Below, in pieces: positions 1-64,000 of a stretch of DNA of 64,000 nucleotides (the first letter of the stretch is position 1; each line of letters starts with the position of its first letter). The notes beneath the pieces were generated by a model, which saw only the letters and a list, made by a program, of their open reading frames with translations, did no database searches and was not told the origin of the DNA. The DNA comes from Marsupella aquatica. Taxonomy: Eukaryota; Plantae; Marchantiophyta. The stretch is from assembly GCA_973895155.1 (NCBI GenBank), contig OZ316899.1:5707241-5771240 (forward strand). Reading direction: 5' to 3'. The translations under genes were made by a program, and so were the position numbers.

Positions 1-2151
1 GGCACGCCTCAAGATGATCTTTGGCCTACCCAAAGGAATAAATCAGGTAGAATCATAGGCTCCCGGGGGCAAAGGAGCCAAGTATCAATCCTCTAGCTTT
101 GCGGCCGAGGGAGCAATGGACAATGGATTCTTGATGAGGACATGCCCCATCCCAAAGGTAGCAGAACGGCTGGAGTCCAAGTGGTACGCCCTCCACATGA
201 TGAAACCGAGGGGCAAAATATCCGCCACCCAGGTCATCCAGGTTGAGAACTACCACCCTAGGAAGTGGGCGTCCTTCTTCTCCAAGAAGTTCCACGAGGA
301 GATGGAGTGGAGAAGAAAGGCTTTGCACCTCAGTGGGAAGGTGTATTTTGCTAGCCACATCAAAATCATCATTGAGTGGTACGCCCATTTTGACCGCCAA
401 AGCCTCCCTCTATTGCCATACTTCAAGGGCTGGATGTCACCACTCCAACTCCCGCGCGAGCTGAGGTTTGTCCTTGCCCAAACCCGGAGGGGCATAGTCT
501 GGAAAGTCCAAAACTCTTTGCACCGGGCACGTTTTTGAATGGGTTGCTAGGAGACTTCTCTCAACAAATTGCCCCAGATACCAAGGAGTACATGGCACGG
601 AAGGTGGCCTACTTCTTCAACCAAGAGTTGGTTGCAGCCATGCGGGCAGGACATGCACAAGCCGAGGCTACGTAGAGAATAGAGCGGTATCGGATTGAGT
701 TTGCCCACTTGAAAGACAAAGTTGCAGCCCGGGAGACCGAACTCCAATTGCTACAGCCTCAGGTAGCAGCCACTGAAGATCAGGTGGCTGAAGCTAGGGC
801 CCGGGCATCCTTGGCAGAGCACGCCGGAGTCAGGAAGGACGCCGACATCGCACGGCTCCAAACCCAGATTGACGATTTGAAGGGACAAGCCGTCATCTGG
901 CAAAAGGATGTGGAGGAGGCCAACGCTCGGTCCCAACGGGACACAGCCAAGATAGACTTCCTAATGGCGAAAGTGGCACGGCTTCAAGGAGAAGCCACGA
1001 AGCAGGCCCAGTTGGTGGACAAGCTGACGAGCAACATCCAGCAACTGGAAGAGGTATGTCAGGAAGCCGCAGAGGAGACAGATGCAGCAAAGCAAGAGAA
1101 TGAATCTCTGCTGGACCAGGTCCAGCTCCTCAAGCAGGACGCCAACCGGCTCAGGAGGCAGTGGGATGGCCACTCCAAGTCCAACTATGGCAGGTCTGGC
1201 AAGCGTGCCAAACATTAGCAGCGGGATAGGTTTAGGATAGAGTTAGGAATAGGATAGTCAGGCGATAAGGACAAGCGCCAAAACTAGTTAGCGACGTTGT
1301 CCTATCCAACCAACCTTCATAGTTAGAATCTTAGAATAAGACACGTCATTTTACGGCCTGACAATTAGTAGAGTTTAGAATCTGGGATAGCTTAGATTCA
1401 AGCACGTGGTCGGTTCAAACCCCGACTCTTAGTATTTTGTGCACCCCTCGGTAGAGGCAGGGGGATTTTAGTTTCAGAATTGACTATCCGCAGGATGTGC
1501 GGGGAGTCCCGGCCCCATCATGCTTTTGAGAAACATGAATGGGTCAAGAGGACCTTTGTGAGTAAAAGATACCAAGGAGGGAGGGTACGACTAAGCTCAT
1601 TGGGCGAGTGCGGAGCCGGGCTTCATTGTAGTGTACAACGCTCTGCCGTTGGGCCTGTTTACTCAAGAGATGTCGTGTCAACCGGGTATATGTGTATAAC
1701 GGTTTCTGAAGTAAAGTCTTTTCCCACCATTTCTTTTGTGTAAACCGAGATTGTATGTGAGTGAGTTCCTTTGCATGTATGAATCTTGTATATGGGTAGA
1801 GAATGTCTGGCCGACATCATCCAAGCCGTGCACGGGGTGTAGGCTACGGATGGTGGTTGCAAGCCCGGGTTGGATACCCGTATCATTGGATCCGGATCGG
1901 AGGCGGACATTACAAAGGCTTAGAAGCCCTTAAGCTGGGGTCAATCTAGCTATCGACTTAAGGTACATTCCAGTGGCGGAACACAAACTATACCCATGAC
2001 ATTTCCATATGTATGCATAGGCACACTTAGCGCTAGATTACGGGAATAAGGTTCAGTTTGCACATCCCTCCTTGCCTGAACCCTCGAAACTAATGAAGAT
2101 TATGCCCGTCTAAGCCGAAATCCGTGCAAGGACAAAGCTTACGGCGTGACA
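1..2151 (+). mobile_element. 3' part of an ORF-bearing TG...CA element (giant coding solo-LTR-like, 'family B'); 5' end lies outside the window
   Basis: Ends ...AAGCTTACGGCGTGACA at 2151. The reverse complement of this end is clearly homologous to the TGTCACGTCGTAGGCTT... insertion starting at 63921. Its ORF aligns by eye with those of the elements at 2249 and 22149. Confidence 0.75.
2..1218 (+). pseudogene. Family B element gene: conserved IFGLP/NGF..TC..P..H..PR.KI domain followed, after a stop and frameshift, by a long coiled coil (709-1218)
   Basis: ORF 116-538 (NGFLMRTCPIPKVAERL..LHMMKPRGKISATQV) aligns with NGFFRNTCTNPHIREMI..MHCNLPRAKIGKAQV of ORF 25160-25774. ORF 709-1218 is heptad-rich (Q/E/A/K). 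Confidence 0.7.
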
Positions 2152-2248
2152 GGTATGGGAGAGGGTCATTGACCCAAATGACCTATTACCCTTGGCTAGA
2201 TATGGAATGATCGCTTGTTAGCACTATCACAACTTCCATATTGGGGCC

Positions 2249-5200
2249 TGTGGTGCGTCCCATGGCCCTCTAAACCCAAGAACCCCCCCCCTTAACAAGC
2301 CGATTCTAACTGTCTTTGGCTTGCCGAGGTTGGTTCTGCGGTTTATCAACATGGGATGCTGCTAACTTCTTACCCACATATACTGGACAAATCTTTTCAT
2401 TGGATCATGAGGTATGTCACTGGCCTAGTCCATGCCTCTTTTGCTCCTCCCTTCATGGTTTTCCTTCAAGTATATTTGGATTCTGCCCCCAGAATGATGC
2501 CCAATTGGCTTGGGTAGCCGCTAAGACCTCTCTCAACTCGACACATCCAACTCCACTACTTATTACCACCTTTCTTACTCCCTTTCTCTCCCTAGTTGGT
2601 GTGGGCAATCTTCACACAAGTTGATGCAACACACAAATATAAAAATAACTCTTATTGACTAAGTTATATTGGCGCAACTTCCATCCAAATAGTACTTCTC
2701 ATACACAAGATCTGCAAACTAAGCCGGAAGGCCAACTCTATTCAGCTCATGAGTGTGAGGAAACATGAATACACGCAAGATTCACTGTATAACTAGTAAC
2801 CGAGAGATTCTTTTACTAGATGATCCCAACCTTGCTAGTGCACTAAAAACTTGTTAAGGAAAAAGCCATGAACTCCTCGCTGCGCATGTATTTATCCTGG
2901 AAGCGCACCTACTATTTCATTACAGCGTAAGTCTAATCTATTCTAGCTATAATCTACCTATGTATAGTGGGGCAAGAGCACAAGTGTTGCTCTTACCAGC
3001 GGATCCGCAATCCCACTAATCTAAGTGTCATGGCCACCCTCTTGGCCCTAATCTTAATCCTAAATCTGGAGGTCCGCACCCGCCTTGCCCACTCATGCCT
3101 CCTTCCTCCACGTCCCCCCTCTCTAAAAGGAATAGGCCTCCACCACCATCATGCCAGCGGTGACTCATCCCTAATGGACGCCCCTTATCCTCCTTCTGTG
3201 GCCAATATTGCAAGTCTGTCCTCTGACACATTATCTGCTCCTGACCGGGTCAACCTATCCTTGGCGTTATCTGGTCCAACCCCACCCTTGGCCTCATCTT
3301 TGGCTTCCGCTGCCGCCCTCGCCTGCATACGTGGTGGTCCCGGCATTGGCTTTGTTAGTACCGGCATCCTCCTCCTTGCCGTAGTTGTCGTCCTCATAGG
3401 CTTGTCCTACAAGGCGGGTTGTCTCCACTTCCCAAGGTTGCGTTTGATGCCTATCAATGATTGGCAACATGAGTCCACTCCTGTTATGTGCGCTCCCAGC
3501 TGGTCCTCTTGGCCGACTTCTAACATTGTCACCTTCACAGCCATGACCTTGCATAAGGCCGGTGCCATGCTCTCTACCTCGGCTACGGTGGCTTGGAGGA
3601 GTGTGTTGACTCCTGACCCGAAAGGTTTTTGCTTCTTCTTGTCCTTCCCTTCCAAGGTAGCCAACATCTTCCCCTTGCCCATTACTTCTGGCAAGGGTAA
3701 GGGTACCTTGGCTGGTCTTTTGGTCAGTACCACACCTAGCAACCTTGTCGTGGCCACTGGGGGTTTACTTGGTGTAGTCGGGCGCTTCCTTTCTTTCACT
3801 AGTTTCTTTAGCTGCTCCGTTTGATTGTCCACCCACCGCTGCAAGTTCTCCACCTTTTGCACGGTGTCCTCCAACTCCTCTTGAGTCTCGTCCAACTCCC
3901 TTGGGTGTCCTCCAACTCCTTTTGCAAGGCCACCCTCTCCTCCTGGGCTTCCTTTAGCTCCTTGTTGAGCTCGTGGACAACATCAAACTTCCATCTTATT
4001 CATCTTTTTGTATGTTTGATTGAGCGTGTCGTCCTTCCTCCGCAGGTTGGCTTGAAGATTGGCCGACAGGGTTGCGAGCTCCTCCTTCAGCTGAGCAATG
4101 CCCCCATAGGTCTTATCAAACTTGGCATTCTTTTGGTGATAGGCCTCACAAAGATCATCAATTTGATCAAGCTCTCCCTTCAGTGCCTTCTTTGCCCTCT
4201 GGGTATCCGCCATGGCTTTATTGTAGATTGCAATGTTGGCTTGCTTGGCTCCCTTCAACTCCTGTATCCTTTGTTCTTGGCCTTTGCTTTTCCTTGAGCG
4301 CTTTGACCAACTTCCCTTGGGTCTGGGCAAGTTTACTCTTGATTAACTGGTTATCAGCCTTGGCTATATCCAATTGCCCCTGCACGATGCTCAGCTCATG
4401 GTTTCTAACCCGCAGCTCATCTTGAGCCTACTTGGCTCCCCTTAGGTCTCCTGCTTTGGCTTCCTTCTTTCTAAGTTGTCGGATGATTTCTTCCTTCTTC
4501 ATCCTCTCCAAAGCCACAGCTTCCTCCAAACGGCTTTTATCTGACACCCCCTTTGGACAAACGGCCCCATCTCCAACTCTTTCCCAAAGATGCCCAGGGC
4601 AAGTGATACCGGCATCTCCCATTGCGACCTTTGTTCCCATGCCTCCTGTCTAACCTCTTCAAAAGTGGTCATTGGACTAGCTTGCCTTTTTGCAAGCCAT
4701 CGGATGTCTTCTGGCCACCCTCCCCCCAGTAAGTCCTTCTCCTGGTTTAGGGTTGCTTCCGCCAGATCTTTGAGTCGCTCCTGCAGCTCTTGTGCGGCCT
4801 GTTTCATCCCATCACATTTGGGAGGAGGGACGCCTGGTGGGGGAGACTCACGGCTCCTTTGCTGCTGTGGGTCCCCACAAACCACTCCTAGAAGTGTAGG
4901 AATGAACTGGCCAAGGCTCCTGACCCCGGGTATTGGCCAATCCTCTTAATAGCCAAAGTTTTCATCCTTGTAGTCCTCCACGCCTACCCTTTCGGCTTAG
5001 AGTTTGGGGTCCTCCTGGTCTTCTTCTTGACTGGCCGTAAATGCGGCCTCCTGCTGGAAAGAGTGACTGTAGGGTGCTAGCTTTGGCTTCAGCTCCCATA
5101 CTTACTTCTCCCTTTCTTCATTGGGAGTGGGAATCCCAGGCTCTCGTTCCTTGAGTGCCGGCCTCAAGCCCCCCAACTACATCTGCACTCCCTGTTCATG

Positions 5201-7032
5201 CTTTGGCCTCCTTCTTTCCATGGCCCCGACAAAGAGATCTGCCCTTGTTGGTCTTCTAGGGCCTGCCTCTTTAACAGTGCCCTGTACCGGCACTTGTACT
5301 GCAACTGCTGGCTTCTCTTTCTACAGCATGTGCATAATGTTTTGCATGGCTGGTTGTTGTCTCGACATGGGTGTTGGCCATGACATGAAGATCTGATTGA
5401 TAGCCAGGGCTGCTGAGCGGTTTGGTCTCCCTTGCTGCCGGCCTCTCTTCTGACTCCTCGTCTGGTGCCCCTTGTCTGCAAGGGAAGTATCAGTGCAAAG
5501 GTCTGACTCCGGGCGTATTGGCACAACAATGGCATGTGATACCCAAGCAGGGACACGCTCCCCTGGCCTATCACTTGTTGTTCCTCCTTCAAGATCTTCT
5601 TCAGTTGGGTGAGGAGGTACCCGTTGTAATCCTGGCTTGGGTCTGGTCTTTGTACAAGGTAGACCTATGTTTTGCCAATCTCCAGTCTTGCCAAATTGCA
5701 ATGCATGGTAACCCGCAGGAAATCAATAATTTCTCCTATGTGCGGGGTGGTATAGGTGTTCCGGAAGAAGCCATTCCTTGTTGATGGCCTCGGGAACAAT
5801 TTGTACTCCTTATACGACAAGTTCTTCCGGGAGTCCACCTTGGTCTTATTGCCTGTTGGCAAGCCAAATACCTTGGCAATCACCTTGGGAGTGAGATAGA
5901 ATACCCTCCCGTACACCTTGCTCATGTCTAAATCGTGATCCCATGAATTCCAACAAGTCTGAATTTGGCACCTCCGGCTTCAGCCAAGGTAATCTAATGA
6001 AGGTCTTCAAGCCGGATCCAACCATGAAGCCTTGGTACTTTCGGGAGTGCATGGCCATAAAACATGCATCCTTGTCTTGTGCAAAATATAACTGCACTTC
6101 CTTGAGCCGGACCATCGCCCAACCCTTCCATGTGTCCTCCCTTATGGGGATGGCATTGACTAGATTGACCTCCGGTCCTCCTTCCTCCTCCTGCCTCTTT
6201 CTTCCTTGCTCAACAGGCTTTCTAGGTGCCGCAAACCTAGCTAGTTCTTTTTGTCGGGGTGGCTTCTTCATTGATGGGTACCTTCCTCTTCATAGCGGGT
6301 GCTCCCAACAACTCCCCCAACATTGTTACTTTTGTCCACGCTGTCGTGCTACCCTTTAGGTCCCAATGTTTGTCGTTGCAATGGTTGATGGCCTCACGGA
6401 TGCAGATAATTTTGTTCTTACGGAATAGTAGGTCATCAAACTGGTTGGCAGAAGGCGTCCATAAGAACTCATCCTTGACAAGCTCTCCCCCCAGGAAAGT
6501 AGACCTCTATAGCTCCCACGGCCTAGCAAGCTCGTGTCTTTCTTGGGCTGCTCCCTCCGGCCCCTTGTCTTTGTAGGTTCCAATGTGCTCAGTTTCCCGT
6601 GCAAACAGACATCCCCAAAAATGTGCAACTTGGTTGATGTTGCTCATTCCCGCTTTGTGTTGATGCTCGGTATCTGCTTCTGCCCCAAGTGCTTGCCTAA
6701 GCAGTTGACAATTTGTTGGCTTTTCTCTGTAATCCTCTATTGATTGGTGCTTGCAAATGAGTCATCGCTCTTGGTGAATAGTCCTTACCCCCCTCATGCC
6801 TGCCTTCGCCTGACTGCCCATTGATTGCCCACTGCCAATAGTGCTTAGCGTGCCCTGACTCTAATTTGCCTTCTGGTTGTCATTAGCCCTTACTTTCAGC
6901 CTCGGCTCGGGTTCCATGGTTACACTCAATTGTTTAAGTTTTCCCTTTCCTCCTTATACTAATGCGATTTTAGTGCACACCACCCATGTTTACCTTTTTA
7001 AATGGCCTAGTGATTCTTGGCTAGGCATCACA
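2249..7032 (-). mobile_element. ORF-bearing TG...CA element, family A copy 1 (4784 bp, giant solo-LTR-like)
   Basis: Starts TGTGGTGC and ends GCATCACA (8-bp imperfect inverted ends). Perfect 5-bp TSD GGGCC at 2244-2248 and 7033-7037. Collinear with 22149-26778. No gag/RT/IN, PBS or PPT inside. Confidence 0.88.
3149..6647 (-). pseudogene. Family A element gene (ancestral ~1100 aa; transposon-accessory domain plus coiled coil), heavily frameshifted
   Basis: Fragments 5846-6271, 5665-5925, 5164-5592, 4499-4885, 3983-4330 and 3407-3895 are collinear with the better-preserved copy at 23060-26400. Confidence 0.75.
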
Positions 7033-7183
7033 GGGCCACATGCCCATTAACCGTCTATTGGACCCTATGCACATCAAGGGAAATGTTGGGAGGTCATTGC
7101 TCCGACATCTATGGAAGGGTATTTTTGTTGGATTTCTTTAAATGCAGTTTATTCTAGAATTTTTGCAACTTTTTAAATTAAAG

Positions 7184-7480
7184 GCGACGCTTTATAAAGT
7201 GTCCACTCTAATTGCGATGCTTTAAGAAGCATCCACTAAAGTACCAACCCTATAAGACGTGTGTTCCAAAGGAGTGACTAAAATAATGACGCTTTTAGAA
7301 GCATCCATAACCCAAAGTCAAGAAGATAGAAATAACATTTTCAGAAGTGTTCACCAAGTATCAACACTATGCAAAGCGTCCTCTATTCCAAAGGCAAAAC
7401 CCACGTACTGACGCTTTTAAATTAAAGCATTTGCTCAATCACTGACGCTTTCAAAATTGTCCACTAAATCTCCAACGCTT
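7184..7480. repeat. Clustered GACGCTTT / AAAGC(G/A)TC motifs in both orientations; probable CACTA subterminal repeats
   Basis: About seven copies (gacgctttataaagtgtcc, gatgctttaagaagcatcc, gacgcttttagaagcatcc, caaagcgtc, ctgacgcttt twice), upstream of CACTA transposase remnants. Confidence 0.55.
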
Positions 7481-8081
7481 CCAGTGATGTCCATTTTCAA
7501 CTTTGTTTTTCCACTTTTCAAGGATGATCATTTTTAGTTGTTTGAGGTCTGAAAAGGCATGTCTTTTTAGTCTTTCCTTTGTGGTAGAATTCTAAGACCT
7601 ATATATAAGACTTTAGGTTGTTGCTTTGGAAAAGGGGGAAGAACCAATGTTTAGATTTTCTCCTTCCATTGTAACAAGATATTGAAGAATGTTTTGTATG
7701 GAAGTAAAGCAACATATGTTTTGAGTTGTGTAAGTATTCAGGAGATTCTTTCCGGTGACTGAATTTGAATCACAAACTTGTGAGATTCTTTCCGGTGACT
7801 TCACTGCTAGGCTTACTTGCTATGATGAGATTCACTGGCCAATTTGAGATTGATGTGTAATATAGAAGGAGCAAAATTCCATGTTTAGAGTATCTGAATA
7901 TCGTTGTTTTACTTTGGCATATGTATTAGAGTTTGATTTTGAGTTGTAAATCGCTGAAATTCAAACCATGTTGATAACATTTTAATATGTATCTTAGTAG
8001 AAACAACCATAAATGTACTTTGGGTTTGGTGAGCAAAGAATTGTTCTACCTCAAATCTTTATGGTACTAAAAGAAGAGTAG

Positions 8082-9380
8082 ATGAGCCATGATAGTTTTA
8101 ATCTATGGTCCTTGGGTGATGACTCTTGGAGGAATATTGTAGACCAGCTGGCTCGACTGTGGGGTCTTATTGTCATGGGACGTCAACAATGCTTACTTCT
8201 TACTGACACCATTCACAGATCTTGTATTGGCGGACGAGAGACTGAACTCTCTGCCAGGCTGTGGAGATGGAGTGATTGTGAGAAGTATTTGAAAGGTTTT
8301 GGTATTGCTAACTCTCGGGTGTATGAAATGCTTTTCCCTAAAGGCTCTGATCACATTTGCCTTAAACCACACCTGCCCCTTATAAAGGGCTATGGGTAAC
8401 CCATAGCTCTCATTCTAAAGAGTACAAGTTCAGAAATGTGTTTTGAGCTCCACAAAAGGTGTTGACTGCAAAACCTTTTTTTGACAAGTACTCCACAAAA
8501 GGTGCTAGGTTTCCACCTTTTATGGTGAGTAGTGAGACATGGAATGAGGCTTTTATAGTGGCAGGTGTGGTTCAATAGAATCTGGGGTGTCAATCTCTCT
8601 GATGAGACCTGGAACATGACTTGGAGAACTCTATGGTCTTCTGACCTTCTCGGGCTAAGGTTTTCCTTTGGCGGATCCTTGCTCAGGGACTTTTCTTTGG
8701 CTCTAGAGCCTTAAAGATAAAGAAATCTGACGGTACATGTCTTCTCTGCCCCAATACTATTGAGTCTATCCCACATATCTTTTTCCTTTGCTGATACACC
8801 TGCGATGCTGGACCAAGACATGGAGCTGGATGCATGGGGTGCTCTTTGGAGGATTTCAGACTTTGCTGTATATCATCCTCTCCTTTTGCCGGCGGCTACC
8901 CTTACTTTCATGGATGTTTATTACTTACCAGGTTCTTTGGCACATCTGGCTAGCGCGGAATGCGCAAACTTTTGATCATTCATGTGTTAGATCCTTTGAC
9001 CAGGTGGGTGTGACTACAGAGACCTTGGATCATCTTGCCGCTATGGCTGCCACACATTCATCCACTATGGACTGCAAACATTGTCGTCCAATCGGTGCTA
9101 GGACTCTTTTAGTTATTGAGGGCTCTAGACTTATGAGCTTAGGGATTAGACATATTATCTCTTGAGCTAGGTCACTTTGCCTGCCCGATGCACTTTTGTC
9201 CTATTAGCTCTTGACCTCCGGTGAGCATGATTTTCTCCTATGGTTCCACTTATTGCATCTTGCAGATAGGCTGAAATCTAATGTTTTGATGTTCTTCCCC
9301 TTAGGGTCTTTTGCCTTTGGGCCTGCTTGTTCCCCCATCTGTGGGGTTCACGCGGAATAAACATATTTTAAATAAAAACA
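8082..9380 (+). mobile_element. Degenerate L1-clade LINE 3' fragment (zf-RVT region, 3' UTR, A-rich tail)
   Basis: Translates to KVFLWRILAQGLFFGSRALKI..GTCLLCPNTIESIPHIFFLC and VLWHIWLARN..F. Ends ...ctgtggggttcacgcggaataaacatattttaaataaaaa. Confidence 0.8.
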
Positions 9381-9669
9381 ATCTTTGTATACACTAAGAC
9401 AATATTCATTTCTAAAGGAGTGAAAATATCAAACTAAAACAAAATAGATCTCAGTCCAAACTCCTTTTTATCCATGATTCAAGAGTCTTCTTTTCCTTGT
9501 GTTTTTGTTAATTTAACCCTTTTGTGAAGTTTGAGAAATATAGAGTAAGAGGCTCTAAATCACTCAAATCTGTTAATTCATTCAATCTATTCCCATTTGT
9601 TCTTTAAGGGACATAATTCCAAGTTTATAAATAGACAAATGTTACTTTCTGTTCTTACGGCTTTATGAC

Positions 9670-9917
9670 AACATCTACATGGGGAGAAAAATAGCAACTG
9701 GAGAGAGAGTTGTGAGGAGATGGGGATGCATGGACTTCATGGTTTTTTACCCTCTAGGATGATCCTAATCATCCCCTTACTATCCATCCCCCATGGGTTA
9801 GGGTCAATGCGGTTTCCTGCAGGGTACGGTGCCAATCCACAATGCATTTTGTGGAGATGACTCTCCAAAATGGCCAGCTTTCTTGAAGACCCATGATTAT
9901 TGGATTGGGCAGCGAGG
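9670..9917 (+). pseudogene. CACTA/En-Spm transposase fragment 1 (interrupted by the copia element)
   Basis: MRFPAGYGAN...KWPAFLKTHDY resembles the CACTA FPxGYxxN...LKSHD motif. The reading continues after the copia right LTR. Confidence 0.65.
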
Positions 9918-10260
9918 TGTTGAGCATAGACGACACTCGTAACGGTAAGCACATGACACATCCAATGCGCAAGTAGTCAACACAAGAGATATGTGGTTCA
10001 CCTCCTTGAGGCTACGTCCACGGGAACACACAAGAGAGCTTTACTGAACTCTAAGCCTGTCGGCCTTACCAAGTCTCTACAGTGTAAGCTCTCCTCATCT
10101 CTCAAGTGGCTCCGTAACAATGAGCCTAAGTTTCACTTATCCAAGCAAACACCGCTTGGCATATAGTGTGCATCCTAGTTAACCTAACCACGTCTCCGAC
10201 TATGGTTAGCCTAACTACGGTTACATATCGTAACCCTAGACCTTGAGTAAATACCTAACA
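9918..10260 (-). repeat. Copia 3' LTR
   Basis: Direct repeat of 19216-19558 with 12 mismatches by eye, all transitions. Adjacent PPT at 10261-10270. Confidence 0.97.
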
Positions 10261-10452
10261 ATCTCCCCCTTGACTCTGGTCTAGGGGAGGGTAATACTGC
10301 TAACCTATATGATTATTCAGCGGGAAGTTCTGGATGAAAACCAACATGGTTTCCCCTCTCTAACTAGAGCAAACCAGAACTAAACCGTAGCCTATTACTA
10401 GGAGTGAAGAAGAGCATATCTCAATAATTACAACAAATGTTAAGAAAAACCC

Positions 10453-13400
10453 TTACTTGTGACGCAATTGCAAAACCTGCAGCACATCACGATGTCTAGA
10501 GAAACCTTCCGAAGGAATCACTTTGGTAAATGCATCAGCTGGGTTGAGTTTACCGTCTATCTTGACTAGCTCAAACAAATTATCAGACACAACCTGCTTG
10601 ATAAAATGGTACCTGACATCTATGTGCTTCACTCTACTGTCCATCACCTGGTTCATAGCAAGGTGGAGCGCACTTTGACTATCACAATGGAGCTTCACAT
10701 TCCCCTGTGGCAATCCCATGCAGTGATAAGTCTATCCAACCAAATTGCTTCCTTCGCTGCTTTCGCTGCTGCAACATACTCCGCTTCTGTAGTAGACTGA
10801 GCAATACACTTTTGCAATGTAGACCTTCAACTTATGCATCCACCGCCAAGTGTGAACACGTACCCTGTTGTTGATCTCCTTCGGTCCAGATCTTGTCCAT
10901 AGTCAGAATCTACATAGCCAATCAATGATCTTGCATTCTTTGCATTTGCATCAAATAAAAGACCATGATCCACGGTACCCTTCAAGTACCTGATAATCCA
11001 CTTCACTACTTCCCAGTGTACCTTCCGTGGATTTGACATGTACCTGCTCACCTTGCCCATAGCCATGGCAAGATCAGGTCTAGTGCAAGTCATCAAATAC
11101 ATGAGACTTCCCATCGCCTTATCATAAGGAACTTTTGACATCAGCCCCTTCTCTGTCGCATCTGTGGGACAAAAAGTTGATGACAATTTGAAGTGTGCAG
11201 CCAAAGGGGTACTTACTGGCTTACTATTCCCCATGTTGAACCTAGCAATTACCTTCCTTGCATAACTGCTCTGTGTCAACCATAGCTTACCAGCCTCTAA
11301 GTCCCTAGTGATCTCCATACCCAAAATCCTCTTAGCTGGCCCTAGGTCCTTCACCTGAAACTCTGCACTGAGCAGTGCCTTAAGCTTAACAATTTCAGAC
11401 CTATCCTTGGCAGCAATAAGCATGTCATCCACATAAAGTACTAAAACAATGAACCCAAAGACAACATTCTTCACCGGTTTCAAATATACACAAGGGTCAA
11501 ACACACTCTTGTGAAAACCTTGTGACCAAATCCAATCATCAAACCGTTTATTCCACTGTCTTGGTGACTGCTTCAACCCATCTAAGGATTTCAGCAATCT
11601 GCAAACCAGTTCCTCCTGTCCTCTCTTCATAAAACCTAGCGGCTATCTGATGAAGATCACCTCTTCCAAGGTGCCATAGAGAAAAGCTGTGATAACATCC
11701 ATATGATCTAGCAGCAGACCAAATATTACAACAAGCACACACAATAGCCGTATTGTTGAGTACTTAGCAACTGGTGAGAAGACCTCATTGTAATCCACAC
11801 CTTTTTCTTGTGTGAATCCCTTGGCTACCCACCTAGCCTTGTAGACCTTCGATCCACCTCCCGTAGACTGATCCTTTAGTTTGTATATCCACTTACTATC
11901 CACCACTTGCTGACCCTTAGGCAGCTTAACAAGCTCCCAAGTTTTGTTGTCCTTCAGTGACTGCATTTTTGTTTGCATTGCTGCAGTCCATTTCTGCTTC
12001 TCCTTTGAAGCACTTGCCTCATGAAATGAAGAAGGTTCCCCTTCTTCCAAAATTAATGCATCACCCTCATCATCAGCTGCAAAATTGTCCTCTTGCAGTT
12101 GAGATGAATCAACCCACTGTCCATACCTAGGAGGAGCGCGTACAGTACGACCAGATGTTCTTCTAGCCGATGACTCTGGTTAAATTGCGTCTACTGGTAC
12201 AATTTGAAGCTCAGCAGCATCCACTTGCTGCTCACCAGCATCAATAAACTCCTCTTGTTCCTCTGGCACAGGAACCAGCTCCATGCTTGGAGCACCTCCT
12301 TCTCTCTGATCATGCACTTCATGATCAATCTCCCCCTCAACGAGATCCAGTATAGGAGATTTTCCTTTGTCAGTACAGGAGACCTGAGTATTCTTCCCCT
12401 CCTTCAATAATCTGGATTCATTGAAGGAAACATCCCTACTGACAACAAGCTTACAGGCAATAGGATCCCATAGCCTGTAGGCCTTCACACCACTCTGATA
12501 CCCAAGAAAAATACATTTCTTGGACGTAGGATCCAACTTGGTCCTATTCTGCTTTGGTGTGAGAGCATATGCATCACTTCCAAAAACTACCAAGCCATGA
12601 TAGTCTGCTTGTTGCTTATAACGTATTTCAAACGGCGTTTTGAAATTGATTGCACTAGAAGGAGAAAGATTTACCAAATAAGCTGCAGTATTGACAGCTT
12701 CTGCCCAAAATTCCTGTGGTAAACTTGATTGGCTCAGCATACTCCGTGACCGCTCCAATAGTGTTCGATTGAGCCTCTCAGCAACACCATTTTGCTGCGG
12801 AGTATAAACTGTGGTGAGATGGCAAGTTATCCCCTGTTCTACACAATACTCTTCAAATTCTATTGAAGTGTACTCCCTGCCGTTGTCTGACCTCAGACTC
12901 TTCACCCTGGTATCCAAACACTTAACCGTGTTTCCTGTCTGATTCTCCACTTGGGCCTTCCACTTTGTAAAAATGGACAAGACATCAGACTTATGCGTTA
13001 TGAAATAAATCCATACAAATCTTGAGTAATCGTCAATGAAGGATACATAGTATAATTTTCCAGAATATGAGAGAGTCGGGGATGGTCCCCACACGTCACT
13101 ATGTATGTACTCAAGAACCGCTTTGGAACGATGAGTTCCAACACCAAAAGCACGACGATGCTGCTTTCCAAAAATGCAATGCTCATAGAATTCCAATTTA
13201 CAAGACTGCAAATCAGAAATGAGCCCATTCTTCCGCAAGATAGCCAAACCCTTCTCACTCATGTGGCCTAGCCGTGAATGCCACAATTGAGTCATTTTCT
13301 CGTGAGACTTGGTTACATTGGCCTCTCATACTGTATTGCCCTGCAGCACATACAAATTCTTTTGTTTGCTCCCCTTCAAAATCACTGTCTCACCTGACAT

Positions 13401-14588
13401 GACTTGAAGTTCACCATCAATTACTCGCCATTGATGACCATTTGTATCCAACACACCGAGTGAAATCAATTTTTTTCGCATGCCAGGTACAAACCTGACT
13501 CCGGAACTGTGCGCACAATGCCATCAAACATTTGAATCTTTACAGACCCAATATCCTCAACTCGACAGGAGTGATCATTTCCCATCAAAACTGAACCGTT
13601 TGACATAGAATAAAAATTGAAATACTCACGAATGTAACAAATATGAAAGGAGCAAGCACAATCAAGAATCCACACATCATTTGCTCTCCTAGATGATGTG
13701 CATAGGGCATACTCCTGACTTCATAAAACATACTCATCATTGAGTAAATCAACTTCTCCATCAGCACTAGTCACATTGGCTGATGAAGATTCAGCTGCCT
13801 TACCCTTACAATCCCTCTTAACGTGACCAACCTTGTGACACTTCCAGCAGACTACTGGCTTTCTCTCCTGGGACTTCCCCCTGGAAGCAAATCTTGTCCT
13901 AGATTTACTTCGTCCCTTGCCATTCGTGCGCTGCTTGGGACGCCGCTGTGACCTCCCACGATTCATATTCAAGGCAGCACCAGATGACGATGCTGCCTGG
14001 TGCATCATCTGACAGCAAAGAGCTTATCACCTCATTGTATGAAATAGACTTCAGGTCTCTATACAAGAGAACCTGCTTCAAACCCTGATAAGATGGGGGT
14101 AAGGAGCTGAGAAGAAGCAAGGCCTTGTCCTCTTCTTCAACGCCCTTACCGAGATTAGACAAATTAACTGCTAGGCTGTCAAATTCATCCAAGTGATCCT
14201 GGAGCTTGTTCCCCTCTTTGAGCCGAAGGCTTATTAAGAGAGACTTCTTGTACAATCGATCTGATGCATCCTCCCGATAGTACTTCTTCCTTAGGGCTTT
14301 GAATAGAGATGCACAATCCGCGTAGTCATCTAACTTCTTGATGATATGCGGCTTCAGATAAAGCATCACCGCATTCACTGCAATTACTTGTTCCTGCCTC
14401 CACCTCTTTAGTGGGATCTCCTCCTCATCATCGTACATCTCTCGTGTAGAGAGAAGATGATCTAGGCCCATAGCGTGAAGAACTCCTTTCACTTGCTTCT
14501 CCCACAGCAAGTAGTCCGTACGCCCATCATACTTTTCCACCTCAAACTTGACACCTCCAAACCTAGATGCCATCTGTTTTTCCTTCAC
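10453..14588 (-). pseudogene. Copia gag-pol polyprotein with several frameshifts and stops
   Basis: KFEVEKYDG (gag), CWKCHKVGHVKRDC zinc knuckle, WILDCACSFH protease, LWHSRLGH GAG-pre-integrase, HSDVWGP/SDNGREY/QNGVAER integrase, KARWVAKG and LYVDDM RT, CDSQSA/KHIDVRYHF RNase H. Confidence 0.95.
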
Positions 14589-17500
14589 AATCCCTTCTAC
14601 TCGCTACACCGATGATTGTACCGGTGTCACGTGCGCTTCCTCCAGCTCCTCTCTCTCCTCCTCAAACCGTCGTGGTGATCCTCGTGCTTCAAGATCCACT
14701 TCTTCAAAAATCTCCTCCGAATCACTCATGTGAGAATGCAAGAAAAAATGACGTTTTTCCAACTTCTTCAAAAAACTCAAAACTTATCACCGTCGCGTAG
14801 CCCACAAGCCTAGCTCTCCAACGCTGAAAACCAAAATCAAAACGGAATTCTGACGTAAAACTTTTTGGTCGGGGTGGGTAAAACTCATAATTCTCCCCCG
14901 TTTTGACCACCTCGGGGAATAACCAAAATGGGAACGAGTACTCAATGTCGGAAACACATTTTGATTGGTGCACCGCGTGGCCAACTCCGATGGCTACCTC
15001 CTTGCCGAAGATGAACGAAAGAAGTTACCGTTCGGCGGATAGAATCTTTGACGAACGGCCAAAAACACGCTCTCTATTTTTTGGGAATATTCCCGCACAG
15101 AGCAGCAGGGCTCACAGGGGGCCGTTCCCCCTGTCCAAGCGGTTAAAGTGGAGGGCGACAGGTCTTGGGATGCGGCTACCAATCAGAAACCAGGAAAATG
15201 AATAAAAAGTATGGGCTAAAAGGGGTTTAAGGCCCCTTTATTAAATCAGGTGTATGCGGGGTTGGGGATTACGCATGGGGTACGGGGCGGCAACCGCGTA
15301 CAGTAGCAACCGGGGAGGAGCAACCGGGAGGATAGGGCCGCGAAGCGGTTGTCGAAACAAGTCGCCGGCGGATGCAGGGGTGTAAGGGCGCGCAAAGGGG
15401 CAGGGCCGACGGGGTGGCAAGGAGGATCGGCAGCGGGGAGAAGGGAGGAGCAAGCGAGCCTTGGTGGGGGCCCGAGCGCGCGTATGGCGCCAGCCGGCGC
15501 CCGAAAGAAAATACACGGCCGGGCGGGGGGAGCAGGTGTCGAAGGGGCCGGGGAGTGTCAGGGGTTAACGTGTGTGTATACACACAAAATGACAAATCCT
15601 TCCTTTAAAAAACCGTAAAGAAAAACTGCCCCCCCCCCCCCCCCCAACAATACAAAGGGTTTAACCCCAAAGAAGCCAAATCCACACTTGTCACCGACAA
15701 GGACCGGAATTTATTTTTTTCTCTCCAATGTGCAAGAGAGAGAGAGAGATGTTAATAAAGTAGCGAAAAAACACCCAATCAAGGCCACATCAAGATATTA
15801 CTTTGTCCACACCTATCGCATGTCATGGTCCTACAGTAGGGTCTGGGAGGAGTCTTAGATAGATATACATTACACCTTATAGTCCAAGTTAGAAAACTTC
15901 ATATACTGCCGGTGACACATGGTAAAGTCCAAAGAAATGAAAAGGTCTGACGAGAGAGAAATTAATACTCATGAAATGATCCATCCACTAGCATAATGTG
16001 TATACAGTTAGCATAGTCAAAGCGCAGTAGCAGGGTCTGCTGCATGAAAGACAGAGTAAAACAAGAGACCAAGATAACTAGTGACAGAAATAACAAGTGT
16101 TAGAAATAACGAAAAAACCTTTTTACAGAGTATTAATAGGTAGAAAGATCTCAAAACCAGGGGTATAGTAGGAAGAATTTTGTTATCAAGTCAGCAAGAA
16201 ATAATTTTTGGAGATACTAGTGGTGTGGACATAAGCGAATTGCTGCATTGTTAAGAACAAGAAAAAAATTGATAGTTAGCAGGGTCAGTATACAACACAT
16301 ATAAAGCTTATTATAACTAGCATCTAGCTCTAAGCAGAGCTTTATGCATGGACTATCGGTGCATCCAATCTGTTTGTCTTACAGACAGAAGTAGACCATC
16401 AACCATAAATGACATGTAGTTGACATGACTACATTGCAAGCCCTAGGTTCGTCATTCAACCCCCGTCCCTAGGGTGAATCAAGCTAAGTAACTGACAAAT
16501 TCATGCTATATGTTTCTATTACCAGGATGCCCAAGCGGTAACGGGGAGACATATATCAGTTATGGGCTAGACTAAGTTATTCATGAAAATATAATAGCAA
16601 AGGAGTTAATATGCTAAGAATGGTACCTGTTGAGCTCGCGCCATTAGCTGTGGTCAGGAATCTTTACAAGAGTGTGCACTGGATTGCTCATAAAGTAATT
16701 CTATAGGGCTAAGAAAAAAGAGCTAGTGGTAAAGGACGAAAGAACAGAGTGGGGCAGAGTGCCACCAGTAAGAGACGAAAGAATAGGGTGACAGTGAGAA
16801 GAGATAAACAGAATATGAGCCAATCATTCAACCTGGAGGTTGAAGATGTTTCAGGAGAATGCTTTACGCAGAGGGGGGAAGTACCATGCAAAAAGGAATG
16901 TTTCAGGAGGAACTATGCGTCAGAGCCTATGGTGAGCATGCTTTATATAATGGTAAAAGTGTGTAGGTAGGGCATCTTATGTAAGAGGGGAGAAAAGTTT
17001 TTTTAGGTTTAGTTTTTTAAGCCCGCGGTAGCCGGTAGATTTAGGGTGGATCTGGATAGGCGGTGTGGATGTATTATCTTGAATGCGGTGAGTACATACG
17101 TAGATATTTCTCCTGACTATATGTATTTTTGTGATTTAGTACTTATTGTGGGTATGAATAAAATTATGCAGAGTTGGGGTACAAGGTGTTGTTGAACTGA
17201 GAGACCGATTGATTATTGAATGGGTCATCTGAGAGAGATCGATAGAAACTTGTGTCCATACACATAGTATCACACCCTGATATAACTCAGGACCGATTGT
17301 TACTGACGACATAGCATTCCGAAATCCACAATTTATTCTTCAGTTGCGTGCATCGCCCATACTTATACTCATATCCATACACATATCATATAGATGGTAA
17401 TAGTATACTCATAATTTCTTATATGCCGATCGCTGTTCAATTTAATAAATGTACACTGGTAGATGTTAAACCATAGAATCATCACTCAGAGATATCATAA

Positions 17501-18402
17501 CCATCTACATTCACCATACCCGTAAATCACTGGATCATTCGTAGCTTCTCATTATCATTAGAATTAAATCCAGTGTACCCATTTACACATGCGATTTTTC
17601 GATGAGTGACGGCTTACTCCAATGTCTAGTCAGAGACATTGAGCATGGGCCATACTCTGTCCCTAGGGATCACTTGACTGAAGTGATCCACATCCCCTGC
17701 GCCTTCATTCAGCCCCCGTCACAGGGTAGAAATAATGTGGTAAAAACAAAATCTCATGTCCCATGTTTCTGTAGCATTGTCCGGACGGCTACGGGGAGAC
17801 ATGGGCTAGGGATAGATTAGTCACTTCATCCTAAGCATCTATTTTATTGGAGCGATGACAGTATGAGCAATTTCGTATTTCAGAAAGCATTAGATATGAA
17901 CATTTTCCCATACATAGTCACACATTGTACCTGTTTATTTTTATCACCCATTGGATTCTACTGAATCCTGCACAGTCGACACCTTTCCTCCTTCACGATC
18001 TGTGAACAGGTTGTCCTTACGAGCTGCAGCAGGTTGAAGCTGATCCTTGCCAGAGCTGGCACGAGCTTGCTACAGTGTATAATGCAACGTCACAGACCTC
18101 AGTGTGTGGTGTTTTCGTATGGCTTAGAATGTAATTCAGGAGCCACTGGGCACAAACAACCGACTCAAGAAATGGCAGTGCCGTTGCTTTGGCGGCGTTT
18201 TTAGGGTATTTTCCAGGGCCAAACGTGGGCGCCTAGGTTTGTTGGGTCTACTCCGATAGCCCAGGTTTATGTAAACCAATATTGATGTATTAGGATTGAA
18301 GTGTTATGGGGGTCATGCCCTCTCATATGACAAAGTCCAGACTTATATCCACATCCCATTTAGTTTCCGAGGGTTGTCATCATTAGTCTTCCATGTTCCT
18401 CT

Positions 18403-18439
<37 letters not shown>

Positions 18440-19199
18440 TTCGAATAAAAATTTTGCCCGTAAGAAATCCAAAAATGCTTGTGGACATCAAACAAAAAGA
18501 GCTTGCACCTTGTAACGTTCGGATTATGGTGAGGAATCAGAAACCGATGTCGGTGGGTTGGAAAGATTTGCGCACCCGCACCGTTTGCTGGTCAATCAGT
18601 GGGCAAAACTCATAACTCCTTCCTCTCGTGGGCAAAATCGTCAATCTTGGACTCAAAACGATCACCTCTTCGTGATCTATCCGTTCAGCCCAAGCACTTC
18701 ACGTCTCTCCCTCCGAGTTGATTGCAATGACAAGAAACCCCGCTCAGGCAAAAGAGGACTCCATAGCCGGTCAGAAAATCAGAATGCTTCTTTTGCTCGT
18801 TGTGACGCATTCGTTACACACTCGACAACAAACCATCTACCAAAACGATCAACTCATCCTGATCTACAAGTAGAGCTATAGCATGCGACGCCTCCTTCAC
18901 CGTAGAGCTCACACCGTCGGGAAAACAAACTCTGGTCCCTCCTCCAAAAAACCGTCGAACACAAATATTGTCAACTTTCTTCACAAATTCCAGAACGACG
19001 AAAACTTAGATCTCTCCACACCACGATCTCCGTTCAACAATTTATTTGCACCGTTAGAAAGCCCTTGCCCCAATCTATCTGCTGAGCCCATAAACTCCAA
19101 GTTCCATGCGATGAAACTCCGGGAAATCCACTGACACTCAACATTGAAAAAAACAAAACCGTCACAAAATCCCGTCATGAACAATGTCACCTCCCAGGC

Positions 19200-19213
19200 A
19201 TGCTCTGATACCA
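19200..19213 (-). promoter_or_regulatory. Primer-binding site (initiator tRNA-Met) of the copia element
   Basis: TGGTATCAGAGCA on the minus strand, 2 nt inside the 5' LTR. Confidence 0.93.
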
Positions 19214-19215
19214 AT

Positions 19216-19558
19216 TGTTGAGCATAGACGACACTCGTAACGGTAAGCACATGACACATCCAACGTGCAAGTAGTCGACACAAGAGATACGTGGTTCACC
19301 TCCTTGAGGCTACGTCCACGGGAACACACAAGAGAGCTTTACTGAACTCTAAGCCCGTTGGCCTTACCAAGTCTCTACAGTGTAAGTTCTCCTCATCTCT
19401 CAAGTGGCTCCGTAACAATGAGCCTAAGTTCCACTCATCCAAGCAAACACCGCTTGGCATATAGTGTGCATCCTAGTTAACCTAACCACGTCTTCGACTA
19501 TGGTTAGCCTAACTACGGTTACATGTCATAACCCTAGACCTTGAGTAAATACCTAACA
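19216..19558 (-). repeat. Copia 5' LTR
   Basis: Direct repeat of 9918-10260; abuts the PBS and the TSD. Confidence 0.97.
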
Positions 19559-19830
19559 CGAGGATCTTCAGGATGCCCTTTGGTCATTGGGTAGGTTGTT
19601 GAGATGGGTGTGTCAAAAGGAGATGAAGGAGGATGAGATTGCTGCCATGGAGGTGTTTGGAGTGGAGGAAGTGTGAAAGTTGGAGCAAGCACTCCCTCCT
19701 TCCTTCTTTGATGGTCAAGTTCATTTTCTCATACATCTAGTGCATGAAGTGGCAATTGTAGGCCCAGTACATTGCCGTTGGATGTATTGGATAGAGCGGT
19801 ACATGGGAGTCATGAAGTCACTATATGATT
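19559..19830 (+). pseudogene. CACTA transposase fragment 2 (DUF4218-like)
   Basis: LEQALPPSFFDGQVHFLIHLVHEVAIVGPVHCRWMYWIERYMGVMK matches the En/Spm motif PPSFFD..VHL..HL.....GPV..RWMY..ERYM. Confidence 0.88.
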
Positions 19831-20129
19831 GGTACACATGGCACCCTTAAAATTTCCCAATTTTTTTGTCAAGCCATGTATATGTTAGAGACATGGCAAG
19901 AATTTAGAAAATGGTTAAAGTGGGCCTGGTTTTTTGGGGACTCACTTTTTAGGGTTTGACTTGAGTTCACAAGTTTGGAATTGTCCCGTTTCCTTGCCTG
20001 TTTCATGTGTGTCATTTCCCTTCATTGCCCCTTGTCAATCTAGTCCCATGCCATTTCCCTCCAACCACTGTCCCTTGGCCCCACCCACAGTCATTTATGC
20101 AAGCAAGTTTCCTTTCTTTGTGAAACGGG

Positions 20130-21300
20130 TAATAGAGATGGAGTTATTGTGCACTATCAACCATCGACCAAGATCGCTAGCATTTGTGAGGGAGCTGGAG
20201 CTATTGCACACACCATTGACCAAAAGACATTGTGCACACCATTGACCAAGAGCTGTTGCGGTTGTGAGGGAGGTGGAGTTGTTGTGCACTATCGACCGAG
20301 AGTTGTGGCAAGAAGTTGTTGCATCCTAAAGTGAGTTGGTGTGAGACATTGAGCGGTAGTCGTGAGGGAGCTACTGCAAAAGGAAGCAAGTTGCTATGTT
20401 TGCCATTGAGCTGGGGACTTGGGGGTTTCACTTCCACAAAAATGGCATATCAAGTACGATGAAGTATAGTCATTTTATTGGTTTGAAAGGAAAATTTAAG
20501 AATTTTCTTAGAAGAACAACAGGGTCTTTTAAATCCAATTTTGAGACTTATAAGAACATTAGGGTCCTTATAACCAGAAGAATATTCCAATTTTATAGGG
20601 GTTGAAAAATAAATTGTTTCTTACATTTTAGGGGATCCGAGGCCTAAAAAAGTTGCAAGTGATAGGGAGGCATCCATATAGTGAGACCCCCAAGGTTGGG
20701 GATCAAGCTGCAGAGTTGTTGTATTCAACATTGAGTTTGGGAGTTGGGGAGCTACTAAGTTGTTGTGTTCGACATTGACCTGGGGAGCTGTTGCATCTCA
20801 CATTGTGTTGTTGACCGTCAACTGGGAGGAGCTATTGCGTCCACATTGAGTTGCTGATGCTCAACATTGAGCTAGGGAGTTGAGTTGCGCGCTATCGACC
20901 ATCAACCAAGAGGAGTTGTGGCAGTCATGAGGGAGATGTTGCATCCCACATTGAGCTGGGAAGCTGTTGCGTGCTAACAACAGTTGACCAAGAGGAGCTA
21001 TGGCAATCGTAAGGGAGCGCTGCGTCCCACATGGAGCTCCAAGTAAGTTGCTGATGTTGAATATTGAGTTGCCCTGTTTGACATTCTGCTGTTGTTTGAC
21101 ATTGTGCTGTCCGTTATGTTGTGGATGGGAGCTCTGGCAATCATGAGGGAGCTGCTACTATTCCACATTGTCCGAGCTAAAAGTGAGTTGAGTTGTTGTT
21201 GTTTGATAGCAAGCAATTGCTGTTCGAGCAGAGGTTTAGCTTAGTTCAAGTGATATTGAGCTCAGATTTGAGCAAGCTAGCTATTGCTATTGAAGCAGAG
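20130..21300 (+). repeat. Degenerate tandem repeat array (GAGCTGTTGC...ACATTGAG(C/T)TGGG-type units)
   Basis: Recurrent gagttgttgtgcactatc, acattgagttgggagctg and gaccaagaggag motifs over about 1.2 kb. Confidence 0.6.
20418..20694. mobile_element. MITE copy 1 (TIR CTTGGGGGTTTCACT...AGTGAGACCCCCAAG, 8-bp TSD)
   Basis: Terminal inverted repeats; flanks GCTGGGGA / GTTGGGGA; homologous to 30836-31125. Confidence 0.8.
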
Positions 21301-22148
21301 TTGCACTAAGCCGACAACTTAGGTCCTTTTGAACCTCCACTCAATGCTCAAAGCATGCTCATGTTTCAGCTGAGATCAAGTGATGTTGAGCTGCTAAGTT
21401 GCTAGTGATGATGTTGCGTTGCAACTTTGATCTTTGGCTCATTGTTGCTTGGTGCTGAACTGAATAGCCTTAGGAGCGCTCCTGGATTTACTCCCATAGT
21501 TTATGTGTTGTCGTCCATCCTCTCACTCACTCATCACATACTAATGATGTGGAGAAGTCGTAAGTTGTTGGCACCTTGGAGCTCGTCACATTCCTTGCTT
21601 TGTCTATCTCCTACAAGTGACGATCTTCTATGCTTGTGACCAAGCATGCAATCTGTCTATTTGACTACAAAGCATTTGCTCAATCCCTCTAGCTTTTAAT
21701 TACTAAATCTGCTCTCATAGTTACTTGTAGATAGTTTTTTCTTTGAGTTATCCGTGAACATTACTTCCCTGAGCTCTTACCGAGTCACCTACATGAAACT
21801 GGGAAATTGATTCAAAGCATTTGGCAGCTCAATGCCGCTCAACTTTGTTACTCTTGGAGAGGTTAGTTTGTTGATTGAGCCTCCAATTGAGGTTTACCTC
21901 ATGAACAAGCTTTCTAGTTTATTATTGCCTTGTTGATTGAGCAAACTTGTTGCTCATGTTTGACTGCTCAGATTCCACAATGTCGCTTCTCTCTTTTGTG
22001 TGTTGCCTTGATTGAGAGAAGTCCCTAAGCTAACTTCAGTTTCCCTTGCACCACTAGTCTCCTATCATCTTAAAATGCATGGTCCTTGACCCAAAAGTTG
22101 AGTTTGAGACTACTGTGATGCTACTGTCCAGGAGCAAGATTGGGGTAG

Positions 22149-25100
22149 TGTGGTGCGTCCCCTGCCTCCCCAAACCCAAGAAACCCCCTTGCTCAAGCCG
22201 ATTCCCGCAGGTTTCGTCCTTGGCGAGGCTGTTTCTGCGGCTTAGTGGCATGGGACGCTGCTAATTCTCCTTCAACTACTTCTATTAACATTTTACACAC
22301 ATATATTGGACAAATTCTTCATCGGGTCATGAGATACTTAGCCGGCCTATTCTAGTCCCTCCCTTGTATTCCTTTCCTGGTCTTCCATTAGGTATGTTTG
22401 GATTCCACCGCCGGAATGATCCCCAATTGGCTTGGTTAAGCCGCTAAGACCTCTCTCAGCTTGACACATCCAACTCTCACTCCCCTGCTTACTTCTATTC
22501 CTCTATTAGTTGATGTGGGCACTCTTCACACAAGTTAATGCGACACACAAATAGCAAAATGACTCCTTCTGACTGAGTTATACCATGCACTTGCCATACA
22601 AACAGTACATCTCATACACAAGCTCTGCGAACTAAGCCGTGAGGCCAACTCTATTCAGTTCTTAAGTATGAGGAAACATGAATATACACAAGGGTCACTG
22701 TATAACTAACCGAGAGCTTCTCTTACTACTTGATCCCAGCCCTGCTGGTGCAACTAGAAACTTGCTAAAGAAGAGGCCCTGAACTCCCCGCAGCCCAGGT
22801 ACTTATCCCGGTTGTGGATCCGCCTAATTCCTTGCAGCGTAAGCCTAATCTACCTACTGTAATCTACCTAACTGTACAGCGAGGCAGGAGCACAAGTGTC
22901 GTCCACACTCGTGGATCCGAAATCCCACTAATCTAAGTGTCAGGGCCGTCTCCTGATCCTGATCCTAAGTCTAAACTTGGAGATCAGCGCCCGCCCTGCC
23001 CACTCACGCCTCCTACCTCCACGTCCGCCCTCCCTAAAAGGGACGGCGCCCTTACACCGTCACAACACCGGTGGCTGGTCCTCAATGGATGCCCCCAACG
23101 CTTCCTCCGCAGCCACTGCCGTTGGTCCGTCCTCTGACAGATTACCTGCCCCTGACCGAGTCAACTCTTTAGCGGCCTGACTGGGTCCCCCCTCGGCTTC
23201 GGCCTCAGCATCGGTCACGGCCTCCGCTACGGCTACGGCCTCCCTGGCATGTTCTAGTGGAGGATCCGGTACCTCGGCAGCATTACTAGTTCTCTCGGCC
23301 TTGGCCTTGCCATCTCCACTTCCTAGGACTGGTGGATCCACCGCCGTGCCGATGCTGGAGGTTGGTGCCGGGTTTATCTTCTCGGTCACAACGGCTTGAG
23401 AAGCCGTATAACTCCCACACCTAGAAGGTTTCCACTTCTTCTTCTTCCCTATTTCCACAGCCGGTTCCTTCCCCTTGCCACTTACCTCCGGCACCGGGGT
23501 GAGTGTTTCGGCTTGTCCTGCGGCCAATACTACCCCTGGTAACTAGGTTCCCCCAATTGGAGTTGGACCTGATGAAGCCAAGCATTTAAATACTGCGGCT
23601 TGTGTCTTCAGCCGCTCTGTTTGGTTGTCGGCCCGCCGCTGTAGGTTCTCCATCTTCCTCGTGATTTTCTCCAACTCCTCCTGGGTCTCGTCTAGGTCCT
23701 TGCGCGCCTCCTTTAGCTCCTTATTGGCTTCCTCCAATTCTTTCTTTAAGGTAGCCCTCTCCTCCTGGGTTGCTCTTAGCTCCTTGTCGAGCTCCGCTAC
23801 GACCACAGACTCCATCTTATTCATCTTGGCATAAGTCTGGTCGAGCTGGTCATCCTTTTCACGCAGGTCGGCCTTGAAGCTGGCCGTCAGGGACGCAAGC
23901 TCCTGCTGCAGCGCAATAATCCCTTGATAGGATTTCCCTAACTCTGCTTCCTTCTGCTCAAGGGCTCCGCGGATATCTTCGAGCTCTCCTTTCAATGCCC
24001 TCTCCCTTCTCTGAGTCTCCGCCATGGTCCGGTTGTTGGCGGTTAAATGGGCCTCCTCTGCGTCCTTTAGCGCCCACTTCCATTTCTCTCTTTCTTTGAC
24101 TGTGCCGGCCAACTCTCCTTGGGTCCGAGTCAGTTTATCTTTGATAATCTGATTGTCAGACTGAGCGGTATCCAACTGCCCCTGCATGATGTTTAGCTCA
24201 TGCCGCTTAATCCGCAACTCATCTTGGGCTTTCTTGGCCGCCTTCAGGTCTTCCACCTCGGCTTCCATCTCCCTAAGCCGCCGGATGACCTTGTCCTTCT
24301 TGCTTCTCTCCAAAGCCACCGCTTCTTCTAATCGGTGCTTTTCCAACATCCCCCTCTGGAAAAAGGGTCCCTGCTCCAACTCCTCCCCAAAGATGCTGAG
24401 CGCTAGGTCCCCACACATCTCCCCGTACTCCATGGCTCTATCCTTAGCATAGGTGGAGTAACTAGAAGTCATCTGCATCAACCACCGTGGCCTCTGCTCC
24501 CAAGCCGTCTTGCGGATTTCTTCTACGGTGGCAAGAGGGTTGCTTCTTTTTTCGGCAAGCCGCCTGATGTCCTCCGGCCAATCTCTTCCTGGTAAATCCT
24601 TCTCCCTAGCCAGGGCTGCTCTCTCTTCCTCCCTAAGTCGCTCCTGAAATTCTTGTGCCGTCTGCTTTATGCCGTCAAAGCTCGGGGGAGCAACCTCTGG
24701 TGGGGGAGACTCGGGGTTACTCTACTGGGTGGGGTCCCCTCGAACTACTCTTGGAAGCGTGGGGATAAATTGGCCACAGGTCCTTACTCCTAGAACATGA
24801 TGATCCGACCCATAGCCGGAGTTATCATTGCTGTAGTCCTCCACCGCCTCCTCCACTACTTGGACTCCCGGCTCCTCTGCCTCTGATTCGGGGCTTGAGG
24901 CTCCCACGTACATTCGCACTCCCAGCTTGTGTTCCTGCCTCAATCTCTCCTTGGTTCTGGTAAAGGGGTCTTCCCTTCTGAGTCGGCTTAGGCCAACTTT
25001 TGGGGCAGCGTCCTGTATCGGTGCCATTGCCGTTGCCGTTGTCGGAACCGTTCTCTTTTCCTTCTCCAGCAATTTCAGCAGATTTTGCATGTCTGGCTGC

Positions 25101-26778
25101 TGCATTGGCAAGTCTTCTTTCCTTGGCCTAAACACCTGCTCGATCGTCGGACTGTCGGGCTATTTGGGCTTCTCTGGTGCCGGCCTCTGCTCCGGGACCT
25201 CCTCCGGTGCCCTTGCCGATAGGGGAAGTACTGGGGCAAAGATTTGACTTCTGGCATACCGGCACAACAGCGGCATGTGATAGCCAAGCCGGGACACGCT
25301 TCCCACGCCGATCACCTGCTGTTCCTCCTTCAAGATCTTCTTCAGTTGGTTGAGGAGGTACCCTTTGTAATCCCGGCTTGGGTCTGGCCTTTCTGCCAGG
25401 TAGACCTGAGCCTTGCCGATCTTTGCCCTCGGCAAGTTACAATGCATGGTCACCCGCAAGAAATCGATCATCTCTCTGATGTGCGGGTTGGTGCAGGTGT
25501 TCCGGAAGAAGCCATTCTTCGTTGATGGTCCTGGGAACGACCGAAACTCCTTGTCAGGTAAGGTCTTCCTGGTATCAACCTTGGTCTTATTACCCATCGG
25601 CAAGCCAAACACCTCGGCAATCACCCGGGGAGTGAGATAGAAATCCTTCCCATACACCCTCGTGGAATTGGTCTCGGGTTCCCATGATCCCACAAATTCT
25701 AATAAGTCTGAGTCCGGCACCTCCGGCTTCAGCCATGGTAATCTTACGAAGGCTTCCAAGCCGGATCCGGCCATGAAGCCTTGGTACTTCTTGGTCTACA
25801 TGGCCATAAAGCATGCATCCTCCTCCCATGCAAAGTGTAATTGCACTTCCTCCGGTAGGGTCGCCGCCCAGCCTTTCCAGGTGTCATCGTTTGTTGGAAT
25901 GGCATTGATGGGATCGACCTCTTCCTCGTCGGCTTCTCCTCTTGTCCTGCTCTGCTGCTCTGCTGCTCTGCTGGCTTCCTAGGTGCCGCCGACCTCGTTC
26001 TTTTTGCCGGGGTGGCCTCTTCGTTGTTGTTTCCTTTCCTCTTCATCTCGGCTGCCGTGGATGTTTCTCCTAGCAAGGTTGCCTTCGTCCACCCCTCCGT
26101 GTTACCCTTCAACTCCCAGTGTAGGTCGTTGCAGCGATTGATGGCTTCCCGGATGCCGACGATTCTGTTTTTGCAAAATAGAAGGTCGTCGAGCTGATTG
26201 GCAGTAGGAGTCCACAAGAACTTGGCCTTGATAAGTTCTCCTCCTAAGAAAGCCGTCTTCTGCAGTTCCCATAGCTGAGCGAGCTCCTGCCGTTCTCGAG
26301 CTGCTCTCTCTGATTCTTCGTCCTTGTAAGTCCTGACGTACTCACCTGCCCGTTCAAACAGGCATCCCCAAAAACGTGCCGCTTGATTGACGTTGCTCAT
26401 ACCCTCCTTGAGTCAATCGTTGGTATCTATTCCCACCCCGAGCGCTTGCCTAAGCAACTGACAGCATTTGGCCTCCCGTAGTCGTCTGCCCAGTTCGTTC
26501 TTGCAAATGAGCCACTATTCCTCGCGAGCGGTCCTTACCCCTCTCCTCTTCTGGTCTTCCCTCCCGTTGGTCACCCCTAGCCACCGACGCTTAGCGCGCC
26601 CTAACCCTAATCATGTTCTCTCCCCCGACATCCTTACTTCCGGCCTCGGCCCGGGTTCCATAGTCACCCTTAATTGTTTATATTTTCCTTCTTTTTGTTC
26701 CTATACTAAGGCGTTTCCAGGGTACACTCCTGCTTTACCATGTAAACCGGGCTTAGTGATTCCTGGCTAGGCATCACA
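22149..26778 (-). mobile_element. ORF-bearing TG...CA element, family A copy 2 (4630 bp)
   Basis: TGTGGTGC...GCATCACA termini, TSD GGTAG / GGCAG (one transition), collinear with 2249-7032, no gag/pol. Confidence 0.88.
23060..26400 (-). pseudogene. Family A element gene, near intact (~1110 aa): N-terminal helical region, conserved domain, long coiled coil, acidic tail
   Basis: ATG at 26400. One frameshift near 25950 and three in-frame TAG stops (25160, 24722, 23543) join ORFs 25744-26400, 25160-25774, 24722-25135, 23543-24481 and 23060-23527. Confidence 0.82.
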
Positions 26779-27059
26779 GGCAGCAAGACCATTCAGAGAT
26801 TGGCGTAGTACTTTGGAGACAACCTGAGGTCTTTTTTTGCAGCTTGACTTGCCAACTTTACTCCATCTTTAAGAGTGGCTAGCGAGAGAGCTGACCAACT
26901 ACAACCATTGTTAAATTTTGCATTGGGTCCTTCCATACATGAAGGAGAAGTTGGCAGAGATTGATGCCTTGTTGGGTCGGGGTGAGGGTGTTTTGCACTT
27001 CCCAGAGGTCACCGATGACATGCACACCTTGGTTCATGGTCCATTACTTATAGTCACAA

Positions 27060-27510
27060 CTTGAAAAGCCATGTGGTCAAACGGGAGACATTTTTGAGTT
27101 GAACATCTTGATATGAAGATGGCTGCAACACAAGATTGTGGGGTGATGGGGTGGTTCATCCAAGATTCACAGAGTAGCACATCTGATAGGAATCCCATAC
27201 GTAGTACTGTGGTGCACTATGGGAAAATTGAGGAGATTCTTACCATCAAGTATCAACAACATACAACCTTGGAGGAGGTGGTGTTGAAGTGCTAGTGGTT
27301 TCAAATGAATCTTGTTGGCCACAATCGGACTTGTGAAGAGGATGCCTACGGTTTCACATGGTTGAAGACAAGTGCACGTAGTGTCATTATTTTCAGTTGG
27401 AGAACGTAAGATCCATTTGCATTTCACCATCATTTGAAGCAGGCACTTTATCTTCCCTATCCGGATGACCCAGAGTGGTCCATTGTCATGCCTTACATCC
27501 CTCACTCATG
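27060..27510 (+). pseudogene. CACTA transposase fragment 3 (DUF4216-like)
   Basis: TQDCGV...HYGKIEEILTIKY...VVLKC*WF...GFT...DPFAF..HLKQALYLPYPDDPEWSIV matches the C-terminus of En/Spm transposases. Confidence 0.8.
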
Positions 27511-30422
27511 ATCCACCATTCAGGATAAACCAAATGTAGTCATAGTGGAGGATTTGGACCCCTCTCTATAGTACATGCAACCTAGCTAGGTAAAACCCCT
27601 CTAGATTTTTCTTCTACCAGCATTAATTAATCATATATGTATCTGGTTCCACCTATTATAATAATTCTTCCACACATGTACCTCAAAAGATTCACATGCA
27701 AGCTTCAAATATGTAATTTATGAATGAACTATTGTTCACTACAGTACTTTGATGAAATGAAAATCCTTCATGCATGCATACTGAAACTTAAATTCCATCT
27801 TTCCCATACCCTTTCCCATGTTTCAAATCACAGAAATCCATCAAATATTCACCTGAACCATTCAAAAAACCAAAAACCCTAAATATCCAATCTTAACCAC
27901 ATTGGATACAATTTACCAAATGTTACATACCCATCAGACATGTTTCTCATCTTTCCTTCATCGGAAACCAATTGCCATACTTTGGTCATCGGACGGGTAC
28001 ACCTTTGGAAACAAGATGCCATTTTATTCCTATCAGACAACTTCCAATATTTAAATAATTGGATCTATATGCCATAGAATAGATATTGGACACCTCCATT
28101 GAACATTTAGAATTTAAGTTTGATGCAGGCTTCATTGGTGACGGTTCAATTTTAGTCGTATGGGTAAAGGCATCTGATTTTGTGTGAATCGAACATGTTG
28201 TTTCCAAAACTTAAAGTATTGGACACATTGTTTTTGTCAAAACAGGACATGTCCAATAGGCATTGCATGGGACGCCTCTTTTTGGCCATGATCAAAGTCA
28301 CTAGTGTGGGTAGCGCAACCGCTATGCCCCATGCCTTGGGCTGGCCCCTTAGCCACTAGAGGAGACACCATTCCCCTCATATGTGCTTTTGGAAACCTAT
28401 TGCCCCTGAACCAAATTTTGTCCTCTATGTTTGGCCTCCAAGCTTACACCCAATTGTCCAACCAACGGGCTTGGATGAGTGCTCAAGTAGCCCAACCTCA
28501 CACATGGTTTTGGTTTGTCCAATGGATAATCATCCAAACTACGAGTTATGCCCATGACACCATTTTGGTCCTTGCTTGCCCATCTATGCGCCAATTGTGG
28601 ACCTCCCACCTTTGTCCCTCAATCTTGCCACAACCATAACTGGAGATCTACATGTCCATTGAGGACATATCTCACATGGTTGTCATTGTGCTTGAGTGGT
28701 TGCTATTGGTGTTGCTATGGGGTATGCGTTCCCAACAATTTTATTTTCCAACATTTAAATGTGCTCCAATGCCATCAATATACAAATGTCTACTTCCTTC
28801 AACAAATTTATGCTTCTAAAGCATCTTGATGGTCTGAGCACAACCTTGTGCTTAGAATCACCTTTTTAGTTTTAGTTTTGTGGATACCTTACTTTAGAAC
28901 CTAAGGGTTTTGTCACAAGCCCGTCCCTATGCTAAACCCAAAGGTCTATACTAGTCCCATTTATGTTAGCTCATCATGGTATCCTCATCCTTATCCAAAT
29001 CCTAGATGGCCAATCCCATTATAGCAAATGTTAGAGGGACCCAACATTGGAGGTAGACAATGCCAAAGCAATAATGAGTAGGAGCAAGTCATGTCAACAA
29101 CTCCTCTCAATAGAGAACCGGCTTTGATCCAATTATTGCATTGTGTCCTACTTTTGAGTTAGAGTTGCAAAAATTTCCTACCCAACATTGATGACTCCCA
29201 CACCAAGCTCCTTTATGGTCTAGGCCCCCAGAATGGCCATTCAATGGGCACTAAGTATTGGGAGACTTATGGGCAAGGAAGCATTGCACTAGAAAAGGCA
29301 ATGCGCTGAGCTAGTGGCGCACACAAAGGACTTGGAGTGGCATTGGGAGCCGGTCGGGTCATGGGAAGGGCCAAGCTTAGGTAGACTATCTGGTCCCCCA
29401 GACAAGACTTTGAGTTCAGAGGGCTTGAATGAGAGCTCCTCTTGGGCCCAAGGCCAAAGAAGTTTACTTCATGCAGAATGGACGCTTGAAACATGAGATA
29501 CGACGCTGGTCAGGTGTAGCCATCTAGAACCCCCAAATGATGATGAGTTTTAAGAGCCTAGGCATGAACACCGCATTGGCCGGATCACAATAGGCTAAGG
29601 CGCTTCACCTACAAATGTCTAACTAGAAAGTTATGAGCATAGCAAGTTAGTTTTGTGCCTAGTCGATCAGGTTGGAGTCAAAGTTGAGGACCAAAAATAT
29701 GGCACTAAATTTGGTCTAGGGATGGCAGGTCTCCAAAAGCATATCTAAGAGGAGTGGTGTCTCCGAGCGGGCCAAGGGCAAGCCCAAGTCATGAAGTGCG
29801 GCGGTTGCGCTACTAAGAGGAAACACTAAACAAAAATGGCAATAAATTCTCACAACAAGAAGTCTGTTGGAGGACTTATTGGGTGTGTTGAAATTTTTTC
29901 AAGGAGGACTACATCCTCTTGAGATTAGATGTGTCTAGGGATGCCTTTGGGCCTTGAGGTATGCAAAGGCTATCTTGCCAACTTGCCCATCCTTCTAGAA
30001 CAACAACCAAGCTGCATTTAGTTTCCCAATGGAACTTGCGTTGGGGAGACAATGTGTAGTAGGAATGGGTGTTGAGGTCCAAATGCATTTTTCCCTTAGA
30101 ATCTTGGTTGAGTTAGAGCCATGGAGATGGTTGCTAAAGTTGGGGCCAAACTGGTCCTGGCGTTTGGAACAAGCTAGCTTTTGGGCCATGGCATGTCTTG
30201 GAGGCAGGGGGTCAGCTAGTGATAGATAGAAAGTGTGGAAGCTTGGGCGGTAACCGATAGAAGAATTGTTCTGGACAAACAGTGGGTGTCAGCCTTAGCT
30301 TTGGGTTATGGCAAGGCCACACAGGCCTGAGAGGTTCTATCCGTTGACCTACTTAATTACTAACAATTGTTGAGCTTGAGGCACGACAATGGTCTTGGGA
30401 TCCAAGATCATGAGGGGTTACT

Positions 30423-31189
30423 TGTTGTGCGCATACACATCGCTACACAACATACATTGCTTTCACACATATCCAAGCATAGTCACAATCCAATGACACA
30501 AACATAAGAGAATGGAGTACAAATGGAACCCATGTCCACACGTGTCCAAACCCACAATAATCTTCAATGGTGCAAATTGAACAATGATCGGTGCCAATCC
30601 AACAACAATCCCGTCCGATGCTATCACACATGTATGTCAAGTCCAACACATTTTGTGCTTTAAGGAATCCACATTACATGCACAAAACCTGGTCAACCAC
30701 ACCATGGCCACCGGAGCTTGTGCTCAAAGGCTCAACATTGAAAGATGAAGCCTTTGAACCAACACAAGGGAATAACTATCCCTCACCCAAACTCAAACTA
30801 AATACTAAATGCTCATATAGCACACATACAAAAACCTTGGGGGTTTCACTTTTACAAAAATGACACATCACGTGCGACAAAGTATAGGGTCATTTTATTG
30901 GTTCAAAGGAAAGACTTAAGAATTTTATGAGAAGAACAATAAGGTCTTTTAATTCAAATTTTGAGACTTGTAAGAACATTAGGGTCCTTATAAGCAAATT
31001 TTTGGAATATTCTTATTCCAACTTTACAGGGGTTGAAAAATAATATTTTTTCTTACATTTTAGGGGGTCCGAGGCCTAAAAATGTTGCAGGTGATGGGGA
31101 GGCATCCATATAGTGAGACCCCAAGACAAAACCTCTATACCTAGATAGTACAATATACTATACTACCACTGACTCTAAATGGTGTGACA
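30423..31189. mobile_element. Small solo LTR (TGTTG...GTGACA) with 4-bp TSD TACT, containing MITE copy 2
   Basis: Interrupts the host LTR at GGGTTACTTA; TACT at 30419-30422 and 31190-31193. Confidence 0.6.
30836..31125. mobile_element. MITE copy 2
   Basis: Same TIRs and body as 20418-20694; flanks ACAAAAAC / ACAAAACC. Confidence 0.8.
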
Positions 31190-32853
31190 TACTTACCAAT
31201 GGGGTTGGTTGCTTGTGCAAACAGTAAAGGCCATTGAGCAACGATCTTGCTGAGGAGCAAGTGCGGCTTTGTATGGGAGTTGCCATTGATGGTGATGGAG
31301 GCACCAAGTTGCTTGCATGTGGAGTTTGGTGGAGACGTTTGGGCATCAAGGGTACTTAGGCAAGAGTACCAGGTTTAGTGAGGGCGCTCGGTGGCTATGT
31401 CCACCACTATCAGGTTAAAGAAACAACAATTTGTTCCCAACTTGTTTGATTTAAGGCCTGTTTTAAGGCCTTGTGTCTCCCCCAAATGTCTTAGAGTAGG
31501 AAATTGTTGGTTCCTCTCTTGGTCACTGGAATGATGTGATGCGGCCCCAACTGAGTCCTCATTGGTGTCCTCATTATTATCATCCACGGCCTTTACAATG
31601 GTGAGTAACTCTCAAGATAAGTAATCTCATAAGTTATCAGTCATCTTCATCAATCAACTTGATATAAGTTGCCATGTCATCTCAGAGGTCACCAAGTTGT
31701 TGCATCCCAAAAAATTGGAAAATTCTGATTTTTTATATCAAGCTATGGATGTCCATACTGTACGGACACACTATCTCAGCAAGGTCAGCCAAGATGGCCA
31801 GGTGTTCATACGATACAAATATGGGCTTTTGCCCCAGCCCCCAATTCCCCCCAAAACATCCAAAATTTTCTTGGAGTTTTTCCCCCATTTTTTTGTCTGT
31901 ATGCCTATCTTGGCAAGGTCAGCCAAGATTGAGTCAATCTTAGTTGCCCAGCTAAGCAAAGACCCCATCTCAGTCACTCAGCTGAGATTCAAAAAATATG
32001 AGGGCTAAAAGAGTGGTAACTGATATAAGTCATTGATAAATGATATCAGCAATTTATAACTGATGAGATAGTCAACCCCGGAACTCCTAGGTAAGAACTA
32101 GTGTCGTGCTCTTTCTTGGGACACCCCACTTTTGTTGGAGCTACAACACCATCCAACTCTCTTCCAACGTCTTTAAGCCATTCCTCTTGCTGCATAGATT
32201 TGATTCCTTGCATATCAAAAAAGAATCCCCAAATGGATGGTAAATTCTGATTTGACCCTTGCAGAAATATTCCAATGATAGTCATTAAGTTGCTTCAATA
32301 ATTTGTTGTATAGGAAACTAGAGTAACCCCTTGCAAGGTTGAATGTCTATTGTGAGCCAACTACCATTGGTTCTTGCTTACCTCTGGTCTACTACCTGTC
32401 ATTCACAAGGTGACACGCAAGAACTTCAGCACCTTCAACCAACCACAATCTGGGTGACCTTCCTTTTTGAATCTCAACTTCTAAGAAATTCAATCAAATC
32501 ATACTCTCCAACATCCTCCTGCAACCAAGGTAGTTGGAAAAAATATTTGGGCTAAATCCCGTCAACAGTAAGATACTTGGTTTCTAGACAATATAGAATT
32601 TTGCACAAATAAGTTGGCACATTTTCAAATGCCTTTTTAGCCAATAGTGATAACTAACATAATAATAGCTACTCACTAATATACATATGTTAGTGTTTAC
32701 GCAAAAAGAGTCATTTGTGTCAACAATAAGAAATTCAATTACTACTTATTCATTTGAAGCTAAACATCTAAGTGTTTAAACAAAGTGCAATAGGAATGGT
32801 TTGAGACTACTTGAATCAATAGTCACTCATGTAAACCTACACATGTCAATGTT

Positions 32854-33003
32854 CACCCCAGAGAGGCATGGCTGAGTGGTAGCTCGTCTGAGTGGAGACG
32901 GATAGGTCTTGGGTTCAAGTGTTGTGACTGACTATTCCTATTCTGTGGGGTTTCACAAATTTCTCCTTTAAATTTATTAAAAAAACTTTTAAAAAACAAA
33001 CCA
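32854..33003 (+). mobile_element. tRNA-derived SINE
   Basis: Pol III A box TGGCTGAGTGG, B-box-like GGTTCAAGT, A-rich tail, 15-bp TSD ACACATGTCAATGTT at 32839-32853 and 33004-33018. Confidence 0.88.
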
Positions 33004-35129
33004 ACACATGTCAATGTTTAAACAAAGAACAAGTCTTGCATACCATGCAATGGTAACAATTACAGTATGAGTATTAATCTTATGAGATTTCTATAGTATC
33101 AAATACTTGCAAGCTTGTAGAACCATACCAGCACTTTGTGGTATATATAATCTTGGGCAATGGATCATCATCCACATCATTTGTACAAGGTATCTGAACA
33201 GCTTCTTGTCCTTCTGCGACATCTTTAGAGAGAATCTTACTCCTCAAAGTATTCTTCCATTTTGGGTGAGGGAACTTCAAATCCCTACAAATTGGGAAGG
33301 CATTAGGCTTAGATTGAAATACTTTGTAAACCATTACCCTAGCCCTACACCCTAAATTGCAGCATAGACTATCAAGCTGGAATAACTTTTGCTGAATTGA
33401 CCAATAAACCCACCAATCAAATTGTACCTTTCAAATTCTGCTATAGTCTTAGGAAGAAATGTTTCAATAGCTCTTTCTGTTTCAAACTCAACATATCGAT
33501 GACCCACGCAGGCAATAGGGATTGTGAGACAATCCCACATGCGTAGCAAACACCTACTTGCAAGCCTTTCTGCACATGGATAGTGATAACTATGCCTACA
33601 ATTCTTAACTCGACACCCAAGAGTTGCACCAGCCTTCCTGCATTCTGGGTCTCTGCAAATCTGTCAATGTATTGTGACAGTGTATCCACAACTCAGTTGA
33701 ATATTAAAAAATCATCTCAGGATCCTTAATGTTATGGATCTATTGGTGATTGTGGCTCATCAACAACATTTGGAATTTGACATCATTTGCAGTAACTCCC
33801 TCTAATGCCTATTTTAGAGCTTTACGCTAAATTACCAAGCCAGCATTATCCTTTTGGTTATTGCAATAAACATTAAGCAAGGTTTAATTCTCACAAGATT
33901 TTTCCCACGCTTCACTGCTACATCAAGTAGTTTGAGATGGTTCCCTTTCCTTGGAGAATCTTTTTGGAATACCTGCCAAACACTTTCAATCACATTCTTA
34001 GTGTATTTTTCACAAACCATTTTCCTCATATCCAAATTCAAGTTTGCAAGGAAGCAATTAGGCCACAGTACAAACAACATGCCTGGACTGACTACAATGA
34101 TATCTAGTGCCCACAAATCAGCAAAATGGGAGATTACAATGAGACACTTGAAAGAGAATCCATATATTTCATCTTTACAAAATTATTTCCTAATCAGGTT
34201 CTGAAAGGCATGCAAAAATGCTTTGGATCTGGGCATCTGGAATTTTTGGTTTTGCATCAATTATCATCATAGGAATATTAACAATATAGGGTATACATGA
34301 TTCGTACTAAAAATCTTGAGGAACCACCATGTGTTAGTAAATGATTGCCCTCAATTTATTACAATTTCTTGTATAGATTTCATTTTTATATTTTCTTTCC
34401 CAATAAAACCCACAAAATCCCACGTGAAAGGTAGCCCGAAAAGGCAAAAAAGGGCCACAAGGGGCCAATCAGACCAGAAGACGCTGACAAGAACAAAAAA
34501 CCCCCAAAGCCAAATGGGAGGAGGGCCAGAAGGGGTTAGGGTCCACCAAGAGAGCCCAAACAGGCAAAAAAAAGTGGCCTGAGAGGCCCTAAGCCCAAGG
34601 AAATAGAAGTCTCCAAATACCGCAAATCGCTACAAGCAGCCCCCCAATGGCAAACTAAGCAGACCTGATGGCAAAAGGGAGCCACAAGGAGAACCATCTA
34701 CATAGGCCCTGTGAAAGATTAACTATCTAAGATGCAAGAAGTCACCAAAAGGAAATACCCTTTTCCCACAAGCATTCAACAACACTTACTTTCTTTGAGA
34801 GACAAGCGCGTACGTGGCCAGAGATCACCAACAGCCATAGAATAAACATCTAAGGCAAACTACCCGAGCCAGAATTGCCCCACCAATAAGAATGTCAACC
34901 TTCCCAACCCCTCCAAGACCTCAGCTAGGGTCAAACAATAGTGCACTTCCAAGCTCAATCCAGCCCCCACAGGATTACTAGCACTCAATTGATAATCAGT
35001 AGAGCATTCCGTCTCCCCTATGTGAATTACCATTAATTGTGCCTTCACAAGAGAGCTAGCCTTCACTACAGCTTGCTAACGTACAGGCCACAACACAAGA
35101 TTCTCCTGTCCTTCTTCTTGATACCATCC

Positions 35130-35571
35130 TACAAATGTGCCTTAGCCCATTGTGATCAGGGCAACCAAGTGCTCAGTCCTAGGCCCTCAAAACCTATCGT
35201 CACTTGGGGGTACTGGACGGCTCTATATCTCATGTGATAAGCATCCGTTGCACATGGAGTAAATTTATTTAGCCTTGGGCCCAAGAGGAGCTCTCACTTG
35301 AGCCCTCAGAAGTCAAAGTCCGTTCGGGGGTCCGGACGGTCCACCTTGAGCCCAGCCCCTTCCCATGAGCCCCAAACTAGTCACTCTATATCCTTAGTGT
35401 GTGTCACCAGCTTAGCGCCTTGCCCTTGCTATGCAACACCTTGTTGCCCACTAGTTTCCCCATACTTAGTCCCCACCGAATGGCTGTTCCAGGGGCTTGG
35501 ACCATAGAGGAGCTCAGCGTCGGAGCCAGCAATACCGGAGCTAAGTGTTAAGGTAGTCAATTTCCGTGACT
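35130..35571 (-). repeat. Truncated LTR fragment of the AG...CT chromovirus
   Basis: Minus strand starts AGTCACGGAAATTGACTACCTTAACACTTAGCTCC, matching the start of the LTR at 50721. Confidence 0.8.
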
Positions 35572-35599
35572 AGATGCATCCAGGGTACAAGATTGTACT

Positions 35600-37050
35600 A
35601 ACCCAACCTTTGTAGTAGACAAGGATTTATGCATAGATGCATGTACCAACGCTACCCCGCTATGGTTAGGCATGAGTGCAACCTTTTCTTTGTCCATCTC
35701 CTGCAATTTCCAGGAAAATTTGTCAATTAAATCCATGCACCTTGTAGCGGATCTTGGCAACAAACACAAAAGAGGTGTAACAGACTATATCTTGGCAAGC
35801 TGCGCGAAGATTTGACCATTTGACGTACATCATGCATAGAGATGGAAAGCGTTAGACACTTGCAAGTCTCAAAAAGTTTTCCCATTGGGAAAACCAAAGA
35901 ATCCACCAAAATATCCACATCATGAGCTCCTTTGCTTTTCCTAGTAGCGCATTGCCCTCATTCCCACCACATTTCCAACCTCTCAAAAACTCGATAGGCA
36001 CAAACTATATTACCAATGTGCCAAAGTAAATCCAAAATTTCTTTATGCTCAAATCTCTTACTTGGGACAATGTGCTTCTACCTCCTCTGCACTAATTGGG
36101 CCCAATGAAACGCATCACACCTCTCTCTATGGGAATTTACCTTTCCATCACAAAATTCATTGCAGATTGCATTTCACCTAGCAACAGCATCATCAGCCAT
36201 AAATCCACAAAATTGCACATTCTTCAACCCATGTTCTTCACATACCCTCCTTGTGACCTTCCATGCAATTTGCAATGACTTGTTGTCTTATGAAACCAGC
36301 TCATAAACTAGCTCGCAGACAAAGATTGTGCATAAGCCCCAATAGAAATGGTAGAATACATGTGCTGACATAGGGCACCATCTATTGTCAAGTATGTGGT
36401 GCATGACATCGGACACCACCAAAGACTGGTCAAGATCCTGCCTAGCTGTATTCTTCAAACAAGGCCCACCTCTAACCTAGGACCTTCTATACTCAATTTA
36501 ATTTAAAAATGTGCCGCTCATCTGTTCCCAAGTTCTGGGCTGGGAACAAACACTTTGGATAAAAAGGAAATGCAGTTTGCTTCTGCATCTCTAGTATCAT
36601 GTTTACATCAAACGACACATGAGTGTACCTCTTGATGCTCCTGATCATCAAGCAAAAAACAGATTTGTTGCCCAGGATGGCCAACATTTTATCAAGGTCA
36701 TTGGCCTCCTCAGTTGTGACCATCTCAGCCACTAGGTCCTCAAGAATATCTTTAAGTTGATGTATTGCCTTGATCTTGATCATAGACGGCGACCTAGCAA
36801 TATGAATCCTCTTTAGTAATTCCTCCTCCACAACATTGCGCACAAGTGATTGCTGATATTGGTTGTGCATAAACATTGGAGGATGGGTGTGATTTTTTAC
36901 ATGCATGGCAACACAAGACTTGTGACAGTAATTATTGTTGTCATTGGTTGAAGCGATGTAGTACATCTCACTTGGGCATCCAGCAATACACCTGGGAAGC
37001 CTCTTGCAGAAGCTACAAATTACACTCAATGGGGGAATGACGCATCCAAT
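35600..37050 (-). pseudogene. Mutator-like (MULE) transposase remnant
   Basis: DVMHH..W...AHVFY....CTIFVCEL, then QFCGFMADDAVA.*NAI..F...R.CDAFHWAQ (DDE-domain MAD and CxFH motifs), with an upstream C..C...C...HTHP zinc motif. Confidence 0.72.
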
Positions 37051-37349
37051 AGGGAAAGGTAGCTCATTTGTGTCTACTTGATGTTGAGTCCACTTTGCAT
37101 AATTGATGGAAGAGTTATAAATTTTTGTGGAAAAACATTAGGGGTGATTTAAGTTCAATAATTACAAAGTTTTAAAACCAAAAGTAGGAATATTCCCATA
37201 TTAGTCTGGAATGCTAGACATATAAAACTTCCCAAAAAACTTTTAATCTTATTTTTAGGGCATTTATCACGTAGAAAGTTTACGTGTGATATGGGACCCC
37301 CCTTGGAGTGAAGTCCTTGAGTCGAGGATAACAACTGGTCTTCCAGGGA

Positions 37350-38510
37350 ATGATGAGAAGAGAATGGGAAGAGAATGAAAGATAGGTTTTTGATGACCCA
37401 TTCAGAGAGATGACTGGAGCTTCATTCCTTGATATAAGGATTAGAAAGAGGAACAAGTACTTGGGGCCTGAGGAGCTCCTCTTGGAATTCAAGAGGAAAC
37501 TGGACAACTCCTGGCTAGTGACCTGATCTCCTTTCACTTCAAAAAGCCTCTCTTTTCTTGAGAGCAACTGATAAAGACCTCTAGGATGTGCTGGAGTATT
37601 CCCTTGATGTTATCATCCACTAAGGGTTTCTTTGGAACCATGTTGAGAGGGCCATAGAGTTTGTGTCGGACCATCAAAGAGATAGAGCACTTGACGAGGA
37701 GGCTTTTGGGAAGGAAACCGCACCTCCCTTGAATTCAGAGAAAGACAAGGCTAAGGTTGAGCCTAGTAAAGAGAAGCAACCATTTAAGCTGTCTCAATTA
37801 TTGGAGAGTTTGACTCTGCTGACTGAGCAGATGTTTGGTCAAAAGAATGGTCAAGAAGGGTTGGATAAAGCAACACCAGGTAGAACCACAACTTGGGGTT
37901 GCATGTAATGTGATTCTAAGGATCATGCTAAAGTAGATTGTACTGATTTTCCAGAGGCCCTAAAAAAATACTTGATTAAGTATGTGGGGTGAATCAGGCA
38001 TGAAAAAGTTGCCATACTTTGAATCTTGATGAGGTTATTCCCTTCAACAGTAATAGGGGAGGAATGAAGGCTCTGGTTGAGAAGCAGGTAAAGGAAATTG
38101 AGGCAAAGATGGTCTCAGTTGCTTTTGAACCTCAGGTTACTTTATACCTTAGGTTTGAGCCTTCTAGATCATCAGGTCCTAGTGAAGTAGAGAAGAACAG
38201 GGTGGAGGCCAACAAACTGGGTGGATGTTTCTGTTTTGATAGCCCCTTATGCTGTCCAAGTCCCAGTCCAAGTATGTGCTTCTTGGGAAGCCCAGGTTGA
38301 GGAGAAGAGAAGGGAGGCCCCCTCGTAGAGCCATTAAAAGAGGGAAGGAAAAGGTTCATTTTGAGGATAAGTCACCCCCAACTAGAAGTGAGGAGAGTAC
38401 CAAGGACCAGCCTACCAAAGGACCAGGTTGGGTGTTTGGGACAAAGGTTGACAAGGAGATAGAACTGTCCAGAGGTTACTGCACAAAAGTTTTGGAAGCA
38501 CAAGGTTAGA
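37350..38510 (+). pseudogene. Degenerate gypsy-type gag remnant
   Basis: MTGASFLD...GPEELLLEF, a C..CDSKDH...DC zinc knuckle and NSNRGGMKALVE; many stops. Confidence 0.55.
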
Positions 38511-38817
38511 GAATCTACTAATGCGGATAGGTAGATATGCCCTTAGGACATGCTACAAGTTTAATGCTCAAAACATGCTTGTGGCATTGAGCTCCCCCCA
38601 AAATGCTTATTTGTATGCTTTGCAGATTCCACTAAGCATTTGATTCCCTGTGCAACCTTGATTCACTAAATCTGAGAGATCCATGCCATGTTCATGTCCA
38701 AGCAAACAAGAAATAAGGAAGTATATAATTAAGAACTAAGTTTGCACACTAGAGTTTGGAGAGGTATTGTATAATGCGATCAAACAAGAATTCTGTTAGT
38801 GAGACACTAGTGGTTTT

Positions 38818-39596
38818 CCTTGAAATTGTTTGTCTTAATAACATAAAGGCCATGAAAACCCCGTGGCCGGGGGGGGGAAACAATCAAACAAAACATAGCC
38901 ACCACTGGCACCATATCAATGAGGGGGCAGAACAAAAGCAGCACCAAAGCAAACTGAGAATCACAACTAATCCGCCCTAAGTGACCTCTCCTGGGAACAG
39001 CCTAATCAAAGAGGACGTAGCGTCCAGCACACTCAACCAGAAGAGGACCTACTCGACATAATTGGCATCAACCAGAAGTAATCCAAACATTGCGACTATG
39101 TATCCAGGCAACCCGTTCCTGATTAAGGAGCTCTTTTACACGGAGCAATCTAGTGTGTCGTCTCCCCGGGGGCAAACACAGGCCCACCGCAGTCACATGA
39201 TCTGCAGCTTCTGATAGAATAAACCTCAGATCAAATTTCCTGCAGCCATTGGGATGAAACATCTGGGAATTACGGCCCAACCACAAGGACCAGAGAATCT
39301 GATAGAAAACAAACAATTTTGCCACCCTGCAATGGTCTTTTCTCACAGTCAATTCCTCCATCTCCAATAACTTGTCCGAATAGTCCACAAAGTTGCCTTG
39401 GAAGCAGGTGGCGCCCAATGCCCAGCATCTCCTTGCATGCACACATTGAGCAAAAAGATGGGGAATGGTTTCAAGAACCCCGATGCACAACTTGCAGTGA
39501 CCCTCTCCTTTGCCAATGCGGACCGCTCTTGCTCCAGTGAGCAGCCCCGCTGCCAGAATCCTCTAGATGAACGTCTTAGCACGAGATGATAAGTCC
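38818..39596 (-). mobile_element. 5'-truncated L1 LINE insertion
   Basis: HCKLCIGVLETIPHLFAQC (zf-RVT) and ILWSLWLGRN; 18-bp TSD TGAGACACTAGTGGTTTT at 38800-38817 and 39597-39614. Confidence 0.9.
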
Positions 39597-41803
39597 TGAG
39601 ACACTAGTGGTTTTAAATTTCTTTTGCTTTTTCTGCCTTTTATATATTTGGTGTTTTTTTATGACTCCAGATGGCTAGTGAGTTCGCTAGCAAAAAGAGG
39701 AGTCACAAAAATGTATGCTATCAACCAGGTTGTTGTTAGCGAGGCAGTTGGATATAGAAAAATTAGGGGTCATGTGAGCAAAAAAAAATCTTGTGCGAGG
39801 AATGTTTTTTACTGTTTCCTTGCACTCTACAATGCACGGGTTTGGAGCTCAATATGACAAGCATTATGTGGCAAGAGGTGGTCATAGCTGTTAGTGAACC
39901 AGAGCTAGCTATGCTTAACCTTATAACAAATCTGAGACTATCAACTGTCTAGAATATCATATATGCACTTTAAATTACAAGCAAGGAGGTGCAAAATTTC
40001 ATCAACTATCAGTTATCTAACCTTAGAGTTTGGTGGATCTCAACTTGGCAGCTGGGATGGGCTCAATCTCGGTTAGTCTCACCGAGACGGGCGTATGAAA
40101 AAAAGCCCAAAAATGAAAGCGAAAATTCTTTTATCCCCCCCCCCCCCCATAGGCCTAACTTTGTATCTCGACACCGCGGAGGTTGTATGCAGTGCAATAA
40201 CCCGGTCAATATCCATACCACCCAATGATGGTTACTCGACCTGCCATTTAAAATACGGGAGGGCTGTAGGCCTGATTGTTGTTGCTGGAAAGTTTTTTCT
40301 CCAGAGCATATACGTGGGGCTCTCCATGACTACTCATCAACAGGTTCTGAAAGGAAAGAGCCGTAGCCCTTGTGAGGGGTTTAGTAAGTTTAGCTGTCAT
40401 AAATATTTTCTAAGAAAATGTGGCAGTTGATACCAAGTGACTGGTGGATATGACTGATACTTGATGGTATTGTTGTACTCTACAAATAAGTCATATTTCA
40501 TTGAATCTCAGGATACTACCTCTCAACAAACTACTAGGGCAAGAAATGAACCAATTGTAGCTAACATCTTCCTGTTCAAAGACAGCCAAGTCCCCAGGAG
40601 ATCCAATGGGAGACCAAGAACCCAGTTGGTTCTACTGCTACACCCCAACATGTATGTGTGCTTGACCTTCAAGATTTGGGTTTCCTTATCAATAGCATTT
40701 GTTTTGGCCACCTGTTGTTGCATGCAACCTTGGCCACTGTGTGCAAAGTTGGCTGGTCTTGCAGTTTAACAAAGCTCTCCATGCTACAAGCATTCCTTGA
40801 ATTAGTAGGCCTTGATAGAAAGCCATATTGAGACAATTGCTGGCTATCACACCTTCATTTGGTTTAGAGGTTTAAAAGTAATGGCAAAGATACCTATCAC
40901 TAATCTAGGGCTAGGTTTGAAAGACATGGCACCCTTATCATCATTGTTGAGCTGGTATTCCTCCAGGGGATTCTTTGTTCAAAATAGTCAGCCATCTTGA
41001 CAAAAACCTAACTCAAAAGGTTACTTAGTGTAATTTTTAGCAGATCACCTTGTGATTATGATCACTTAAAATTAAATAACTGTATTTTATAAAGAGAATT
41101 TTTTATACATATTCTTGTTTTGAATTTGAAATAACTACTTTATTTCATACAAATATATTACAATTGAATATTCTCTACTTTTGTATCCTAAACTCCTTAT
41201 TTGACTTCACACCTTATAAAACCTTTGATTTAGTTTGGATTGCACATGCCCCCTATGGTCTTTTGCAGTAGGGACATCATTTCTCTAGGAAGGGGACTCA
41301 AGATTTATATCCATGCTTAATTGCAGGCTTTGTAGTAACCTTTTGTTGCAACAACTTTCCTTCTACTAGTAGCTATTAAAGAGTTTCACACAACTCTAAC
41401 CAACATGTGGGACTTATCAGTGAATGCAATGAGAGATTGGCCAGCCTTGCTTGTGCAAGAGGTCTTAGGTTATAAGGTCATTTTCTACTCAAGGCATATT
41501 CACAAAAGCTATGTAGGTAGCATTAAGTTTAGGGTGTGTGCTAGGGATGTGAGTTTTTAGGGGCTGCTATGAAATGTGGTACTGAAGAAGAGAGTAGAGG
41601 AAAAGGAGAACCAGTATGTCGGGAGTGACCAGGGGATCCATGTGGTCCCTTGTGGTCAAGAGGTGAGTTACTCTAGGTATTATTCATATGATGGTAGATC
41701 AGAATAGTACAATCAAAATGAGGGAGTTAGAAAATAGAGATATCATGTTACTTCATATTTGGTCATTTCATCCATAATGGTTGGAAAGCATAGCAACAAA
41801 TAC

Positions 41804-44710
41804 CTCAGAAGACCAGAGAGCGCACATCTTGTGCACCTTTCCACTCCATTGACGCCTACATATCCTTCTTCCTTGTGATTTTAGCTTCAGTGTTTTGCGA
41901 AACCCAATGGCCGTTCGCTTCTTCCTGCCATTAAAGCGTGTCAACATGCAAATGAGAAAGGGGAAGGCCTTGCATGCCTGCAAGATTCTGGAAGGTTCCG
42001 GACAGAACAAGAAGTTCCATACATGACCAAGCACAGATCACAAAGTAATTTATTCAATGAAAGTTGCATCTGGAACAAATCTGTTTGGTGGGCTAAAGCA
42101 ACAAAAGACAACTAAGACTCAATGATTTGTTATCTACTCATCCCCTGAGATCGAAGGAAGCATGACACAATTCTAACAAACAGCTGAACATGACTAACGC
42201 CAAGGAAAATTCTTGTTCTTTGCATTTGTCAGACTTCAAGTTCATTGCCTTGTGTAACTTGGTAGTTCATTATACAGTAAAAATATCATGCATTACTAAG
42301 TAAGAAATGTTTCTAAACAGAATTTCTTTTTGCTTTTGTGCAATGCTCATGGCAAACTTGGAATTGGTGCAAGAAGCCAGATGTTAAACTTAGTCCTAAG
42401 GAAAGCCCTTGTAGTCAACAGGGCTTTGACAATATCATTGTCCTGATGAAGAACCTCCCAAACTTTAGTATGTGGACTTAGAGTTCTAAAAAAGAAAAGA
42501 CATTCATAAACAAACAGAACATCTTGAAAATCATCAACAACAAACGTCTATCCTTCTGTAAACATTAGGAATGACTCATGGGTGTCATCAAAATGGAAAA
42601 AGGTTGGTCAGAGCCCAGATTATTACATTTTTTTCTGCTCTGGGCACCAGCACCTGGAGGCTGGTAAGCCACAACACCAAGCATACCACTCGCCAAGAGC
42701 TAGAGACGGTCCTGTATTGCAAAGATCACACCGGGGCACAGTCTTCCAAGATTTGGACTCAGATTCTGTTAGTGACATTATTGTGCATTTTCCAGCTTCC
42801 TTGAAATAGTTATTATTCTCTGATTGACTTTCGTCGACTATTGACATTGCTGATTTGCATTTGGAAGAGTCCTTCTGTAGTCCGACAACTGCATGAGCAA
42901 GGGGGCAGCCTACTGAAGTTCTCTGTACTTCTCCACCCTGGACAAAATGCTCTCTGGATTGACAACCTTTTGCAGTTGGTATTTTTTCAAAATCTTGCAA
43001 AATGCCATGGAATCTGCAAATGTAACTTTCAGTTTTAGAGTCTGCTCTTTTGTATCCTTCTACCTGCAAATTTTCTCCTTCCCCTTTACTGTCAAACTTA
43101 CCCGCCACAGTTTCTGAGCAACCCAAACTCTCTCGGCAAATCCTTCTCGCGTCTTCCATGTCAGGGTTCTTCGCGATAAAATCTGAATTCACAATCTTAC
43201 CAGGTGTATAACGGACGCTGTCAACCTTGTTGTGTATGGATGCTGCTCTACGAGCCTGTCTTGGTGGAAGGCTTGATGAGCAACATGCAACGTCGTTCAC
43301 AACCAGCCCTTTACAAAGAGGAGTTTCTATATATTCCTCAGGTCTTGGTTTTTCCCAAACCTGAGCTGCAGAGGAATAGTTCTGTCCTAGCAATTCTCTC
43401 CTTGCCTTGGAATCGGCTCTGTCATTCTGTAAATCTGAACGGCTTGATCTTGATCCAAAAAGGCCTCTTCCTTTGATTTTAGATCTGGTACTTTCAAGAT
43501 TGCCCAAACGTTCAAGTTGGTTACACAAAGGTTGCTGACATTCGGACTCGTCCATACGGCAATGCTCACATTGCTCTTTCACGCTGAGCTTGGTGCGTAG
43601 ATTTTGGGAAGGAAGCACAGGTGCCAGCTTATTTCTAAACTCAGAGGTCTTTGACAAGTGTGAGATTTCAACTAAAGGGGTTTCAAACTTGAGAGATAGT
43701 TTAGTTTGCTCTTCGAGGCTGCATAACAAATGGGACAGACATTCAGGCAACCCACGTCTCCGACATGCAGAGCGACAGTATCCAGAAGTGTTAGGCTGAT
43801 TGATTAGGTCCCAAGCAATCCATGGACAGGGAATCTGAAGTCTTGTGAACGAGGTTACAGAATTGGTAGTGGCAAGCTGTCCTTCAGAGCACCTTGCCTT
43901 CACAAAGACAGATGATTCGGAGGGACGTGCATTAATCTGGTCAAGCAAGGCACTGCTCTTTCCTGCAGTGTGCGGTTGCCTTGACTGGGAATTCATGATA
44001 CTATTTTCATTTCCTGTATGACGCAGAGGATTTCTCGAATCCTGGCAACGAGGAGCTTTTCCAGGACCATGGCCCACAGTTTGAACACAAGAAAGCTGGT
44101 GTACACATGACTTTTGGTGTAGAGGCTCCAGAGTGAAGCTCTCAGTTAGGGCTTTACCTCTCGTACATCGAGGAAGCCTTCGATTTACAGAACTCGTCTC
44201 CGTGATCGAAGGGGGATGGCCAGTAGTGATACCCTTCACATCTCCAGGTTGAGTACCAGTAGTCGAATCTTTGGCCGAGGTGATAATGACCAACGGTGCT
44301 GCACCAGATATTGTTACCTCATTTTCTTCCCTTAGTTGAACTGTCTTCAAGTCCTTCATCACTGGGGCAACCACTGCAAAATTCGTATCAAAAGACAATC
44401 TAAGGTCATCTCTACCGACACCCAGAACATCCACCACAGGCTCGGTCGGAACCTTCAGTGACAGAGTAAGCCAATCGCCGCGCTCATTTAAGGTGTGCAC
44501 TCCATGAAAAGCTCCTGAGACGGAACGTGAAACAAATTTTAAGGCTAGACACTGACAAGACTTCCAAAGATTAATCAAAGAGTTTGAAGCACCAGTTGTC
44601 CAATCTCGTGCCCAAAGACGCCTTAAAAAAAACTCCCTGCACTTTTTGATGCAACTCCTAAAACTACATTCAAGTTCAGCTTGACGGCATTGCATTGAAT
44701 TCAAGTTCAC
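41804..44710 (-). CDS. Probable host gene (partial or pseudogene): long low-complexity exon plus an extended-PHD (zf-HC5HC2H-like) N-terminal zinc knuckle
   Basis: The 695-codon ORF ends CDLC...LGEW. A GT-AG intron at 42653-41925 joins it in phase to exon 41924-41804 encoding VHKMCALWSSE|V, the VHxxCAxWSxEV motif of ePHD domains. Confidence 0.6.
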
Positions 44711-46023
44711 ATCTCTCTTCCTCAGGGGTCCATGGTCTTCTGGCTAATCTTTCAAAACACTTTATCTGCAATATTCTGTTGGTAGGACGCACTCCCGTGA
44801 TGTATTTCTGGACATCCCACTTCTAAACTTTCCAGCATGGTCAGATTCTTGAACGGCGACATGAGTCATTACGCTTAAAGTCAGAGTATTCCCAAATTTG
44901 GCAAGACTTTACTACACAGCGGTTAGAGAGTGAACCACAAGAAATAGTATAACCTTCATATGGCCTTGTTTCGGGGTTTGGCTGCGACAGATCTCGGGTG
45001 GGATCTGCTATAGATATAAGGTTAGGTTGAGGATCGTTTAAGCCAGCCGAAACTGAATCTTCGAGTGAAACATCTTCAGCAGTCTGCAACATCGAACAGC
45101 GCCTCGATCGAATTTCTTGCTTGACAATAGAGCGGCTGTTATCTGCGACGTCGTACATCTCAGAAATCGGACAGTCACTTCCTATTCTTGCCGCAGTGGC
45201 AGAGATACTTACACAACAGTGTTCAACATCAATCGTCGGCTTCCCGAGCATGAGTTGTCGTAAGACTTGCTAGTGTCATCGACCCGGTCCCACAATTTAG
45301 CCTGCAACGGATAGATATTGTCAAATACATGCTGCTATCTCTCCTTCCATCTTCTCTCCTTCGGACTTTTTCGACCAATTTATTCCGGCAAGCAAGCGAG
45401 AGAACAGGAGGGGAAGTAGAGAAAATTCAACTGCAGCGCGCAAAATTCATTCATTAGAAACGATGTTCGAATCTTAAAAATGAATCCTCCATGAGCTAGG
45501 GAAAACATGATTTCCGACTTTGAAAGAAGATAGCCAAGATTGCAAACAGGGGAGACAAGATCCCTGGCACTTGGCAACAGAACACATCGAGCATCTTTTC
45601 TAGCAGAGAATGTAAAAAAAACCGTTCAAATGAAACGTCTCTCATGTCTTTTCTGATGAGTATTCCAACCTTAATTAATCCGTGAATTGAAGTCCGGTTT
45701 CCAAATTGGACTGCAGTCAACTGCAGAACGTAATTTGGACGTTGTTGAAAGAATCTCGTGCAGTTCACTGTTTCCACCAGGGCCACAACCCGATATCAAG
45801 GCAGTCCAAATGGCATACAAAACGTTGTCATCCTTGGCACTTGATGACTAGGCTCTCTTGGTGGGTGGTTTCATGGTCCGAGTACGGCAACTGCGCCTGG
45901 TAAGTTTGAGGTCATGTCTTCATCATTTCAATGGATGAGAAGTAGGGGACTATCCATTGATCTAATCGTGAAATGGTTGTGTTGTAGGAAATGAATCGAG
46001 AAGAGTCTGCACTTATGCCAAAC

Positions 46024-46745
46024 AATCGCGGAACTCCACTACCCTACCATTTAGCTCTGGTGTCGCTAACTCTGACGCCGAGCTCCTCTATGTCTAGGCC
46101 TCCGGTACGGCCATCTGGTGGGGAGTAGACTCGTGGGCAATGAAGCATTACACTAGCAAAGGTGATGAGTTGAGTTGGTGGCACACAAAAGACTTAGACT
46201 AGCGTTGGGAGTTGGTCGGGTAAATCTTGGGCCCAAGGCCAAAGAAGTTTACTTCATGTGGAACAAACATTTGGCACATGCGATACGGCACGGCTCAGGT
46301 GTATCTGTTTGGACCCCAACCGACAATGAGTTTTGAGGGCCCAGGCATGAGCACATCAACCCAGTCACAACAAACTAGGGTACTTCACTTATGGACGTCT
46401 AGCTAGAACGTTATGGGCATAGCAAGTTAGCTTTGTGCCCAATCGACCGGGCTGGAGTCCAAGTTGAAGGCCAAAATAGGGGACCATAATTGGTCCAGGG
46501 ATGGCAGGTCTTCATAAGCATATATGAGGGAGTGGTGTCTCCAAGTGGGCCAGGGGCAAGCCCAAGTTGTGAAGTGCAACGGTTGCGCTACTAAGGGAAA
46601 ACACCAAATGAAAACGATGATAACTTCTCAGCGAGAAGTCCGTTGGAGTACTTCTTGGGTACGTTGGAAAGCTCTCAAGGAGGAATAAATCTCTTGAACT
46701 CAACCTTTGGGAGTGCCTTTGGTTCTTGAGGTTTGTAGGGGGTGG
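46024..46745 (+). repeat. Truncated LTR of the AG...CT chromovirus
   Basis: Starts AATCGCGGAACTCCACTACC; collinear with 48195 onward. Confidence 0.75.
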
Positions 46746-48194
46746 AGAGCATGATTGAGGGGTACATAAAAAGGATCTCCAAAGTCTCCACCAAAAGGAG
46801 TGAGTCCTCATGAATTTTGCAATAAATTGGGGGGTGTCACACTCAAGGGCCAAGATGTAGAAGGGCCAAATCAAAGGCTAGATTTGATTATCAACCAAAG
46901 ATGCATTAAGTATTCATTTGGACCGGTTGAACGACAGTCTATGCGTAATTGCTATCTTGGACTTTAGCAAGGACTACGTGTAAATGTCCTCCTTGGATCC
47001 GGTGACATTGAATAGAGCAAGTTGTGGCTTGCGGTGTGTTTGAAAAGGACTCATAGTCGATGCTTTTGAAAATAAGAACTAAAGTGGGCAAGGACTCATA
47101 GTCAATGTTTGAAATTGATTGTGGACTTTGTTCTAATCACAAGTAGTAGGCTTGAATTGTCTTTGGACGGGCGCACACCAACAGCAAAGGGCTTAGGGGT
47201 TAGGGATGGCTATGGTGGTCAATTACTCATCGAACGAGCTTGCACCATACACACATAATGTGAGAGCTGAGTTGTTGGGGGATGAGGCATAGTTGGATAG
47301 TTGAAGCTTTGGATCGGGAGTTGATGATTCATCCTAGAAGTTTGATTTACAGCAATGCATCCTATAGATTGCCCATAGGAGGAGCACTGTAATTGAAGCA
47401 TAAGCGGACCTTGGGCAATTGTTGGGCTTTTCCATGGTGCTTGCAGGATCAAATGGGTAGGCAAGTTTAGAAGTATGGCCTAGTATCAGGTAGAATTTGA
47501 ATGCTCTGTTCTACATCCCGCTTTCAATAACTCCCAAGTTCTGTCTAGTACTTGATGTCATCCTTGACATCGAATGACCAATCTTGCTGAAGTCCAACTT
47601 TAATGGGGACTGGTCGGGGCAGGGTATGGGCAATGCCTTAGCAAGAGAGAGATCAGAAAGGCGAAACCTTAGCAGACACAAGTCCTCTTGTAATAGGCAG
47701 CAACGGATCACCCATGGACAATCAATTGCACATGGTGGTAATAGTAGCAATGTGGCTGGACAGGGATTGTTGGAAGATGCGCAAAACAAATGCCAACAAA
47801 TGATTTCATTTGCTGAGAATGAAGCGAGTAGAATTTGTGCGGAGGCTTCCCAAGAGGCTGCCAACATCATAGTGAATGCAAGTACACAAGCTACGTACTA
47901 GCATCTTGCATACTACACAATTACAATGTGACAAATTGATACAAAGAAGACACACTCTCCGCAATCGCATAGGGCGTCAAGAAGCACATCTTTGGTCCTT
48001 AGATGGGCAAGTTCTCGGTCAAAGCATGGCCAACCTTCATAGTTGCAACGAGAGAGTTCACCTTTGAGGCAAGCAAACTATCAATCCTATGCTTCAACAG
48101 AATTTAGAGCATGAGATGCTCAAAGGAAGCGAGCCACATTACGGAAGAAAAAGGGTAATACACGCACGGAGGCTTGTCAATGTGAGTCTGCTGG

Positions 48195-49228
48195 AGTTGC
48201 GGAACTTGACTACCTTAACACTTAGCTCCGGCGTTGCTGACTCCAACGCCGAGCTCCCCTATGGTCCAGGCCCAAAAAGGCCATCCAAGGAGGACTTAGC
48301 ACGGGGAGACTTGTGGGCAATGGGGCGTGACACTAAAAAGGTAAGGCGCTGAGCTGGTGGCACACACTAAGAACTTAGACTAGCCAAGGGCTGGTTGGGT
48401 CAAGGGGAAAGGGCCAGGCTCAAGGTCAACCATCCGGACCCCCGGACGGACATTGATTTTTGAGGGCTTGAGTGAGAGCTCCTCTTGGGCCCAAGGCCAA
48501 TGGAGTTGACTTCATGGGCAACAGACGCTTGGGGCACGAGTTATGGCCCGATCCGGGTTTGGCCAATTGGGGGTCCCAGGAGACAATAAAATCTGAGGGC
48601 CTAGACATGAGCACTAGGTTAGCCTGATCACAACGGGCTAAGGCACTCTGCTTGCGGACGCTTAACTAGAAAGTTATGGACATTGCCAATTGGTGGCGCG
48701 CCCAGACATGCGGGTTGGGGTTCAGGTTGGGGCCAAAATTTGGGGACCAAGGTTGGTCCGGGGGTGGCAGATCTCCAGAAGAATATATGAGAGGAGTGGT
48801 GTCTCCCTGGGGGCTAAGGGCGAGCTGAAGTCGTGGGCCGCGGCGATCGCAACACTAAGAGAAAACGTCAAACGGAAACGGCGATAACTTCCCAATGGGA
48901 AGTCCGTTGGAGGACTTCTCAGGTGCGTTGGAAATCTCTCAAGGAGGGCTACATCCTCCTAATCTCAGCTGGGTCTACAGGTGCCATAGGTTCTTGAGGT
49001 TTGCGGGGGCTATCTCACCCTCTAGTCAAATCCTGTCGAAACAGCAGCCAAGTCGCGTTTAGTCTCTCAATTAAGGGAGCTTGCATTGGGGAGGCAAGGC
49101 GAAGTAGGCGTGGAGGTTGACTTCCAAGGGCACTTGGCCCCTAGACCAAAAGAGGGGTGAGAACCGGGAGTTGGTTGCTAGAGTTAGGGTCATTATGGTC
49201 CCGACGTGTTGGGACAAGCTTGGGACAA
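48195..49228 (+). repeat. LTR of the AG...CT chromovirus, interrupted by an inverted copy of its own family
   Basis: Starts AGTTGCGGAACTTGACTACC and stops at GGGACAA, where the minus-strand LTR begins. Confidence 0.85.
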
Positions 49229-52200
49229 AGTGGAGGACCTTGCCACCCAGCGCCCTCACCAATCCCAACACCCACGCCTAAGTGCCCCTGGTGCCCAAAC
49301 GCCTCCACGGAATACCTCGAGCAAGTAACCTAGTGCCCTTTTGCACCACCAATGGTCCCTCCCATACAAAGCCGCACTTGCTCTCCCACATGACCACTAC
49401 TCAACGGTCCTCACTGTCTGCACAAGCAACCAAGCATCTCAATAAGTAACCCTTCAGGATCTAGATCTCTCCAAGTCTAGCATCCTAACTCAAGCTCAAC
49501 AGACATTGGTAAGTAGGTCAGCAATAGGTCCTCCCAATGCCATAACCCGGAACCAGAACCCATGCCCACTATTCATCCAGAACAGCTCCTTCCTTGGGCG
49601 CGGCCCGGGTTCTCCCTTGTACCTATCCATCACCAACTGACCGCCCTGACCCTAGGACATGTTCATGGCCCAAACAATGTAGCTTGTCCTAAAGCTTGTC
49701 CCAACACGTTGGGACCAGAATGGTTCCGACTCTAGCAACGACCTCTCGGTTCTTGCCCCACTAATGGTCTACGGCCAAACACCCTTGGAACTCTACCTCC
49801 ACGCCTACTTGGCCTTGCCTCCCCAACGCAAGCTCCCTTGGGAGAGTGAACGCGGCTTGGCTACTGTTTCGATAGGATTTGGCAAACGGGCAAGCTAACA
49901 CCCGCAAACCCCAAGAACCCATGGCACCCCCAGACCCAACTGAGCTCAAGAGGTCATAGCCCTCCTTGAGAGATTTTCAATGCACCCAAGAAGTCCTCCA
50001 TCGGACTTCCCATTATGAAGATATCGCCATTTCCGTTTGGCGCTTTCCTTTAGTGTCGCGACTACGCACCGCGGCTCACGACTTCGGCTTGCCCTTAGCC
50101 CCCAGGGAGACACCACTCCCTTCATATATGCTTCTGGAGACCTGCCACCCCCGGACCAGGTTTGGTCCCTAGACTTTTGGCCCCCAACCCGGACCCTATC
50201 ACGCATACTGAGCGCGCCACCAACTGGCAACGCCCATAACTTTCTTGTTAGGCGATAGCAGGCGGAGTGCCTTAGCCCGTTGTGATCGGGCCAACCCAGT
50301 GCTCATGCCTAGACCCTCAGGTGTCATTGCCACTTGGGGTCCCTGATTGGCCAAACTTGGATCGGGCCATAACTCACGCCCCAAGCGTCCGTTGCCCATG
50401 GCATCAACTCCATTGGCCTTGGGCCCAAGAGGAGCTCATACTCAAGCCCTCATAACTCAAAGTCCATCTGGGGGTCAGAATGGTTGACCTTGAGTCGAGC
50501 CCCTTTTCCCCTTGACCCGACTAGCTCTCAGCTAGCCTAAGTCCTTAATGTGTGTCACCAGCTTGGCTCCTTGCTTTCGCTAGTGCCACGTCTCATTGCC
50601 CACAAGTCTCCCCCTGCTAAGTCCTCCCTGGATGGCCTATCCGGGCCTGGACCATAAGGGAGCTTGGCGTCGGAGTTAGCAACGTTGGAGCTAAGTGTTA
50701 AGGTAGTCAAGTTCCGCGACTTGAACCCCCGCTTAAAAATGGTCACGTCCGCGTGACCTCAATAAACGTTCCAGCACGCCTAGACCAACTTTAGGTCTTA
50801 AATTCTTATGAGGTAACATGTTTACCCATAAGGCTTATGCAAACCAAGTTGGTATGTGCATTCCAGACTTAGGAAATTCCAACCTATCCTAGTTATCCAA
50901 GTAGGGTGCCAGTCCAAGCGGATAAGCTAACTCCAAACTTGTTGGACCCATTGTCCTCCCCTTTGGTTAAAACCAACCCGCCCACAGATGTAAGGCGGGC
51001 ACCATCAACTTCCACTTGCAAAAAGCAAATTGACCGCCCAACAACCTCTAGCGCCCACATAATCCAACCTTACCTTCAAGAGGTTTGGAGGAGTGAAACT
51101 AGCATACAACTCAAAAGGTAGCTATAGTTGCCTGTACCAGTTCACAACAGCGGTAAGCCGCTTTGCTTACAATAGCTTCCAAGATCTTTGAGGCATTACC
51201 CAAATTTCTTCCGGTTCCCAAGTACTCTCGACCTAATCATAGCTAGCCCACTTCACCAAATACTCTAAGGTTTGCCTTTCCAACTTGCGTTTGTAATGGT
51301 GGTCCAGAATTGTCTCCACCTCAAACTCCTCAACATCCTCCACCAGCATGGCGTCTGGATGCAAGACCTGATCCCGGTTGGGATCATCGTCTTTGATAAA
51401 TTTTTTGAGCCGGCTAACATGGTAGCTTTTGCCTACGCCCATTTCCTTGGGTGTCTCCAACACCACCAAAACCGGATTATCCTTGTGGGCCCATCGTATG
51501 ATGCGATAAGGCCCCGCATATCTGGGAGCCAGCTTCCTACTTATGTTCTCGTGGGATTGTTCAGGTCTCAACTACAGCTAGATGCTCTCCCCAATTTCAA
51601 AGCTTACCTGGCATCGATGTTTATCCCCTTGCCCTTTACCAACTTTGGGCAAGGGTCATACCCTTGGTAGCCACTTCCACAACTAGGCGTCGCTCTTGAA
51701 TAAAATTGTCCGCAAGATGAACCTTGCTTTCTGTCCGCCAAGCTTCCAGATTTATGAACCAGGAGGGTGCCCTTGGCGTCCTCCCAGTGGCCTACACAAA
51801 GGACACAAACCCCGTGGCTGAATGCTTGGTCGAATTATACCTAAACTTGATCATTGTTAAGTGCTTTGCCCAATCCTTTTGATTGGCCTCACAAAGTGAC
51901 GCAAGTAGTTCTCCACGATACCATTCACCTGTTCCGTTTGGCCATCTGTCTTGTGATGATACGTTGATCCCCTAGTAAGGTCCGTTCTAGATAACCAAAC
52001 CAACGCCTTCCAAAAATAGCCCATGAACTTGGTATTGCGGTCAAACAGGATATGCAACGGCAATCCCCATTGTTGGAAGACATTGTCAAACACTAGACCG
52101 GCAACCTCTCGGGCCAAAACCATTTTTGTAGTCGGCAAGAAATATGGCATCTTGGGAAAACAATCCACGATTGTTAAGATGGAGTTACTGCCATGGGACT

Positions 52201-55200
52201 CAGGTAACCCAACAATGAAGTCCATGGAGATAGACTCCCATGGAGCCGCAGCTACTGGTAAGGGTTGAAGAAGTCCTCATTTTGCCCTATAGACTGTTCG
52301 GTTCTTTTGGCATGAGTAACAACTTTGCACATGGCAAAGAACCGATTGCTTCATGTCCGGCCAATACACATCTCACGACATGTTGTGATATGTAGCAGCT
52401 TGTCCGCCATGCCCTCCCTAGGGCAAGTTGTGGTACTTTTGCAAAACCTCTAACCTAAGGGACTCTGGGATGTACACACACCTCTGATTGTATTGCCATA
52501 ACTGGACATTATGCGCGGTATCCATCCCCAACAAAATGTGTCTTACCTTGCCTTGGCTACCCCCATTGTTTTGCCATTCTTTAGCTAACCTGTCATCCCC
52601 ATACGCCTTGGCCAGAACCTTTGGCCACTTGGATTCAAGCATCGTGATCCCATTGACACGATGATGGTCCTTACGCGATAACGCGTCAGTTGCCGTGTTT
52701 ATCTTCCCCGGAACGTGACGGACTTTGAAATTGAAATCCGCCAAGAACATTTGCCAGCACATTTCCTTGGGGTTCACCCTTGGCTTAGAACTGAAGTACC
52801 TGGTCGGCGAGCTATCTGTGTGTATTACCACTTTGGGACCGTTCTTAAGGTAAATCTCTCACTTCTTCAACGCATAGATCACTACATACATTTCTCTTTC
52901 CGGTGTGATCCAATGATTTTCCAACTTACATGACTTAAAGGCCATAGGACGCCCATCTTGGTGAGGACAGGTGCCAATGGCATAATCACTTGCGTCTGTC
53001 TAAATCTTGAACGGCTTCCCCATCTTAGGTAACTTTAGAACCGGCGGCGTTATCATTAGCCGCTTAAGTTCTAGGAATGCTAACTCGCAATCCTGTGTCC
53101 ACACAAACACTTTGTTTTTCAAAGTTAGCGCGTTTAGGGGCCTCGCAATCCTTGCATAGTCTTTCATGTATCTCCGATAGAACCCCGTAAATCCTAAGAA
53201 GGCTCTAACCTACCTTACATTGGACGGGCGCTCCCATTCTTTGATCTCTTTAAGCTTGTCTTGACTAGGCATTATCCCCTCCGAGGTAAAGGTATGGCCG
53301 AGGAACTGAATCTCATTCATCGCAAACTCGCACTTGCTAGGTTTAGCAAAGAGACAAGCCTTACAAAGGCAAGAGAAGACTTCTCTGAGCAATTGCTCAT
53401 GTTCCTCCAACGGTTTCGAGTAGATTAGGATGTCGTCAATAAAGACGACCAGTCCTTGGTCCAACAAGTCATGAAAGATGGTATTCATCATCTTCACAAA
53501 AGTTGCGGTTGTATTACACAGCCCAAACGACATAGCCAAAAATTCATAGGATCCAAACCTTGTGCGCATCCCAAACGTGTACTCGTCTCCCTTAGCCATG
53601 CGGATCTGGTAATACCCAGACCACAAGTCCACCTTAGAAAACTTCTTAGCCCCAGAGAGACAATCAAAGAGGTCATCCATATGAGGTAACGGGTACTTAT
53701 TCTTTACCGTTTGCTTATTGAGGGCCCAATAATCTGCGCACAATCTCAAAGTACCATCTTTTTGGACACAAACAGCGTGGGCGCCCCATAAGGACTCTTA
53801 CTAGGACGAATGAATTCTTGGTCAATCAACTCTTCCAAGGCGTTCTTCAACATCATTCGTTTGTTCAAGTTCAGAAGGTAAGGAGCTTTAGCCTAAGGAG
53901 CTGAACCTGGCTCCAACTCAACTTGGTGATCCACTTCTCTCCGCGGGGCTAAACCTTTAGGTAGCTTTTGCGAGAGCACGTCATTGAATTCCTCTAAAAT
54001 TTCAGGAATTTGACTGCAGTTGGGCCCGACCTTAGCTAACTTAACTTTCAACTGCAAAGCAGCCTCCTTAATTGGGTGGAGGTGAAAGAAGAAATATTCA
54101 TGTCCACCCTTGAAGTCTTTCCACCATTGCTTTGCCGATACACACGGAGACAACCACAACACTTTACTTACTTTGAGAAATCTTTTTTTATTTTCGGTAA
54201 TTTCGTGTACAATGATGGGCTCACCGCCCTTATTGGGAAAATGGAGCACCTCATCCCCCGGTTTCAAGGTAACATTGTGCTTTCTGAGATAACCTACCAA
54301 CAAAATGAAGTCTACGGCTAGACCGTCTAGAACGTAGAACATCTCCTGATTAACAAAATTTTGTTGTTCGCCTATGACCTCTACCCGAAGTCTATGTACC
54401 ACTCTCGACACTATCCCTTTTGTGTCGTTGGCAAACCTGCACACTAATAGTTGTAGCAACTCTTGCACGTCCACCCCAAGACGTGCCACCGCTTACCCAC
54501 TTATGAAGCAGGCGGTCGCGCCTATATCCACCGAAGCAATACCCAAATTACCGTTAGAAGTGACATTCATAAAAATCAGCTTTTCAGGATCCATTGTCTT
54601 ACCCTTAGGTATCTTCTCTTGCCACAAAACCTTCTCTCCGGCAGGAACATCCCCTACAAGGACCTCGTCAACTACTAAGGATTTGGTTAGAGCGATACTT
54701 ACCTTAATGCCCTTCTGCCCTCCATCTCCGCTCGGCTTGCCCCCCTTTGAGGGGCAGTCCTTACTTTGATGCCCCATGGCACCACATGTGTAGCAAAAAC
54801 CTTCAGCCCACCTCTGCTCCATGGTTGCCTGCTTCTTTGCTTTTTGTGTCGATGAGGTTCCTTTCTTGAAGTTGTCGGTCTTCCGGTTGTGCTTTGCTTC
54901 TCCATTTTGGGGCTGAGGATCCAAACCACCGGCCCCCGCCCCCTTTGGCTGCTTGCGCTTGTTCCCGGGACCTTTTGCTTTCCCAACTTCCCCCTCGGTT
55001 CCCTTGCCACCCACCTTTGCCAAGTCCGGCCAGTTATTCACCAACGTAGTGGCCTTGTCGAAGGCATCAGAAAGCATTTTAAACTCATGACGCTTTTCCT
55101 ATAACTTTTCCCTGAGCAAAGGCGGGAGCTTCACTAGAAAGTTGTGAACCTGCGTATGTAGGGTCTCTTGCCCCGTTGGGATACACGCCAACTGGTTTTG

Positions 55201-55719
55201 GTAGTAAGTTATGAACTTTTGGATATCACCCCTAAAGCTCATCTCCGTTACACATTTCTGGGCGTGCCGCTCTGGGTACTTAGTGGTGACATGAGCACGG
55301 AGACCCTCAACCAGGTTTTCCCAAGTTAATGGCAAGGAGGACTCCTCTCGTGACTTCTTCCAAGACTTGTACCACGTCAAGGCATAGTCCTTCAAGTAAG
55401 GAGCAGCTGTAGTAGCCCAAGTGAATCGCTCAACGCACGCTTGGAGATGAATCTCCATCATGGAGAGCCAACTCAGGAACTTTTGTCCACTTTGCTCATA
55501 GGCCCCATTGTAAGTTGGAGGAGTCGGTAGCAGGTTCACTTGGAACATACTCCGTCCAACTACCATTCCCCCTTGGGACGCGTGAAACTCTGACTACCCA
55601 GACTAAGCAAGTACTTAATCTGGGCCTCCTTGTTGTGTTCCAACTGCTCATAAATGAGTCATTGGTCTTGAGTTAACGGACCCAATCTATTATCAACGGC
55701 TGGGCCCTTGCGGGTTGTG
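49229..55719 (-). mobile_element. Ty3/gypsy chromovirus (3' LTR 49229-50721, PPT, gag-PR-RT-RH-IN-chromodomain); 5' part displaced by a nested insertion
   Basis: CYTCGAMGHQSKDC, VDIGAT protease, VFIDDIL RT, SMDFIVGLP integrase, GPY motif, EVETILDH...YLVKWASY...STWEP chromodomain; PPT AAGCGGGGGTTCA next to the LTR. Confidence 0.93.
51170..55700 (-). pseudogene. Chromovirus gag-pol with class I chromodomain, frameshifted
   Basis: ORF fragments 55099-55566, 54493-55077, 53893-54489, 53210-53749, 52418-52831, 51857-52225 and 51233-51571. Confidence 0.92.
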
Positions 55720-56288
55720 AGTCGCGGAACTCGACTACCTTAACAATTAGCTCCGACATCGTTGACTTCGACGCCAAGCTCCCTTATGGTCCAGGCCCGG
55801 ATAGGCCAACCGGGGAGGACTTAGCATGGGGAGACTTGCGGGCAATGAGACGTGGCACTAGCAAGGCAGGAGCCAAGCTGGGGACACACACTAAGGACTT
55901 GGACTAGCGGATAGCTGGTTGGGTCAAGGGGAAATGGGTTGGGCTCAAGGATGGCCGTCCGGACCTCCGGATGGACTTTGAGTTCTGAGGGCATGAGTGT
56001 GAGCCCCTCTTGGGCCCAAGGCCAATGGAGTTGACACCATGGGCAATGGACGCTTGGGGCGCAAGTTGTGGCCCAATACGGCTTGGTTGCTTGTGCAGAT
56101 AGTGAGGACCGTTGAGTAGCGATCATGTAGGTGAGCAAGTGCGGCTTTGTATGGGAGGGGCCGCTGGTGGTGCAAGGGGCACTAGGGTGTTTGCTCAAGG
56201 TATTTTGTGGAGGCATTCAGGCACCAGGGGCACTTAGGCGTGAGTGTTGGGATTGGTGAGGGCGCTGGGTGGCGGGGTCCACCACTTG

Positions 56289-56299
56289 TGGTATCAGAG
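56289..56299 (+). promoter_or_regulatory. Primer-binding site (tRNA-Met) of the chromovirus
   Basis: TGGTATCAGAG, 2 nt after the LTR end ACCACT. Confidence 0.9.
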
Positions 56300-56920
56300 T
56301 GATTTTTGGCATAGACACCGGGCCGGGGTTGGGCTAAGTCGGAATCCAAAAATCTTAACGGATTTCTGCGGGGACTTAGTGCTTCAACGTGCCCGGTGGG
56401 TCGACTGCGGGCAGATTTGGTCGCTGGGAACACGGCTAAAACCACTTGATCAAAGAGTGGCAAATAGGCTCCCCCCACCAAGGGGAGAGCCCAAGTTCAA
56501 GATGAACAGAAGGAGGACGGGTCGACTTCCCTAGACAAACGTTACAAGCAGGATGAAGAAGACGCAACGGCCAAACCATTGACCGCTGCAGCAAACATGT
56601 CAAGTGCAGAGCACTGTCGACTTAAAGGGAAGGAGGTGGCCGATCCTTTGGAGGATGGGTTGGACGATGACGACTCCGACACAGAAGGAAGCGACGACGA
56701 GGCTGAAGCTGAAATGGAGGAAGAGGGTCAGGACCCAAAAGAGGAACTGATCCCAACCTTGAGAGGGTTGAACGCGGAACCAGAGGATGATGTCAAGCCG
56801 GACGTCATTGTAAGTAGTGGGTATTTCCAAAATCATGAAGAAACTGAAAATTTTTAATTTTTTTATGGGGTTTAACCTCTAATTGTTGATAACAGAACGG
56901 AGATAGCATTCTGTCTACAA

Positions 56921-57056
56921 GTTACGGTTCCCAAGTTTAAAGTAAGTTTACGAGTAAACTCCAGTTACTAGTTACGAGTTACTAGTTACGGGGTTGCGAC
57001 AGTATACTAGTTACGAGTATACTAGTTACGACTTACTAGTTAGGGCTTTACGAGTT
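56921..57056 (+). repeat. Heptamer array GTTAC(G/T)A upstream of the family C ORF
   Basis: gttacta gttacga gttacta gttacgg ... actagttacga. Confidence 0.85.
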
Positions 57057-57232
57057 GGCGACCGATGATCGCGACGTCTTACGGCTACTTCCAACGGGAC
57101 TTAGCAACGGGATGGCGAACGCGAATTGAAGAAAAGGCAAATTAGACTTCGGGCGCTCACTCCTAACTTAATTCCTGCCACCTCTGTTGATTCTACCAGC
57201 TTCCCCACTCCTTAGTGCACTCAACATATCGA

Positions 57233-59647
57233 ATGAGAGCTATGGCAAACCTCGGCATTGATGAACAGTACCGAGTTGACACTCTGGCAATTCCTAAGAG
57301 CATAGTCGCCCAAATTCCACCAGCGCCCGATAGCTATGCAAATTTACGGACTTCCTTACAGCAGCTAGGTTTGCAGCATCTACTTGCCGTTCCTTGGGAA
57401 GTAGAGCTCGACACATATTTGCAGGATTTTGTAAAGGGGTCAGTGCTTGCTCCTAAATTTTGACAGACTATTCGAGCTCGACCCAGCTTATGGACTGTGG
57501 AACAAATTGCTTATGCCTTCCGCTGCCCTTCAGAAGGAGAAGGATTGTATTCGAAGAAGAAAGATTTATCTACACCTTACTTCTCTGGGACTCGCAATCT
57601 CACCAATGGCTGGAATTTAACACAGTGTATTTATCCAGATTTGAGAGTGCTTCTGGAATTTCTAGTACCCATTCTACACCCAAAGAAGCCAACCATCTGT
57701 CCAGTGGCTTTGGTGAATACAATTGTAGCCGCACACAGTGGATCTGTCCAGGTGAATTGGGCCCTACTAATTTTCAATGTGATGAAGGATCAGGTGAGGA
57801 CCATGAAGGCAAGTAGACCCACTCGTCTGCAGATTTATTTGTCTCAACTCTATCATGCTTATGATTGTTTATATCCAGAGGAGAAAACGGAAAGAGGGCT
57901 GCTCCTGATTGAGTTAGGCATTGAAGAAGACCTAAGTATGGAAGAACCAGTGGATGCTGTTCCCCTAGATTCTCATGATCAGAATGTGGATGCTGAGATG
58001 GAATTAGATAGGACACCCGCTCATAACTTAGAGCTGGTTCGACACCCTCTGCATAACGTGGTGTATTCACCAAGAGTTAATATGAGAGATCAACCTGGAG
58101 CTGGAGAAGACAGAGATTCTCCTGAGCAATTAGCCGACGTTGCTGAACTGGCTCTTGCAACTGTCAACCTAAGGACCAACTCCTCCACTCCTTCGAAGGC
58201 AGAGTCGAATCAGCAGCTTATTGATAAGTTGACATCTCTCCTCAGTTGCAGTAATGATGGACTATATGACGCTGTTAATAATTTGAGAATGGAGGCTGTC
58301 AGTTTGAGATCACCATTTCATGATCAGCTAAGTCCTGTCAGAATGACCTCTCCCCCAAGAGAACCAGCACCAATGGAATTTGTGATCTGTACTCCTGTCA
58401 CTGTACACCCCCCTCCCCTAGAAACAAGTGAGCCTATTCCAGTAACAGATGGTATCAGCTGTGTGGCCATTGTGGATGACTTGTTAGAACTACTACAGTG
58501 TGAACCTCGACAGATGGCATCTGTGGTCCGCAACTTGATCCAACAATGTCCAACTGCTAGTCCTACTCCTAGCCCAGGTTCGCAACCTTACAGCCCTGAT
58601 TCCAACTACGAACCCACAGAAGGACCCACCTACAATCGGTCACAATATGAGCACCCTTTTGACAGAAAAGATCTACCTGAAGACTCTGATCCACCCTCAG
58701 ATGGTGAAACTTATAGATCTTATGATAATTCTCTTGAGTCATCCCCAAGGCAGGGATTTGAAGATGTTGATACTGCCTTAAGATCCAATCCAGACTTAGT
58801 AGCAGTTGTCACTTCATCTACTCAAACACCTCGGAATGCTACTATCAAAAGCAGGTACCCTAGACATCCTGAGTCAAAAGTGCACAAGTATGCCACCACT
58901 TGCAAAATAATGCAGGCCAACAGACCACCGGTTGGAGAGTTCTGGAGATACTACTATCTAAAGAAGACTGAGGCAAGCTACATCTTCGATCTTAGGTGTC
59001 TTGGTACTTCTAGAGTGGAAATGGCACAATTTGATGAGTTCTGGATTGACTCAATATACTTTCGGCCTATTCTTGCTATGATGCTACTCCAAGGTGATGT
59101 AGAGGTAGAGGATTCAGACTTAGTTCTGGCATACTTTGGAAACTTTGCAGCCTATGCCTTGGATTTCGTGGTTTCCTTCCTGATGCAGAGCAAGAAGTCT
59201 ACTACTCTACAACACGATTACATACCACAAGGACCTAAGGTTACCCTTGTTTCAACCAGTACATTGGCTGAGAAATAGAGGATCTGGAATAATGTCACTT
59301 CTCAGACTCTAGCTGAATTCAACCGATACTTCAGAGATGTCAGATGGAGACTTCGACCCTTCTATTCCAGGATGATGAGTAGTGATGAGTTCCTGTACCA
59401 TTATCCCCAAGTATATGCTGCTACCTGCAACAACTATGATGTGATCGGGATGTACAAAGAAGCTCTTCGTATAGATTCATGTTATTTGATGAAGAAAATG
59501 CCTTTGATGTATCCTGAGAGACAACTGAGGTGCCTACCATACTCCAGAGGATCCCCACGCCAAGCTGAACTGATGGAGGTTACTCAGAACCGAATTGTTA
59601 CCCTTGTGGAATTGCTGGAACCCGACGACATCCGACAGCAAGCTTGA
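57233..59647 (+). pseudogene. Family C element gene (ancestral 804 aa; two in-frame stops, no frameshift)
   Basis: ORFs 57215-57463, 57497-59278 and 59372-59647 share one frame. Contains GLQHLLAVPW, IAYAFRCP and NGWNLTQCIYPDLRVLLEFLVPILHPKKP. Confidence 0.85.
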
Positions 59648-59837
59648 AGAAGTCTTTTAGTTAGTTTTTAGAGTAGTGCATCTTATCTGATTTTTAGAAA
59701 TGTGTTCTAGAGCTTTAAAAGTTGTCATACTTATTTAGCATGTAGTCTGTACCTAGGAAAACCTCTTGGCAAAATCTCAGAGTTTTCTGACTTATAGGAA
59801 GTTAAAAATAGTTGAAATTGCCAAGTCATTACTTTTG

Positions 59838-59948
59838 TCACGATTACGAGTTACGACTTAGCTTTTACTAGTTTAAGAGTTACTAGTTTCCGATTACGAG
59901 TTTCGATAGACAGCCGATTACGAGTTAATAGTTTACTAGTTACGAGTT
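59838..59948 (+). repeat. Second GTTAC(G/T)A-type array downstream of the family C ORF
   Basis: attacga gttacga ... gttacta ... attacga ... actagttacgagtt. Confidence 0.8.
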
Positions 59949-60872
59949 CATACTTAGCCATTTTTCCGGCTTTTCACTTACTGAATCGCCATTTTAAAAT
60001 TTTGAGGGGTATGAAGAGGCATGTCTCTTCGACCCTGTGACCTCTCACTCAGTAGATTTTTACTATAAGACCCCTCTACCACTAGTGTAGATGATGGTAA
60101 AGTTAAGCAATTTTTGCCTTTCCTTGGTGTTCTGCCAGTTGATCATGAATGTTAAGAGTTCGAGATCAAGCTTGACACCAGGAGAAGACTTTCCTCCTTC
60201 TTGTGGTTTAATCCTTCGAATAAATCATGGGAAGTAAAATCCCAATTGTGTAAATCTTATGAGATCTGATGACAGATTCCTCTTTGGGTGACTCATTACA
60301 ATCTCCTGAGTTCTTGGAGTTAACTCACTGAGTTTAAGTCTTATTTGAAATTGATGGATTTTCTTTCATGTTGCTTAGTACCATCTAAATGTTGAAGTAG
60401 CTATTTTTTAGATCTTATCTGAGTACCATTTAGAAAGAAAGGATAAGACATGTTGACGGCATTTTAAAAGGTACTCTAGTAAGCAATTTAGATCTGAAAA
60501 GCAATATGGATTTGAATCCTTAAGTCTTTTCATTTTGATTTATGTCTAAGGAGTAACCTTGGTCTATTCCAGACTCCCTTAGCATACTTTGAGATATTTT
60601 TCCTTGTGTTTTGTTAATCATTTCCTTTTCATTAATTTATGGTTACATGATGCTGAGTTGTCATTAAAAACCACTCACCGCTGTGGAGCGATCTTCAAAA
60701 TACCTTAGTAAAGTAATCAATCCTGATTACTATGTGTTAAAGAGAGTTCTTAAACTCTCATTTGTGTTTTTTATGTATCAAATCAACCCCATCTTGTTCT
60801 TTACGGGAACGAATACCGAGTTTGAAGACCTTTAAGTGTGTTTTTGGTTCTTCATAGCAAACTACAGTCATA

Positions 60873-63800
60873 GTGGATAATTTGACCAAGGAAAACCAGG
60901 GCAATGCGGGTGATGCCTCAGCCCCGGGAGGTCATGGTGCTCGCAAGACGCGGGGGATGTCACCAAAATCCATGAGAGAACCTAAGGACAGGCGGCCCGC
61001 AAAGGGAAGACGGTTGGAGGACCGTCCTCATACAACTTGCAAGGGCCCAACCGCTGACGACGGTGTGGGTCCGTTGACTCAAGACCAACGACTCATTTAT
61101 GAGCAACTGGAACACAACAAGGGGGCCCAAATTAAGTACTTACTTAGTCTGGGTAGTCAGAGTGCGTCGCGTCCCGAGGGGGGAATGGTAGTTGGACGGA
61201 GTATGTTCCTCCAACTTACGACGGGGCCTACGAGTAGAGTGGACAAAAGTTCATGAGTTGGCTCTCCACAATGGAGATTCATCTCCAACCAAACGTGCGT
61301 TGAGCGTCCCACTTGGGCTACCGCAACCGCTCCTTACCTGAAGGACTATGCCTTGACTTGGTACAAGTCATGGAAGAAGTTGCGAGAGGACTCCTCCTTG
61401 CCGTTAACTTGGGAAAACCTGGTTGAGGGACTCCGTGCTCATGTCACCACTAAGTACCCGGAGCGACACGCTCAGAAATGTGTAACGGAGATGAGCTTCA
61501 GGGGTGATATCCAAAAGTTCATCACTTATTACCAGAACCAGTTGGCGTGTATCCCGACGGGGCAGGAGACCCTACATACACAGCTTCACAACTTTATAGT
61601 GAAGCTCTCGCCGTTGCTCAGGGAAAAGTTACAGGAAAAGCGTCACAAGTTCAAAACGCTTTTTGACGCCTTCGACAAGGCCACTACGTTGGTGAATAAC
61701 CAACCGGACTTGGCGAAGGTGGGTGGCAAGGGATTTGAGGGGGAAGCTGGGAAAGCAAAAGGTCTCGGGAATAAGCGTAAGCAACCTGAGGGGGCGGGGG
61801 CCGGTGGTTCGGACCCCCATCCCCATAATGGAGAAGCTAAGCAAAACTGGAAGGCTGGCAACTTCAAGAAAGGAACCTCATCGGTGCAGAAAGCAAAGAA
61901 GTAGGCACTCATGGAGCAGAGGCGGGCTGAAGGTTTGTGCTTCACGTGTGGTGCCATGGGCCATCAAAGTAAGGATTGTTCCATAAAGGTGGCAAGCCAA
62001 GCGGAGATGGAGGGCAGGAGAGCATTAAGGTAAGTATTGCTCTAACCGAACCCTTAGTAGCTGATAAGGTACCTGTACGGGATGTCCCTGCCGGAGAGAA
62101 GATACCTAAAGTTAAGGCAATGGATCCTAAAAAATTGATTTTTGTGAATGTTACTTCTATGGTAATTTGGGTGTTGCTTTGGTGGATACAGGCGCGATCG
62201 CCTGCTTCATAAGTGGGCAGGCGGCAGCACGTCTTGGGGTGGACGTGGAAGAGTTGCTACAACCGTTAGTGTGCAAGTTTGCCAACGACACAAAACGGAT
62301 AGTGTCGAGAGTAGTACATAGACTTTGAGTAGAGGTCATAGGCAAACAACAAAATTTTGTTAGTCAGGAGATGTTCTACGTTCTAGACGGTCTAGCCATA
62401 GACTTCATTTTGTTGGTAGGTTATCTCAAAAAGCACAATGTTACCTTGAAACCGGGGGGTGAAGTGCTCCATTTTCCCAATAAGGGCGGAGCCCATCATT
62501 GTACACAAAATTACCGAAAATAAAAAAAGATTTCTCAAAGTAAGTAAAGTGTCGTGGTTGTCTCCGTGTGTATCGGCAAAGCAATGGTGGAAATACTTCA
62601 AGGGTGGACATGAATGTTTCTTCTTTCATCTCCACCCAGTTAAGGAGGCTACTTCGCAGCCTAAGGTTAAGTCAGCTAAGGTCGGGCCCGATTGCGGTCA
62701 AATTCCTGAAATTTTAGAGGAATTCAATGACGTGCTCTCGCAAAAGCTACCTAAAGGTTTACCCCCGCGGAGAGAAGTGGATCACCAAGTTGAGTTGGAG
62801 CCGGGTTTGGCTCCTCCGGCTAAAGCTCCTTATCATCTGAACCTGAATGAGCGAATGATGTTGAAGAACGCCTTGGAAGAGTTGATTGACCAAGGGTTCA
62901 TTCGCCCTAGTAAGAGTCCTTATGGGGCGCCCGCGCTATTTGTGTCCAAAAAGGATGGTACTTTGAGATTGTGCACAGATTACCGGCCTTCAATAAGCAG
63001 ACGGTAAAGAACAAGTACCCGTTACCTCATATGGATGACCTCTTTGATTGCCTCTCCAGGGCTAAGAAGTTTTCAAAGGTGGACTTGCGGTCTGGGTATT
63101 ACCAGATCCACATGGCTAAGGGAGACGAGTATAAGACTGCAATGCGCACAAGGTTTGGATCCTATGAGTTTTTGGTTATGCCATTTGGGTTGTGTAATGC
63201 AACCGCGACGTTCATGAAGATGATGAATACCATCTTTCATGACTTGTTAGACCAGGGATTGGTTGTCTTTATTGATGACATCCTAATCTACTCGAAAATG
63301 TTGGAGAAACATGAGCAATTGCTCAGAGAAGTGTTCTCTCGCCTTCGTAAGGCTTGTCTCTTTGCTAAACCTAGCAAGTGCGAGTTTGCAATGAACGAGA
63401 TTCAGTTCCTCGGCCATACCTGTACCCCGGAAGGGATTACGCCTAGTGAGGACAAGCTTAAGGAGATCAAAGAATGGGAGCGCCCGTCCAATGTAAGGCA
63501 GGTTAGAGCCTTCTTAGGATTTACGGGGTTCTATCAGAGATACATGAAAGACTGTGCAAGGATCGCGAGGCCCCTAAATGCGCTAACATTGAAAAACAAA
63601 GTGTTTGTGTGGACACAAGATTGCAAGTTAGCATTCCTAGAACTTAAGCGGCTAATGATAACGCCATCGGTTCTAAAGTTACCTGAGATGGGGAAGCCGT
63701 TCGAGATTTGGACAGACGCAAGTGATTATGCCATTGGCGCTTGTCTTCATCAAGATGGCCATCCTGTGGCCTTTGAGTCATGTAAGTTGGAAAATCATTG

Positions 63801-63920
63801 GATCAGACCTGAAAGGGAAATGTATGTTATGATCTATGCATTGAAGAAGTGGGAGATTTACCTTAAGAATGGTCCCAAAGTGGTAATCCACACAGATAGC
63901 TTGCCGGTCGGGTACTTCAG
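60873..63920 (+). pseudogene. Chromovirus gag-pol (gag, PR, RT, RNase H), frameshifted and truncated by an insertion
   Basis: CFTCGAMGH knuckle, LVDTGA, SPYGAPALFV, DLRSGYYQI, VMPFGL, VFIDDIL, TDASDYAIGA. Confidence 0.93.
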
Positions 63921-64000
63921 TGTCACGTCGTAGGCTTCGGCCTTAACTCAGATTTCAGCTTAGACGGGCACATCCCTCATAAATCTGAGGGTTCGGGCAG
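63921..64000 (-). mobile_element. Terminus of another family B element, inserted into the RNase H of the chromovirus
   Basis: TGTCACGTCGTAGGCTT...GATTTCAGCTTAGACGGGCA is homologous to the reverse complement of ~2070-2151. The paralogous uninterrupted RNase H reads GGTACTTCAG|TTCTAAG. Confidence 0.8.

What the first reader, a model, noticed from the sequence alone, without database searches (positions are those of the whole stretch)
2249..60866. Three diverged families of giant gene-carrying solo-LTR-like elements share one conserved protein domain
Seen in sequence: 2249-7032, 22149-26778 and 56809-60866 each have TG...CA ends and a 5-bp TSD (GGGCC; GGTAG/GGCAG; GTCAT), the footprint of an LTR-retroelement integrase. 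They have no internal LTR pair, PBS, PPT or gag/pol. Each carries one long ORF (~800-1100 codons). The partial element at 1-2151 (second terminus at 63921) is a third family. I see no DNA similarity between families, yet the proteins align: A IAEVFGLP...NGFFRNTCTNPHIREMIDFLRVTMHCNLP; B MIFGLP...NGFLMRTCPIPKVAERLESKWYALHMMKP; C IAYAFRCP...NGWNLTQCIYPDLRVLLEFLVPILHPKKP. A and C also share GL......PW......L..FV. Inference: these are either solo LTRs of retrotransposons whose 4-5 kb LTR encodes a conserved protein (compare MMTV sag in U3), or a non-autonomous LTR-less class mobilised in trans. The domain loosely recalls Athila/Transposase_32/plant-mobile-domain accessory proteins (unverified). Conservation across families implies selection for a function such as anti-silencing or integration targeting.
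Basis: partly seen in the sequence, partly recalled or inferred. Interest (0 to 1): 0.9.

Follow-up and report, generated by a model that had tools for sequence, protein, structure and literature searches.

The report
Giant LTRs encoding VANC-like proteins
Three unrelated-looking families of 4-5 kb mobile DNA in this plant genome each carry a decayed gene for the same protein domain; they are likely the leftover long terminal repeats of retrotransposons, and the domain is predicted to fold like the transposon anti-silencing protein VANC, so each element may encode its own shield against host silencing.

Summary
The observation largely holds. A1, A2 and C have TG...CA ends and 5-bp target duplications. 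Empty-site contigs confirm the ends of A1 and C, many different flanks confirm the precise A and B termini, and A1/A2 homology stops at the same ends. The shared domain is real (profile-profile probability 98.8) and was under purifying selection (A1/A2 dN/dS 0.16-0.20). Corrections: all ORFs are broken; 63921 is the same end of a second B copy; a fourth decayed domain copy lies at 32200-32545.

In a related locus (L003) the ORF follows Ty3 RT-RNaseH-integrase and a PPT-like tract plus TG, so it probably sits in the 3' LTR's U3. The window's elements are therefore likely coding solo LTRs, but no LTR pair was seen for A, B or C.

The parts
2249..7032 (-). Element A1, 4784 nt, TG...CA, TSD GGGCC; inserted in a CACTA-transposase-like frame (family label recalled from the motif)
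3170..6917 (-). A1 ORF, broken by stops and frameshifts (3' end approximate); shared domain at about 5470-6046
22149..26778 (-). Element A2, 4630 nt, TG...CA, TSD GGTAG/GGCAG; 68-75% DNA identity to A1; AAGCCG 20 times vs 4.2 expected
23060..26661 (-). A2 ORF, about 1200 codons, starts 118 nt from the terminus: unknown N-terminal domain, shared domain, coiled coil, low-complexity tail; broken
25244..25795 (-). Shared domain in A2 (open frame)
56809..60866 (+). Element C, 4058 nt, TG...CA, TSD GTCAT; nested in the 5' region of a Ty3/gypsy element
57242..59647 (+). C ORF, about 800 codons, internal stops at 57461 and 59276; shared domain about 57326-57892; second conserved unknown domain at the C terminus
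56920..57080 (+). C upstream motif array (TTACG/TTACGAG, all on the + strand), non-coding, partly tandem
59844..59946 (+). C downstream motif array, same motif and orientation, non-coding
60063..60069 (+). TATA-like site 804 nt from C's 3' end, downstream of the ORF; candidate LTR promoter (inferred)
   Evidence: variants in loose ends
1..2151 (+). Element B1, cut by the window start; broken ORF 2-1218 with the shared domain (2-400) and a coiled coil; ends in CA
63921..64000 (-). Element B2: same terminus as B1's right end, inverted, inserted in the RNase H of the Ty3 element
32200..32545 (-). Decayed fourth copy (D) of the domain, A/B type, in three fragments; element ends not defined
55719..63920 (+). 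Host Ty3/gypsy element (not part of the finding): LTR fragment 55719-56287, Met-type PBS at 56289, gag 61257-61904, RT/RNase H 62914-63920

Best explanation
A1, A2 and C are precisely inserted 4-5 kb elements that are likely solo LTRs of Ty3/gypsy retrotransposons whose U3 region carries a protein gene, and the shared domain is predicted to be a VANC/PMD-fold DNA-binding module that would protect its own family from silencing. SHOWN: precise multi-copy termini, 5-bp TSDs, one homologous domain in four places, purifying selection, family-specific CpG words in A2 and C. INFERRED (about 0.75): full-length elements carry the ORF in both LTRs, between the PPT and the LTR promoter; LTR-LTR recombination leaves one copy with the TSD, and a 4-5 kb LTR would make that frequent. 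INFERRED (about 0.45): the protein is made from the 3' LTR as part of the element transcript or from its own promoter, oligomerises through its coiled coil (A, B), binds the repeated motif in its own family's DNA and counters methylation or Polycomb silencing, as VANC21 does for VANDAL21; protein and motif diverge together, giving families with no DNA similarity but one domain. The copies in this window are dead.
Confidence: 0.5

Rival explanations
1. Coding solo LTRs as above, but the protein has another job: a transcriptional trans-activator of the LTR, an integration tether, or a decoy for host partners, not an antagonist of silencing.
For: All structural evidence is shared. The fold suggests DNA binding at most. 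PMD-fold host proteins MAIN/MAIL1 were first described as promoting silencing (PMC5418596), so the fold does not fix the direction of effect. U3 motif arrays fit an enhancer equally well. The other domains of A and C are unassigned.
Against: The one solved structure matched is an anti-silencing factor; the enriched words contain CpG in a CpG-depleted window (o/e 0.19-0.79 per 2 kb) and differ by family.
Confidence: 0.27
2. A non-autonomous, LTR-less class: single gene-carrying units with TG...CA ends that are copied and integrated in trans by a retroelement's integrase.
For: Three of three complete copies are single units with TSD; both B ends abut host repeats; many different flanks and no dominant internal flank at the A and B termini.
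Against: No PBS, PPT or terminal redundancy inside the units, which reverse transcription needs (established knowledge); a relative sits directly behind pol and a PPT-like tract; solo LTRs show exactly this anatomy.
Confidence: 0.15
3. Internal 3' regions of ordinary Athila-like elements with short, diverged LTRs, or deletion remnants; the ORF is an ordinary internal extra ORF.
For: Transposase_32 and ATHILA ORFs normally lie in the internal region (PMC11728184; PMC6317226); L003 is cut short after the ORF.
Against: No terminal repeat at all (9-10 nt shared words) although A1 and A2 keep 66-79% identity at both ends; precise TG...CA ends with TSD and empty sites.
Confidence: 0.06
4. The protein alignment or the boundaries are chance.
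For: 787 chance TG..CA+TSD pairs; pairwise identity between families only 17-21%; B-C alone not significant.
Against: Empty sites, shuffles, a blind six-frame scan of 858 segments in which each domain's best non-self hits were the other copies, and profile-profile comparison.
Confidence: 0.02

Closest known systems
VANC21 / VANC6 anti-silencing proteins of VANDAL Mutator-like DNA transposons (PDB 9LNK, 9LNJ; PMC5735166)
   Same: Best and only notable fold match over the whole domain; coiled coil in A and B (VANC21 is predicted to oligomerise by one); family-specific short motifs, in C co-oriented and non-coding.
   Different: 10% identity, rmsd 4 A, no sequence match; carried by LTR-type elements, not MULEs; VANC is described as dicot-specific, while the named relatives here are from a liverwort; binding and demethylation untested.
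Extra ORFs of plant Ty3/gypsy elements: Athila Transposase_32 (PF20167) and ATHILA ORF1 (PF03078), Ogre PMD-A (PF10536), Retand TRP28 (PF04195)
   Same: Accessory ORF conserved across copies; helical domain followed by coiled coil or disordered region; 5-bp TSD; Atlas neighbours are PF20167 and PF03078.
   Different: Described between LTR and gag or between pol and the 3' LTR; here the ORF fills most of a unit bounded by TG...CA and TSD. No Pfam hit at threshold.
Phygy clade (moss non-chromovirus Ty3)
   Same: Bryophyte Ty3 with unexplained size: mean 8.6 kb, no extra ORF scored, polyprotein filling the internal part, which implies long LTRs (inference).
   Different: 4-bp NCGN TSD against 5 bp here; whether Phygy LTRs are coding could not be checked (element table too large).
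Retroviral U3-encoded genes: MMTV sag, HIV nef, foamy virus bel (recalled, no call)
   Same: Sense ORF overlapping or inside U3, duplicated with the LTR.
   Different: No homology implied; ORFs here are 2.4-3.6 kb and make up 60-78% of the unit.
Host PMD proteins MAIN/MAIL1/MAIL2
   Same: Reported structural similarity to the VANC domain and action with DNA motifs against Polycomb silencing.

Membership tests
Solo LTR of an LTR retrotransposon | TG...CA ends with short inverted repeat and 4-6 bp TSD | tested here: met
   empty sites
Solo LTR of an LTR retrotransposon | Multi-copy with precise termini and varied flanks | tested here: met
   (A left end 9-24 contigs per run; B right end 8-11 in two runs)
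Solo LTR of an LTR retrotransposon | No internal PBS, PPT, gag or pol | tested here: met
   (short PBS-like 7-mers occur only at internal positions)
Solo LTR of an LTR retrotransposon | Same sequence occurs as a direct pair flanking PBS-gag-pol-PPT | tested here: inconclusive
   No genome held; L003 shows pol-PPT-TG-ORF for a relative only; PBS-like loose end at 60845
Solo LTR of an LTR retrotransposon | U3-R-U5 promoter and polyadenylation signals | tested here: inconclusive
   TATA-like site in C, L001, L002; no clear one in A; no transcript data
VANC (DUF1985) anti-silencing factors | VANC domain fold | tested here: inconclusive
VANC (DUF1985) anti-silencing factors | Sequence match to the family profile | tested here: not met
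   No DUF1985 hit for window proteins, P0001 or 62 homologs; none to the PDB chain
VANC (DUF1985) anti-silencing factors | Encoded by a VANDAL MULE | tested here: not met
   TG...CA, 5-bp TSD, no transposase in the units
VANC (DUF1985) anti-silencing factors | Dense, co-oriented, non-coding target motif arrays in the cognate element | tested here: inconclusive
   Met in C; enriched but not co-oriented in A2; absent in B1; 1 of 11 controls positive
VANC (DUF1985) anti-silencing factors | Binds the motif and causes sequence-specific loss of silencing | not testable with these tools
   needs EMSA/DAP-seq and methylome
Transposase_32 (PF20167) / ATHILA (PF03078) / PMD (PF10536) | Pfam match at the gathering score | tested here: not met
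   best: P0100 PF20167 16.9 bits vs cut-off 45 (1 of 62); Atlas resemblance only
Phygy clade | 4-bp NCGN TSD | tested here: not met
   5-bp TSDs vs table
Ty3 lineage of the parent elements (Athila, Tat, chromovirus) | RT/RH/INT phylogeny, PBS type | not testable with these tools
   No pol linked to A, B or C; L003 pol has no chromodomain hit, no lineage references on hand

The most novel reading that the evidence does not exclude
Bryophyte Ty3/gypsy retrotransposons carry a VANC-type anti-silencing gene inside the LTR together with its target motif arrays. The LTR is then a self-contained protein-plus-target module that coevolves per family, is duplicated at every replication, and stays active in trans as a solo LTR after the element is deleted. 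This would extend sequence-specific anti-silencing from dicot DNA transposons to retrotransposons of non-seed plants and suggest that the PMD/Transposase_32/ATHILA/VANC fold was a transposon counter-defence module before angiosperms.
Probability: 0.33. Interest if true: 0.87.

Novelty: new variant of a known kind. Interest (0 to 1): 0.7.

Why it matters
The function of extra ORFs in plant LTR retrotransposons is an acknowledged open question (PMC7264820, PMC11963269, PMC11728184). This family supplies a testable case: a confident domain model, an intact natural protein (P0001), candidate target motifs (TTACGAG for C, AAGCCG for A) and cross-family negative controls. Protein-coding LTRs were not found described for plants in ten literature searches (open-access library only). 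If they are LTRs, solo-LTR formation, usually seen as neutralising an element, would leave a regulatory gene behind, and such ORFs would be mis-annotated as host genes (three Calypogeia fissa 'unnamed protein products' belong to the family; their genomic context was not seen).

Tried and rejected
No RNA holder was listed; this says nothing on expression. Word-index searches found only P0001 for C's two domains and nothing for A. The single-sequence fold of P0001 was unusable (pLDDT 34). No match in the viral fold library at E<=0.001 or by sequence in the PDB (only coiled-coil or low-complexity noise). C's C-terminal domain: Atlas hits all under 0.9 and inconsistent; one relative, P0050 (E 2.5e-6). 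Locus scans without result: metagenomes with P0001, viral contigs, prokaryote genomes; the A/B-type alignment was too divergent to scan with. No tRNA or Rfam family. Earlier scan findings: none returned. The two comparisons with the window's own C frame used a wrong frame and are disregarded; one search has the right frame. Contig depth spikes at the A terminus were not read as copy number. TSD plus TG..CA alone was rejected as evidence. The VANC21 structure paper is not held. No complex prediction was run: DNA cannot be the partner.
Full report
Setting. The window is a nest of transposon fragments (GC 37-55%, CpG o/e 0.19-0.79): a Copia element with 343-nt LTRs (9918-19558), two Ty3/gypsy elements, and CACTA-like pieces (labels for the latter recalled from motifs). 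No genome is held. The only named relatives of the protein are from the liverwort Calypogeia fissa (3 of 20 representatives looked up), so the host is probably a bryophyte (inference).

Boundaries. The three complete elements have the stated ends and TSDs. That pattern alone is weak: 787 chance pairs exist in the window. Independent checks settle it. A1 and A2 align end to end at 68-75%. Contigs from 4 of 4 public runs join 56803 to 60867, skipping C and one TSD (7, 3, 4, 4 contigs). At A1's left end 16, 9, 22 and 24 contigs leave at exactly 2249 into unlike sequence; at B1's right end 11 and 8 leave at 2151; empty-site contigs exist for both. Removing A1 or C restores a continuous host frame. 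These runs come from two studies and X1/X2 may be the window's source; the empty sites are probably paralogous repeats. There is no terminal direct repeat inside any element and no DNA similarity between families. The stretch at 63921 is the same end as B1's 2151, inverted, and interrupts a Ty3 RNase H exactly at its TG.

ORFs. All window copies are broken. C is about 800 codons with two stops; an intact 808-aa relative (P0001) is 84% identical in the shared domain, 56% in the linker and 77% in a second, unknown C-terminal domain. A is about 1200 codons, starts 116-118 nt from the terminus and leaves about 910 nt after the stop. A1 versus A2 gives dN/dS 0.16, 0.20 and 0.19 for three regions (153, 226, 333 codons; dS is near saturation in two), against 0.72-1.64 in six shifted frames and 0.62-1.10 in the 3' non-coding part.

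Shared domain. A-C and A-B exceed all 2000 shuffles; B-C does not. In a blind six-frame scan each domain's best non-self hits were the other copies, plus an unnoticed decayed copy D at 32200-32545. A three-sequence profile found 200 relatives among 1.84 billion representatives. Of the 149 new ones listed, 123 are C-type and 26 A/B-type; their profiles align with probability 98.8 over 173 columns (partly circular), and the A/B type forms one clade (support 0.999, 103 domains of at least 150 aa). In 40 of 41 long relatives the domain starts within the first 150 residues. Pfam does not recognise it: 1 of 62 relatives scanned has a sub-threshold Transposase_32 hit. The ESM Atlas places it next to Transposase_32 (21 of 30 hits, score 0.90, lead level) and ATHILA.

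Is it in an LTR? A scan with 20 close C-type relatives gave 3 metagenome loci. L003 reads RT-RNase H-integrase (1-2310), then purine tracts followed by TG at 2376 and 2507, a TATA-like site, and the intact sense ORF at 3158-4975. The contig ends 215 nt later. Its sister L002 shows TATA-like, TGTAA and AATACA signals 209-275 nt after the stop with no PPT-like tract plus TG in between. So the ORF most likely lies in U3 of the 3' LTR. C has the same order: ORF, then a TATA-like site 804 nt from the end. L001 and L002 have no pol. This is one locus, 29% identical to C, and nothing comparable was found for A or B. A PBS-like continuation in four contigs leaving C at 60845 is only a lead. I put the coding-solo-LTR reading at about 0.75.

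Comparison with what is known. Extra ORFs with PMD, Transposase_28, ATHILA or Transposase_32 domains are well known in angiosperm Ty3 elements, in the internal region and with unknown function; LTRs up to about 5 kb are known, and Retrosat2 has LTRs over 3.2 kb with a separate ORF0. Gypsy-encoded PMD-A and the idea that TE PMDs act against silencing are in print. It works like a VANC-type system by inference but is not a VANC family member (no profile match, not a MULE). What appears new is the position inside the LTR, the bryophyte family without a Pfam model, and the fold-plus-motif link. Ten searches found no description of protein-coding plant LTRs; the library lacks most subscription journals, including Steinbauerova 2011 and Tanaka 2026, which I did not see.

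What I read. Passages: PMC11963269, PMC11728184, PMC6317226, PMC13547354, PMC5735166, PMC5418596, bioRxiv 2024.09.27.615353. Abstract and outline: PMC3485330. Whole main text: PMC7264820 (parts 1-2 of 3). Supplements: one table of PMC6317226 in full; its element table, which would give LTR lengths for Phygy, was too large, and bioRxiv supplements were not seen. MMTV sag, nef, bel, PPT/TATA/PBS consensus shapes and CACTA motif labels are recalled.

Verdict. Real feature; new variant of a known kind; interest 0.7. Most novel reading (LTR-borne VANC-type anti-silencing module): probability 0.33, interest 0.87.

Noticed in passing
window 32200-33663 (minus): Decayed domain copy D lies downstream, on the same strand, of a decayed PHD-like zf-HC5HC2H finger (33355-33663, E 7e-5) and a weak Pre-SET-like stretch (33083-33430, E 0.02). 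Possibly an element that fused the domain to a chromatin reader, or a captured gene fragment; none of 62 homologs scanned had a PHD hit.
   Followed up: partly
window 7040-9917: LTR-like stretch without the domain: GACGCTT repeated at 7186-7444, a TATA-like site near 7600, U5-like sequence near 9400-9520 and an apparent LINE fragment; two weak TG..CA+TSD candidates (7112-9584, 7129-9595).
   Followed up: partly
window 57108-59548: One contig in run X4 (depth 820, short side 30 nt) skips most of C's ORF: possibly an ORF-deleted, about 1.6-kb variant of the element.
   Followed up: no
window 48194-50725, 55719-56287, 28310-30229, 35137-35574, 46026-46741: A further LTR family of about 1.5 kb belonging to the host Ty3 element, with head-to-head and internally deleted copies; its 3' end before the Met-type PBS at 56289 does not read as a clean CA.
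   Followed up: no
window 56400-61200: The host Ty3 element has an acidic N-terminal extension upstream of gag into which C inserted; the frame is continuous across the empty site.
   Followed up: partly
window 2152-27550: B1, A1, the Copia element and A2 all appear nested in CACTA-like transposase sequence (motif labels recalled).
   Followed up: partly
window 42623-44743 (minus): 706-codon open frame without Pfam match; probably a host exon.
   Followed up: no
L001-L003: High CpG o/e (0.79-1.11) and dense CCGGA-type words, also inside pol of L003; L001 has a candidate TG start at 84 behind a non-PPT flank.
   Followed up: partly
window 25999-26463 (minus) and 58850-59647 (plus): Two further conserved domains without family assignment: A's N-terminal domain (dN/dS 0.16) and C's C-terminal domain (77% to P0001, one distant relative P0050).
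   Followed up: partly
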